A stretch of DNA of 32,000 bases from the NCBI RefSeq assembly GCF_000023965.1, contig NC_013202.1:2370001-2402000 (forward strand). Direction: 5' to 3'. The translations under genes were made by a program, and so were the position numbers. The DNA is from Halomicrobium mukohataei DSM 12286. GTDB lineage: Archaea > Halobacteriota > Halobacteria > Halobacteriales > Haloarculaceae. This document shows positions 1 through 32,000 of the stretch, piece by piece. Below the pieces are notes generated by a model that worked only from the letters and a program-made list of their open reading frames with translations, ran no database searches and was not told the origin of the DNA. How positions within the stretch are numbered: position 1 is the stretch's first letter; every line of letters starts with the position of its first letter.

Positions 1-111
1 CGTCGAGCCACCGGCTTCGAGGCCCAGCGCGACGAGGCCGAGCCCGAGCAGTTTGCTCGCCGTGTCCAGCAGTCGATACTGTCGCTCCGAGAGAGTGGCG
101 GCGTCAGTCAT
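1..111 (-). CDS. hypothetical membrane protein, N-terminal part only (gene runs off the left edge)
   Basis: The ATG at 111-109 overlaps the cytochrome b stop (ATGACTGA). It translates to [37 protein letters not shown], which has a hydrophobic stretch. It is too short in-window to appear in the ORF track. Confidence 0.35.
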
Positions 112-1501
112 CGTCGCCACCCCCGTCGGACGACCTCGCTGGTCCGCCGTCGGCCGCAACGTCTTCACCGTCCGTCTCCGGGGGCGTCGCGGGATCGTCC
201 TCGCGCAACAGCAGGTACGTGGCGATCCCGAACAGCGTCGGCACGATCAGCAGCGCGGCCGCGAGGATCGGATTGACGACGCTGGTCGAGACGTCGAGCA
301 CCTGGTTCGCGAGGATGTTGTTCATCCCCGCGATGGAGGCGATCATGACGAACGCCACCGCCGCGACGCCGACGGCGGTCTGCCAGGGCCGGTCCAGCGG
401 ATCGGCGGTGAAGTGAACTTCCGGCGTCCGGTCGATAAAGGGCCAGGCCAGGATCGCCGCGAACACGAGGCCGGGCAGCACGATGCCACCGAGGAACTCG
501 CTGTTGATGTGGATCGGGCCGAGGTCGATGGCGATGCCCGGAAGCAGCTTCAAGAAGCCGTAGACCCACATCAGGAACCAGTCCGGCATGATGAGCTCCG
601 GCGTCGCTGCGGGGTCGTTGGGGCCGTACTCGGCGACGTTGTGGACCGGGAGCAGGCCGGCCAGCAGCGACAGCGTCGCGGCCGTCAGGAAGAACACGAC
701 CGCCGACACCGCGGCCTGGTTGGGGACCGCCGGGAGCCCGACGATCACGTCGTCGTTCTCCCGGTCGATCGCCTCGCGGCCGGTCTCGACGTCGTCTTCG
801 CGGGGTGCCTCGGTGTGTTTCTGGCGAACCAGGATGAACATGTGCAGGGCCAGCCCCCCCATGATCAGCAGGGGGATCACGAGCACGTGCAGGAAGTACA
901 GCCGCGGGATCGTCGCGCTCGTGGGGAACTCGCCCCCGAAGACGATCTCGGCGAGGAAGTCACCGACCAGCGGCACCGAGACCGTGAGATTGTACCCGAT
1001 CCCCGTCGCCGTCGCGGCGAACTCGTCGAACGGCAGCGCGTAGCCGGTGTAGGCCGCCCCCATCGCCAGCACGGCCAGCCCGGTGCCGACGACCCAGTTC
1101 GGTTCCCGGGGGTTCCGGTAGGCCCCGGTGAAGAACACCCGGAGCATGTGGAGCCCGATCGAGGCCACGAACAGGTGGGCCGCCCAGTGGTGGAGCCGCC
1201 GGATGAACATCCCGAACGGGACGGTGTAGGTGATGTGCAGCACCGAGACGAACGCTTCTGGCATCTCCTCGCCCTGGAACTGGGCGACGCTGCCGTCGTA
1301 CTGGACGGCGCTGGTCGACGGCTCGTAGAAGAAGCCGAGGAACACGCCGGTCAGGATCAAGAGGAGGAAACAGAAGACCGCGACCTCCCCCAGCAGGAAC
1401 GAGTCCTCGGCCGGGAACGCCTTCCCGAGGAACGTCTGGCCGTTCTCCAGGTCGAGTCGGCTGTCGAACCAGTCGTAGACCTGCTTCGCTCGGGACATCA
1501 T
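104..1501 (-). CDS. petB: cytochrome b of a bc-type complex (fused b6 + subunit IV-like, 465 aa)
   Basis: This is a polytopic membrane protein whose N-terminus ([19 protein letters not shown]...[15 protein letters not shown]) and conserved His-containing helices are typical of cytochrome b. The start overlaps the Rieske gene stop by 4 nt (ATGA). Confidence 0.9.
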
Positions 1502-2145
1502 TCACCTCCGGGACCGACGGTCCCTTCGAAGTCTCCGGTCGCGACGAGTTCCCCCTCGCTGGTCATCGTGATCGGGAGCTGTGGCAGCGCTCGTCCCGGC
1601 GGCCCGTCGGTCACCGCGGCACCCGACAGCGGATCGAACTTCCCGAAGTGACACGGGCAGACGAGCGCGTTCCCCTCTCGGTTCGAGACCATACAGCCCG
1701 CGTGCGTACAGACTTTCGAGTAGGCGGCGTAGCCGTCGACGGTGAAGGCCATGTTCGTGTCGCCGCCGTAGTCGTCCTCCGAGAAGCGCACCAGCAGCGT
1801 CGGAGCGTCCTCGATCCCCGGTCGCGGCTCGGGGAACACCGTCATCTGCTCGCCCGCCGACAGCGCGCTCTCGGTGACGCGGTTGCCGTCCCCGTCGACG
1901 AGGTTGATCCCGTCGGAGTAGATCGGGCCGCTGTACCCGCGCTCGAACACCTGTGTCAGGCCCGCCAGCGGCGCGGCGAGGCTCGCGACGGCAGTCAGCC
2001 CGCCGGTCGTCGCGAGGACCTTCGCGAAGTCACGCCGCTGGAGCTGTGCGCGGTCGTCGGTGAAGATGCTCGGCTGGCTCGCGCTCCCAGCACACGGACA
2101 CTGTTCGTCGTCTCCGTCGTCGTCCGGTTTCGGGTAGTCCATCAT
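1498..2145 (-). CDS. petA: Rieske 2Fe-2S protein with twin-arginine signal
   Basis: It carries the CTHAGC...CPCHFGKF Rieske cluster-binding boxes and an [13 protein letters not shown] Tat-type signal. I placed the start at the internal MMDYPKPDD (2145), which gives an ATGA overlap with the upstream ORF stop. The upstream 87 codons of the track ORF are Arg-rich and atypical. Confidence 0.9.
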
Positions 2146-2717
2146 TCGTGCCCCCTGTGTTCTGCGACTTCGATGTGTGGCATGAACCAGGCGTAGTAGG
2201 CGACCGTCGACAGCGCCAGCGAGAGGAACATACCGGCGGCGTAGACGCCGAAGTACTGCGTTCGAGCCAGCGTCAGGTACTCGCCGGTAAACAGCGCGGC
2301 GAACACGATCGCGAGGACGGTCAGCCCGCCCATCGCGACCAGTCCCTCGATGGCGTCGGTCGCGTCGTGGTACTCGACGATCCAGCGCTCGTCGGTTTCG
2401 AGCCACGGTAACGACACCGTCCCGCCGTCCGCGACCGCCTCGGCGTCGTCCGGGGGTCGCACGGCGTCGTTCATGAACCGGTGGACGGCCATCAGCGCCC
2501 CCAGCAGTCCGAACAGTCCGACCCAGACGATCACGCCGACCTGACTGGGCGACAGCTTGTTCGGCGTGTCGACGAAACCATCGAGGGGACGGATGTCGGT
2601 GACGCTCTCGTCGATCGCGATCTCCTCCGACGGCGGCTCACCGTGTAGCGAGACGTACCACATCGGGAGCAACACCGCGGCGATCAACAGCACGATCAGG
2701 GTCGTGTTGCGTCTCAT
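2142..2717 (-). CDS. hypothetical integral membrane protein, first gene of the cytochrome bc operon
   Basis: The 191-aa product has 4 predicted hydrophobic helices and acidic loops, and it is translationally coupled (4-nt overlap) to the Rieske gene. Confidence 0.7.
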   Translation of the reverse strand: MRRNTTLIVLLIAAVLLPMWYVSLHGEPPSEEIAIDESVTDIRPLDGFVDTPNKLSPSQVGVIVWVGLFGLLGALMAVHRFMNDAVRPPDDAEAVADGGTVSLPWLETDERWIVEYHDATDAIEGLVAMGGLTVLAIVFAALFTGEYLTLARTQYFGVYAAGMFLSLALSTVAYYAWFMPHIEVAEHRGHE

Positions 2718-2979
2718 CGTCGTCGCCTCGCCCCTCCCGTATCCGCGGTTATTCGCCGCCGATGGACGCGCTGTACACGAGTTGCCGGTGGCTGTGCTAG
2801 TCCTTCCTCAGACCCACCATCAGGCACAGATACTGGTTGTGCAGTGCCACGTCTCTCCATACTCGCGCCTGGGTAGCTGATGCGTATAAACCGACACCGC
2901 ACTTCCTGTGGCCGAGGAACGAGCGCGAATCTATTCGGGTCGCCTTTTTAATGTTCTCTCGTGGGGATCGTCGTCGCCA

Positions 2980-3984
2980 TCACACCGGACCGTCGCGGTC
3001 GGGATCGGGTGACGGATCGTCGGGCGCTCCCTCCTCCATCGCGACCCGCATCTGGCCGCTGGTGTCGTCGAAGTGCAGATGCGAGTGGGGGTAGGCGATC
3101 TCCACGTCGGCGTCTTCCAGCGCGGCCCAGACGTTCGTCTGGACTTTCGAGCGGGTCGCGAGCAGCTTGTAGGGCTCGTCGACCCAGTATCGCAGCGTGA
3201 GCTGGACGCCGTGGTCGGCGAAGCTGTTGATGTAACACGTCGGCGCGGCGGGGTATCTGGCCGCACCGACGCGGATGTCCGGCCCGCCCTCGATGACGGC
3301 GTCGACCTGTCGGGCCGAGCGCTCGACGATCCGCCTGGCCTCGTCGAGGTCGCCCTCGTAGGTCACCGTGATGTCGAGTCGCAGGCGCGTTCGGGGGTCC
3401 TCTGCGGAGTAGTTGACCACGTCTCGCTCCCGGATCGTCCCGTTCGGAATGACGATGAACGTGTTGTCGAGAGTGAATATCTTCGTGTATCGGAGCGTGA
3501 TGTCCTCGACGAAGCCCCGCGTATCGGTGTCGGAGAGCTCGATCATGTCACCGATCTCGTAGGGCTGGTCCGCGAGCAGGAAGACGCCGCTGACGATCGA
3601 ACCGACGACCGGAGCGATCACCACACCGACCACGGCAGAGAACACGGCGACCGACAGCGAGATGTCGCTCAGCTTGAGCCCGTAGATACGGAGGATCGAC
3701 AGGAGAGCGATCAGGAACACCGCGCCCCGGATCCCTCTGATCGCGGTCCGGGTCAGACTCGGCCGCTGGAACCGACGCGCGATGCGCCGACCGAACACGA
3801 GCACGACGAGCCGCGAGGCGAAGTACGCCACCGCGAGAACCACGACCACCGCACCCAGATCCAGTATCCAGTCGGGCACGCCCGGAAACATCCCGTAGGG
3901 CACCGGCGATTCGAGCGTCCCGGTCGGCGACGCTGTCGGCGTCGCTGTCCCGCTCTGGGCCCCCGAGACGCCACCCGTCGTCAT
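2980..3984 (-). CDS. mechanosensitive ion channel, MscS family
   Basis: Three TM helices are followed by an MscS beta-domain signature (GDMIELSDTDTRGFVEDITLRYTKIFTLDNTFIVIPNG). I chose the start at MTTGGVSG (3984), about 26 nt downstream of a CTTTTATCC box. The track ORF extends further into a Cys/Trp-rich, atypical N-terminus. Confidence 0.85.
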   Translation of the reverse strand: MTTGGVSGAQSGTATPTASPTGTLESPVPYGMFPGVPDWILDLGAVVVVLAVAYFASRLVVLVFGRRIARRFQRPSLTRTAIRGIRGAVFLIALLSILRIYGLKLSDISLSVAVFSAVVGVVIAPVVGSIVSGVFLLADQPYEIGDMIELSDTDTRGFVEDITLRYTKIFTLDNTFIVIPNGTIRERDVVNYSAEDPRTRLRLDITVTYEGDLDEARRIVERSARQVDAVIEGGPDIRVGAARYPAAPTCYINSFADHGVQLTLRYWVDEPYKLLATRSKVQTNVWAALEDADVEIAYPHSHLHFDDTSGQMRVAMEEGAPDDPSPDPDRDGPV

Positions 3985-4005
3985 GCTCGTCCAATCCGCG
4001 TCTCC

Positions 4006-4014
4006 GGATAAAAG
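4006..4014 (-). promoter_or_regulatory. TATA-like box (CTTTTATCC on the minus strand) for a leaderless mscS transcript
   Basis: This is an AT-rich 9-mer in GC-rich DNA, centred about 26 nt upstream of the ATG at 3984. Confidence 0.45.
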
Positions 4015-4127
4015 GGTTGCGTAGCGCCCGACCACGGCAGGCGTTATCGCGGTACAACACCGTACTACAGGAACAATTAAACAATTAGCCAACAGGTACT
4101 TGACCGTCCACCAGCTAGGCACAGTCG

Positions 4128-4325
4128 ATGACCAGTATCGACTCACGCTGCACTGCAGCGAGTGCAGAGGCACCGCCACCGACGACCGGTCGCCGGAAGT
4201 CGTTGCTCTTCTGTCCGACCTGCGAATTCGAGAGTTCCGCCGACGGAAACTGGATCGTCCGCGCCACGGCCGACGAGCGCGAACTCGTCTGCCCGGACTG
4301 CCGTTCGACGGTCGCGACGCGGTAG
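4128..4325 (+). CDS. small zinc-ribbon protein (two CPxC pairs)
   Basis: The 65-aa product has CPTC...CPDC spaced about 28 residues apart and GC3-rich codons. I preferred it over the overlapping 102-aa TTG-start ORF, which is Arg-rich. Confidence 0.55.
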   Translation: MTSIDSRCTAASAEAPPPTTGRRKSLLFCPTCEFESSADGNWIVRATADERELVCPDCRSTVATR

Positions 4326-4481
4326 TTCGTCTCGTTTTGCCGGGCGTCTACAGTGACGACCGAAGTGATTCACACCCGTCGCACTCTCCTGGGATCGGAG
4401 TTCACTGACTGTCACCGACGACTGTGACCGATCTCTCCGACCCGGGTGGTGACGCCCCCTGCGAACTGACGGCCGTCGGCA

Positions 4482-5348
4482 TCACTCGTCGTATTCCACG
4501 ACGCGTTCGTCCGTGACGACGTTGTCGAGGAGACGCGTCGGCGTCGCGTCGTAGGCCGGGTTCTCGATCGAGAACCCTTCCGCCGGCTCTCGCATCACCT
4601 CCGAGACCGACCGGAACTCGTTTTCGAACGCGAAGCCGCCGTCGATCAGTTTCGACTCCGATCCGACGACGGTCACTGGAACGCCCTGATCGGCGGCGGC
4701 CGCCGCGATCGGGTACGTCCCGACGCGGTTGTACAGCGTGTCGTCGACGATGCAGTCCATGCCCACGAGTACGTGATCACACTCCGAGAGATAGTGGCCG
4801 GCGGCGCTGTCGACGATCAGGCGCACGTCGACGCCGTCGATCCCCGCCATCGATCGAGCCAGCTTGCGACCGAGATATCGGGGGCGTGCTTCCGTGACGT
4901 ACACCGTCATGTCGACTTCCCCGTCGGCGGTCTCGATCGCACGCTCGATACTCTCGATCACGGTCGCGGAGTAGTCGTGCGTGAGGAGCGTCGCCGTGGG
5001 ATCGAGGCGGTCGCCACACCGCTTTGCGGCCCGTTCTTTGCCGGCCTCGACCTGCTCGACGACGGCCTGAATCGCGGCTTCGGTCTCGGCTTTCGCGTCC
5101 GCGACGCTATCGAGGTCCGCCCCGGAGACGCGCTCGACGATCGCCCGCTGGGTCGTGTGCAACGACGCGTGCGACGGGTTCGCGCGTCGAAGTGCGCTGC
5201 TGTTTCGCTCCAGCGCCCGGACGTACTCCTCGGTGGTCGGGAACTCGCGGTCGGCGAGTGCCGACAGCGCTCTCGCTGCTTTCACGGCGACGACGGAGGA
5301 GCTGTGGGTCTGCATCTCGGAAATCTCCTCGACGGTCTCGTCGATCAT
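4482..5348 (-). CDS. eIF-2B alpha/beta/delta family protein (ribose-1,5-bisphosphate isomerase-like)
   Basis: The C-terminal half (VYVTEARPRYLGRKLA...VLVGMDCIVDDTLYNRVGTYPIAAAA...NPAYDATP) matches the eIF-2B/MtnA/R15P isomerase fold family. I chose the start at MIDETVEEI (5348). Confidence 0.8.
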   Translation of the reverse strand: MIDETVEEISEMQTHSSSVVAVKAARALSALADREFPTTEEYVRALERNSSALRRANPSHASLHTTQRAIVERVSGADLDSVADAKAETEAAIQAVVEQVEAGKERAAKRCGDRLDPTATLLTHDYSATVIESIERAIETADGEVDMTVYVTEARPRYLGRKLARSMAGIDGVDVRLIVDSAAGHYLSECDHVLVGMDCIVDDTLYNRVGTYPIAAAAADQGVPVTVVGSESKLIDGGFAFENEFRSVSEVMREPAEGFSIENPAYDATPTRLLDNVVTDERVVEYDE

Positions 5349-5431
5349 ACTCGTGGCTCGGACCCCCGCCACCAAGGGCTTTCCCCATCGCCGAATCATA
5401 TTTAACTGCGGACGCGCACCATCCACTGGCT

Positions 5432-5869
5432 ATGGTGTCGATCGGGTCGCCGCTGGACGAGCGAGCGATCTCCGAGAGCACGAGCGTCGCGATTCTGGTC
5501 GGCATCACCGTCGTCGTGACCGCCTCGGTCGGACTGAACGTCCTCGTGGCAGACAGCCAGGAGACCGGCCCGCCGTCGGCGAACTTCACCTACGATCACG
5601 TCGAGCAGAGCAACACGCTCATCGTGACCCACGACCGCGGCGACGAACTCGAAGCCGGAAAGATCCACTTCGTCGGTGCCGACCAGGACACGACCTGGGC
5701 GGCAGCGGCGGGGACCAACGAGACGACGACCGTCGGTCCGGGCGACATCGTCCAGCTCAGCGAGAACAACGCCTTCGGCACGCCGGTGACAGCTTCGACA
5801 CAGATCGAGGTGCAGTACGTCTACGAGGGCAACCGGACCACGCTCGACCAGTGGCCGTCGGAGCAATGA
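5432..5869 (+). CDS. archaeal type IV pilin-like protein (class III signal peptide, DUF1628-like)
   Basis: The N-terminus (DERAISESTSVAILVGITVVV) is followed by ANFTYD...LIVTHDRGDEL, which is typical of haloarchaeal pilin-like proteins. The ATG at 5432 lies inside a longer track ORF whose upstream part is Arg-rich. Confidence 0.7.
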   Translation: MVSIGSPLDERAISESTSVAILVGITVVVTASVGLNVLVADSQETGPPSANFTYDHVEQSNTLIVTHDRGDELEAGKIHFVGADQDTTWAAAAGTNETTTVGPGDIVQLSENNAFGTPVTASTQIEVQYVYEGNRTTLDQWPSEQ

Positions 5870-5888
5870 CTCGATTCCGTCTCCAGCA

Positions 5889-6980
5889 CTAGCTCGCCGA
5901 CACCGTCTCAGCGTCGCCCGCCGGCTCCTCGCCGAGCAGCCGGTCCAGCGACAGCGGGCCGCTCCCGAGGGTTACCAGTGCCGACGCCATCCCGAACAGC
6001 GTGACGTGTGCCAGCACGGGATCTTGCGGCAGGCCGAACAGCGTCGTCGTGAAGAGCAGGAATGCGACCCCGGCGCTGGCTCGCGTCAGCAGGCCGACGA
6101 TCAGCGCGAGTCCGACGACGGCCTCGGTCACGCCCGCTCCGAGCACCCAGAGGCCGGGATCGACCGGGACGACGGCCGTGAGGTCGTACTTCTCGACCAC
6201 TGCGAGCGATCGCGCCGGATCGCCGAGCTTCTGCGTGACGCCGAGGAAGACGAAAGAGACGCCCAGGCCGACGCGTAGCACCGTCGGGACGTACCGGCGG
6301 TACGGGGCCGTCAGCTCGTCGAGCCAGGCTTTCAGCAGGTGGACCCGGTCGACGCGCCCGTAGATCGATCCCTCCGTCGAGGCGATGTCCAGCAGGATGT
6401 CGTCGGCGCTGGGGCGACCGCCGCCGAGGACGAACAGCGCGACGAAACCGGGGACGTACTCCAGTGCCAGCAGCGCGTCGGGACTGACGGCCAGTGCCAG
6501 CACGTACAGTCCCATCCCGAAGGTGGTCACGATTCGCGTGCCGAGACCGAAGAGCAGGCAGAACCCGACGCCGATCAGCGCGAGGCGCAAGAGCGGGTTC
6601 GCGGTGGGATCGAACGACACCGTCGGTGCGAACAGGTACCCCTGAAAGCCCGCACCGACCAGCGGGAGCCCCAGGCTCAGGCGCAACATCCACGGGATCA
6701 GGTCCTCGTAGGTCGCGAGTTTGGCGCGGAGAATCTCGATATCGAGGACACGAGGCCGGTACCGCAGGTACAACGCCAGTCCGGTGACGGCGACGGCACC
6801 GCTGCCGACGAACAGCGCTGCGTTGACCGGCACCGCCAGTGTCTCGCGAACGAACGCAATCGCGTCGACCGCATCACCGGTCGGATCGGTCACGTAGTCG
6901 ACGTGCGCAGCGGCCGGTCGAGCGATGGCCGCGAGCCCGACGAGTGCGAGTGCCACACGAGAGACCTTCGAGAACGTCAT
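5889..6980 (-). CDS. DoxX-family-like polytopic membrane protein with signal peptide
   Basis: The 363-aa product has the N-terminal signal ALALVGLAAIARPAAAHV, two blocks of hydrophobic helices, and a C-terminal block that resembles DoxX. Confidence 0.7.
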   Translation of the reverse strand: MTFSKVSRVALALVGLAAIARPAAAHVDYVTDPTGDAVDAIAFVRETLAVPVNAALFVGSGAVAVTGLALYLRYRPRVLDIEILRAKLATYEDLIPWMLRLSLGLPLVGAGFQGYLFAPTVSFDPTANPLLRLALIGVGFCLLFGLGTRIVTTFGMGLYVLALAVSPDALLALEYVPGFVALFVLGGGRPSADDILLDIASTEGSIYGRVDRVHLLKAWLDELTAPYRRYVPTVLRVGLGVSFVFLGVTQKLGDPARSLAVVEKYDLTAVVPVDPGLWVLGAGVTEAVVGLALIVGLLTRASAGVAFLLFTTTLFGLPQDPVLAHVTLFGMASALVTLGSGPLSLDRLLGEEPAGDAETVSAS

Positions 6981-7099
6981 ACACGCTGTTAGGGCCGGCG
7001 ACGCCTAACCTTGCCCCCGACGACACGGCCGAGTCCTGTGGTCCCGGTGTCAAAAACCCGACCGGTAAAATTATACTTTCCTGGAGGCTATTGGGGACA

Positions 7100-7579
7100 G
7101 TGAGCGTCAACGTCGAATCGCGGGTCGTCGATCGCGGGAACGACGATCACGTCGATGCCGCCTGGAAGCTCAAAGAGCGGATCCGGGAGCGTGAGGGCGT
7201 CCTCAGACAGCGACACGGATTCTTCAGCGACGCCTACCGACGATCTCGGGTCTACCTCTACGTCGACGGCTCCCGAAACCGCCTCATCGGCTTCGCGGCC
7301 GTCCGCAGTGACGGCTACATCCTCTTTCTGGCCGTCGACGAGGAGTACCGCGGCCACGGGTTCGGCAAGCGACTCATCGCTCGCGTCTCGGAGGACTACG
7401 GGAGCGTTACGTGTCACGCGCGTGCGACCAATCAGGCGGCGATCTCGTTCTACGAACACCTCGGGTTCGAACGCCGACGCGAGATCGACAACTACTACGA
7501 GGACGGCGGCGACGCCTACTACCTCAAGCTCGGTGACGCTTCGATCCGCGAGAAGCTCTCGAATCTCCTGCGCGGGTGA
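7100..7579 (+). CDS. GNAT family N-acetyltransferase
   Basis: It has an acetyl-CoA binding motif (LAVDEEYRGHGFGKRLI) and NQAAISFYEHLGF. There is no in-frame ATG near the domain, so I propose a GTG start at 7100 (TTG at 7091 is the alternative). The upstream part of the track ORF is Arg-rich. Confidence 0.8.
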   Translation: MSVNVESRVVDRGNDDHVDAAWKLKERIREREGVLRQRHGFFSDAYRRSRVYLYVDGSRNRLIGFAAVRSDGYILFLAVDEEYRGHGFGKRLIARVSEDYGSVTCHARATNQAAISFYEHLGFERRREIDNYYEDGGDAYYLKLGDASIREKLSNLLRG

Positions 7580-7667
7580 GCGTCACGCCAGGCGGCTGTG
7601 ACGGGGTCGTTCCAGTCGTCGCTCGGCTGACCGGCACGTTTATTCCCCCGATCTGTCACACTCACGT

Positions 7668-8015
7668 ATGGTTCTTCAGGTCGGACTGGTGGAAAGCACG
7701 CTCGTTCTCGGATTCGTGTTCGTCGTCATCCTCCTCGCGATCGGCCTGTCCGCACTCGCCATCTGGGTCGACCACCGCAAGGAGATGGCGCTCATCGAAC
7801 AGGGCCGGTACCCCGAAGATCCCAACCCTGCGTGGGTACTGGCCGCCGGATTCCTCCTCTTCGGGTACGGTATCGGCAGCGCTATCAACGGCTTCGCGGC
7901 CGGCGCACCGGGCGTTCAGGGTGCTGTCCCGGCGTTTCTCGGTCTCGCCGCGCTGGCGTACTACTTCGTCCGCCGTCGGGAGGGCATCGAGCGCGCCCGC
8001 TCCGACGGCGACTGA
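7668..8015 (+). CDS. hypothetical small membrane protein
   Basis: The 115-aa product has 3 hydrophobic helices. A GTTTATT box lies about 27 nt upstream of the ATG. Confidence 0.6.
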   Translation: MVLQVGLVESTLVLGFVFVVILLAIGLSALAIWVDHRKEMALIEQGRYPEDPNPAWVLAAGFLLFGYGIGSAINGFAAGAPGVQGAVPAFLGLAALAYYFVRRREGIERARSDGD

Positions 8016-8108
8016 TACCGCCGGCACGCGTCAGTTCGATCACTCCGACAGACACGTCGAACCGAGAGGCGCAACGCCTTTGATGGCCGTCCGCAAAGAC
8101 GTGTTCAG

Positions 8109-9287
8109 ATGGAAGAGCGGACGCAGGCGTACCTTCGGGGACGTTTCGGCGACCACTATCGCCGCAGCGAGTTCACCCCGCCGCCGGACGCCAACGAGCG
8201 CGAGTGGGGTTTTATTCCGTGGACCGACGGCCCCGGCGAGACGATGGTCCGACACCGCTCGCTGCTGGATCTGGGCGAGCTGGGGGAGTTCCTCCAGCGC
8301 AAGCGGCCCAAACACGTCTACTTCTCCGCGGGCCGGTACCGCGACCCCAGCGCCTCCTCGATGAGCGCCAAGGAGTGGCGGTCCTCGGACCTCGTCTTCG
8401 ACCTCGACGCCGATCACCTGCCCGCCGTCGAACTCGGCGAAGACAGCTACGCGCAGATGCTCGCAAAGTGCAAGGACGCGTTGCTCCGACTGCTCGACTT
8501 CCTGGAGAACGACTTCGGCTTCGAGGACCTGACCGTCGTCTTCTCCGGCGGCCGAGGGTACCACGTCCACGTGCGCGACGCGGGCATCCAGCAGCTCGAA
8601 CGGGACGCGCGCCGGGAGATCGTCGACTACGTCCGCGGGATCGGGCTGGAGTTCGAACAGCTCGTCGACGAGGAGGCCGTGGCCGGAACGGCGGGGCGGT
8701 CTTCGCCGGCACAGAAGCGGACGCTCTCGACCGAAGGCGGGTGGAGCCGCCGGGCTCACCGCCACGTGATGAGCGTCGTCGACGACCTGCTGGAACGCGA
8801 CGAGGAGGCGGCGATCGAGCGCCTCATGGAGTACGAGGGGATCGGCGAGGGGAAGGCGACGGCGGCGCTCAGCGCGGCCCGTCAGAACTACGACCAGCTC
8901 GCGGCCGGCAACATCGACGTGCATCCGGCCTTCTTCCAGATCGCCAAGCCGCTGATGACCGAGGTCGTCGCGATGGACAACGCCCCGATCGACGAGCCGG
9001 TGACGACGGACACGAACCGCCTGATCCGTCTGCCCGGCAGCCTCCACGGCGGCAGCGGTCTCGAAGTACGGCGGATCGAGCGCGACGACATCGACGAGTT
9101 CGATCCGCTGGTCGACGCCGTTCCGGAGACCTTCCGCGGCCACGACATCACGATCGAAGTCACTGACGGCGGCCCGGTCGAACTCGGTGGCGACAGCTTT
9201 ACATTGGAACCGGGCATTGGAACCTATCCAGAGCACGTGGGCGTCTTCGCGATGGCCCGCGGCCGCGCCGAGAAAGGCCCAGAATGA
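8109..9287 (+). CDS. priS: DNA primase small (catalytic) subunit PriS
   Basis: It has the AEP primase motifs (SDLVFDLDADH, VVFSGGRGYHVHV, RLIRLPGSLHG) and overlaps the next gene by ATGA. Confidence 0.92.
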   Translation: MEERTQAYLRGRFGDHYRRSEFTPPPDANEREWGFIPWTDGPGETMVRHRSLLDLGELGEFLQRKRPKHVYFSAGRYRDPSASSMSAKEWRSSDLVFDLDADHLPAVELGEDSYAQMLAKCKDALLRLLDFLENDFGFEDLTVVFSGGRGYHVHVRDAGIQQLERDARREIVDYVRGIGLEFEQLVDEEAVAGTAGRSSPAQKRTLSTEGGWSRRAHRHVMSVVDDLLERDEEAAIERLMEYEGIGEGKATAALSAARQNYDQLAAGNIDVHPAFFQIAKPLMTEVVAMDNAPIDEPVTTDTNRLIRLPGSLHGGSGLEVRRIERDDIDEFDPLVDAVPETFRGHDITIEVTDGGPVELGGDSFTLEPGIGTYPEHVGVFAMARGRAEKGPE

Positions 9288-10186
9288 ATCTCGACGAACT
9301 CCAGTCAGTCCAGTCCCGCGAGCGCCAGACCGACAGCCTCCAGCAGCTGCGGGAGTCGTTCTACGCCGACGCGGGGGAGTTCATCCAGCAGCTCCGCGAG
9401 GAGCGCGACAGCGTGGCCGATCGGGCCGACGACCCCTTCGACGCCCCGGAAGTCAACCGCCTGACCGACGACATCAACACCGCCGAGTCGACGGTCGAAG
9501 CGATCTACGAGCGCCGCGTCGGCAAGATCGTCAAGATGGCGTCGCTGGCCGCCGCCGACATGCCGGCCGAAGAGGAGGGGCTGACCCGCGAGGAGCGGGA
9601 CCTCTTCGAGACGCTGGTTAGCGCCATCGAGAACAACCGCGATCACGTCTTCGACGTGCTCGCTGGCGACGTGACGCCGGACGCTGTCGAGGACGCGGGA
9701 GCCGACGAGAGCCCCACGGACGAGGTGTCGTCCGAGTCCGACGACGCCAAGCCGGAACCCGAGCCGGAGCCGCCCGCCGACCCCTCGCCGAGCGACGAGC
9801 CGACGACGATCGAAGCGGCCGACCTGATGGGCAGCGACGAGAGCGTCGACCTGCCGCCCGACGCGCCGCCGGACGGTCCGCCAGAGGGGGGTGCCAGCCG
9901 GGACGACCCGCTGGCCGGCGAGCAGTCGCCGGCCTCCGACGGCGGCACGGTACCCTCGCCCCCGTCCGACGACGCGGGGCCGACCTCGCCGGACGCGCCC
10001 GACACCGGCGACGAGCCGGCGACGCCGACGATCGAGCGCGCGACCGTCCGGATCACGGACGATGTCGGCGAGATCTTCGGGATCGACCAGCGCGAGTACG
10101 ACCTCTCGACCGACGATGTGGTCACGCTCCCCGAGCAAAACGCCGCGCCGCTGGTCGATCGGGACGCCGCCGAACGCCTCGACTGA
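9284..10186 (+). CDS. ginS: GINS complex subunit (Gins51-type) with a long acidic/proline-rich internal linker
   Basis: A helical A-domain (LQQLRESFYADAGEFIQQLREE...) is followed by a C-terminal B-domain (VRITDDVGEIFGIDQREYDLSTDDVVTLPEQNAAPLVDRDAA). It is translationally coupled to priS, as is known for archaeal Gins/PriS pairs. Confidence 0.85.
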   Translation: MNLDELQSVQSRERQTDSLQQLRESFYADAGEFIQQLREERDSVADRADDPFDAPEVNRLTDDINTAESTVEAIYERRVGKIVKMASLAAADMPAEEEGLTREERDLFETLVSAIENNRDHVFDVLAGDVTPDAVEDAGADESPTDEVSSESDDAKPEPEPEPPADPSPSDEPTTIEAADLMGSDESVDLPPDAPPDGPPEGGASRDDPLAGEQSPASDGGTVPSPPSDDAGPTSPDAPDTGDEPATPTIERATVRITDDVGEIFGIDQREYDLSTDDVVTLPEQNAAPLVDRDAAERLD

Positions 10187-10264
10187 GACGGAGTATCGTC
10201 GCCGTTTGCCAGGTCGACCGCACGCAGTCGTGCGGTCGATTCGGGAACGATCGACGAGTCCGTA
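10187..10264. repeat. 78-nt palindromic element, subfamily 1 (copy E)
   Basis: The outer arms are ACGGA..CGTCG / CGACG..TCCGT and the inner perfect arms are TCGACCGCACG / CGTGCGGTCGA (loop CAGT). It starts directly after the GINS TGA stop (10184-10186) and ends 3 nt before the htrA-like stop (10268-10270). Confidence 0.85.
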
Positions 10265-10267
10265 CGA

Positions 10268-11329
10268 CTATCTCTCCGGTCGCTCGCCCAGCGTGAGATC
10301 GACCGTCTCTCGGGATCCCTCGCGGAGTACGTCGACGGCGATCGTGTCGCCCGGCGTCGTCTCCAGTGCGAGAAACGAGGAGAGGTGTTGCCGGGAGGGA
10401 GTCGGGGTCTCGTCCATCGCCACGACCACGTCGCCGCCGACGCCGACTCTGACGCCGTTGACGACTTCTTCGCCGTTCGACGGCTCCAGGACGCCCTCGG
10501 CGGGTCCGTCCGTGACGACTTCGTCGATGTAGACGCCCTCGGCCGTCCGGAGGTCGTTTGCCTCGACGATCGGCGGCGTCAGATCGGTCAGCCGGACGCC
10601 GAGGTACGAGTGGTCGTAGGCCCCGGAGTCGATCAGCGACGGGACGACCCTGCGGGTGAGCGCCGCCGAGATGGCGAAGCCGATGTTGTCGCCCCCGCCG
10701 GAGTTGATGACGCCGACGACCGTCCCGTCGAGCGTGACCAGCGGGCCGCCGCTGTTGCCCGGATTGACCGCCGCGTCGGTCTGGACGGCGTCGGGGATCG
10801 AGAAGCCGTTCGCCGCCGGGAGCGTCCGGTCGACGCCGCTGACGATCCCGGCCGAGACCGAGCCCGAGAGCCCGAACGGGTTGCCGATGGCGACCACCTC
10901 CGTCCCGACGCCGGGGTCGGCCTCGACGAAGGACAGCGGCGTGGCACTCGCCGGTTTGTCGGTGACCTCGATGACGGCCAGATCGCTGTAGGCGTCGACG
11001 GCGACGACGGCGGACTCGATCCAGCCCGACTCGCGGTAGCGGACGTAGATCTCGTCGGCGTCACCGACGACGTGTTCGTTGGTCACGAGGTAGTCGTCGC
11101 TGTAGACGAACGCACTCCCCTGACCGCCGCGACTGTTCTCGGTGTACGTACGGACCGTCGCGACGGAGTCGACCACCTGCTCGTAGACGGCGCTGTAGCC
11201 GTCGCTGGCCGATTGCCCCTCGGAGCCGGCGGTCGCGTCCAGCGCGGGGGCCTGACAGCCCGCGACGCTGGCACCGACGGCCGCCGCCATCGAACCCAAC
11301 ACGCCACGACGCGTCTGCTGATCGTCCAT
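10268..11329 (-). CDS. trypsin-like serine protease (HtrA/DegP family, S1C) with PDZ-like C-terminus and Tat/lipobox signal
   Basis: It has a TRRGVLGSMAAAVGASVAGC signal and catalytic motifs (TNEHVV..., D...AVI, GNSGGPLV). A GTTTATTC box lies about 25 nt upstream of the ATG. Confidence 0.85.
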   Translation of the reverse strand: MDDQQTRRGVLGSMAAAVGASVAGCQAPALDATAGSEGQSASDGYSAVYEQVVDSVATVRTYTENSRGGQGSAFVYSDDYLVTNEHVVGDADEIYVRYRESGWIESAVVAVDAYSDLAVIEVTDKPASATPLSFVEADPGVGTEVVAIGNPFGLSGSVSAGIVSGVDRTLPAANGFSIPDAVQTDAAVNPGNSGGPLVTLDGTVVGVINSGGGDNIGFAISAALTRRVVPSLIDSGAYDHSYLGVRLTDLTPPIVEANDLRTAEGVYIDEVVTDGPAEGVLEPSNGEEVVNGVRVGVGGDVVVAMDETPTPSRQHLSSFLALETTPGDTIAVDVLREGSRETVDLTLGERPER

Positions 11330-11485
11330 GGGCGTACTATCGGCGGCGATCGAATAAACCCACGGCCAGACGACGTTTCACTCTCTGGGCGGTGGAGACA
11401 ACGGCCGCGCTGGGACGCCGCGAGTCTCAGACCTGTCGACGAAACGGACACAAGCTTGAGGTAGTGGTTTACCGTATCCGTAGCT

Positions 11486-11740
11486 ATGGCTGGATCTGGC
11501 GGCGAGCTGTCGGACGTTCCACATCCGCCGTTCCTGTTCGCCGGAATCAGGTGCGCACTGGAGATGATGCTCGTCGCGTCGCTGATACTGCTGCTTGGCT
11601 TGCCGGCCCAGAATCCGATCGTGCTCGCGGTCGTGGTGCTGCTCGCGTTCGTCGCGATGGTGGTCGTCCTGTTCTGGTGTCTCAACCAACAGATGGACCG
11701 CTGGATCAAACACGCACGGGGCAAGCCGACAGTTCAGTGA
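11486..11740 (+). CDS. hypothetical small membrane protein
   Basis: The 84-aa product has two long hydrophobic helices, an ATG start and GC3-rich codons. Confidence 0.5.
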   Translation: MAGSGGELSDVPHPPFLFAGIRCALEMMLVASLILLLGLPAQNPIVLAVVVLLAFVAMVVVLFWCLNQQMDRWIKHARGKPTVQ

Positions 11741-11807
11741 CGGGATCGCGCCGGGACCGTCCGACCAGTCACTAACCTTTTGAACGTCTCTCCAGTAGTA
11801 GTCGGCA

Positions 11808-12431
11808 ATGTCGACCAAGCGAGCGCTGGCCCAGCAACTCGGCGTGGTGGCAGGGTTCGACGATCCGCGAGCCCCGCTCGAACAGTATCGGACGCCGCCG
11901 GAGCTTGCGGCCCACCTGATCCACCTCGCCGACCTTCGGGGAGACATCGAAGATCGCACGATCGTCGACCTGGGCTGTGGGACCGGGATGCTGACGCTGG
12001 GCGCGGCGCTGCGTGGCCCCGAGCGAACCGTCGGGCTCGACGTCGATCCGGCACCGCTACAGACCGCTCGGGACAACGAGCGGAAGGTCGCGTCGGCCAC
12101 GTCGGTCTCCTGGGTCCGGGGCGACGCCGAGAACGCGCCGCTGCGACCGGATCGAGACGGGACGACGGTCGTGATGAATCCGCCGTTCGGGGCCCAGTCG
12201 GGCAACGAACACGCCGACCGGGCCTTCCTGGAGACGACGGCCGCGATCGCGGACGTTTCCTACTCGATTCACAACGAGGGCAGCCAGGAGTTCGTCGGCT
12301 CGTTTGCGGCGGACAACGGCGGCACCGTCACCGACTCCTACCAGACGGAGTTCGAGATCCCACACCAGTTCGACCACCACGAGGACGAGTCGCGAGCCGT
12401 CACCGCGGAAGTGTACCGGGTCGAGTGGTAG
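11808..12431 (+). CDS. METTL5/COG2263-like SAM-dependent methyltransferase (predicted RNA methylase)
   Basis: It has LEQYRTPPELAA, the SAM motif VDLGCGTGML, and the catalytic NPPFG. Confidence 0.85.
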   Translation: MSTKRALAQQLGVVAGFDDPRAPLEQYRTPPELAAHLIHLADLRGDIEDRTIVDLGCGTGMLTLGAALRGPERTVGLDVDPAPLQTARDNERKVASATSVSWVRGDAENAPLRPDRDGTTVVMNPPFGAQSGNEHADRAFLETTAAIADVSYSIHNEGSQEFVGSFAADNGGTVTDSYQTEFEIPHQFDHHEDESRAVTAEVYRVEW

Positions 12432-12439
12432 TCGCCGTT

Positions 12440-14122
12440 CTACGCCGCCTCGCGGGTCGCGATCGTAACTCGCGTCCCCTCGTCGCTCGCGAACACCTGC
12501 GAGCCGTTGCGCCGGAAGGTGAGCCCTCCAGCGGTTGTCGTCCGGTTCCGGCCGGGCACCGACGCGGTGGCGAGCGTACGGCCCTCTCTGGACACCGCGA
12601 AGGCGAACCCCCCGTCGGTCGGGACCAGCGTGACGTTCCGGCCGGCGACGACGGGGTCGGCTCGGCGCGGCTCGCTCGTGTAGCCACGCGTCCGCTCGTC
12701 GCCGGCCGGCCTGAGGTACACCTTGTAGACGCTGTCGTTGCCGGCCGGCCGCCAGCCCGTGCGGTTGACGTGGACGTTTCGCCGCCAGCCGACGCCGCCG
12801 ACCTCGACGGTCGCGAAACCGCGGTTCCGGAGCTGGGATTCGAGGACGACCGTCTGCCAGACGTGGCGTCGCTGGCTCGTGACGACGACGCCGCTGGTGT
12901 TGATCGCCGTCGGATCGTCGACGAACGGTAGGGAGACGCTCCGGACGTAGCCGTCGGGCACGTCTTCGCCGTAGCTGACGGTGTAGTCTCGGACTTCGAC
13001 CGTCGGCTGTGGGGCCGGCGAGTCGCCGATCGGCGCGACGTTGTACGGGATCGCCGCGCCGCTCAGTCCGAGCAAGAGGACGAGGACGACGGCCAGCCCC
13101 ACAGTGTGGACCCCTGCCGTCGATTCGGGCAGCCGGCGCTCGACGAGCCAGTCGAGTCGCGACCCGGCCCGCTCGTCGCCGTCCCAGATGCCGAGGATCA
13201 CGACCGCCGCCAGCACGAAGACGACCGCCGCGCCGAGCCACCGAAACAGGACGAATCGGCCGTTTCCTTCCGGGACGTACAGCGCCCACAGCCCCTGGAA
13301 CTCCGCGAACACGAGGAGCCCGAACCACAGCCGCGTCGGGTCCGGCCAGCGGTCCCGGTAGTACAGCAGGCCGAACCCGAGCAAGATGCCAGCGAAGAGC
13401 CCGATGGCGTGGCCCTGGATCGCGATGCTGGCCCACCACGGCGTGATGACGCGCGGACGCGGCACGGCGACGACGCGGGGGGTCTGGACCGCGACGACGA
13501 GGAATCCGAGGACCTGATCGGCCAGCAAGGCCAGCAGTGCCGTCAGCGGGCGCTGGACGAGTGCGAAGCCCGCGATGGCGAAGACGACTCCGGAGAACCC
13601 CACGACCGGTCCCAGTGCGAACAGCGACGTGAACAGCCCGACGACGAGCGCCCCGGCGGGAACGATCAGGATCCGGACGAACGGGTTCGTCAGGGCCGAT
13701 CCGAACGAGTGAGCGCCTCGCTTTCGGGGGTAGTGGCCCCAGGCGTACTCGGCGACGGAGCCGAACGCCGCCGTCGCCACGAGGTTGCCCGTCACGTGCC
13801 CGAGACTGGAGTGTGTGAACGCCGCCGTCACCATGCCCAGCGGGTAGCGATACGACCAGGATCGAAACGGGATCACCAGCGGATCTCTGGGGTCCTCGAT
13901 GCCGCCCTGGACGAACAGGTAGACGAGCGCGACCGCGCCGATTGTGAGCGCGGTGCCCCACGGAACGCCGAGCAACAGACGCCGACGGAGCGCGCCGAGT
14001 CGCCGATCCGTGCGGTCGCTGGCGACGAGCGCGACCCCCAGCGAGACCGCGGCGGCGAGGAGGACGGTCAGCGTCCTGAGGGGCAGCCACGACGGAACCG
14101 CATCCATCGGGCCCGGTAGCAT
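12440..14122 (-). CDS. rhomboid family intramembrane serine protease with a large C-terminal extension
   Basis: It has FTHSSLGHVTGN and the catalytic GFSGVVFA motif, a downstream His-containing helix, at least 7 TM helices, and an extra domain of about 250 aa. Confidence 0.85.
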   Translation of the reverse strand: MLPGPMDAVPSWLPLRTLTVLLAAAVSLGVALVASDRTDRRLGALRRRLLLGVPWGTALTIGAVALVYLFVQGGIEDPRDPLVIPFRSWSYRYPLGMVTAAFTHSSLGHVTGNLVATAAFGSVAEYAWGHYPRKRGAHSFGSALTNPFVRILIVPAGALVVGLFTSLFALGPVVGFSGVVFAIAGFALVQRPLTALLALLADQVLGFLVVAVQTPRVVAVPRPRVITPWWASIAIQGHAIGLFAGILLGFGLLYYRDRWPDPTRLWFGLLVFAEFQGLWALYVPEGNGRFVLFRWLGAAVVFVLAAVVILGIWDGDERAGSRLDWLVERRLPESTAGVHTVGLAVVLVLLLGLSGAAIPYNVAPIGDSPAPQPTVEVRDYTVSYGEDVPDGYVRSVSLPFVDDPTAINTSGVVVTSQRRHVWQTVVLESQLRNRGFATVEVGGVGWRRNVHVNRTGWRPAGNDSVYKVYLRPAGDERTRGYTSEPRRADPVVAGRNVTLVPTDGGFAFAVSREGRTLATASVPGRNRTTTAGGLTFRRNGSQVFASDEGTRVTIATREAA

Positions 14123-14176
14123 GTCCCGATCATGGAACGGCTGTGGCTTATCCTTGGCGGCGACGGGTCGGACTCA

Positions 14177-14256
14177 TACGGACGGTTGTAGGCGTTTACC
14201 CAGTCGACCGCACGACGGTGTGCGGTCGATCTGGTAACGACCTACAACTTTCCGTA
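14177..14256. repeat. 80-nt palindromic element, subfamily 1 (copy D)
   Basis: The outer arms are TACGGACGGTTGTAG / CTACAACTTTCCGTA and the inner arms are GTCGACCGCAC / GTGCGGTCGA plus TTACC / GGTAA. It is flanked by the direct triplets TCA (14174-14176) and TCA (14257-14259). Confidence 0.85.
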
Positions 14257-14284
14257 TCAGAAATCGGGTATCACTCTGTTACCT

Positions 14285-14308
14285 GGTTCGGAACCGAACC
14301 TATATATC
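14285..14308 (+). promoter_or_regulatory. perfect inverted repeat GGTTCGG-AA-CCGAACC abutting a TATATAT box upstream of hxlR
   Basis: The 7-bp arms with a 2-bp spacer occupy 14285-14300. They are followed immediately by TATATATC (14301-14308), which is about 38 nt upstream of the hxlR ATG. Confidence 0.55.
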
Positions 14309-14342
14309 TCGCTGGCGACAACGAGAGGGTAAGAGCCAACAG

Positions 14343-14699
14343 ATGTCATCCACGTTTTCCCCGGAGCCAGACGAGACCTGCCAGGTCGTCGAGTCCTTCG
14401 ACCTGATCGGATCGAAGTGGCGACTGGCGGTGCTGTACGAACTGCTCGACGGCGAACAGCGGTTCAACGAACTCAAGCGAGAGACCGGCACCAGTTCCCG
14501 CACGCTCTCGCGGGTCCTCGACGACCTGCAGGACCGCGCCTTCGTCGACCGTCGCGTCGAGGAGGCTGCACCGGTCGCGACCTACTACACGCTGACCGAG
14601 AAGGGCGAGGCGCTCGCACCGGTGTTCGACGAGATCGGCGACTGGGCCGACGAGTGGCTCGACGACGCCGTCGCGACGCCGGAGATCGAGACGCAGTGA
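14343..14699 (+). CDS. HxlR family winged-helix transcriptional regulator
   Basis: The stretch IGSKWRLAVLYELLDGEQRFNELKRETGTSSRTLSRVLDDLQDRAFVDRR is a typical HxlR/MarR-like wHTH. Confidence 0.9.
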   Translation: MSSTFSPEPDETCQVVESFDLIGSKWRLAVLYELLDGEQRFNELKRETGTSSRTLSRVLDDLQDRAFVDRRVEEAAPVATYYTLTEKGEALAPVFDEIGDWADEWLDDAVATPEIETQ

Positions 14700-14777
14700 C
14701 GCGGATCGTGTAGCGGTTTCCCGATAGTCGTCTCTCCCGTGGCGACGCTCGCCAGCACGCACCTTCGGTAATGCGTA
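14700..14777. repeat. 78-nt diverged palindromic element, subfamily 1 (copy G)
   Basis: It aligns along its length with copy B1 (..GGAT.C.TGTAGC.GTTTCCCG.T...CGTGGCGACG.T.GCC...GCACC...CGTA). It starts directly after the hxlR TGA (14697-14699) and is followed by TGA (14778-14780). The arms are partly decayed. Confidence 0.65.
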
Positions 14778-14837
14778 TGACACGAGTACGGTCCGACAGC
14801 GTAGCTTTTTCCACCTGCAAGTACCACTGTCGACTCG

Positions 14838-15167
14838 ATGGGAGTCCGGCCACCGGCAGACGACGACGGCGACGAACCGGACGCGATCGAGTTCGGTATC
14901 GCCGCGCTCGACGGAACACTGAGCGACGCCGATATCGAGTACCCGACCGACAAACAGACGCTCCGGTCCGAGATCGGGCACCGCGAGGTCCCTTTCGACG
15001 CCACGGGCCACTCGATCACGGTCGCGGAGGCGCTCGAACAGGTACCGAAGACGAGCTTCGAGAACGAGCAGGAACTGCTCAACACCCTCCACCCGGTGTT
15101 CGAGGCCCGACGCGAAGCCACGAGCAACAGTCTCCTCTCGCAGCTTCGGGCGCTGGTCCCCTTCTAG
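14838..15167 (+). CDS. conserved-looking acidic hypothetical protein
   Basis: The 109-aa product has acidic composition and good codon bias. A CTTTTTCC box lies about 30 nt upstream. I cannot name a family with confidence. Confidence 0.6.
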   Translation: MGVRPPADDDGDEPDAIEFGIAALDGTLSDADIEYPTDKQTLRSEIGHREVPFDATGHSITVAEALEQVPKTSFENEQELLNTLHPVFEARREATSNSLLSQLRALVPF

Positions 15168-16198
15168 GGACGACTGGTCGAACTGGCCCGCTCCCCGTCC
15201 GATTCTCCCTCCGCGCTGGGCTCCGTGCCGTCGCCGACGGCGTCGGCCGCGGTCGATTCGTTACCGACCTGGCGCGCGATCTCGCTCAGCCGTCGGGTCT
15301 GCTCGCGATTCAGTGCGACGATCATGTCCGAGAGGACGCCGAACATGAGCAACTGGATGCCAAAGAGCAGCCCCGAGGCGGCGACGAGCGCGATCACCTC
15401 GTGAGAGACGCCGACGACGAACCACTCGTAGGCGACGTAGATCGCCAGCACGACCCCGACGAGTGCGCTCGCCACGCCGACGCTCCCGAAGTAGAACAGC
15501 GGATTGTTGGTCTTTGCCATCCGGTACAGCGTCAGGATGATCACCGCACCGTCGCTGAACGGATCCAGATTCGTCTCCGAGTCGTCGGGTCGGGCCTGGT
15601 AGGTGATCGGCACCACCGTCGTCGAGACCCCCTGTTTGACGCACTCGACGGCCATCTCCGTCTCGATGCCGAACCCGTCTGCGGTCAGGTCGAACTGCCT
15701 GACCGACTCCAGCGTGAACGCCCGGTAGCCAGAGAGGATGTCCGTCAGATCTCGGCCGTGAATGACCGAGAACGCCGTGTTGATGATCCCGTTGCCGACC
15801 TGATTCAATCGGGTCATCGCACCGGCTTCCATATCGGCAAAGCGGTTCCCGACGACGTGCTCTGCGCGTCCGTCGAACAGCGGTTCCAGCAGCCGGTCGG
15901 CCTCGTCGGGCCGGTAGGTGGCGTCGCCGTCGAGCATGAGGACGTAGGGCTGTTCGACGTGGCGATTCAGGGCCTCGCGGACCGCTTGCCCCTTGCCCGA
16001 TCCCCGTCCGGTGCCCGACTGCTCGACGACCCTCGCGCCGGCCTCGGCTGCGAGTTCCCGCGTGCCGTCGTCGGAACCGCCGTCGATCACGAGCACGTGT
16101 TCGAACCCCTGTCCGACGAACGAGGCGACGACATCGCCGATCGTCGCCGCTTCGTTGTACGTCGGGACGAGAACGCACACGTCGTCTCGATCGGCCAT
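15164..16198 (-). CDS. GT2 family glycosyltransferase (dolichyl-phosphate sugar synthase-like) with C-terminal TM helices
   Basis: It has VLVPTYNEAATIGDVV...VIDGGSDDGT...MLDGDATY (the GT-A DxD region) and two C-terminal hydrophobic helices. A TATATATTT box lies about 30 nt upstream. Confidence 0.88.
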   Translation of the reverse strand: MADRDDVCVLVPTYNEAATIGDVVASFVGQGFEHVLVIDGGSDDGTRELAAEAGARVVEQSGTGRGSGKGQAVREALNRHVEQPYVLMLDGDATYRPDEADRLLEPLFDGRAEHVVGNRFADMEAGAMTRLNQVGNGIINTAFSVIHGRDLTDILSGYRAFTLESVRQFDLTADGFGIETEMAVECVKQGVSTTVVPITYQARPDDSETNLDPFSDGAVIILTLYRMAKTNNPLFYFGSVGVASALVGVVLAIYVAYEWFVVGVSHEVIALVAASGLLFGIQLLMFGVLSDMIVALNREQTRRLSEIARQVGNESTAADAVGDGTEPSAEGESDGERASSTSRP

Positions 16199-16241
16199 TG
16201 TTGACCAGTCGACTGCGCGGACTCAAATATATACTGGTGGG

Positions 16242-17792
16242 CTATCCGGCACGGGGCAACTCGATCACGACGGCGGTGCCGCCCCGGTCGCTCTCTTCGA
16301 TCCAGACCGAACCGCCGTAGGAGTCGACCATCACGTCCACGAAGTACAGCCCGAACCCGGTGCCACTCGACCCGTTTCGCCGGGCACCGCGTTCGAACAC
16401 CGACGGTCGCCGCTCGGGCGGGATCCCCGGACCGTCGTCCGCGATTCGGACCCGTATCGTCTCGGCGGCCTCGGTCGCGGTCACCTCGATCGACGGCGAC
16501 GATTCGGTGTGCTCGACGGCGTTGAGCATGACGTTGGCGAACACGTCGTCGAGGAGTTCGTCGCCAGCGACGGTCACGGCCGGCACGTCGATCGACACCG
16601 AGCAGTGCTGGTCCGCGCTCGTCGGACGGCTCGACGCCGCTTCGAGCATCGCTCGCAGATCGACCGGCTCCGGGTCTGTCAGACCGTCTTCGGACAGTGT
16701 CGACAGCACCGAGCGGACCTTCTGGGTCAGCTCGACGATGTCGTCGCTCCACTCCAGGATCGTCTGTGCGTGGTCGTTGAGTTCCCCGTCGAGGTCGGCT
16801 TCGAGTCGCTCGGCCCGCGCCCGAACGACGTTCATCCCGTTGAGAATGTCGTGTCGGAGGATCCCGTTGAAGAAGTCCATCTGTTCTTTCCTGTTTTGCA
16901 GGTCGGTGATGTCGAGCCCCTCCGCGACGATCTCCGAGACGGCTCCGTCGTCGTACACCGGCCGGACCGTGACGGCCGTCTTGATGCGACTGCCGTCGGC
17001 CCCGACGTGTGTGCCCTCGAACTCGACGGTCTCGCCGCTCTCGGCCCGCTCGATCGCGTCGCGGCACTTCGCACGCTGTTCGTCGTCGTGGTTCCACCAG
17101 GGCGTCTCCGGGAAGGGATGGCCACGCACGTCGTCGACGTCGACCCCGGCGAAGGAAAGCGCCGTCTCGTTTGCACGCAGCAACGTTCCGTCCGGTTTGA
17201 GGATCCCGACGAAGACGTTCGGCGAGTCGAACGTCGCTTCGAGGAGTCGCTCGTTGCGGTCCCGCAGCGACGCGATCTGCTCCCGTTCCAGTTCCGACTC
17301 GACCCACCGACGAAGCGTGTCGAGGAGCACTCCCTGCCAGGGATCCAGCGTCGACCTCGGCTCCGACGGATCCCCGAAACAGAGCGTTCCGTAGGTCTCG
17401 CTGTCGACTTCGATCGGGACGCCGACGTACGTCTCCAGACCCCACCTGTCGTAGGCCGGATCGTCCGGTGCGCTCTCACTGACATCGAGAATCGTGTACA
17501 GATCACCGTCGGACAGCGTGTGTCGGCAGTACGTCTCGGAGAGTGGCGACGTGTCGCCGACGGCGTCGGCCGCGTTTTCGCCGGCCGCGACGGCGATCTC
17601 GTACCTGTCGTCGGTGACGGCCGAGAGATATCCGTTCGGGTATCCGAGGTGTTCACACCCGACATTGAGCACGCGCCCGATGCGGTCTTCGACAGTGCCG
17701 TCTCCGTCGGCCATCGCCGACGTGAGGTCCTGTAGCGCTTCGAGGTGACGCGTCGACGCGTCGGCCGTGTCGTCACCGCCCTCGGGGTCCAT
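16242..17792 (-). CDS. sensor histidine kinase with GAF and PAS domains
   Basis: An N-terminal GAF-like region and a PAS region are followed by a HisKA-like H-box (FFNGILRHDILNGMNVV) and HATPase_c motifs (NAVEH, DDGPGIP, GTGFGLY). I preferred the ATG at 17792 (MDPEGG) over the GTG at 17813 used by the ORF track. Confidence 0.88.
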   Translation of the reverse strand: MDPEGGDDTADASTRHLEALQDLTSAMADGDGTVEDRIGRVLNVGCEHLGYPNGYLSAVTDDRYEIAVAAGENAADAVGDTSPLSETYCRHTLSDGDLYTILDVSESAPDDPAYDRWGLETYVGVPIEVDSETYGTLCFGDPSEPRSTLDPWQGVLLDTLRRWVESELEREQIASLRDRNERLLEATFDSPNVFVGILKPDGTLLRANETALSFAGVDVDDVRGHPFPETPWWNHDDEQRAKCRDAIERAESGETVEFEGTHVGADGSRIKTAVTVRPVYDDGAVSEIVAEGLDITDLQNRKEQMDFFNGILRHDILNGMNVVRARAERLEADLDGELNDHAQTILEWSDDIVELTQKVRSVLSTLSEDGLTDPEPVDLRAMLEAASSRPTSADQHCSVSIDVPAVTVAGDELLDDVFANVMLNAVEHTESSPSIEVTATEAAETIRVRIADDGPGIPPERRPSVFERGARRNGSSGTGFGLYFVDVMVDSYGGSVWIEESDRGGTAVVIELPRAG

Positions 17793-17839
17793 GCCAGCTA
17801 GTGGGCACGACACCGCTTCAATCCTCTGGCGGCCGAGCC

Positions 17840-18272
17840 GGTAGTGTTCAGATAAGAGATCGAGAGTAGCATCGTCGAGGCACCGAAAGCCCTCGTGCAG
17901 TTGCGGTCCCGCGGCTCGCTGCGCGCGCTCCGCGTGCTTGCCGAGAGGGACTCTCCGAGTCCCTCTGGCCGTGCGAACGGGCGCTTTGCGCCCGTGAGCA
18001 GACTTTGCCGGGGTTCCCGCAAGGGCCGGCCGGTGGACCCGGCCGGCTATAACGTGACGGCTCCGCCGTCACGCAGCACTCGCCCTTTCATCCGCCAAGT
18101 TTCAGACGGTGAACCAGCCGATTCCTGGTGGATGAAAGGGCGAGGTGCGGTCGGCGGTTCTGCGGCGGCACTATCGAACGCAGTGAAGATATCCGCCACA
18201 GAACCGCCGAGCGTGCCGAGGGCTTTCGGTGTCTATATGTCAGTCAGTGCTGCTGCTTATCTGAACACCGCC
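17840..18272. mobile_element. 433-bp non-coding MITE-like element: 17-bp imperfect TIRs, 8-bp target-site duplication, highly structured interior
   Basis: The left TIR is GGTAGTGTTCAGATAAG (17840-17856). The reverse complement of the right TIR is GGCGGTGTTCAGATAAG (18256-18272), a 15/17 match with 13 contiguous. The direct repeats GCCGAGCC at 17832-17839 and 18273-18280 abut both ends. No plausible ORF is present, since the internal ORFs are Arg/Ser/Pro-rich. Confidence 0.7.
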
Positions 18273-18319
18273 GCCGAGCCCTGGCCACCGCGGTCGTCAC
18301 GAACGCGCGGCCGACGGCG

Positions 18320-19366
18320 TCACCAGGTGCCGTGGAAGGTGTCGAAGGCGAGTTCCTCCAGGTCCTCCTCGCCGATTGCGATGCGGTACTCCTGGGGCGT
18401 CAGCATCGGCTTCTTGAACTGCGGGCCGTCGTCGGTCGTGATCCGCGGGCACCCCGTGTTGACGTAGGCGTCCATCCCGAAGTTCGTCAGTCGATCCGGC
18501 GTCACCTCGTCCATCGTGATGAGGTAGGCGTCGTCGTTGTTCTCGACGATCTCGGTCGCCTGGTCCCAGCGACCCTGTCCGATCTTCGTACAGAAGATGA
18601 CGCCCCACCGCTCGGCGTCCATCGCCTTGTGGACCGAGGCGTACCGCTGTTTCATGAACTTCTCCGTGTCGGCGACGTGGACGGCGTTGTTGACCGGATC
18701 GGCGATGACGACCTTCTTGTCGGGGTGTTCCATCGCCAGCCCGAGCGGGTGGAACTTGCCACCGCCGACGTAGAGGATCTGGTCGGCGTCGACCTCGGCG
18801 CTGGCGTAGTTGCACCCGAGCACCTGTCCCTCGTGGGTCAGTCGCTCGTCGCCCTTGCGGGTGTGGACCTCGTAGTCGCGTTCTTCGAGCCAGCCGCGCA
18901 TCTCGTCGAACTTGTTCATGTGCTGGGCCGTCGTCACGAGCCCGACCTCGGGGTCCTCGTCGGGAGCGGGAAGCTCCGATTCGAGGGCCTGCTCCATGAT
19001 CGGGAACACGTCGACGTTCGAGAACAGCGGCACGTAGATGATCTTGTCCGACTCCTTCATCGGGGAGTGGCCGAAGTGAACGAACACGTCGGTCCGGCGC
19101 ATCAGGTACGTGTCCAGGTCGCAGGCACCGTAACAGGGCTGGCCCGAGATCATCACCTGCGTGTCGTCTGGCAGTTCGTCCCGAAGGTCGTCGGCGACGG
19201 CTGGTCCGCGGCGCTTCAGCCCTTCCGGGAACTGGAGGCCGACGGTCTCTGCGTCGCGGTCGGCGACTTCCTCGACGATGCGGTCGAGTTCGTAGTCCCA
19301 CTCGCGGTCGTGCTTGAGAGCGAGCCCAGTCGCCCGGAGATCCCCCTCGCTGCGGTCCTGACTCAT
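18320..19366 (-). CDS. dph2: diphthamide synthesis radical-SAM enzyme Dph2 (2-(3-amino-3-carboxypropyl)histidine synthase)
   Basis: The product has Dph1/Dph2-family sequence throughout (GLQFPEGLKRRGP...SGQPCYGACD...FVHFGHSPM...GCNYASA...VNTGCPRI). I moved the start to MSQDRSEG (19366) because the TTGTTATAC box lies inside the first codons of the longer track ORF. Confidence 0.9.
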   Translation of the reverse strand: MSQDRSEGDLRATGLALKHDREWDYELDRIVEEVADRDAETVGLQFPEGLKRRGPAVADDLRDELPDDTQVMISGQPCYGACDLDTYLMRRTDVFVHFGHSPMKESDKIIYVPLFSNVDVFPIMEQALESELPAPDEDPEVGLVTTAQHMNKFDEMRGWLEERDYEVHTRKGDERLTHEGQVLGCNYASAEVDADQILYVGGGKFHPLGLAMEHPDKKVVIADPVNNAVHVADTEKFMKQRYASVHKAMDAERWGVIFCTKIGQGRWDQATEIVENNDDAYLITMDEVTPDRLTNFGMDAYVNTGCPRITTDDGPQFKKPMLTPQEYRIAIGEEDLEELAFDTFHGTW

Positions 19367-19390
19367 TGGACCGCCGTAGCGCCTCGGCGC

Positions 19391-19399
19391 GTATAACAA
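19391..19399 (-). promoter_or_regulatory. TATA-like box (TTGTTATAC on the minus strand) for a leaderless dph2 transcript
   Basis: This AT-rich 9-mer is centred about 29 nt upstream of the ATG at 19366. Confidence 0.45.
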
Positions 19400-19447
19400 G
19401 CGCGCTTCCAGACGGTATCCCCGGCCACACGGACACAGCCCCGCTCG

Positions 19448-19524
19448 GACGACCCGCTGTCCGTTCGTCGCCGCGTTCGCTACTCGTGGTGGCGAGACGT
19501 GTGACAGACGGACAGCGTCCCGTA
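19448..19524. repeat. 77-nt palindromic element, subfamily 2 (copy I, diverged)
   Basis: It has 10-bp arms CGCTGTCCGT (19455-19464) / ACGGACAGCG (19508-19517). It aligns with copy B2 (CTGTCC.GT.CGT...CG.TTCGC.AC.CG.TG.TGGCGA...ACAG..GGACAG) and is the same 77-nt length as B2 and C. Confidence 0.65.
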
Positions 19525-19602
19525 CGAAGTATCGTAGATCGTTACCGGATCGATCTCACGATGGCGTGGGCTCGACCGGACAGACGGCGACGACACTCCG
19601 CC

Positions 19603-19737
19603 TCAGGACTCGTCGAGGAGAAGCTCCTGTGTGGCGTCGTCGACCGACGCCAGTCGATCCGCGATCCGGTCACCGAACGCGACGAATCCGAAGGCCAGAA
19701 CGGCGAGCATCGCGCCACCGACGAGTGTCAATGCCAT
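19603..19737 (-). CDS. possible 44-aa small membrane protein (below the ORF-track length cut-off)
   Basis: It translates to MALTLVGGAMLAVLAFGFVAFGDRIADRLASVDDATQELLLDES: one hydrophobic helix plus an acidic tail, with an ATG start and GC3-rich codons. Confidence 0.4.
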   Translation of the reverse strand: MALTLVGGAMLAVLAFGFVAFGDRIADRLASVDDATQELLLDES

Positions 19738-19825
19738 ACACTGGCTTACCGCTCTACCCCCAAAAGCCTGCTCCCCCGGTGGCGGTTCGGCAACTCTTTA
19801 GGCGGCCAGCACCAAGGACGGAGAG

Positions 19826-20224
19826 ATGAGCATCGAGTCCGAGACCTCCGATTCGGCCGTCGACAGCCACGTCGAAGAGATCGCCGCCGAGTTCGGCGAC
19901 GCGATCACACAGCTACCGGTGTACCAGCGCTTCGCCGAAGCCAAAACGGCCGTCGAGAACGACGAACAGGCCCAGGAGAAGATCGAGGAGTTCGAGTCCA
20001 TTCGCGAGGAGTTCATGCTCGCACGCCAGACCGGACAGGCCGACCAGGAAGCGCTCAGAGAGCTCCAGGCCGCACAGGAAGAGCTCCACGACCTGCCGGT
20101 GATGAGCGAGTACCTCGAAGTGCAGAGCGAACTCGAACTGCGTCTGCAGGAACTCAACGAAGTCGTCTCCGAGCAGCTCGTCGTCGACTTCGGCGAGAAG
20201 GCCGGCGGCTGCTGCGAGGACTGA
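19826..20224 (+). CDS. YlbF/YmcA-like helical protein with C-terminal Cys-Cys
   Basis: The 132-aa product is an acidic helical protein (PVYQRFAEAKTAVENDEQAQEKIEEFESIREEF...) that resembles the YlbF family. It ends in GGCCED. Confidence 0.6.
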   Translation: MSIESETSDSAVDSHVEEIAAEFGDAITQLPVYQRFAEAKTAVENDEQAQEKIEEFESIREEFMLARQTGQADQEALRELQAAQEELHDLPVMSEYLEVQSELELRLQELNEVVSEQLVVDFGEKAGGCCED

Positions 20225-20303
20225 TACGGTTTCTTGTAGTTGCTTACCGGTGATCGTCGCCACGGAGTAGACGATCACCGGTAAATCGCTACAATAATCC
20301 GTA
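20225..20303. repeat. 79-nt palindromic element, subfamily 1 (copy A, best preserved)
   Basis: The outer arms TACGGTTTCTTGTAG / CTACAATAATCCGTA pair at 13 of 15 positions. The inner arms TTACCGGTGATCGTC / GACGATCACCGGTAA pair at 15 of 15, with an 11-nt loop. It is flanked by TGA (20222-20224, the stop codon of the upstream gene) and TGA (20304-20306). Confidence 0.9.
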
Positions 20304-20649
20304 TGACGCCGCGGCTCGCGATCGTGTCGCTGCTTTCTTCGCGGAGTGACGACGGCGACCGACGGCCGGCGAGTAGCGCGTCGGCGGGCCGCCAGTATCG
20401 TCGGCTGGTCCCGGTGTCGTCGTCCGAAGTCTGCCGCCATTCGTGCTATCAGAGTCTGAAATGGGGCGCGAAGGTCGCTGCTACTGGCGTTCGTCGGGGG
20501 CGTCGCGAACAGCCACTCCCCGGGCCACAGGTGGGCTTGAGGCGTCTGGAAACCGCCACAGTTCCCGAATACAGAACCTGATAATTCGGCGCGTAGTCTT
20601 ATTACCGAGTAGTGGCCACCGGTAGACAAGCGGAGCGAGTACTATTCAA

Positions 20650-21321
20650 ATGCAACAGAGTTGGCAACGCGACCGAGCGGGTGACCGCGGTCAGGTCGGG
20701 ATCGGGACGCTGATCGTGTTCATCGCGATGGTCCTCGTCGCGGCGATCGCGGCGGGCGTACTGATCAACACCGCGGGCTTTCTCCAGACGAACGCAGAAC
20801 AGAGCGGCCAACAGAGCAGCCAACAGGTGACCAACCGCCTCCAGGTCGTCGACATCGCCGGGTCTGACATCGTGAAAGACGGCGAGGGCTTCGAGGTGAC
20901 GACGGTCGACGTGACCGTCAAGCGAGCGCCGGGCTCGGGCAACGTGGACCTGTCGACGACGACCGCCCAGTGGGTCTCGTCGGGCGGCAGCTACAACGTC
21001 CTCAGCTACACGGCGGCCGAGGGATCGGGCGGATCAAGTGGTGACGCCGGGTTCATCACGTCGACGCTGCAGGACGACGACGGCTCGATCTCGAACAGCA
21101 ACGCCCTCAACGACCAGGCCGACCGGGCGATCATCAGATTCCAGACCGACTCGGTTCCCACCAGCGAAGAGGAAGACGACCTGAACGGGAAGCTCGTCAG
21201 CGGGGACCTCACCGAGGGATCGTCCGCCGAGATCAGGCTGACCACCCAGGCCGGCGGCGAGACGACCGCCACGGTCGTCGTGCCCGAGTCTCTCTCGGGC
21301 AAGTCCGCCGTCTCGCTCTAG
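20650..21321 (+). CDS. archaellin (archaeal flagellin)
   Basis: It has the hallmark N-terminus [34 protein letters not shown], followed by a Ser/Thr/Gly/Asp-rich variable domain. Confidence 0.9.
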
Positions 21322-21373
21322 GCCGTCGCCCGCTTTCGCAAGGACTTAGCGGCCGCTCGCGACACGTTCAACC

Positions 21374-22207
21374 ATGACTGTCGACTCCGACTGGGGCGAC
21401 TGGCTCGTTCGCGCGGTCGAAGACGCGGATCCCGACGGACTCGCGATCTGGTACCTCGGCTGTAACGGCTTCGTACTCAAGTCCAGCGGCGGCTCGGTCG
21501 TCTACGTCGACCCGTATCTGGGTATCGGCGATCCGCCACGGACGGTCCGGATGATCCCCGTCCCGTTCGATCCCGACGACGTGCGCGAGGCGGACGCGGT
21601 CCTCGCGACCCACGAACACACGGATCACACGCACGGGCCGAGCCAGGCACCGATCCTCGCCGGTACGGGAGCCACGTTCTACGGCACCGACGCGAGCCAC
21701 GACGTGGTCTCGGCCGAAAACTGGACCGAGACGTGGGACGTCGACGACGAACAGCTCCGCGAGATCGGCGAAGGGGACACCTTCGAGGTCGGTGATCTCA
21801 CCGTCCACGTCGAACCCGCCAACGATCCCGACGCCGACCACCCCGTCTCGTACGTCTTCGAACACGACGCGGGGACGTTCTTCCACGGCGGCGACGCACG
21901 GCCCGGCGCGTTCGAGTCCGTCGGCGAGTCCTACGACATCGACGTGGGCGTCCTCGCGTTCGGTACCGTCGGGATGATCCCCGACAAGGAGACCCGCGAA
22001 CCCGAACGCACGAAGTGGTACAACGACGAGAACATGATCGTCGAAGCCGCGAACGAACTCCAGCTCGAGACGCTCGTCCCGACCCACTGGGACATGTGGA
22101 AGGGCATGACGACGGAGCCGACGGTGCTGCACAACCACGTCAACAGCTTCCCCGCACCGGCGATCCTCGACATCGTCGAGATCGGCGATCGGATCGACCT
22201 GGAGTGA
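21374..22207 (+). CDS. MBL-fold metallo-hydrolase (UlaG-like)
   Basis: It has the HEHTDHTHG (HxHxDH) motif and downstream His/Asp ligands. Confidence 0.85.
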   Translation: MTVDSDWGDWLVRAVEDADPDGLAIWYLGCNGFVLKSSGGSVVYVDPYLGIGDPPRTVRMIPVPFDPDDVREADAVLATHEHTDHTHGPSQAPILAGTGATFYGTDASHDVVSAENWTETWDVDDEQLREIGEGDTFEVGDLTVHVEPANDPDADHPVSYVFEHDAGTFFHGGDARPGAFESVGESYDIDVGVLAFGTVGMIPDKETREPERTKWYNDENMIVEAANELQLETLVPTHWDMWKGMTTEPTVLHNHVNSFPAPAILDIVEIGDRIDLE

Positions 22208-22247
22208 ACTGACAGTTCAAAGAAGTAATAAGGCAGGCAATACGTAT

Positions 22248-22257
22248 CTTTAATATT
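22248..22257 (+). promoter_or_regulatory. TATA-like box CTTTAATATT for the 22280 gene
   Basis: This is the most AT-rich stretch of the intergenic region, centred about 28 nt upstream of the ATG at 22280. Confidence 0.45.
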
Positions 22258-22279
22258 CTCGCTCGACGCTATTCGAGAC

Positions 22280-23470
22280 ATGAGTGACTCTCAGGCGTAC
22301 GAGGAGATTACCGTGGTCTCTGATGGGGTGACCGTCACCAAACGGTACGAGGCCGACGAGTTCCCGGTGCCTGCCATCGCGTTCAAGTTCGCGTCCAGCC
22401 GGACCGAACCGGTGAGCGTGCGGCTGACCGACGTGGTTCCGGAGGACGTGGCAGTCGAGGATCTGGGCTTTCACCCGGAGTACGGGAGCGAGTTCTGGAC
22501 GATCGACGACGACGAGATCGCCTTCGAGCGTGAACTCGAACCCGAATCGGAGTACACGACGGTGTACGGAATCCGCGCGACCGGCACCGACAACGTCGAG
22601 CAGTTCCTCACCGAACCACAGATCGACCGCATCGACCCGCCGCTGGAAGACGACGGGGGCGAACTCGTCGGCGAAGGATCCGACGCTGTCAAAGACGTGA
22701 TCAGCGGCGACGCCGACAGCGTTCCGGGGCTCGAAGAGTCCGACGACGAGGACATCGAGACCCTCGACCTGAAGGATCCGAACAACGAGGGCCAGCAGCG
22801 CCGTGCCGCCGAACGCACTCCCGAGGAGACGGACGGCGACGCCGAGGAGGCGTCCGAGGACGGATCGGCCCAGCAGGCGGCGAACAACGGGACTGCGAGC
22901 AGCGTCGAAGTCGAGGGCGGGAGTCTCGTCGCCGCGATGGCGAACGAACTCCGGAACAACGAGGTCCGGAAAGAGGACGTCCAGATCCTCCGGAAGGCCT
23001 TCGACCTCGCGAGCGACGACGGCTCCGTGACGGCCCGGCTCGACAAGCTCCAGAAAGACGTCTCCGACGTCGTCGCGTACACCGACGCACTCGAAGAGTT
23101 CCTCGACGAGAACGGCACCGGCGAACAGCTCATCGACGAGTTCGAGTCCGAGGTCGAGCAGTTCCGCTCCGAAGTCGAGGAGTTCGAGTCCGAACTGGCA
23201 TCGGTCAAGTCGACGGCCGCCGAGAACGGCGCTCAGATCGACGGACTCGCCGACGGAGTCGAGCAGATCGACGAGAGTGTCGACGACGTGACAGACGACG
23301 TATCGGAGCTGGAGTCGACCCTCGACGGCGTCCAGGACGACCTCGAAGAGATCCGCGAGGAGATGGCCGATGCGGGCGTCGAGAGCCAGATCGAAGAGAT
23401 CGACGAGGAGATTGCCGAGCTCAAAGAGTGGCGCGAACAGCTCTCGTCGGTCATCGGTGGCGGCGACTGA
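22280..23470 (+). CDS. very acidic protein: about 120-aa N-terminal globular domain, low-complexity acidic linker, long C-terminal coiled coil
   Basis: The 396-aa product has strong codon bias. Heptad-like repeats (EFESEVEQFRSEVEEFESELASV...LESTLDGVQDDLEEIREEM) are present. I recognised no family. Confidence 0.75.
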   Translation: MSDSQAYEEITVVSDGVTVTKRYEADEFPVPAIAFKFASSRTEPVSVRLTDVVPEDVAVEDLGFHPEYGSEFWTIDDDEIAFERELEPESEYTTVYGIRATGTDNVEQFLTEPQIDRIDPPLEDDGGELVGEGSDAVKDVISGDADSVPGLEESDDEDIETLDLKDPNNEGQQRRAAERTPEETDGDAEEASEDGSAQQAANNGTASSVEVEGGSLVAAMANELRNNEVRKEDVQILRKAFDLASDDGSVTARLDKLQKDVSDVVAYTDALEEFLDENGTGEQLIDEFESEVEQFRSEVEEFESELASVKSTAAENGAQIDGLADGVEQIDESVDDVTDDVSELESTLDGVQDDLEEIREEMADAGVESQIEEIDEEIAELKEWREQLSSVIGGGD

Positions 23471-23579
23471 CGCGACCGGTCGCGTCCCGCCCACTCCGGG
23501 GCAGAGATATGTCGACACGGAGACACTCGCCCGTGTGAAACCGGACTCGTTTTACTCCCCCATCGTCTGTGCCATCGTA

Positions 23580-24476
23580 ATGACGACGATCAGCGTGGCC
23601 GTTCCACGCAAGGGTCGCCCGCTGGAGGCCGTGCTCGAACGGCTGGCGACGACGGCAGCGTTCACCGAGATCGCCGACGACGTGATCTCGACGCTGCGCT
23701 ACGAGAAGGCCATCACGAAGGACGACGCCACACCCGACGCGCCGGTGTACGATCGTCTCGCGGCGTACAGCGACCTCGACGACCCGACCAGACCCGAGTA
23801 CACGCTCTTGCGAGACGACCGCGAGGGGATGCCCCGACGCGTCGTCTTCGACAGCCTGACGGTCCCGGTCGACGGGATCGACCTGCGTCTGGTCGGTCGA
23901 GAGGAGCCGTTTCGGTCGCTGCGCAAACACGAGTTCGCGCTGGGCTTCGACAGTGCCGACCTCGTCCTCGAAGAGGTCGTGCAGCTGCGGGACGATCCCC
24001 TGACCGAGATCGCGGCCATCAACGAGCGGATCGATCCGGTCGACACGGACGTTCGCGTCGTCACCGGGATGGGTGATACGGTGTATCACACGCTGCTCGG
24101 AACGCCAGCGGTGCGCAAGTCGCTCCCACACGATCTCTCCCGCGAGTTTCTCTCGGCCTACGAGGGCGATCTCTGTATCTCGCCGCGCTACGAGCGGCTG
24201 GTCGAGGCCGTCATCGGCACGGACGCCCTGCGAGACATCGAGTTCGTCTACCCCGAGAACGGACGGGAAGAGGAGGCCGCCATCGCCGAGGCCGGGCTGG
24301 GCGTCTACCTCACCGTGACCGGTTCGACCGCCCGCGACCACGGGCTCGAACTGGGAGAGCAGCTGTTCCCCAGCGAGACTGTCCTGCTGGAGAACCGCTC
24401 GGAGGTCGGCGACGGCGTCGATCGGGTCACGGAGCTGTTCGCTGCGCCCGACGAGTCCGTCCTGGCGCTCCAGTAG
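23580..24476 (+). CDS. HisG-like protein (ATP phosphoribosyltransferase fold paralog, no C-terminal regulatory domain)
   Basis: The N-terminus ISVAVPRKGRPLEAVLERL and the loop YLTVTGSTARDHGLELGEQLFPSETVLLEN resemble HisG motifs. The ATG at 23580 lies about 27 nt downstream of GTTTTACT. The upstream part of the track ORF overlaps the previous gene. Confidence 0.55.
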   Translation: MTTISVAVPRKGRPLEAVLERLATTAAFTEIADDVISTLRYEKAITKDDATPDAPVYDRLAAYSDLDDPTRPEYTLLRDDREGMPRRVVFDSLTVPVDGIDLRLVGREEPFRSLRKHEFALGFDSADLVLEEVVQLRDDPLTEIAAINERIDPVDTDVRVVTGMGDTVYHTLLGTPAVRKSLPHDLSREFLSAYEGDLCISPRYERLVEAVIGTDALRDIEFVYPENGREEEAAIAEAGLGVYLTVTGSTARDHGLELGEQLFPSETVLLENRSEVGDGVDRVTELFAAPDESVLALQ

Positions 24477-24609
24477 CGGTCCCGCGGTGACATCGGTGTC
24501 AGCACAGACCTTTGACCCTCGGCGACCTACGTCGCCGTATCCGTCACCGCGACGGCACCACCATGTCACGACACAGAACCACGCCGACACGGACAGCCGG
24601 GGCCGACAG

Positions 24610-25254
24610 ATGAGTGAGCCACACGCCGACCAGCCGGTCCACACCGCGGGCACGCCGCTGGACGACGCCAGCGTCGCCGTCGTGATGATCCACGGCCGCG
24701 GAGCCAGAGCCGAGGGATTTCTCCAGCTCGCAGACGAGATCGCCGTCGACGGCGTCGCGTATCTCGCACCGCAGGCACAGCGCGGGAGCTGGTACCCCAA
24801 CCGTTTCGTCGACCCGATCGAGAGCAACGAGCCACACCTCACCGCCGCACTCGGCGTCGTCGCGGACACGATCGAAAGAGCCCTCGCAGCGGGCCTCGAC
24901 CACGAACAGATCGTCCTGATGGGGTTCTCTCAGGGTGCCTGTCTCGCCAGCGAGTACGTCGCCCGGAACCCCCGCGCGTACGGTGGACTCGCCGCCTTCA
25001 GCGGCGGACTCATCGGACCGCTCGGGATGGCGTTCGACCACGACGGGGAACTCGACGGGATGCCGGCCTTCTTCGGCTGTAGCGACTCCGATCCGCACAT
25101 TCCGGAGACTCGCGTCACCGAGTCTGCGGACGTGTTCGAGCGCCTCGGAGCCACCGTCGAGACGCGACTCTACGAGGGCATGGGCCACACGATCGTCGAC
25201 GACGAGGTCGAGTACGTCGTCGATCTGCTGTCGACGCTGACGGGTTCGGACTGA
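24610..25254 (+). CDS. phospholipase/carboxylesterase family alpha/beta hydrolase
   Basis: It has the GFSQGA nucleophile elbow, a downstream D and H (GMGHTI), and VVMIHGRGA. I chose the start at MSEPHADQP (24610). Confidence 0.85.
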   Translation: MSEPHADQPVHTAGTPLDDASVAVVMIHGRGARAEGFLQLADEIAVDGVAYLAPQAQRGSWYPNRFVDPIESNEPHLTAALGVVADTIERALAAGLDHEQIVLMGFSQGACLASEYVARNPRAYGGLAAFSGGLIGPLGMAFDHDGELDGMPAFFGCSDSDPHIPETRVTESADVFERLGATVETRLYEGMGHTIVDDEVEYVVDLLSTLTGSD

Positions 25255-25329
25255 TACGGATTCTCGTAGCAGTTTCCCGGTGATCACCTCGTGGCGACGA
25301 TTGCCGGTGAGCACCTACGAGAGTCCGTA
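25255..25329. repeat. 75-nt palindromic element, subfamily 1 (copy B1)
   Basis: The outer arms TACGGATTCTCGTAG / CTACGAGAGTCCGTA form 15 pairs including one G.U. The core is related to copy A in inverted order. It is flanked by TGA (25252-25254, the esterase stop) and TGA (25330-25332). Confidence 0.85.
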
Positions 25330-25332
25330 TGA

Positions 25333-25409
25333 TACTGTCGACTGTCCCGTCGTGAAGCGATTCGCCACCCGGTGTGGCGAAATCGATCACAGTGGGACAG
25401 CCGGCGGTA
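25333..25409. repeat. 77-nt palindromic element, subfamily 2 (copy B2)
   Basis: The paired arms are CTGTCCC / GGGACAG, GTGA / TCAC, CGATT / AATCG and CGCCA / TGGCG. It starts directly after the TGA that also flanks B1. Confidence 0.8.
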
Positions 25410-25502
25410 CGACACCGCCGGTGAGATTCTCACCGGGCGGGAACGATCCCGCACCGGTGACCAACGTCACTTATCCGTCTCGAACGCCTTGTCTCAACTC
25501 GA

Positions 25503-26510
25503 ATGCTGTCAGACGAGTTCGGTCGCGAGGTCTCGGGCGTCCGCGTCTCGCTGACCGATCGGTGTAACTTCGACTGCGTCTACTGCCACAACGAGGGGCT
25601 GGGAGACACGCGCGGCCCACTGGCGGCCCAGGACGACGAGCTCTCGACGGACCGGGTCGTCGACTTCCTCGAAGTGGCCGCGGACCTCGGCGTCGACTCG
25701 GTGAAGTTCACCGGCGGGGAACCGCTGCTCAGAGAGGACCTCGCCGAGATCGTCGAGCGGACGCCCGACGAGATGGCGGTGTCCCTGACGACGAACGGGA
25801 CCTACCTTCCCGGGCGAGCGTCCGAACTCGTCGACGCCGGACTCGAACGAGTCAACATCTCCCAGGACGCACTCGACCGGGAGGCGTTCGCCGAACTCAC
25901 CCAGAGTGGCGCGTACGACCGCGTGCTGGAGGGCGTCGAGGCGGCGGTCGACGCCGGACTCGCCCCGGTGAAGATCAACATGGTGGTGTTCGAGCCGACG
26001 GCGGGGTACGTTCCGGAGATGGTCGATCACGTCGTCGAGAACGAGGGGCTTCGCCTCCAGCTCATCGAGTACATGCCCGAGTTGGCCGGCCATCCGGAGT
26101 GGGCGATCGACATCGATCGCGTCCACGACTGGCTGTCCGAACGGGCCGACCGGATCGAGCACCGCCAGATGCACGACCGGCGGCGGTACTTCGTCGCGAG
26201 CGACGACGGCGACCGCGAGGGGATGGTCGAGATCGTCGACCCGGTGGGCAACGAGACGTTCTGTGCGAACTGCCACCGGGTGCGACTCACCCACGACGGC
26301 TACCTGAAGGGCTGTCTGAACCGCAACGACGACCTCCGGTCGATCGGCGAGACGAAGTCTCGCATGCGCGATGCGTTCCGGGCGACCGTGGCCAGCCGCG
26401 TCCCCTACTACGGCGAGTACATGGTCGAGACCGAGGACGGCTGGGAACGCGACGAGCGGTACCGCGACGGGGAGGGCGACCGCGCCCCCTACGCCTACAC
26501 CGAGGACTGA
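25503..26510 (+). CDS. moaA: GTP 3',8-cyclase MoaA (radical SAM, molybdenum cofactor biosynthesis)
   Basis: It has the CNFDCVYC radical-SAM cluster motif, a C-terminal [18 protein letters not shown] second-cluster motif, and FTGGEPLLR. Confidence 0.95.
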
Positions 26511-26587
26511 TACGGGCGGTCGTCGGAATCTCCCCGCTTTCGCCGCCCTGGGAGGCGAATCGATTCACGACGGGACAGCCGACGGTA
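26511..26587. repeat. 77-nt palindromic element, subfamily 2 (copy C)
   Basis: One arm (reverse complement TACCGTCGGCTGTCCCGTCGTGAATCGATTCGCCTCCC.GG) matches B2 at about 47 of 52 positions, while the other arm is decayed. It starts directly after the moaA TGA (26508-26510) and is followed by TCA. Confidence 0.8.
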
Positions 26588-26652
26588 TCACGTGCCCCGT
26601 CGCGGCCTCGCGAAGTCGTGGCTTTTTGCCCTCCGGCGGCCTGTGTTCGAGT

Positions 26653-27867
26653 ATGACAGACGACCCTCGAGGCGTCGGATTCAGAGAGCAGACGCGGCTC
26701 GGGCCGGCCCGCGAGCGGTTGCTCGACTCGCTGTCGCCGGTGTCTCGAACGGAGGCGGTGCCGATCACGGACGCCGACGGACGGGCACTCGCGAGCGAAC
26801 ACACAGCCCGGCGACCGGTGCCACACTATCCGCGCGCGGCGATGGACGGCTTCGCCGTTCGGGCCGAGGACACGTTCGGAGCGACCCGACGATCGCCGGT
26901 CCGACTGGAGCGATCGGAGTCGGTCGGCCCGAACGCCGCGTGCCGCGTCCACACTGGGAGCGAACTGCCGGAGGGTGCCGACGCGGTCGTACAGGTCGAG
27001 CAGGTCGAGGCCGACGACGCGACGATCGAGGTGTTCGACGCCGTCGCCAGCGGCCAGAACGTCGCGCCGGTCGGTGACGACGTCTCGGACGGACAGCACC
27101 TGTTCGATCCCGGCCACCAGCTCCGTCCCTCCGATCTGGGACTGTTGAAGGCACTCGGAGTCGAGACCGTGGCGGTGTTCGATCGCCCACGGTTCAGCGT
27201 CGTCCCGACGGGCGAGGAACTCGTCCAGTCCGATCCCGAACCCGGCGAAGTCGTCGAGACGAACGGCCAGACCGTCGCTCAGTACGTCCGGCGGTGGGGA
27301 GGGGAACCGACCTACCGTGACGTGGTCACCGACGACGAGGCCGCGCTTCGGTCGGCCATCGAACGAGATCTCGACCACGACCTGATCGTGACGACCGGCG
27401 GCTCCTCGGTCGGCGAGCGGGATCTCTTGCCGGCGGTCGTCGACGATCTCGGGACGGTCTCGGTCCACGGCGTCGCACTCAAGCCCGGCCACCCGGTCGC
27501 GTTCGGCCGCGTCGAGGAGACGCCGATCCTCGTGTTACCGGGCTATCCGGTGGCGACGATCGTCAACGCCGTCCAGCTGCTCCGGCCGGCCCTCAAGAAG
27601 CTCGCACACCTCCCCGAGCGCGAGCCACCGGTGACGGAGGCCCGTCTGGAGCGAAAGGTCGCGAGCGAGGTCGGGACGCGCTCGTTCGTCCGCGTTCGAC
27701 TGGATCGTGACGGCGACGAGCGGACGGCGACACCCACCAGAGCCAGCGGTGCCGGCGTCCTCTCCAGCGTCGCGCTGGCCGACGGCTGGGTCGTCGTTCC
27801 AGAAGACAGCGAGGGGTACGACGCCGGTCGGACCGTCGCCGTCGAGGACTGGGAGTGGTCGCCGTGA
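26653..27867 (+). CDS. moeA: molybdopterin molybdenumtransferase MoeA
   Basis: It has PHYPRAAMDGFAVRAEDT, the TGGSSVGERD motif and LKPGHP. The ATG at 26653 lies about 27 nt downstream of GGCTTTTTGCC. Confidence 0.9.
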   Translation: MTDDPRGVGFREQTRLGPARERLLDSLSPVSRTEAVPITDADGRALASEHTARRPVPHYPRAAMDGFAVRAEDTFGATRRSPVRLERSESVGPNAACRVHTGSELPEGADAVVQVEQVEADDATIEVFDAVASGQNVAPVGDDVSDGQHLFDPGHQLRPSDLGLLKALGVETVAVFDRPRFSVVPTGEELVQSDPEPGEVVETNGQTVAQYVRRWGGEPTYRDVVTDDEAALRSAIERDLDHDLIVTTGGSSVGERDLLPAVVDDLGTVSVHGVALKPGHPVAFGRVEETPILVLPGYPVATIVNAVQLLRPALKKLAHLPEREPPVTEARLERKVASEVGTRSFVRVRLDRDGDERTATPTRASGAGVLSSVALADGWVVVPEDSEGYDAGRTVAVEDWEWSP

Positions 27868-29738
27868 GCGACCGCAAGGAGTTCCGTGATCTCGCGACGC
27901 CCGAGCGCGCACACGAGGTCGCCGACGGCCTCGACATCGATCCCGGTGCCGAGACGGTCCCCCTCGACGGGGCCCGCGGGCGCGTCCTCGACGAGCGCAT
28001 CGACGCGACACTGGACGTACCGGGGTTCGATCGGGCGAGCATGGACGGGTACGCGCTCCGGGCCGAGGACACCTTCGACGCCGACGAGGCGAGCCCGGTG
28101 ACCCTGTCGCTGGCCGGCGCGGTCCACGCCGGTGAGCGGCCGGCGGTGTCAGTCGACCCCGGAACGGCGGTCGAGGTCTCGACTGGCGCGGTGATGCCCG
28201 ACGGTGCCGACGCGGTCGTGATCGTCGAGCGGACGACGGCGACCGACGACGGCGTCGAGATCAGAACCGCAGTCACTCCCGGCCAGAACGTCATGCTCTC
28301 GGGGGCCGACATCGCTGCCGGGACCAGGGCGCTGGGCCCCGGAACGCGGCTCACTCCCAGCGAGATCGGACTGCTCTCCGCGCTCGGCGTCGACGAGGTG
28401 CCGGTCCGAGCGAAGCCGACGGTCGGCATCCTCTCGACGGGCGACGAACTCGTCCGCCCGGGCGAGCCCCTCCAGAGCCAGGCCGGAGAGATCTACGACG
28501 TGAACAGCTACACGATCGCGACGGCCGTCGCGGAGGCCGGCGGAGCGCCGGAGTTGTACCCCCACGTCGGCGACGATTACGAGGCCATGGAGCGACTGCT
28601 CCGGCGGGCCGCGACGGAGTGTGATCTCGTCCTCTCGTCGGGATCGACGAGTGCCAGCGCCGTCGACGTGATATACAGCGTCGTCGAATCCCAGGGGACG
28701 CTCCTCCTGCACGGGACCGCGATCAAGCCCGGAAAGCCGATGTTGATCGGTGAACTCGGCGACGCGGCCTACGTGGGCCTGCCGGGGTATCCGGTCTCTG
28801 CGCTGACGATCTTCCGGACGTTCGTCGCACCGCAGATCCGCGACGCGGCGGGTCTCCCGGAGCCGGCCACCGCGACCGTCACCGGTGAGATGGCCGTCCG
28901 GGAACGCTGTGAGGAGGGTCGCCGCCGGCTGCTGGCTGCCGGCCTCGTCGAGAACGGCGACGGCGATCTGCTCGTCTACCCGGTCGACAAGGGCAGCGGC
29001 GCGACGACGAGTCTCGTCGACGCCGACGGGACCGTGACCGTGCCCGCCGACACGGCCTTCCTCGACGCGGGCGAGTCCGTCACGGTGGAGCTGTTCTCGC
29101 CCGACGTTCGGCCTCCGTCGGTGCTGTGTGCCGGCGACTCCGATCCCGTGGCTTCCCAGCTCCTCGACGGCCTGGACGAGCCACGCTTTCTCCCGGTCGG
29201 GACCCGTGAGGCACTGCGGCGACTGCGTGATGGGATCCCCGACGTGGTGGTTGCCGCTGGCCCGACCGGAGCGTCCTCGGACGCCGTCGAGTTGGGCGGC
29301 TGGACTCGCGAGTGGGGGCTGGTCGTCCCCGCGGGCAATCCCGATGGAATCGAGGGCGTCCCGTCGCTGGTCGACGACGACGGATCGATGGTCAATCTCG
29401 CGACCGGATTCGGGCTCCGTACTAGCTTCGACGCCCATCTCGACGCCCTCGCGGACGAACGCGACATCGCCCGGAGCGAGCTGACAGACGACATCTCGGG
29501 GTACGACCTGACGACTACCGGCGGCGAGAGCCCGGCCCGCGCAGTCTCGGACGGCGACGCCGACGCCGGCCTCGGACTCCGGGCGACTGCGACGGCGCTC
29601 GGACTCGGTTTCGTCTCGCTGGGCCGACAGCGGGTCCGCGTACTCACAACGGCCGATCGTCGGGACAAGCCCGCAGTCGAGCGACTCGCCGGTGCGATCG
29701 ACGAGGTCGACCTCTCGGAGTTCCCCGGGTTCGACTGA
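27855..29738 (+). CDS. moeA: MoeA fused to a C-terminal periplasmic-binding-protein-like domain
   Basis: A second full MoeA core (FDRASMDGYALRAEDT, SSGSTSASAVD, IKPGKP) is followed by about 220 aa of PBP-like C-terminus. The start is GTG at 27855, or GTG at 27864, which overlaps the upstream stop as GTGA. Confidence 0.88.
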   Translation: MVAVSDRKEFRDLATPERAHEVADGLDIDPGAETVPLDGARGRVLDERIDATLDVPGFDRASMDGYALRAEDTFDADEASPVTLSLAGAVHAGERPAVSVDPGTAVEVSTGAVMPDGADAVVIVERTTATDDGVEIRTAVTPGQNVMLSGADIAAGTRALGPGTRLTPSEIGLLSALGVDEVPVRAKPTVGILSTGDELVRPGEPLQSQAGEIYDVNSYTIATAVAEAGGAPELYPHVGDDYEAMERLLRRAATECDLVLSSGSTSASAVDVIYSVVESQGTLLLHGTAIKPGKPMLIGELGDAAYVGLPGYPVSALTIFRTFVAPQIRDAAGLPEPATATVTGEMAVRERCEEGRRRLLAAGLVENGDGDLLVYPVDKGSGATTSLVDADGTVTVPADTAFLDAGESVTVELFSPDVRPPSVLCAGDSDPVASQLLDGLDEPRFLPVGTREALRRLRDGIPDVVVAAGPTGASSDAVELGGWTREWGLVVPAGNPDGIEGVPSLVDDDGSMVNLATGFGLRTSFDAHLDALADERDIARSELTDDISGYDLTTTGGESPARAVSDGDADAGLGLRATATALGLGFVSLGRQRVRVLTTADRRDKPAVERLAGAIDEVDLSEFPGFD

Positions 29739-29778
29739 CGACGACAGCCGATCGCTCTCTGCTCTCCGGCGGTCTCAA

Positions 29779-30753
29779 TTACACGATGAGGGAGTTGAAC
29801 ACGACACCTACGACAACACCGATTGTGACGACGGTTCCAGCGTAGACGAGCAATAGTCGGCGCTTGAACAGCTTGTTCAGGAGAATCAGGTTCGGGATAC
29901 TCACACCGGCTCCACCGATGACGAACGCGAGCACGGTTCCAACGGCGATTCCCTGTTCGCTGAGGGAGGCCGCAATGGGGAGCATTCCACTGAGGCTGAC
30001 GTAGACTGGAGCCCCGACGAGTGCGGCCAGTGGCACGGAGAGTGGGTTCTCCGGACCGAGCACGGTTCGAACTATCTCGACGGGGACGACGCCGTGAATT
30101 AATGCTCCGAGAACCATCCCGAGGACAAGATACGGAAGGGTATCGACGAAGAACGACCACGCTTCACGCGCGGCCGATTCGAAATGCTGCCGGTGCGTTT
30201 GCTCCGTATTCGCCGCTCCGCCGGCACAGCAGTCGACTGTTCCGCCGTCCGCAACGGTCTGACCTGTACTATCCGTAATGTGGACTTCCTTGACGTGGTC
30301 GGCCAAGCCCAGCCGACCGATAACGATTCCGCCGAGAACGGCTGCGAGAAACGTTATGAGGACGTACCAGACGGTTACTTCGATTCCGAACAGCCCGATT
30401 AGCAACAGTACGGCGATTTCGTTGACGAGTGGCGAAGCGAGGAGGAACGAGAAGGCCAGTCCGAGCGGCGCACCCGCCCGAAGCAATCCGGCCAAGACAG
30501 GGACGGTCGAGCACGAGCAGAACGGCGTCACCGCGCCCAGTCCGGCGGCAGCGACGTTACCGGTACCTTCATCGTGGCCGCGGAGTTTCCGCTCGACTTT
30601 CTCCGGTGGGAGATACTCCTGTGCTAATCCGACGAGGAACGACGCCCCGATGAACAACGGGACGAGGAGGAACGCGAGGTGGAGAAAGTAGTTCCACGAG
30701 TCCAGGAGCGCGTTGCTGAGGCTCGGTGAGAGCATCTCAATCGTCTCCCTCAA
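29779..30753 (-). CDS. COG0701/ArsP-like permease
   Basis: This polytopic membrane protein has the family-typical TPFCSCSTVP motif. Its GC content is visibly lower than that of neighbouring genes. Confidence 0.8.
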   Translation of the reverse strand: MRETIEMLSPSLSNALLDSWNYFLHLAFLLVPLFIGASFLVGLAQEYLPPEKVERKLRGHDEGTGNVAAAGLGAVTPFCSCSTVPVLAGLLRAGAPLGLAFSFLLASPLVNEIAVLLLIGLFGIEVTVWYVLITFLAAVLGGIVIGRLGLADHVKEVHITDSTGQTVADGGTVDCCAGGAANTEQTHRQHFESAAREAWSFFVDTLPYLVLGMVLGALIHGVVPVEIVRTVLGPENPLSVPLAALVGAPVYVSLSGMLPIAASLSEQGIAVGTVLAFVIGGAGVSIPNLILLNKLFKRRLLLVYAGTVVTIGVVVGVVFNSLIV

Positions 30754-31120
30754 TGGCCTGGGCGAGGTCGAGCAGGTCGAAGACCGCGGTGTCGGCGATG
30801 CGGTAGTAGCTCCACTTGCCCTTCTTGCGGGATTTGACCAGCCCGGCCTCTCTCAGCTTCCGGAGGTGGGTAGCGACGGTGGATTGGGGGGCGTCGAGCA
30901 CGATCTGCAACTCACATCCACAGCACTCTGATTCCCGGAGTGCGCTGAGAACGCGGAGGCGATCCTCATTCCCGAGGGCCTTGAACACTGCCTCCTGATC
31001 GGTGACATCTTGTTCGGATGTCCGAATATCCCGTAAGGCGGCGATCCGTTCCTCCGGGTCGTCGTACAACCGTTCAAGTGCGCTGTAGGCCTCGTCGTGT
31101 GATGGATCTGCATCAGACAT
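30737..31120 (-). CDS. arsR: ArsR/SmtB family metalloregulator
   Basis: It has LGNEDRLRVLSAL..ECCGCELQIVLDAPQSTVATHLRKLREAGLV, i.e. a wHTH with a CCGC metal/metalloid site. It overlaps the permease start by 17 nt. Confidence 0.9.
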   Translation of the reverse strand: MSDADPSHDEAYSALERLYDDPEERIAALRDIRTSEQDVTDQEAVFKALGNEDRLRVLSALRESECCGCELQIVLDAPQSTVATHLRKLREAGLVKSRKKGKWSYYRIADTAVFDLLDLAQAIEGDD

Positions 31121-31141
31121 ATTTGTATTTCTCGGTTTGAA

Positions 31142-31291
31142 TTACTCGCAGCAACCCTCTGATTCACGTCCTGACGAGGTGGATTGTGTTTCTTCGATAT
31201 CTGCCCTACAACAGGACCCTTCTTTCTGCCCATAGCGACTCACGAGACGATTCCAGAGTCGGTCGAGGATACTTTTTGCCATCTTCGTCAT
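31142..31291 (-). CDS. possible 49-aa Cys-rich small protein upstream of arsR
   Basis: It translates to MTKMAKSILDRLWNRLVSRYGQKEGSCCRADIEETQSTSSGRESEGCCE, with two CC pairs. An AT-rich box (TTTTCATATAG on the minus strand) lies about 20 nt upstream. It sits in a low-GC region, so coding status is uncertain. Confidence 0.35.
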   Translation of the reverse strand: MTKMAKSILDRLWNRLVSRYGQKEGSCCRADIEETQSTSSGRESEGCCE

Positions 31292-31521
31292 ATCGTAGTT
31301 TCCCGATCTATATGAAAATTGTGGTGGCTCGGATCTTGGTCTCCTTGCCGAGAAGAGGATTCGTGTTGCCACCATTCAGAGCAGTAGAGTAGTCGAAAAC
31401 AGTGATGTACGCGAGTGGGATTTGATCATCTCCATGGATAGCGCCGCCACATTGATATAGCAGTATACAGTTTACGTGTCTACGAGCTGCCGCCGGGTCG
31501 CCGACAAAACAGTGTCGGGCG

Positions 31522-32000
31522 CTAACAGATATCGTACACGTGCTCGTCGTAGACGGTGCGAACGCGGTCGCCCCACTCGTGGGTGTACGTGTCGATCACG
31601 TCCTGGGCCACGTCGCCGCGCAGGTACTTCACGATCCCGCGATCACCAGTTCGATCCCGGAGGTGTGTCGTGAAGAAGTGCCTGAAGTAGTGCGGCGTCA
31701 CGTTCTGGGCCGCATCGCCGCCGTCCTGGTACCAGCCCCGGTCGCGTGCGTGGCGTTCGACGACGTGGTGGACCATGTCCGGCGTGAGTCGTTTCCCCCA
31801 GTCTCCGCTCGTCGACGTGAACAGCGGCTCTGCGGTCGATCTCGGATCTGGGCGGACGGCCAGCCACCGTTCGAGTACGTCGCCCAGTTCCGCGTCGACG
31901 GGGACCGTCGTGTCCCGTTTTCGCTTGTTCGAGGCCGTCCGCTCTTCGCCGTTGACGACCGCGCCACGCGCCGGCTCGGCCGAGACGAACAGCGAATCGG
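31522..32000 (-). CDS. tyrosine recombinase / phage-type integrase, C-terminal part (gene continues beyond the right edge)
   Basis: The frame of the 84-aa track ORF stays open upstream to the window end. It reads ...KRKRDTTVPVDAELGDVLERWLAVRP...LFTSTSGDWGKRLTPDMVHHVVERHA...TPHYFRHFFTTHL...GDRGIVKYLRGDVAQDVIDTYTH, which contains the R..HxxR..Y catalytic-domain pattern. Confidence 0.8.
   Translation of the reverse strand, partial: DSLFVSAEPARGAVVNGEERTASNKRKRDTTVPVDAELGDVLERWLAVRPDPRSTAEPLFTSTSGDWGKRLTPDMVHHVVERHARDRGWYQDGGDAAQNVTPHYFRHFFTTHLRDRTGDRGIVKYLRGDVAQDVIDTYTHEWGDRVRTVYDEHVYDIC

Follow-up and report, generated by a model that had tools for sequence, protein, structure and literature searches.

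The window, a 32,000-nucleotide stretch of a Halomicrobium chromosome, contains nine copies of a hairpin element of 75–80 bp. A preliminary description had reported eight such intergenic segments in two subfamilies. All eight are real, with the coordinates, termini, lengths and stem variants it had given, but the total is nine, the additional copy lying at 19523–19602. The division into two subfamilies was also correct, and the first divides further into type A (copies 10187, 14177 and 19523) and type B (14700, 20225 and 25255), with type C as the sister family. In what follows, z compares the folding of a copy with that of shuffled sequences, and E is the E-value given by HMMs that were made from elements of other genomes.

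The copy at 10187–10264 is an old and degenerate type A element with a GACGG terminus (z −5.4; E 8e-5). It lies directly 3′ of the TGA stop (10184–10186) of a Gins51-like gene, is flanked by TGA and CGA, and ends 3 nt short of the stop of a convergent HtrA-like gene. The young type A copy at 14177–14256 (z −8.95; E 1e-15) occupies the divergent promoter region between a rhomboid gene (minus strand) and an HxlR gene (plus strand), where there is no stop codon, and is bracketed by a perfect target duplication of TCA at 14174–14176 and 14257–14259. The third, at 19523–19602 on the minus strand, is closest to copy 10187 (leave-one-out E 2e-9; independent HMM E 9e-7), and its minus-strand start is directly 3′ of the TGA stop (19603–19605) of a conserved 44-aa ORF (19603–19737, minus strand). 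Stacked against it, upstream of a diphthamide synthase gene (minus strand), is the type C copy at 19448–19524, which has degenerate termini (z −5.2; E 6e-6).

The type B copy at 14700–14777 has decayed, with a CGCGG terminus and the hairpin lost (z −0.17; E 7e-4); it sits directly 3′ of the TGA with which the HxlR-family gene terminates and has TGA on both sides (14697–14699 and 14778–14780). The young type B copy at 20225–20303 (z −7.9; E 3e-20) matches the sequence most common in H. katesii at all but one position. It has a perfect TGA duplication, of which the left triplet (20222–20224) is the stop of a YlbF-family gene and the right one is at 20304–20306. At 25255–25329 (type B; z −6.65; E 1e-11), the duplicated TGA is likewise the stop of a gene, here carboxylesterase-like (25252–25254), and recurs at 25330–25332. 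On this second TGA is stacked a type C copy at 25333–25409, with CGA at its right flank (z −5.8; E 5e-13). The last type C copy, at 26511–26587, has a left arm that is decayed or hybrid (z 0.05; E 7.5e-5 for the right half only); it lies directly 3′ of the MoaA TGA stop (26508–26510) and has TCA on its right. A native T-run site resembling a terminator is located downstream, at 26599–26632. Only four of the nine copies keep a perfect duplication. No intrinsic terminator was called at any of the nine, whose right flanks are TGA, TCA or CGA followed by GC-rich sequence. A truncated remnant suspected at 11443–11482 was not borne out, as it matched no HMM at E ≤ 5 and folded no better than shuffles (z −0.7). 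Another candidate, at 4419–4479, was non-significant across the HMMs tried (E 0.03–0.6; 0.12 with the type C model).

The elements form a family widespread in Halobacteria

Seven of the nine copies folded far better than shuffles (z −5.2 to −8.95), while the decayed copies 14700 and 26511 had z values of about 0. Leave-one-out nhmmer searches among the eight originally reported copies inside the window were significant only for 14177, 20225, 25255 and 26511, and weakly so for 25333. With the independent models from other genomes, one for types A and B and one for type C, all nine copies were detected at the significant E-values given above. A strict pattern requiring both arms matched three times in the window against 0 expected. 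Its matches listed elsewhere fell in at least 120 genome bins, all of them Halobacteria, from 15 haloarchaeal genomes or MAGs; by our own arithmetic estimate, about 30 chance matches would be expected in the whole collection. There were at least 104 copies in 61 bins of H. katesii and 18 copies on an H. mukohataei plasmid. Across the sequence sampled, the density ranged from 8 to 28 copies per 100 kb. No match to the pattern was found in viral contigs, and none to Rfam 15 at the gathering score in the window. The dense multi-copy palindromic intergenic family of the preliminary description is thus genuine, with hundreds more copies in Halobacteria.

The element consists of two terminal inverted repeats, each of about 35 bp, and a short joining loop, which is why each copy appears as a hairpin of 75–80 bp. 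In types A and B the arm reads TACGG-N4-TTGTAG-N4-TTACC... and the opposite end CTACAA-N4-CCGTA; the type C arm reads TACTGCCGGCTGTAAC... Across the family the length is 64–81 bp, made up of stem and loop throughout with no coding capacity. The GTAG in each arm is internal, at positions 12–15, and not at the tip of the element. The distal stems differ between subfamilies and each version is self-complementary. Across 26 representatives, 92% of the cells in the stem pair, and 65 cells carry double changes compared with 22 in shuffles (0/500). The mismatches on the mRNA sense strand comprise 108 G·U and 106 A·C, and this equality gives no sign of selection at the RNA level.

The elements duplicate a 3-bp target

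Perfect 3-bp direct repeats flank 129 of the 139 pattern-defined elements (93%) among the matches listed from the 15 haloarchaeal genomes or MAGs, a figure that describes young copies since the pattern demands two intact arms. The flanking triplets among these matches were TGA/TGA in 70 cases, TCA/TCA in 58 and TTA/TTA in 1, with TCA/TGA found only once; type C shows the same TGA and TCA duplications. The triplets are not part of the palindrome, as they are direct rather than inverted (128 direct versus 1 TCA/TGA among the matches listed).

Unoccupied sites were found in relatives. Where the window reads ...TCA[14177–14256]TCA GAAATCGGGTATCA, the closest relative (L008) has ...GGCGAC TGATTACTC TCA GAAATCGGGTATCA, with a single TCA. 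The same relative is without copy 20225 and reads GGAC TGA CGC at the YlbF stop, and both elements of 19448–19602 are absent from it as well. Relatives L003–L005 do not have the copies at 25255 and 25333. No ortholog of the window was found among the H. katesii bins, and comparison of the katesii and mukohataei plasmids gave no clean empty site. A TA duplication of the IS630/mariner kind, which the TA at each tip had suggested, was rejected. The empty site would then read TGATATGA, but L008 shows a single TCA or TGA.

The nucleotides most frequent around the target are G (57% of sites), A (52%) and C (77%) before TGA and G (60%), A (45%) and C (55%) after it, and this preference also holds at sites that are not stops. 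The intrinsic target is about GAC-TGA-GA(C/G), with a CTSAG core. It is incompletely palindromic, with A favoured at both −2 and +2. That GGAC belongs to the element was rejected for the YlbF and MoaA sites: in relatives, these genes natively end in a GAC codon. The GAC before the triplet is a target preference.

About half of the insertions sit on a stop codon

Within the window, six of the nine copies abut a TGA stop exactly and two more are stacked on those. Among the matches listed in the wider scan, as judged with a crude ORF/GC3 gene caller, 65 of 127 insertions were at a stop and 49 were not, compared with 419 stops and 5176 intergenic non-stop positions among unoccupied TSA sites; by the same caller, the last codon was GAC in 32% of the genes hit, as against 14% of TGA-ending genes overall. 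Of the 18 copies on the H. mukohataei plasmid, which is annotated in RefSeq, 9–11 abut the stop of a CDS exactly. About half of the insertions therefore sit exactly on the TGA stop of a gene, which is left undamaged. Neither the flanking TGA and TCA duplications nor the start of copies immediately 3′ of stop codons had been remarked on in the preliminary description.

Discussion

We consider it highly probable (roughly 0.85) that these elements are haloarchaeal MITEs that insert at TGA or TCA and duplicate the triplet, and not a structured RNA. The preliminary description, in which their nature as transposons that duplicate a 3-bp target went unrecognised, was incomplete rather than wrong. As the elements encode no product, a transposase would have to act in trans, presumably cutting T(G/C)A with a 3-bp stagger inside the extended target, and repair of the stagger would duplicate the triplet. 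Most genes here use TGA as their stop, and the codon that most often comes last is GAC (Asp), which makes gene ends good targets. The left copy of the duplication regenerates the stop and so renders the insertion harmless, insertions at other TGA or TCA sites inside genes are presumably purged by selection, and the new TGA can be hit again to give stacked arrays. The preference for A at both −2 and +2 is not predicted for a symmetric transposase dimer and counts against this explanation.

The enzyme is plausibly a DDE transposase of the IS5 (IS1031-like)/PIF-Harbinger kind, judging solely by the type of target. A search of 1.3 Mb of loci and of the 222-kb H. mukohataei plasmid NZ_CP039376.1 revealed no autonomous parent with matching ends. 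Solo arms considered as parent ends proved to be mutated or truncated MITEs, and each long TACGG...CCGTA pair was made up of two separate MITEs. Unrelated ends eliminated the IS5-like ISHma10, which adjoins a copy on pNG400, and another IS5-like gene at locus L135. Also unrelated were an IS5-like element at L119 1162–2097 (terminal inverted repeat GGCCTTGTTTAGA), a 1046-bp IS1595-like element, and the plasmid IS1595 and TnpB genes. A bolder form of the MITE reading, which is possible although we would not bet on it, is an orphan transposition system whose intrinsic 9-bp target coincides with the commonest haloarchaeal gene ending, an Asp codon plus TGA. This would be a "safe haven" transposon that homes to stop codons, regenerates them and stacks. 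It would have reached two or more haloarchaeal families and be driven by a type of transposase that no described ISH element has so far been connected with, and some copies may have been co-opted as 3′-UTR structures.

The preliminary description had hinted that the elements matter as transcribed 3′ UTR ends. Their siting after stops and upstream of T-runs does make their transcription as part of 3′ UTRs probable, and they might be stabilisers, terminators or protein-binding hairpins kept selectively at gene ends, with mobility secondary. The strong compensatory variation that preserves the hairpin would fit such a role, as would the location of half of the copies immediately 3′ of stops and upstream of native T-run sites. 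We nevertheless regard a selected function as improbable. G·U mismatches are not in excess of A·C on the mRNA sense strand (108 versus 106), none of the nine copies has a T-run tail, and there is no Rfam match. Moreover, copies also occur in divergent promoter regions (14177), close relatives differ in their presence or absence, and old copies decay (14700, 26511). The paired changes are explained if each subfamily descends from its own master element, whose inverted ends were long, and we infer that conservation of the hairpin reflects paired transposase-binding ends instead of RNA function.

Still less probable, and already disfavoured, is that the elements are palindromes of the REP/REPIN type, mobilised as single-stranded hairpins by a RAYT (HUH, IS200/IS605-like) enzyme as in proteobacteria. 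The HUH/RAYT and IS200/IS605 mechanisms are not known to make a target duplication. The perfect 3-bp duplication at 93% of the elements among the matches listed, with a middle base that co-varies on both sides, is unexpected for them, as is an empty site with a single TCA. The long extragenic hairpins clustered after gene ends and the conserved GTAG/CTAC tetranucleotide in each arm do resemble such palindromes, and REP ends are reported to provide flanking ORFs with stop codons (PMC3733652). Here, however, GTAG is at positions 12–15 and not at the tip, and the elements are inserted in both orientations relative to TGA. Chance similarity among the GC-rich palindromes of a 66% GC genome, to which the two copies that fold no better than shuffles and the three that failed leave-one-out nhmmer might have pointed, is refuted by three pattern matches in the window against 0 expected, by at least 120 matching bins of which every one listed is haloarchaeal, and by independent HMM E-values down to 3e-20.

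Recognition of these MITEs has practical consequences. They account for a considerable fraction of the intergenic DNA of Halomicrobium and affect its annotation, since they give rise to false ORF predictions: copy 14177 lies within a called 87-aa ORF, and a RefSeq "hypothetical protein" CDS (L133 44428–44628) runs into a copy at L133 44583–44661. They also break short-read assemblies, as in a public 2-kb contig that ends inside copy 20225. Dozens to hundreds of genes gain a hairpin of −40 to −54 kcal/mol from the first base after the stop, which may affect termination, read-through or mRNA stability. The sites of presence or absence are ready-made markers for strain typing in Halomicrobium, Haloarcula and Natrialbaceae. 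For transposon biology, the family is a clean natural case of targeting to harmless sites, with the stop hit and restored in half of the insertions.

Comparison with known systems

As the preliminary description had surmised, the family has no name that could be found in Rfam or the searchable literature. We found no published description of a 75–80 bp hairpin family that duplicates TSA, although some are probably present, without a name, in a bulk census made with MITE-Tracker (PMC11602168). The elements resemble the haloarchaeal MITEs (ISH2, the MITEHsal series and the Haloquadratum HqIRS MITEs) and SMRs in being transposase-free mobile repeats of Halobacteria, which are mobilised in trans and cause differences between strains (PMC7002104, PMC3119063). 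Known haloarchaeal MITEs were assigned to a parent ISH by shared ends and have longer duplications, for example of 5 and 7 bp (AGTTT and TATGACA; PMC7002104, PMC3119063), whereas the elements described here duplicate only the 3 bp of TSA and have no known parent; their stop-codon habit is not mentioned for haloarchaeal MITEs or SMRs in either paper. Haloquadratum SMRs are about 110 bp long with inverted ends and a strong target preference but no duplication (PMC3119063), and the duplication seen here separates the two. PATEs, derivatives of IS200/IS605, have subterminal palindromes, no terminal inverted repeats and no duplication (PMC3119063); the terminal inverted repeats and duplication here set our elements apart from them.

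With the bacterial REP/REPIN/BIME sequences the family shares abundance as extragenic palindromes after gene ends, a GTAG motif and several types per genome, and REP ends can touch stop codons (PMC3733652). REPs differ in being 20–40 nt long, lacking target duplication and being tied to RAYT HUH transposases. Correia/NEMIS and ERIC sequences are similar in their size of about 100 bp, composition mostly of inverted repeats, co-transcription with neighbours and short sequence-specific duplications. Correia elements duplicate TA. The target here is TSA rather than TA, the hosts are different, and there is no sequence relation. The MITEs are also like the Tourist-like MITEs, which go with PIF/Harbinger, and like IS5 (IS1031 subgroup) in being small, non-coding and high in copy number, with terminal inverted repeats. 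Elements of the IS1031 group duplicate TNA, and PIF inserts at CWCTTAGWG; the target here resembles GAC-T(G/C)A-GAC. A 3-bp T-N-A duplication, inside a longer target that is nearly palindromic around C-T-N-A-G, is likewise found here. The ends (TACGG.../TACTGCC...) match none of the IS5-like elements examined. Unlike PIF/Harbinger and IS1031, the present family has G or C in place of A or T as the central base, an archaeal host, and a body that is almost wholly inverted repeat.

Copies of the element in the window

The window has a G+C content of 62–71% with a GC3 of about 0.85, and its genes are archaeal housekeeping genes such as those for PriS, Gins51, diphthamide synthase, archaellin, MoaA and MoeA. 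The eight palindromic segments of the preliminary description agree with the sequence in coordinates, termini, lengths and stem variants. A leave-one-out nhmmer search within the window recovered some of them and missed others, and it yielded a ninth copy at 19523–19602 (E = 2e-9) that had been absent from that description. HMMs built from the copies of other genomes matched all nine (E = 3e-20 to 7e-4), supporting the significance of the family, and did not detect the remnant suggested at 11443–11482. Where two subfamilies had been proposed, an alignment of the 18 arms resolved three: type A (copies 10187, 14177 and 19523, named by their window starts), type B (14700, 20225 and 25255) and type C (19448, 25333 and 26511). 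The inverted element ends read TACGG-N4-TTGTAG or, alternatively, TACTGCCGGCTGTA; the type C consensus is TACTGCCGGCTGTAACTTCGTGAAGATCTTCGCCACCCCGGGGTGGCGAAATCGTTCACAGATTTACAGCCGGCAGTA. Seven copies have RNA folds much more stable than those of dinucleotide shuffles (z = −5.2 to −8.95); for copies 14700 and 26511 there was no such difference (z about 0). There were no Rfam matches and no tRNAs in the window.

A contig of the short-read assembly SRR017869 (SRR017869_111) is identical to window 18244–20250 and stops at 20250, 26 nt inside copy 20225. The contig end looks like an assembly break at the repeat, suggesting that short-read assemblies are probably fragmented by these hairpin repeats.

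Target duplication and empty sites

Identical triplets flank four of the window copies, TGA at 14700, 20225 and 25255 and TCA at 14177. The orthologous loci of relatives were obtained through homologues of the YlbF protein. At the site of copy 14177, L008, the closest relative (protein identity 92%), has the sequence GGCTTATCCTTGACGGCGACTGATTACTC-TCA-GAAATCGGGTATCA, with a single TCA and no element, while the window reads ...GGTCGGAC-TCA-[14177-14256]-TCA-GAAATCGGGTATCA. The pair is a classic case of an empty site next to an insertion that duplicated 3 bp. The stop codon of YlbF lies in GGAC-TGA-CGC in L008 and in GGAC-TGA-[element]-TGA-CGC in the window. L008 is also without both of the elements that separate the 44-aa ORF from the diphthamide synthase gene in the window, and the metagenomic Halomicrobium-like relatives L003–L005 are without both of those upstream of moaA.

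Among the matches listed, 139 pattern-defined elements were flanked by TGA/TGA (70), TCA/TCA (58), TTA/TTA (1) or imperfect triplets (10). Because the middle base co-varies on both sides, the triplet belongs to the target and not to the element. Type C elements likewise show TGA or TCA duplications. The reconstructed target in the TGA orientation is G57 A52 C77 / TGA / G60 A45 C55 (percent of sites). Since the same preference is kept at 49 insertions away from stop codons, it is a property of the insertion machinery rather than of coding sequence. In a nested insertion (L021 4262–4360), a TTA triplet inside a type A/B element has received a type C element, which shows that the elements are able to target each other and that TTA is an occasional target.

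The carboxylesterase-like gene ends in ...LTGSD* in the window (25235–25254) and in ...LADSG* in relatives (L003 16762–16781). The 16 nt preceding copy 25255 (GACGGGTTCGGACTGA) are similar to those preceding copy 14177 (GACGGGTCGGACTCA); either the insertion altered the final codons or the preferred target extends farther in the upstream direction.

Association with stop codons

Six window copies begin at the first base past an annotated TGA stop (Gins51, HxlR, the 44-aa ORF, YlbF, the carboxylesterase-like gene and MoaA), and two further copies are stacked directly on stop-abutting ones. The preliminary description had noted neither this placement nor the flanking triplets. Arrays with shared triplets, TCA[elt]TCA[elt]TCA in the H. 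katesii bin L092 and 25255/25333 in the window, show that the duplicated triplet is re-used. With the element removed in silico, 65 of 127 insertions coincided with a TGA stop that ends a long ORF of high GC3, 49 fell off stops and 13 were unclear; the unoccupied T(G/C)A sites of the same bins comprised 419 stops versus 5176 intergenic non-stop sites, a ratio that is approximate given the crude gene caller. Hit genes have GAC as their final codon before the stop in 32% of cases, versus 14% for TGA-ending genes overall. In the RefSeq annotation of the JP60 plasmid, 9 of its 18 elements exactly adjoin a CDS stop, and 2 more probably do. T-run terminator-like sites downstream of copies 20225 and 26511 place these two between stop codon and terminator, in the presumed 3′ UTR.

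The 44-aa hydrophobic ORF (19603–19737, minus strand), situated between the genes for diphthamide synthase and YlbF, is called in every fetched relative but L007 (H. urmianum). No Pfam match is recorded for it, and it probably encodes a genuine small membrane protein.

Distribution and other repeats

The species-representative genome collection was searched with the self-complementary pattern TACGGNNNNTNGTAGN{30,60}CTACNANNNNCCGTA, which gave three real and no chance matches in the window. Further copies do exist outside it, as the pattern matched at least 120 bins of up to 8 kb, all of them Halobacteria among the matches listed; by our own rough arithmetic, about 30 chance matches are expected for the whole collection. 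The bins came from Halomicrobium katesii (at least 61), five 'Halobacteriales archaeon' QS_/QH_ MAGs (at least 29), Salinadaptatus halalkaliphilus (at least 10), four Haloarcula species (at least 10), a Natronococcus MAG (at least 4), a Natrialbaceae MAG (at least 3), Halorhabdus amylolytica (at least 2) and Natrialba chahannaoensis (at least 1). Viral contigs gave no matches to the pattern. Haloarchaeal plasmids carry more copies and more subfamilies, for example with CTGTAA replacing TTGTAG. HMM searches counted 9 copies in the 32 kb of the window and 18 in the 222 kb of the JP60 plasmid of H. mukohataei. The 61 bins from H. katesii contained at least 104; the metagenomic relatives had only 3 over 73 kb.

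Repeats of other kinds were also seen. Two adjacent long hairpins at 18079–18227 (z = −7.0) have in common the motif CTCGCCCTTTC / GAAAGGGCGAG / GAGGGCTTTC, and both halves recur in several copies, 77–92% identical, in H. katesii bins (L087, L085, L090, L083, L092, L037, L039, L070 and L034). They gave no significant Rfam match and constitute another family of palindromic repeats, about 150 bp long and unrelated to the first. In L003 (10399–10720), L004 (10399–10480) and L005 (10399–10640), the place of copy 20225 after the YlbF gene is taken by other hairpin repeats rich in GC, with motifs including GAGGGACC...GGTCCCTC and GTGAGCG...ACACGCGAGCAGCGAG. H. katesii also carries a classical MITE of another kind, 141 bp long (L016 6793–6933; TIR GGCCTTGTTTAGA, 8-bp duplication GAACAGTC) whose ends are those of a full IS5-like parent (L119 1162–2097); one copy of this family breaks into a TACGG-type MITE (L035 7876).

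Origin of the hairpin and mechanism of insertion

The distal stems are unrelated between subfamilies and yet each is self-complementary (GGTGATCGTC/GACGATCACC; CAGTCGACCGCACG/CGTGCGGTCGATCTG; GGTATGTGCCGACC/GGTCGGCACAATCC; GGCGATTGCGG/GGCGATCGCC). In 26 representatives, 92.4% of cells pair, compared with only 25–45% in slid controls; double changes occur in 12 of 23 pairs, and double-change cells number 65 versus 22±3 in shuffles (0/500). Such pairing could reflect a selected RNA structure or the symmetry of the DNA ends. Stop-associated copies, taken on the mRNA sense strand, have as many G·U as A·C mismatches (108 versus 106), both orientations are used at insertion, and decay is seen in old copies. 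We therefore interpret the hairpin as the mark of two long inverted ends, bound by transposase and inherited from different master copies, rather than as a selected RNA structure. Individual copies may have been exapted.

A fixed 3-bp duplication results from a staggered double-strand cut and gap repair and is a hallmark of DDE transposases. The fixed duplication seen here suggests that these elements would have been inserted by such a cut followed by gap repair. A T-N-A duplication in a C-T-N-A-G core is most like those of the IS1031 subgroup of the IS5 family and of eukaryotic PIF/Harbinger elements, which have Tourist MITEs; the PIF target is CWCTTAGWG. By this analogy, an IS5 IS1031-subgroup/PIF-Harbinger-like transposase is a tentative hypothesis, to which we would give somewhat less than even odds. 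No autonomous partner was found in the fetched DNA. Solo arms and long-range arm pairs considered as parent ends turned out to be mutated or neighbouring MITEs, and the ends of the IS5-like, IS1595-like and TnpB genes in this DNA bear no relation to those of the elements.

Comparison with known elements

The elements show every testable feature of MITEs, bar an identified parent. REP/REPIN, PATE and Haloquadratum SMR elements all make no duplication, and the present elements fail defining features of these classes. Nor do they pass as intrinsic terminators. Neither this family nor any haloarchaeal MITE that duplicates TSA and is associated with stop codons is described in the literature searched (including PMC3119063, PMC7002104, PMC3733652 and PMC11602168); the family may already carry a name, for instance in ISfinder. 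A bulk census reported 251 MITEs, uncharacterised, in one Haloarculaceae MAG (PMC11602168). What stands out in the present family is a target habit that is unusually clean and biologically neat.

Follow-up and report, generated by a model that had tools for sequence, protein, structure and literature searches.

Evidence for a MITE with haloarchaeal IS6-type ends in the dph2-kinase spacer of Halomicrobium mukohataei

The non-coding segment at positions 17840-18272 of a 32,000-nt stretch of Halomicrobium mukohataei DSM 12286 DNA (hereafter the window) is very probably a copy of a MITE, a transposable element that is not autonomous, with terminal inverted repeats (TIRs) of the haloarchaeal IS6 (ISH14/ISH29) type. 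The element encodes no transposase. It was inserted, in the H. mukohataei lineage, into a pre-existing 86-bp spacer at a point 39 nt past the dph2 stop codon and 39 nt before the ATG of a histidine kinase gene, duplicating the 8-bp target GCCGAGCC. A candidate non-autonomous IS6-type MITE had been proposed here from the letters of the window alone, and that original prediction is now supported by the match of the ends to ISH29, by empty sites in related strains, by further copies carrying their own target-site duplications (TSDs) and by the absence of a transposase gene. All the features by which a MITE is recognized were found: a short element with TIRs, no transposase gene, a TSD with a corresponding empty site, and multiple dispersed copies.

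Results

The flanking kinase and dph2 genes and the long gap between them, which formed part of the original prediction, were borne out by a Pfam scan (Table 1); the kinase product and H. mukohataei WP_015763441.1 are identical, as are the Dph2 product and WP_015763442.1, and the gap measures 527 bp. The element that occupies most of this gap is 433 bp long and non-coding, with 17-bp TIRs. Coordinates and letters of the predicted TIRs were reproduced exactly, the arms GGTAGTGTTCAGATAAG and GGCGGTGTTCAGATAAG matching at 15/17 positions with a perfect core of 13 nt, and the same 8-mer directly outside both ends was likewise confirmed, abutting each TIR. A second inverted repeat, the subterminal RCACCGAAAGCCCTCG, is offset 38 nt from each end. 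The claim that the segment is free of ORFs held in part: it contains no Pfam domain and no transposase, while mechanical ORFs of 50-190 aa, four of them within or overlapping the element and all without Pfam matches, do overlap it. It is in any case too short to accommodate a 211-aa IS6 transposase. Over the whole window Rfam 15 gave no match at the gathering score, and with the limit relaxed to E <= 10 no convincing one either (best sub-threshold E = 0.29), and the window holds no tRNA or tmRNA genes.

Table 1. Features of the element and its surroundings, in coordinates of the window
Feature	Position	Strand	Basis or remark
GAF-PAS-HATPase histidine kinase, flanking gene	16242..17792	-	Pfam scan; ATG 39 nt off left TSD
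Target-site duplication, left copy GCCGAGCC	17832..17839	.	Single copy at the H. katesii and LC1Hm empty sites
Left TIR GGTAGTGTTCAGATAAG	17840..17856	+	17/17 against one ISH29 end; kept in all family copies
A-type variable spacer, TIR to subterminal repeat	17857..17877	.	Low identity between copies
Left subterminal inverted repeat AGGCACCGAAAGCCCTCG	17878..17895	+	94% complementarity with 18217-18234; hardly varies across 9 aligned copies
Canonical core, hairpin H1 5' part TGCAGTTGCGG...GCGTGCTTG	17896..17940	.	Alignment with 8 ~321-bp copies; consensus fold
Insertion 1, 62-nt two-hairpin module	17941..18002	.	Gap in all 8 other aligned sequences (~321-bp copies)
Canonical core, hairpin H1 3' part CTTTGCCGGGGTTCCCGCAA	18003..18022	.	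Alignment with 8 ~321-bp copies
Insertion 2, 51-nt two-hairpin module, GCCGGCCGG/CCGGCCGGC and CGTGACGGC/GCCGTCACG	18023..18073	.	Gap in 8 other aligned sequences
Hairpin F, long imperfect palindrome CTCGCCCTTTCATCCGCC...GGTGGATGAAAGGGCGAG	18079..18144	.	Consensus helix 8, 98% of cells paired
Hairpin G GTGCGGTCGGCGGTTCTGCGGCGG...CCGCCACAGAACCGCCGAGCGTGC	18145..18216	.	Helices 9 and 10; double-sided changes in 12/29 pairs between copies
Right subterminal inverted repeat CGAGGGCTTTCGGTGTCT	18217..18234	-	Inverted-repeat pairing and alignment of copies
B-type variable spacer	18235..18255	.	Spacer identity comparison
Right TIR, CTTATCTGAACACCGCC as read, reverse complement GGCGGTGTTCAGATAAG	18256..18272	-	16/17 against the other ISH29 end, GGCAGTGTTCAGATAAG
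Target-site duplication, right copy GCCGAGCC	18273..18280	.	Abuts right TIR
dph2 (diphthamide synthesis), flanking gene	18320..19366	-	Pfam PF01866, E = 1e-84; stop 39 nt off right TSD

If the segment had arrived by transposition, related genomes were expected to carry an orthologous spacer with a single 8-mer and no element, and such empty sites were found. Halomicrobium katesii (L095) has an 86-bp dph2-kinase spacer that contains the target 8-mer once, as GGCTCGGC (the reverse complement of GCCGAGCC), with no element, and its flanks equal those of the window except at a few positions. The spacer of Halomicrobium sp. LC1Hm (L096) is also 86 bp long, with a single uninterrupted target 8-mer, GTCTCGGC, and no element, and two further strains are likewise uninterrupted at this site. 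Subtracting the element and one of its two 8-mers from the window gap leaves the same 86 bp. We consider the insertion to be recent, since the lineage of the H. mukohataei type strain has it and H. katesii, LC1Hm and the two other strains do not. Other searches gave no additional empty sites: the 24-mer spanning the empty site, which is present in H. katesii, had no match in metagenome contigs; joined-flank queries returned none among the fetched loci; and no orthologous regions for the two H. katesii scaffold-2 copies were found on H. mukohataei plasmids. In Dph2 relatives that are further removed (92% and 89% identity) the genes downstream of dph2 are arranged differently and there is no spacer homologous to the present one, so that they could not serve as empty sites.

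Multiple copies were found as well: the element's ends occur at 9 H. katesii loci and in 69 stretches of metagenome sequence; 40 non-identical paired elements were obtained from these copies. For H. mukohataei itself the count covered the 32-kb window and the overlapping locus L001, which together hold one copy, and a read-assembly contig (L002) that breaks 29 nt inside the element hints at repetition. A genome-wide exact scan of GTDB species representatives for the end plus the subterminal motif matched H. katesii only, and the end pattern had no match in the viral contigs scanned. The whole element, compared with a plasmid collection, gave three short matches, all to a nested hairpin module described below and none of them in Haloarcula; no family copy was found in that collection.

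These copies also allow the role of chance to be judged. The TIR core is found at two places in the window, both at the ends of the element, and nowhere else in it, and independent copies show the same arrangement, a TIR directly next to an 8-bp direct repeat, with a different 8-mer each time (perfect examples are GCCTGCGG, AGGTGCGC and GGATGGGG). Among the 40 non-identical paired elements the two flanks match at 8/8 bases in 10 and at 7/8 in 8, so that at least 7/8 is reached in 18, against 0/1560 displaced-flank controls reaching 7/8. Chance does not explain this repeat architecture, and the flanks, together with the empty sites, also speak against the copies being a single syntenic locus that was sampled repeatedly. 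On the other side, the flanks of about a third of the paired elements (14/40) match at three or fewer of eight bases, a pattern compatible with intramolecular replicative events or with recombination among copies.

The canonical copy is ~321 bp long, and the 433-bp window copy is a variant of it. Judged by alignment, the family is modular, the window copy having acquired two small two-hairpin insertions; the module of insertion 2 is common to the metagenomic copies L046, L038, L080 and L052. Mean pairwise identity between copies is 0.92 in the subterminal repeat and 0.44 in the adjacent variable spacer, with 0.33 for shuffled spacers. The variable spacers were considered as possible target guides and ruled out, identical spacers being paired with different TSDs in H. 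katesii.

The interior of the element is strongly folded. The minimum free energy is -273 kcal/mol, with z = -15.4 for the plus and z = -12.2 for the minus strand, and 21/102 consensus pairs are changed on both sides between copies, compared with 10.7 in shuffles (0/500 reach 21) and 3-8 in slid controls. Compensatory upkeep of hairpins is unexpected for a purely neutral transposon remnant, and the MITE account leaves it unexplained. One could imagine that the element is indeed mobile, with the core between the two subterminal repeats being a selected structured RNA or DNA module of cellular or element-level function, and the IS6-type ends a mere vehicle for it. The extremely stable fold and a number of double compensatory changes above every shuffle and slid control would be in keeping with this, as would a subterminal 15-mer that stays nearly invariant next to a 21-24-nt spacer whose identity lies near that of shuffled sequence. 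Some cores also retain the subterminal motif though their TIRs carry 3-5 changes, a comparison that is biased, its copies having been chosen by motif conservation. Against a selected core stand several observations. The Watson-Crick helices contain 17 G.T and 15 A.C combinations, with no strand asymmetry, which speaks against a strand-specific RNA and leaves that candidate structure unsupported; no Rfam family matches; and the core is seen in either orientation relative to the two spacer types. It also should be considered that, in DNA palindromes, compensatory change can come about without selection, through a switch of template or through gene conversion of one arm by the other. Taken together, we regard a selected core carried by borrowed ends as unlikely. 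The corresponding proposal, that the three conserved hairpins of the core, enclosed by CACCGAAAGCCCTCG stems that hardly vary, are no neutral filler and form a mobile structured DNA or RNA module maintained by selection on ISH29-type ends and a preferred landing pad for smaller hairpin elements, is accordingly offered as a tentative one, which we doubt more than we believe.

Assignment of the MITE to the IS6 type was part of the original prediction and stands on the ends and the 8-bp duplication. The ISH29 copy on pNRC200 (L016), annotated as 'IS6-like element ISH29 family transposase', has the ends GGTAGTGTTCAGATAAG and GGCAGTGTTCAGATAAG and itself lies within an 8-bp TSD, GGCCTATC; the TIRs of the element match these ends at 17/17 and 16/17 positions. 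Beyond the 17 terminal bases the element bears no relation to the two ISH29-type ends with which it was compared, and its subterminal repeat is not present in the ends of ISH29 or ISH15. Several haloarchaeal IS families make 8-bp duplications, and it would be logical to ask whether the element is a MITE of another of them (the IS1595/ISH4, ISH6 or IS5/ISH1 groups), with only a superficial likeness to IS6. Ends of the GGnnnTG type are, moreover, also found in IS1 (PMC6807381). We hold such an origin to be very improbable: identity over the full ISH29 ends is no loose motif; ISH15 (L015) carries the same 13-nt core, GTGTTCAGATAAG; the terminal stretch of an IS6 remnant with the element's end matches IS6-annotated elements among 68 plasmid records; and the one IS1595-family element inspected has unrelated ends (CGCTCATCTGTAGAAG...). 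The published description of IS6 termini gives a GG start, a G at position 7 and conservation of the first 14-18 bp, and lists ISH29 at 697 bp with a TIR of 16/17, GG ends and an 8-bp TSD (PMC6807381). The ends of the element have these IS6 features, as in the ISH14/ISH29-type group, and the element shares the 8-bp duplication.

The search foreseen in the original prediction, for a full-length IS that shares both the ends and the genome of the element, had a divided outcome. H. katesii (L011) and a plasmid of H. mukohataei (L017) carry degraded ISH29-like remnants with this end, and the IS6-family elements ISHmu2 and ISHmu9 are tabulated for CP001688, the H. mukohataei chromosome (PMC6807381); no intact IS of this kind lies in the H. 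mukohataei DNA covered. A complete IS6-type element adjoins a family copy in the metagenome contig L050, with somewhat different ends (GGCCGTGTTAAAATAAG / GGTCGTGTTAACTTAG). ISH29-like transposases are widespread, with 2889 proteins at E <= 1e-40, and none is named as an IS6 transposase of H. mukohataei among the best 120 of these homologues and one cluster. A helper is presumed from the remnants, from the published table and from this wide occurrence.

Part of the interior points in another direction. Positions 17912-18002 align with a Halostagnicola tnpB gene at its 3' end (E = 6e-5), a resemblance that might suggest derivation of the element from IS200/IS605 (TnpB), as a PATE or a piece of omega-RNA. 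The shared piece of ~60 nt is, however, itself an insertion in the Halostagnicola tnpB: it is missing from the tnpB ends of Halorussus and Haloterrigena, is equally missing from eight aligned ~321-bp MITE copies, and also sits at other haloarchaeal plasmid sites. This 62-nt module recurs at 96% identity in the metagenomic copy L086, and its insertions in the tnpB 3' end and in the MITE hairpin show no duplication longer than 1 nt. PATEs and IS200/IS605 elements have near-terminal palindromes and neither TIRs nor target duplication (PMC3119063); the element has both of the latter. An IS200/IS605 origin is thus extremely improbable, and an omega-RNA remnant is ruled out for the element as a whole, the shared piece being a nested insertion and the tnpB link describing the 62-nt module only. 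As for a fixed, non-mobile intergenic feature (a regulatory spacer or structured RNA gene) with repeats arisen by chance, the 8-mer GCCGAGCC alone is indeed not rare in this GC-rich window (7 copies against 3.6 expected), but the segment is precisely missing in four related strains, down to the single 8-mer, and dozens of copies elsewhere each have their own 8-bp duplication, so that the idea is refuted by the empty sites and retains a negligible probability.

Discussion

How the MITE might move can be sketched from its ends and from better-known relatives. The identity of the TIRs suggests that an ISH29-like DDE transposase would bind them and mobilize the element in trans. If bacterial IS26 is a guide, a copy-in cointegrate could join two genome copies or two replicons, the pair of element copies in it would then undergo homologous recombination, and the outcome would be a simple insertion with an 8-bp duplication. 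The interior is built of palindromic hairpins, which the TIR stem and a second, nearly invariant subterminal stem enclose. Cointegrate formation has been demonstrated for bacterial members only, and archaeal 'IS6' elements may, according to Harmer and Hall, fall outside the IS6/IS26 family proper (PMC6807381). The many clean simple insertions of ~0.3 kb flanked by 8-bp duplications raise the possibility, which we rate as unlikely, that the archaeal ISH14/ISH29 group may be independent of an IS26-style cointegrate and host recombination.

Elements of ISH29, ISH15 and ISH14 type share with the present one the 17-bp TIRs and the 8-bp target duplication. They differ in coding capacity, ISH29 encoding a 211-aa DDE transposase within its 697 bp, whereas the element has none in 433 bp (canonically ~321 bp) and an unrelated interior. 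[quoted passage not shown] That count agrees with the earlier remark that MITEs of this family are rarely described. Both entries resemble the element in being filed under IS6 without a transposase, and MITEHarch3 ('Harch' for Haloarcula) comes from the same haloarchaeal family, Haloarculaceae. Since one of the two ISfinder entries is haloarchaeal, the IS6-MITE kind is not new. The present family looks like a distinct one, judged by its occurrence: the exact scan of GTDB species representatives matched H. katesii only, and the short plasmid matches to the nested module included none in Haloarcula.

Further comparisons come from Haloquadratum walsbyi, for which Dyall-Smith et al. 2011 (PMC3119063) describe MITEs whose relation to a parent transposon is, as here, confined to the terminal inverted-repeat bases. 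SMR-A (~110 bp) and terminal-only PATEs (52 bp) are described as small palindromic elements without target duplication, SMR-A inserting into near-terminal palindromes of IS605-type elements; the parts of the paper covered contained no IS6-derived MITE (PMC3119063). The 62-nt nested module behaves in a like manner: its insertions, one at the 3' end of a tnpB and one within a MITE hairpin, have a duplication of at most 1 nt. The H. walsbyi elements belong to another genus and have other sequences than the element.

Among bacteria, Correia/NEMIS (Neisseria), ERIC, RUP and BOX are short, non-coding, multi-copy intergenic repeats with TIRs and TSDs and long stem-loops, and an RNA-level role is documented for some of them. 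The element resembles them in being a short non-coding intergenic repeat with TIRs, a TSD and long stem-loops. They differ in being bacterial, in depending on other transposase families and in making TA or other short duplications.

Insertion of a MITE explains the oversized dph2-kinase gap of H. mukohataei. The few IS6 MITEs on record are joined by a well-documented family, one with defined ends, an empty site and copies by the dozen; current understanding is not overturned by these findings. Being small, abundant and non-autonomous, and having known ends, such a substrate is also handy for assays of archaeal 'IS6' transposition, where membership of the family is itself disputed. Finally, the family is a marker of rearranged genomes and of differences between strains, both within Halomicrobium and in related populations of hypersaline metagenomes.

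The element and its locus

Direct reading, the repeat finder and Pfam agreed exactly with the original prediction on the terminal inverted repeats (TIRs) of the 433-bp element, their identity at 15/17 positions (including a 13-nt perfect core), the 8-mers directly against both TIRs and the gene neighbours. The repeat finder recovered the TIR pair independently, as pair I5, and added a subterminal inverted repeat to the earlier description. Kinase gene and dph2 lie 527 bp apart, and four mechanical ORFs inside or overlapping the element had no Pfam match. Within the window the TIR core occurs only at the element's two ends; the 8-mer has 7 copies versus 3.6 expected, so its significance depends on position and on cross-locus comparisons.

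Features of the element and its neighbours (window positions)
Feature	Position	Strand	Detail
GAF-PAS-HATPase kinase gene	16242-17792	minus	
8-mer, left and right	17832-17839; 18273-18280		GCCGAGCC
Left TIR	17840-17856		GGTAGTGTTCAGATAAG; direct reading
Subterminal inverted repeat	17878-17895; 18217-18234		AGGCACCGAAAGCCCTCG; 94% complementary; 38 nt from each end (repeat finder)
Insertion 1	17941-18002		62 nt, two hairpins; relative to ~321-bp copies
Insertion 2	18023-18073		51 nt, two hairpins; absent from eight aligned ~321-bp copies
Right TIR	18256-18272		reverse complement GGCGGTGTTCAGATAAG; direct reading
dph2	18320-19366	minus	PF01866, E = 1e-84

The window Dph2 and kinase are identical to H. 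mukohataei ACV48600.1/WP_015763442.1 and ACV48599.1/WP_015763441.1 respectively, and the same locus in GCA_009217585.1 (L001) carries the element at 100% identity. An SRR017869 read-assembly contig with an identical dph2 (L002) stops 29 nt into the MITE, at 1979-2007; such a break is the usual sign of an assembler meeting a repeat and hints at further MITE copies in that genome. The insertion point is 39 nt from the kinase ATG, on its upstream side, so the kinase gene presumably keeps its proximal promoter region.

Empty sites and history of the locus

The kinase gene and dph2 are adjacent in H. katesii, Halomicrobium sp. LC1Hm and other strains (cluster listing). Spacer length is 86 bp in both H. 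katesii (L095) and LC1Hm (L096), equal to the window spacer minus the element and minus one 8-mer copy. Alignment A4 gives the H. katesii junction as ...GGTGGCCAG GGCTCGGC CGCCAGAGGATTG... and that of H. mukohataei as ...GGTGGCCAG GGCTCGGC (433-bp element) GGCTCGGC CGCCAGAGGATTG...; the LC1Hm target reads GTCTCGGC. The proposed check for an empty site was therefore answered by two spacers with a single target 8-mer and no element, and the target region is also uninterrupted in GCA_012726095.1 and HM KBTZ05 (L097, L098), where the spacer is 125 bp owing to an unrelated 39-nt indel closer to dph2 (about 1390-1430). These junctions are direct evidence that the element inserted with duplication of an 8-bp target, in the H. 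mukohataei type lineage specifically. A metagenome population (Dph2 92% identity) and strain HArc-gm2 (89%) differ in gene order beyond dph2 and are uninformative as empty sites; no kinase lies within the 10 kb read downstream of dph2 in HArc-gm2. The 39-nt segment, just 3' of dph2, contains a T-run (GGCTTTTTGCC) and is absent from H. mukohataei, H. katesii and LC1Hm.

From about 11330 to 18320 the window's gene order differs from that of the closest relatives beyond the species group (L018, L094). The relatives read dph2, methyltransferase (+), rhomboid (-), HxlR (+, L018 only), a 108/109-aa protein (+) and glycosyltransferase (-), whereas the window reads dph2, MITE, kinase, glycosyltransferase (+), 109 aa (-), HxlR (-), rhomboid (+) and methyltransferase (-). 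The difference is an inversion with one breakpoint in the dph2 3' spacer, and it is older than the MITE insertion because the site in H. katesii is empty although the inversion is present.

Terminal sequences and other copies

The claim of IS6-type ends was borne out by ISH29 on pNRC200, whose ends GGTAGTGTTCAGATAAG and GGCAGTGTTCAGATAAG lie between 8-bp direct repeats GGCCTATC: the window TIRs match these two ends at 17/17 and 16/17 positions. ISH29 is tabulated at 697 bp with a TIR of 16/17, ends GG and an 8-bp duplication (PMC6807381). ISH15 has the same core, GTGTTCAGATAAG, as the window TIRs and ISH29. Inward of the TIRs, the insertion-sequence ends compared are unrelated to the element. 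The compared ends of an IS1595-family element are unrelated to the window TIRs.

One scan of species-representative genomes with the end pattern GTGTTCAGATAAG-N19-23-CACCGAAAG hit Halomicrobium katesii DSM 19301 alone, at nine loci; there the paired ends bound elements of 74-403 bp. L008 (GCCTGCGG), L010 (AGGTGCGC) and L014 (GGATGGGG) have perfect 8-bp flanks, each of a different sequence, and at L011 a flank, CCCGTCGG, is also visible once the boundary is moved by 2 nt. L011 additionally holds a different end, GGTAGTGTTCAGATACGCTGATTCC..., and the fragment adjoining it, which translates to IQIDDEQYWLYAAVDPDT, has matches in 68 plasmid records from haloarchaea, many of which carry the label IS6-family, ISH15 or ISH29 transposase.

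The same pattern found 69 metagenome stretches. End pairing gave 43 elements, 40 of them non-identical. Flanks matched at 8/8 positions in 10/40, 7/8 in 8/40 and 6/8 in 5/40, while at most 3 of 8 bases matched in 14/40. When right flanks were displaced by 20-59 nt (1560 comparisons), none reached 7/8 and 0.45% reached 6/8. At least 7/8 bases match in 18/40 elements versus 0/1560 controls: the family is multi-copy and makes 8-bp duplications.

Some core copies (L024 4653-4944, L039 3391-3637, L073 5549-5878) retain a perfect subterminal motif and have 3-5/13 changes in the outer repeats (GTGTTTAGTTACG, GTGTTTAATTAAA, GTGTTTCGTGAAG), with poorly matching flanks (3-6 of 8, manual reading); such copies could be old and decayed, or could form a sub-family adapted to another IS6-type transposase. 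L050 contains a complete IS6-type element (339-1040; TIRs GGCCGTGTTAAAATAAG / GGTCGTGTTAACTTAG, 8-bp duplication GGTACGTG) whose transposase has 57% identity to the ISH29 enzyme. Between this element and the end of a family MITE copy there is a gap of just 0-1 nt, suggesting mutual attraction between IS6-type ends.

Modular structure and folding

In alignment A2 (the window copy and eight collinear copies of 320-324 bp) the TIRs and subterminal CACCGAAAGCCCTCG motifs are near-invariant and the 21-24-nt spacers between them highly variable, with mean pairwise identity of 0.44 in spacers, 0.92 in the subterminal motif and 0.33 in shuffled spacers. Spacers form two loose classes, AGA... and C..., and, since each class can flank the core on the left or on the right, the core is present in both orientations with respect to the ends.

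The insertions recur in some metagenomic copies (L086 at 96%; insertion 2 in L046, L038, L080 and L052) and are accordingly sub-family markers rather than private mutations; the plasmid collection held no match for the 51-nt insertion 2. The insertion-1 module, also seen at L003 3001-3087, L092 about 1501-1633, L004 3001-3034 and L005 3001-3044, consists of a first stem that varies, with compensatory changes, and then conserved GCGAACGGGCGC-ttt-GCGCCCGTGAGCAGA. Besides this MITE copy, it interrupts a Halostagnicola tnpB gene at its 3' end; the homologous ends of tnpB in Halorussus and Haloterrigena lack the module, and no duplication longer than 1 nt accompanies it. It is present in nine plasmid records from haloarchaea, once in each. 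Similar elements in Haloquadratum are the small mobile repeats and the 52-bp terminal-only PATEs (PMC3119063). A further insert of ~48 nt, ACTCGCTTCGCTCGACTTTCGAAG...GTGAGAC, splits the subterminal motif in several metagenomic copies, at L086 (about 9515-9609), L032, L036/L037/L063, L080 and L083, and looks like another mini-element because direct repeats of CACCGAAAG flank it.

The plus strand folds at -273 kcal/mol versus -182.5 +/- 5.9 for shuffles (z = -15.4), and the minus strand at z = -12.2. The consensus fold has 102 pairs, in a TIR stem, a subterminal stem and three long hairpins; both-sided changes affect 21 of them, versus a shuffled mean of 10.7 (0/500 shuffles reach 21) and 3-8 in slid controls. 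Mismatches in Watson-Crick-consensus helices are balanced (G.T 17, A.C 15), giving no sign of strand-specific RNA constraint. Across the window Rfam returned nothing at gathering score (best in the element region, E = 0.29), and there are no tRNA or tmRNA genes.

Mobilisation and standing of the family

The element combines ISH29-type termini, an 8-bp duplication, insertion polymorphism and many copies with the lack of a transposase; the original observation is confirmed and its reading as an IS6-type MITE supported. Mobilisation would be in trans, by an ISH29-like DDE transposase. Transposases of this kind have a very wide distribution among haloarchaea (2889 proteins at E <= 1e-40), and H. 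katesii (L011) and an H. mukohataei plasmid (L017) contain remnants that share the element's end. In a polyploid, recombination-proficient haloarchaeon an IS26-like route between genome copies is, by analogy, plausible. IS26 forms cointegrates by copy-in, and homologous recombination then yields single insertions with 8-bp duplications (PMC6807381); were the element to follow this route, the third of copies without matching flanks would be explained. ISHmu2 and ISHmu9, both of the IS6 family, are listed for CP001688, cointegrates have been demonstrated for bacterial members only, and Harmer and Hall consider that archaeal elements may fall outside the IS6/IS26 family (PMC6807381).

Two MITEs, 227 and 336 bp long, were on record in ISfinder's IS6 family, namely MITEBth2 and MITEHarch3 (PMC6807381; PMC7986276), so the kind is already known, a haloarchaeal example included; neither a Halomicrobium MITE nor any 'MITEHmu'-style name appeared in the literature searched. 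The exact-pattern genome scan matched H. katesii only and the plasmid collection held no family copy, just short matches to the nested hairpin module; both results suggest a distinct, lineage-restricted family. Haloquadratum has MITEs with only terminal bases in common with the parent transposon, and small palindromic repeats that enter the palindromes of other elements without duplication (PMC3119063). The element is of moderate specialist interest, mainly as an unusually structured, modular MITE and as a tractable substrate for uncharacterised archaeal IS6-type transposases.

Follow-up and report, generated by a model that had tools for sequence, protein, structure and literature searches.

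MITEHarch3, a haloarchaeal MITE of the IS6 family, is listed under IS6 in ISfinder (PMC6807381), and IS6-type MITEs of haloarchaea are therefore a kind of element that is already known. Such MITEs are short, non-coding, and present in some relatives while absent from others, and both they and the insertion sequences of the ISH29/ISH14 group (the archaeal IS6 branch) have TIRs of the form GG..GTGTTCAGATAAG and an 8-bp target duplication. Haloquadratum walsbyi harbors further small elements, with SMR-A of ~110 bp, SMR-B down to 80 bp and most MITEs below 500 bp (PMC3119063). The route by which these SMRs are mobilised is not known, they are often nested in other mobile elements, and SMR-A targets PATEs and the ends of IS605-type elements, with the PATEs carrying neither TIRs nor target duplications (PMC3119063). 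In bacteria, the REP, REPIN, BIME, ERIC and Correia elements are short, abundant, intergenic palindromes that occur as inverted doublets, form hairpins on both strands and have known RNA-level roles, while the attC sites of integrons conserve structure rather than sequence and carry short inverted core motifs at the ends of a variable palindrome.

The window analysed here is a stretch of 32,000 nt from the genome of Halomicrobium mukohataei DSM 12286 (NC_013202.1, positions 2,370,001 to 2,402,000), and the 433-bp element at 17840–18272 within it is a MITE of the IS6 type that contains a palindromic repeat resembling REPINs. Its TIRs, 8-bp duplication, small non-coding form and patchy presence among relatives are shared with the ISH29/ISH14-group insertion sequences and the IS6-type MITEs, MITEHarch3 being comparable by its description, whereas its interior has no similarity to those insertion sequences and consists of an independent palindromic repeat with added hairpins. 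The SMR-A/B elements, MITEs and PATEs of Haloquadratum are likewise similar by description, as haloarchaeal elements of ~80–500 bp with no transposase, prominent inverted repeats and a tendency to nest (PMC3119063); however, the repeat of the window type is found inside an IS6-type MITE or alone. An IS200/IS605-derived PATE, which would have no TIRs, no duplication and subterminal hairpins, was considered and rejected for the element, which has both TIRs and an 8-bp duplication. Unlike the bacterial REP-type elements, the repeat is archaeal, was found with no RAYT-like or other associated gene, and is built of ~100-nt units with two stems and conserved loops, one subfamily of which is bracketed by IS6 TIRs; an RNA role of the haloarchaeal repeat is putative. 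Its resemblance to attC sites is an analogy, with no cassette arrays, no integrase nearby and units arranged as inverted dimers.

The element is located between the stop codon of dph2 (18320–19366, minus strand), which encodes a protein identical to WP_015763442 / ACV48600, and the beginning of a GAF-PAS histidine-kinase gene (16242–17813, minus strand). An archaellin gene was also observed in the window, at 20650–21321. The ends of the element comprise the following features.

17832–17839, no strand: left target-site duplication, 8 bp, GCCGAGCC, repeated exactly at 18273–18280
17840–17856, plus strand: left TIR, 17 bp, GGTAGTGTTCAGATAAG, of the IS6/ISH29 type, with termini as in the ~697-bp IS copies
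17857–17880, no strand: left linker, 24 nt, from the TIR to the repeat unit, AT-richer than its surroundings
18232–18255, no strand: right linker, 24 nt
18256–18272, minus strand: right TIR, reverse complement GGCGGTGTTCAGATAAG
18273–18280, no strand: right target-site duplication, 8 bp, GCCGAGCC

When the genome collection was scanned with the TIR pattern, at least 120 loci matched, mainly in Halobacteria, and many of the matches came in pairs. Where paired TIRs are separated by ~697 bp, they flank an ORF that matches NCBIfam transpos_IS6 at 1e-48 as well as Pfam DDE_Tnp_IS240; the stop codon of this transposase ORF falls within the right TIR, and its close relatives are named 'IS6-like element ISH29 family transposase' in RefSeq. 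In addition, about 20 short non-coding elements of 205–440 bp with identical TIRs were obtained, at least 10 of which have clear 8-bp duplications, and the linkers in IS6-TIR copies of other genera are comparable to those of the window, at ~22–25 nt. The 433-bp element is itself non-coding and too short for a transposase gene, with internal ORFs of 50–190 aa giving no Pfam match; its similarity to the IS copies is limited to the TIRs, and a decayed IS6 transposase gene was thus rejected as the source of the interior. Among the 15 matches listed, Halomicrobium urmianum alone harbors a degenerate plasmid copy of an ISH29-like transposase, and a BLASTN search with the element gave no match to PLSDB plasmids or phage records.

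The insertion in the H. mukohataei lineage is recent and was accompanied by the 8-bp duplication. Halomicrobium katesii, Halomicrobium sp. CP044129 and one metagenome contig (loci L125, L127 and L129) retain the empty site, an 86-bp spacer between dph2 and the kinase gene in which the 8-mer GCCGAGCC occurs once, within a single GGCTCGGC, while the window and CP045142 both contain the exact 433-bp element together with the duplicated 8-mer. A sister copy of the element was discovered elsewhere in H. katesii (L102:6034-6353), flanked by its own duplication, AAAGAAAC, and 98–100% identical to the element of the window, with 98.5% identity over the whole alignment for the block 18076–18272; this copy does not contain 17942–18003 and 18023–18073. 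Taken together, TIRs as in the IS6 IS copies, the 8-bp duplications, the empty sites and the sister copy identify the element as a MITE of the archaeal IS6/ISH29 group.

Across genera, the MITEs that carry these TIRs are also similar internally, sharing a common unit of ~100 nt that can be written as 5'-(C)GAAAGCCCC - stem 1 - stem 2 - CTCGCTGCGC.CCTC ... CTGCGGTGCTTGCGTCG - stem 2' - stem 1' - GCCCCTTTCAGTCCCGCCCG-3'. The interior of the window element is made of two such units placed tail to tail, unit A at 17881–18099 on the plus strand and unit B at 18125–18231 on the minus strand, separated by a 25-nt spacer, with the tails at 18079–18099 and 18125–18144; the same layout was observed in 52 metagenome dimers. 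The parts of the interior are as follows, where L102 is the H. katesii sister copy and L081 another uninterrupted copy.

17881–17895, plus strand: head of unit A, CACCGAAAGCCCTCG, with the family head motif (C)GAAAGCCC; 5′ strand of a 15-bp helix
17896–17941, plus strand: 5′ arm of stem 1 of unit A, TGCAGTTGCGG, and left half of its conserved apical sequence, TCCCGCGGCTCGCTGCGCGC...GTGCTTGC, aligning to the family islands CTCGCTGCGC / GTGCTTGC
17942–18003, plus strand: block a, a 62-bp insertion with hairpins 1 and 2 (17944–17966 and 17972–18000), not present in L102, L081 or the canonical units
18004–18022, plus strand: right apical part of unit A and start of the 3′ arm of stem 1, TTTGCCGGGGTTCCCGCAA, aligning to TTCGCCGGGGTTCCCGCAA in L102
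18023–18073, plus strand: block b, a 51-bp insertion with hairpins 3 and 4 (18025–18047 and 18053–18073), which interrupts stem 1 in its 3′ arm
18074–18099, plus strand: remainder of the 3′ arm of stem 1 (CAGCA) and tail of unit A, CTCGCCCTTTCATCCGCCAAG, a Halomicrobium variant of the family tail GCCCCTTTCAGTCCCGCCCG; 5′ strand of a 20-bp hairpin
18100–18124, no strand: central spacer between the tails, TTTCAGACGGTGAACCAGCCGATTC, like the ..GGTTGACCAGCCGGC.. spacer class of other dimers
18125–18231, minus strand: unit B, inverted, reading on the plus strand as tail CTGGTGGATGAAAGGGCGAG, stem 18145–18171 / 18190–18216 and head CGAGGGCTTTCGGTG (18217–18231)

The features of the family are the head GAAAGCCC, the tail CCCTTTCA.., two stems and the apical islands CTCGCTGCGC / GTGCTTGCGTCG. 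Unit A has all of them in the form of a Halomicrobium variant, while unit B shares the head, the tail and the stem and differs in its apex, of the non-canonical type ..GATATCCGCC.., which is identical to L102 over 18151–18212 (62/62 nt). With the covariance model built for the unit (R1), the unit A region of the window (17881–17982), a copy interrupted by the two blocks, reached only 18.5 bits (E = 0.42), partly because block b splits stem 1, compared with 75 bits for L102 and 73 bits for L081 among the uninterrupted copies and 75–124 bits for intact units.

Blocks a and b are lineage-specific additions. In both L102 and L081, CCCGCAA is followed directly by CTGCA, so that block b is missing, and L102 retains the canonical GTGCTTGCTTCGCCGGGG; a deletion of block a through slippage of the TTGCC repeats on either side of it was consequently rejected, and insertion in the lineage of the window is the simpler reading. 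In ~1.6 Mb of sampled sequence no copy of the four small hairpins was found elsewhere, only cores of 15–16 nt, such as a 16-nt match of block a in L093, and we therefore also rejected the possibility that they are copies of dispersed mobile repeats. Similar unique hairpins, with stems of 9–10 bp and loops of 3 nt, decorate other copies of the repeat, often paired in blocks of 50–60 bp (for example L047 versus L078, L073, L158, L206 and L017/L155), and one IS6 copy of 756 bp contains such small hairpins as well. The small hairpins are dynamic, dispensable add-ons.

The repeat itself extends far beyond the MITE. With model R1, genome loci totalling 584 kb yielded 36 units and metagenome loci totalling 613 kb yielded 124, and an unbiased metagenome scan with the canonical tail gave more than 120 exact 19-mer matches, in at least 120 loci. 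The usual form in metagenomes is the tail-to-tail dimer, with a length of 220–370 bp and ends of (G)AACAGCNNGAAAGCCCC. IS6 TIRs were found near only about five of 51 dimers, all belonging to the ..CACCTCGAAAGCCCC subfamily, and in the other subfamilies the TIR signal did not rise above the orientation control; the repeat thus exists independently of the MITE, as an abundant haloarchaeal element of which only a minority is carried in the IS6-TIR version. Copies were also detected on 20 plasmids of haloarchaea, among them pHV4 of Haloferax volcanii (NC_013966.1, canonical unit at about 14.80–14.91 kb), while the viral contigs contained no units, their 20 matches to 15-mers all being chance matches with none to the model. 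No larger, autonomous version delimited by the ends of the dimer was found. The search for empty sites of dimers without TIRs gave a single locus, which at ~80% identity is too diverged for the ends to be defined. As no description of this repeat was found in the literature searched by topic and by sequence string, the family appears to be undescribed.

The sequence-only reading had taken the interior of the element for a closed multi-hairpin architecture and a possible structured RNA cargo. All of the helices it listed were found again when the sequence was checked, and the hairpins were delimited as follows.

17944–17953 / 17957–17966: hairpin 1
17972–17984 / 17988–18000: hairpin 2
18025–18033 / 18039–18047: hairpin 3
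18053–18061 / 18065–18073: hairpin 4
18079–18110 / 18113–18144: hairpin of the tail region
18134–18168 / 18193–18227: hairpin of the unit B region

The six local hairpins are thus present where that reading had placed them, and two of them do share a loop, TCC closed by C-G. The helix of the terminal inverted repeats pairs 17839–17856 with 18256–18273, and the second long-range helix, 17881–17895 with 18217–18231, is perfect over 15 bp (18 nt at 94% if extended); between the two helices lie the two linkers, 17857–17880 and 18232–18255, which are indeed of 24 nt each. As RNA, the plus strand of the element (433–435 nt) folds at −275 kcal/mol (z = −13.4) and the minus strand at −265 kcal/mol (z = −13.2), while DNA parameters give z = −13.5; in each of the three cases none of 100 shuffled controls was as stable. 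Perfect hairpins with a stem of ≥9 bp and a loop of 3–5 nt are rare: only 52 were counted in 469 kb of comparison DNA, which is high in GC, mostly haloarchaeal and inclusive of the window. Three of them are inside the 433-bp element, and about 23 of the 52 are within IS6-type MITE or IS copies, which make up an estimated ~2% of the 469 kb. The presence of the helices, the z-scores and this rarity of hairpins show that the dense structure is real and well above chance expectation.

The origin of the helices is nevertheless composite, and the idea of one closed, large ncRNA-like architecture finds no support in it. The 15-bp 'closing helix' is the pairing of the two unit heads (CACCGAAAGCCCTCG), the 20-bp hairpin at 18077–18147 is the pairing of the two unit tails (CTCGCCCTTTCATCCGCCA), and the 17-position hairpin at 18152–18209 is the own stem of unit B. 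Four of the six local hairpins, moreover, are nested insertions of small palindromes, an outcome that the sequence-only reading had itself named as speaking against its claim, and they are missing from the 98–100% identical L102, so that the architecture is not conserved even among close copies. Because of this composite origin, the 'closed multi-hairpin architecture' represents the sum of three layers of inverted repeats and not one evolved RNA fold.

Compensatory changes, which had also been proposed as a test, were observed in the two main stems of the unit, while the four small hairpins have no homologues in which they could be sought. In a MAFFT alignment of 11 units that was not fitted to the model, double changes were found in 17 of 29 pairs. 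In the 36 genome units, 90% of the cells are paired, with double changes in 23 of the 29 pairs, and in 120 distinct metagenome units 92.7% of the cells are paired, with 679 double-change cells and covariation in 20 of the 29 pairs; both of these larger alignments were fitted to the model and are biased towards it, and the MAFFT result agrees with them. The covariation score of the 120 units was 0.469, whereas slid controls did not exceed 0.062 and shuffles had a mean of 0.131. Such strong covariation of the unit stems indicates that the formation of the hairpin is maintained. Among the stem pairs of the cluster representatives, 1770 are Watson-Crick, 22 are G.T (1.1%), 42 are A.C (2.2%) and 100 are other combinations (5.2%), meaning that the covariation is essentially free of wobble across the family; wobble pairs are rare on either strand and below the other mismatches, which is atypical of RNA helices, although one position of the apical helix conserves a G.T in 106 of 112 units.

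Whether the hairpin acts as RNA or as DNA has to be weighed against these data. A structured ncRNA cargo, in which the units or the whole interior would be transcribed for a trans-acting or element-related function, would agree with the extreme stability of the fold and with family-wide covariation and conserved loop sequences, both of which are typical of functional RNA as well. A.C pairs, which become G.U on the antisense strand, outnumber G.T pairs by ~2:1, a weak excess (p about 0.02) that could be a hint of directional transcription, and the AT-rich central spacers of some dimers (GGCCTAAAAAC) may include a TATA-like box. However, the two strands fold equally well and the dimer is strand-symmetric, wobble amounts to 1–2% of the stem pairs whichever strand is read, and a strand-specific signature was therefore not seen; unit A of the window has its stem split by block b and scores 18.5 bits, four hairpins are absent from a near-identical copy, and no conserved promoter lies beyond the ends of the element. 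Rfam, whose families the sequence-only reading had suggested consulting, gave no match at the gathering score for the window or the region, only chance-level matches at E up to 10, and none for canonical units in eight loci. We consider an ncRNA cargo very improbable on this evidence. Judging from Watson-Crick stems, the absence of an Rfam match, the symmetric dimer and the equal folding of both strands, a DNA-level palindrome appears more likely than an RNA gene. By analogy with REP, ERIC and Correia elements, the repeat might instead act in cis within a transcript, as a 3′-end stabiliser, terminator or insulator working in either orientation. The element lies 40 nt (18281–18320) downstream of the dph2 stop codon, Watson-Crick palindromes fold in either orientation, a second palindromic repeat family of the window starts 4 nt before the stop of four real genes, and in L211 two convergent genes have a degenerate dimer between them. 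Against this, related species have the 86-bp spacer with no element, and transcription termination in archaea depends on T-tracts and not on hairpins. The TGA in the tail of solo units serves as a stop codon in 14 of 77 cases, compared with 17/77 and 8/77 in the control frames, and as these 77 units show no enrichment, a role of the tail as stop codon was rejected. A cis-acting RNA role is accordingly a candidate of low probability.

The hairpin could also be read as a single-stranded DNA site for recombination or transposition, recognised in folded form by a tyrosine/HUH-type or IS110-type enzyme, a suggestion that draws on integron attC sites, REP/REPIN and the ends of IS200/IS605 and would explain why structure is conserved while sequence varies. 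Conserved head and tail motifs flanking stems of variable sequence, strictly Watson-Crick pairing and an inverted-doublet layout like that of REPINs are consistent with it, and one solo unit on pHV4 of Hfx. volcanii abuts the IS110-like ISHvo9. This adjacency is one case, though, with no second half-unit past the IS, and a link to IS110 and bridge RNA was set aside. The 1104 ORFs within 2 kb of units were clustered, and in this limited sample no transposase or recombinase recurs, only common sensor-kinase paralogues; nor was there among them a RAYT, the Y1 transposase expected of a REP or REPIN system, or another gene dedicated to mobilisation. The lack of an autonomous version, of units in viral contigs and of usable empty sites for TIR-less dimers counts against it too, and we regard a single-stranded DNA site as unlikely, if less so than the two RNA readings above. 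On a broader formulation, the unit would be a functional folded nucleic acid, either DNA or RNA, and would represent a new class of haloarchaeal mobile or regulatory element; we hold this to be doubtful rather than remote. If true, the unit would act either as a single-stranded DNA site that an enzyme recognises or, transcribed outward from the dimer centre, as a small RNA, and the IS6-TIR MITE of the window would be one of the vehicles to have captured it.

We consider it probable, instead, that the locus is best explained as an ISH29-type MITE with a passenger palindromic repeat, two added hairpin blocks and a hairpin role at the DNA level. The 17-bp TIRs would be the recognition sites of an ISH29-like DDE transposase acting in trans, which presumably inserted the MITE between dph2 and the sensor-kinase gene in the H. 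mukohataei lineage, duplicating 8 bp of the target. The interior would be passenger DNA, one complete copy of the repeat with its two ~100-nt units tail to tail, to which the two lineage-specific blocks, each with two small perfect hairpins, were added. The three layers of DNA inverted repeats are formed by the TIRs, by the heads and tails of the units, and by the stems within each unit together with the hairpins that were added. The complementarity of the stems most likely derives from a DNA hairpin or cruciform used in the maintenance or spread of the repeat, or from arm-to-arm correction.

Overall, the reading of this locus as a large structured RNA is replaced by a recent ISH29-type MITE with layered DNA palindromes. 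The analysis has also exposed an abundant, Halobacteria-wide repeat family in which the covariation is unusually clean and the loops are conserved, with DNA-level recognition, arm-to-arm correction and an RNA role as the candidates for what keeps the hairpin intact. Haloferax volcanii, which is genetically tractable, carries one copy, so that what the hairpin does can be tested there directly.

A second palindromic repeat family, distinct from the unit of the MITE (the ~100-nt hairpin repeat with head and tail motifs), was observed in the window in five copies of ~95 nt each, with the layout GGACTGATACGG..GTAG..TTACC-[variable stem-loop]-GGTAA..CTAC..CCGTAT. Four of these copies lie over the end of a real upstream gene: the TGA in their GGACTGA is its stop codon, as listed below.

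Copies of the second repeat family and the genes that end in their TGA (window coordinates)
10180-10275, copy 1; Gins51-like gene, 9284-10186
14170-14265, copy 2
20215-20313, copy 3; YlbF-like gene, 19826-20224
25248-25345, copy 4; carboxylesterase gene, 24487-25254
26504-26590, copy 5; MoaA-like gene, 25503-26510

The right half of the IS6-MITE of H. katesii (L081:6918-7181) is also a repeat of this family. In addition, the motif GGAYTGAWASGG is common to the ISH29-like IS copies, the unit tail and the second family, and its locations are as follows.

Locations of the common motif
ISH29-like IS copies: left subterminal region, as GGATTGAAAGGTG (L005:965-978)
Unit tail: GGGACTGAAAGGGG, with the Halomicrobium form GGATGAAAGGG (e.g., window 18125-18144)
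Second repeat family: 5′ end, GGACTGATACGG (window 20218-20229)

Beyond the ends of many metagenome dimers (two inverted units, tail to tail), the terminal motif ACAGCNNGAAAGCCCC recurs as additional "solo" copies spaced ~50-60 nt, for example at L174, L178, L179, L195, L202, L212, L235, L253 and L267, and some of these copies are exact tandem duplications. Haloarchaeobius iranensis harbors an inverted unit pair (L025:2488-3094) with a gap of ~270 nt, compared with the usual 16-28 nt, and with an additional partial head copy upstream; no IS6 TIR lies nearby. A canonical solo unit, scoring 99 bits against the covariance model R1, was located on pHV4 of Haloferax volcanii (NC_013966.1, ~14,800-14,911; L270/L271), ~390 nt upstream of the transposase gene of the IS110-like ISHvo9 and on the identical strand; a second half-unit was looked for past ISHvo9 and was not found. 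This arrangement may reflect insertion of the IS110 element into a dimer, or it may be a coincidence.

Two Halomicrobium genomes without the MITE contain a different extra segment, of 39 bp (..GACGACCGTCGCGGCTTTTTGCCACGAGTCCTCG..), within the dph2-kinase spacer that holds the MITE in the window (L126:3548-3672 and L128:3548-3672), and this spacer is therefore indel-prone. The IS6 copy of Halobacterium sp. KA-4 (L120:2607-3362) measures 756 bp against the usual ~697 bp, and two adjoining perfect hairpins within it (2843-2865 and 2872-2894; 52 bp combined) are probably the source of most of its 59 extra bp, so additions of small hairpins also occur beyond the interiors of MITEs.

Follow-up and report, generated by a model that had tools for sequence, protein, structure and literature searches.

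The 32,000-nt stretch of Halomicrobium mukohataei DNA analysed here (the window; 66% G+C) carries genes that are followed, from the first base after their TGA stop codon, by a palindromic repeat of approximately 80 nt. The arrangement raises the question of whether such repeats are mobile elements that enter stop codons and recreate them by a short target-site duplication, as an earlier note on this DNA had proposed, or whether they reach or persist at gene ends by some other route. The question was approached by describing the copies of the window, by comparing filled with empty sites in related genomes, and by relating a wider census of copies to gene ends.

Palindromic elements of the window

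A profile search (nhmmer) recovered nine palindromic copies of 75–80 nt in the window, six belonging to subfamily 1 and three to subfamily 2 (Table 1), which corresponds to one copy per 3–4 kb. Six of the nine begin at the base directly 3′ of a TGA stop codon. Genes were called by codon-position GC and identified by Pfam, which supports the GINS, HxlR, YlbF-like, alpha/beta-hydrolase esterase and MoaA assignments. Both the gene calls and Pfam agree with the five plus-strand TGA stops that the earlier note had described as abutting copies (10184–10186, 14697–14699, 20222–20224, 25252–25254 and 26508–26510), and the flanking triplets that it listed were all found as given when rechecked. The five subfamily-1 copies that it named are real, but a sixth, the minus-strand copy at 19521–19605 (copy G), had been overlooked. 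The 44-aa minus-strand ORF upstream of copy G is a called gene in CP045142.1, and the YlbF-like protein of the window has identical coding in CP045142.1 and in H. mukohataei reads.

Table 1. Element copies and one empty target site in the window, in order of position.
Feature	Subfamily	Position	Strand	Core	Flanking triplets	Context
Copy E	1	10184..10267	+	78 nt	TGA, far CGA	GINS TGA stop
Copy D	1	14174..14259	+	80 nt	TCA/TCA	between divergent rhomboid and hxlR, off stop
Copy H	1	14697..14780	+		TGA/TGA	hxlR TGA stop; old, palindrome decayed
Copy adjoining G	2	19445..19527	-		TCG/CGA, degenerate	
Copy G	1	19521..19605	-		TGA, far CGG	TGA stop 19603-19605 of 44-aa ORF; degenerate ends
Copy A	1	20222..20306	+	79 nt, palindromic, 20225-20303	TGA/TGA	YlbF-like TGA stop
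Empty target		23468..23470	+			GAC TGA stop of gene 22280..23470; subfamily-1 copy here in H. katesii
Copy B1	1	25252..25332	+	75 nt	TGA/TGA	esterase TGA stop
Copy B2	2	25330..25412	+	77 nt	TGA, far CGA	starts on right-hand TGA of B1
moaA copy	2	26508..26590	+	77 nt	TGA, far TCA	moaA TGA stop

The core of the element is a near-palindrome of 75–80 bp, mostly 78–80 bp, a size that leaves no room for a transposase gene. Its arms are complementary across approximately 34 nt, constituting true terminal inverted repeats, and follow the conserved pattern TACKGnnnGYTGTAnnnnnnTACCG. Among 110 arms, terminal positions 1–3, 5 and 11–14 (TGTA) are conserved and the ends are always TA, as would be expected of a transposase-binding terminal repeat; the inner arm sequence varies by lineage (TACGGA, TAGTGA, TACTGCCGG). 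Young copies have RNA folds of −43 to −54 kcal/mol (z −5 to −8), copy A, which shares 96% identity with a JP60 plasmid copy, folding at −43 kcal/mol (z = −7.2). Arms and loop are found in both orientations relative to the TGA (copies A and P30018 versus P94580; H, B1 and P102991 versus A). When 20225–20303 is set against 94583–94661 of NZ_CP039376.1 the arms are swapped and the loop keeps the same orientation, and such flipping of the loop relative to the arms is expected from recombination within the palindrome.

Filled and empty target sites

The window and the orthologous H. katesii locus share 97% identity (99% for Dph2), and their alignment breaks exactly at the elements. Copy E and the copy at the moaA stop are common to both, and copy D is 94% identical to a copy found in H. 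katesii only. Copy G is missing from H. katesii, in which the counterpart of the adjoining subfamily-2 copy sits directly 3′ of the TGA of the 44-aa ORF. The site of copy A is element-free there (GAGGAC TGA CC...), and the target at 23468–23470, which reads GGCGAC TGA CGCGACC in the window, is filled in H. katesii (locus L001), where GGCGAC TGA is followed by 80 nt and then by TGA CGCGACC. Copies B1 and B2 are also lacking from H. katesii, and the residue TGA TACGGA that remains in their place indicates that they were lost by imprecise deletion.

Nine pairs of filled and empty sites were found between related genomes, the empty member having one TGA (or TAA) and the filled member two; strain-level polymorphism accounts for seven of the nine, each on a stop codon. 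Five clean pairs, each with a single triplet at the empty site, come from the JP60 and LC1Hm plasmids (94% identity). Haloarcula locus L013 reads GGCGAG TAA, element, TAA CCGAACTCG, and loci L016 and L022 read GGCGAG TAA CCGAACTCG; in Halosimplex, L010 is filled and L009 is empty. The elements are mobile, and since a single triplet at empty sites becomes two at filled sites, the repeated triplet is a 3-bp target duplication.

Two other readings of the junctions were rejected. A 2-bp TA duplication is inconsistent with the empty sites, at which there is no TA. The GAC-TGA gene end is not supplied by the element, as empty sites already end in GAC TGA, so that GAC is part of the target. On the LC1Hm plasmid, the sites orthologous to NZ_CP039376.1 139061, 193668 and 20564 contain only the right-hand 20–45 nt of an element, and these right-end remnants indicate that partial deletion removes copies.

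Two further differences between the window and H. katesii were observed. An insert of ∼430 bp at 17855–18273, missing from H. katesii, is bounded by terminal inverted repeats (GTGTTCAGATAAG/CTTATCTGAACAC), has a direct repeat of 8 bp (GCCGAGCC) and contains hairpins at 18079–18144 and 18151–18210; it is a different, larger MITE-like element. At 7580–8070 the window contains a small membrane-protein ORF ending GGCGAC TGA, in place of which H. katesii has a short unrelated sequence.

A census of 1.77 Mb, made up of the window, the JP60 plasmid and 80 orthologous loci from other Haloarculaceae and their relatives, yielded 55 full-length copies counted as independent, which came from 15 or more genomes; nine copies lie within the 32 kb of the window and 20 on a 222-kb plasmid. 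The flanking triplets are identical in 33 of the 55 copies and of T-N-A form in 32 of those, and the next triplet outward, which served as the control, is identical in 0 of 55. The tally of flanks (TGA/TGA 20, TCA/TCA 9, TAA/TAA 2, TTA/TTA 1, TGA/CGA 6, TGA/TCA 4 and others 13) identifies the target as T-N-A with a centre biased to G or C, and where both flanks are T-N-A their centre bases correspond directly in 32 copies versus 4 in which they are complementary (p = 2e-6). The duplicated triplet tracks the target, one inverted-repeat type being found with TGA/TGA and elsewhere with TAA/TAA or TTA/TTA. The same flank pattern was seen in 22 further copies from hypersaline metagenomes, retrieved by a metagenome scan with the 14-nt end TACTGCCGGCTGTA whose matches were mostly random and from unrelated environments.

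Some junctions depart from this pattern. The far triplet is CGA in 6–8 copies, for which simple decay is no obvious explanation. Flanks of the form TGA...TCA occur in four copies, two of which lie between convergent genes (L033 3414–3498 and L039 4277–4362), the TGA and the TCA being the stops of the two genes; copies of this kind are probably the result of an inversion in which two palindromic copies recombined. In some places abutting copies have a triplet in common, as do B1 and B2 with their single TGA, and the three triplets seen there for two elements would be expected if one had entered the duplicated triplet of the other. At 46521–46770 of NZ_CP039376.1 (L081), a subfamily-2-type tandem array with a period of 81 nt lies directly 3′ of a TGA stop and has TGT joints.

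Much of what the earlier note had proposed is borne out by these comparisons. Its interpretation of the direct triplet as a 3-bp target-site duplication stands, single triplets at empty sites being matched by two at filled ones, as does its view that insertion regenerates the stop, element-free orthologues terminating at the same codon. It had suggested comparing related strains and tabulating flanks and distances to stops; orthologous empty sites carry a single TGA (or TAA), and the table compiled from the 1.77 Mb of Haloarculaceae DNA has both matching flanks and stop enrichment. Its T-S-A target captured the dominant TGA and TCA but was too narrow, given the TAA/TAA and TTA/TTA copies that extend it to T-N-A. 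The restriction of the duplication to subfamily 1 has to be abandoned, as younger subfamily-2 copies are flanked by TGA/TGA (plasmid) or TAA/TAA (Haloarcula).

Stop codons, transposition and rival explanations

A real stop codon is abutted by 34 of the 55 copies (31 TGA, two TAA and one TAG); background stop usage in the census loci is TGA 57%, TAG 26% and TAA 17%, and the near absence of TAG indicates that a sequence is recognized and not stop function. In agreement with the enrichment that the earlier note had anticipated, this fraction far exceeds the ∼8% of non-coding T-S-A sites that are stops (p ∼1e-23), a background figure that understates the true stop share since the gene caller was conservative and the non-coding class is inflated. 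Of the 38 copies within 60 nt downstream of a stop, 34 lie on the stop itself versus ∼50% expected (p = 6e-6), and coding-like sequence is found on both sides of one copy only. GAC precedes the stop in 16 of the 34 copies, compared with 14% of all TGA stops (p = 4e-6), and C is present at −1 in 82% of stop-abutting copies versus 49% of the background. Within the window, four of the seven GAC-TGA gene ends are occupied, and a fifth in H. katesii, compared with one of 12 other TGA ends; of the seven polymorphic insertions, the five on plasmids are without GAC. A palindromic target, GAC-TNA-GTC, is not supported, GTC following two of the 34 copies against a background of 3.4%.

Particular stops have also been occupied more than once. 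The stop of the ylbF-like gene (GAGGAC TGA) received three independent insertions: a subfamily-1 copy in Halomicrobium, a different type in Halosimplex and an element resembling subfamily 2 in Halorientalis. That of gene 22280..23470 is occupied in H. katesii, in L033 and in the Haloarcula clade of L013 (TAA; the copy has since decayed). T-N-A specificity, the preference for GAC and a crude tolerance model do not fully account for the excess on stops, which reflects either stronger selection against other 3′ positions than was assumed or the targeting of a gene-end feature.

The copies very probably represent a MITE superfamily of Haloarculaceae, whose members are non-autonomous transposons with inverted repeats, a T-N-A target and a 3-bp duplication. 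A transposase acting in trans would make a 3-bp staggered cut at 5′-T-N-A-3′, mostly at TGA or TCA and sometimes at TAA or TTA, and repair would duplicate the triplet. Because TGA and TAA are themselves stops and the gene-side duplicate remains intact, insertion into a stop codon should alter no protein, and would shift the downstream signals away as one block. Placement on stops would then result from the T-N-A requirement combined with an upstream preference for C, and especially for GAC (genes of these acidic proteomes end most often in Asp-stop), and with the loss of coding and promoter insertions. Inserted copies would subsequently decay through point mutation and partial deletion, and renewed targeting of the duplicated triplet would generate abutting copies. 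The position of copy D away from any stop indicates that a gene end is not required for insertion.

An insertion sequence with matching ends, for which the earlier note had suggested a search, did not come to light: the sample of ∼2.3 Mb of related DNA yielded neither an autonomous element nor a transposase with such ends and T-N-A duplication. No autonomous partner emerged from exact inverted 11-mers starting with TA and 40–4000 nt apart, from a single-arm profile for lone ends, or from any inverted repeats 500–3500 nt apart with identical T-N-A flanks. Nor was one found in the 2.3 Mb, which took in the LC1Hm plasmid and halophile metagenome contigs, among paired TA...TA ends bordered by T-N-A, 300–4000 nt apart and complementary at 14 or more of 18 positions, the sole candidates being pairs of separate short copies. 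The metagenome scan with TACTGCCGGCTGTA likewise contained no insertion sequence. As no partner was found, we can only infer the class of enzyme; the neutrality of stop insertions and the relative weights of targeting and selection are likewise inferred. At L184 1645–2025, subfamily-2 ends lie 380 nt apart with TGA/TGA flanks around an AT-rich, non-coding 290-nt loop insert.

Single-strand insertion of the Y1/HUH type (IS200/IS605- or REPIN/RAYT-like), in which an element ending in TGA would be placed 3′ of a TGA without duplication, is highly improbable. It would accommodate the REP-like form of the element, a hairpin throughout with GTAG...CTAC around an inner stem, the same-strand TGA at both junctions, and the six copies of one subgroup that share one orientation relative to the TGA (p ∼0.03); moreover, the plasmid annotation includes a TnpB gene and IS200/IS605 relatives are abundant in haloarchaea (PMC3119063). 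However, for one end sequence the far triplet co-varies with the target, which a duplication predicts and an element-borne end does not, both arm and loop orientations relative to the TGA occur, and no Y1 gene was seen flanked by copies. IS605-type elements and their non-autonomous derivatives (PATEs) also lack terminal inverted repeats (PMC3119063), which are truly present here. A duplicated triplet that varies with the target, terminal inverted repeats and insertion in both orientations together argue for a staggered-cut transposase and not for Y1/HUH. Equally improbable is a functional 3′-end hairpin (a terminator, mRNA stabilizer or translation-termination signal) maintained by selection and spread by recombination. 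Strong hairpins directly after stops would be co-transcribed, and REP elements near stop codons affect mRNA and translation in E. coli. Against such a role, copies are precisely present or absent, with the duplicated triplet, between close relatives and also occur away from gene ends (copy D); old copies lose their structure, that at hxlR folding no differently from shuffled sequences (z = 0.05) and that at moaA having z = −1.5; deletion remnants persist; and most orthologous genes are without an element, including 43 of ∼50 ylbF-like genes ending GAC TGA. Presence and absence, copies outside gene ends, decay and remnants all argue against a conserved structural RNA, and an Rfam scan of the window gave no match, although a secondary, exapted effect on individual transcripts may exist.

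The staggered-cut transposon is compatible with different routes to the stop codon, and active targeting of gene ends by the machinery, through an extended upstream motif or the ribosome-free, R-loop-prone DNA that begins at the stop, with stops as a selected ‘safe haven’, is possible though doubtful. The preference of copies for the stop over T-S-A triplets elsewhere in these 3′ regions speaks for it, as do the clean polymorphic insertions (seven of seven on stops, five of them without GAC), the position of both TAA-flanked locus copies on TAA stops when stops are ∼7% of non-coding T-W-A sites, the repeated occupation of the same stops across genera and the enrichment of C at upstream positions −1, −4 and −7. 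Yet about one-third of the copies are off stops, including copy D, which lies in a divergent promoter region, and others 24–53 nt downstream of a stop, and the avoidance of TAG indicates that stop function as such is not read. The excess on which targeting rests was, in addition, judged against a crude model of selection against promoter, terminator and coding insertions and an inflated non-coding class, and the proposal names no mechanism or enzyme. It is accordingly rather unlikely that the elements are guided to gene ends by a property of the stop position, either an extended signature upstream or the point at which ribosome cover gives way to free transcript and DNA, and not merely by T-N-A; were this so, stop codons would have evolved as a harmless landing site, and the mover would not be a recognizable IS partner.

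Significance and relation to known systems

Small non-coding transposons are commonly said to enter intergenic regions; for this family the point of entry can be given to the base, as a stop codon that the duplication restores. The family would provide a clean natural case in which the target choice of a mobile element renders its insertion harmless, and a harmless target would in turn permit dense colonization of compact genomes. Recurrent use of the same stops across genera offers a tractable system in which target choice might be separated from selection. For annotation, the elements explain the 80-nt hairpin found at +1 after many Haloarculaceae genes and ORFs that enter repeats; on NZ_CP039376.1, annotated hypothetical-protein genes at 94428..94628 and 144684..145154 extend into copies, and are probably repeat-caused annotation artefacts. 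Inversions and deletions are also likely to arise at the palindromic copies.

The literature examined, which comprised general work on haloarchaeal MITEs and SMRs and a MITE atlas, contained no account of this family or of stop-codon insertion, and the family is apparently undescribed as judged by this comparison. The 2024 atlas reports that Haloarculaceae are rich in predicted MITEs (PMC11602168). The SMR-A and SMR-B repeats of Haloquadratum walsbyi are transposase-free mobile repeats of 80–110 bp with prominent inverted terminal repeats (PMC3119063), and resemble the present elements in their strain-specific insertions and strong target preference, their means of mobilization not being established (PMC3119063). 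SMRs, however, make no target duplication and enter IS605-type palindromes (PMC3119063), whereas the elements described here duplicate T-N-A at gene ends.

MITEs of the IS630/Tc1-mariner group have TA-like element ends as found here but a 2-bp TA duplication in place of 3 bp. Another family of ∼80-nt palindromes, with ends TACCGTCGGACAG and TA flanks, was observed at L015 8501–8582, L053 484–566 and L019 12926–13008, and its flanks suggest a 2-bp duplication. Correia elements similarly duplicate a short fixed target, although this is TA and the elements are longer. REP/REPIN and BIME sequences (RAYT) are, like the present family, abundant extragenic palindromes that form long hairpins just 3′ of genes and are co-transcribed, but REPINs are Y1-dependent and make no duplication. 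We know of no REP, REPIN, BIME or Correia element for which placement on the stop codon is systematic and results from a duplication that restores the codon.

The closest parallels in mode of insertion are with the Tourist-like MITEs of eukaryotes (PIF/Harbinger) and with bacterial IS5-family subgroups (IS1031/IS427/ISL2), the latter reported to make 3-bp T-N-A duplications and having GAG/GG ends; the link to IS5 subgroups that the earlier note had raised is a possible lead. Short non-coding elements with terminal inverted repeats and a 3-bp T-N-A duplication, a target preference wider than the triplet and high copy number near genes are common to these systems and to the family described here. 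In contrast to them, the centre of the target is mostly G or C and not A or T, the ends are TAC and not the GAG/GG of the IS5 subgroups, and the whole element is one 80-bp palindrome that lies, in most cases, exactly on a stop codon.
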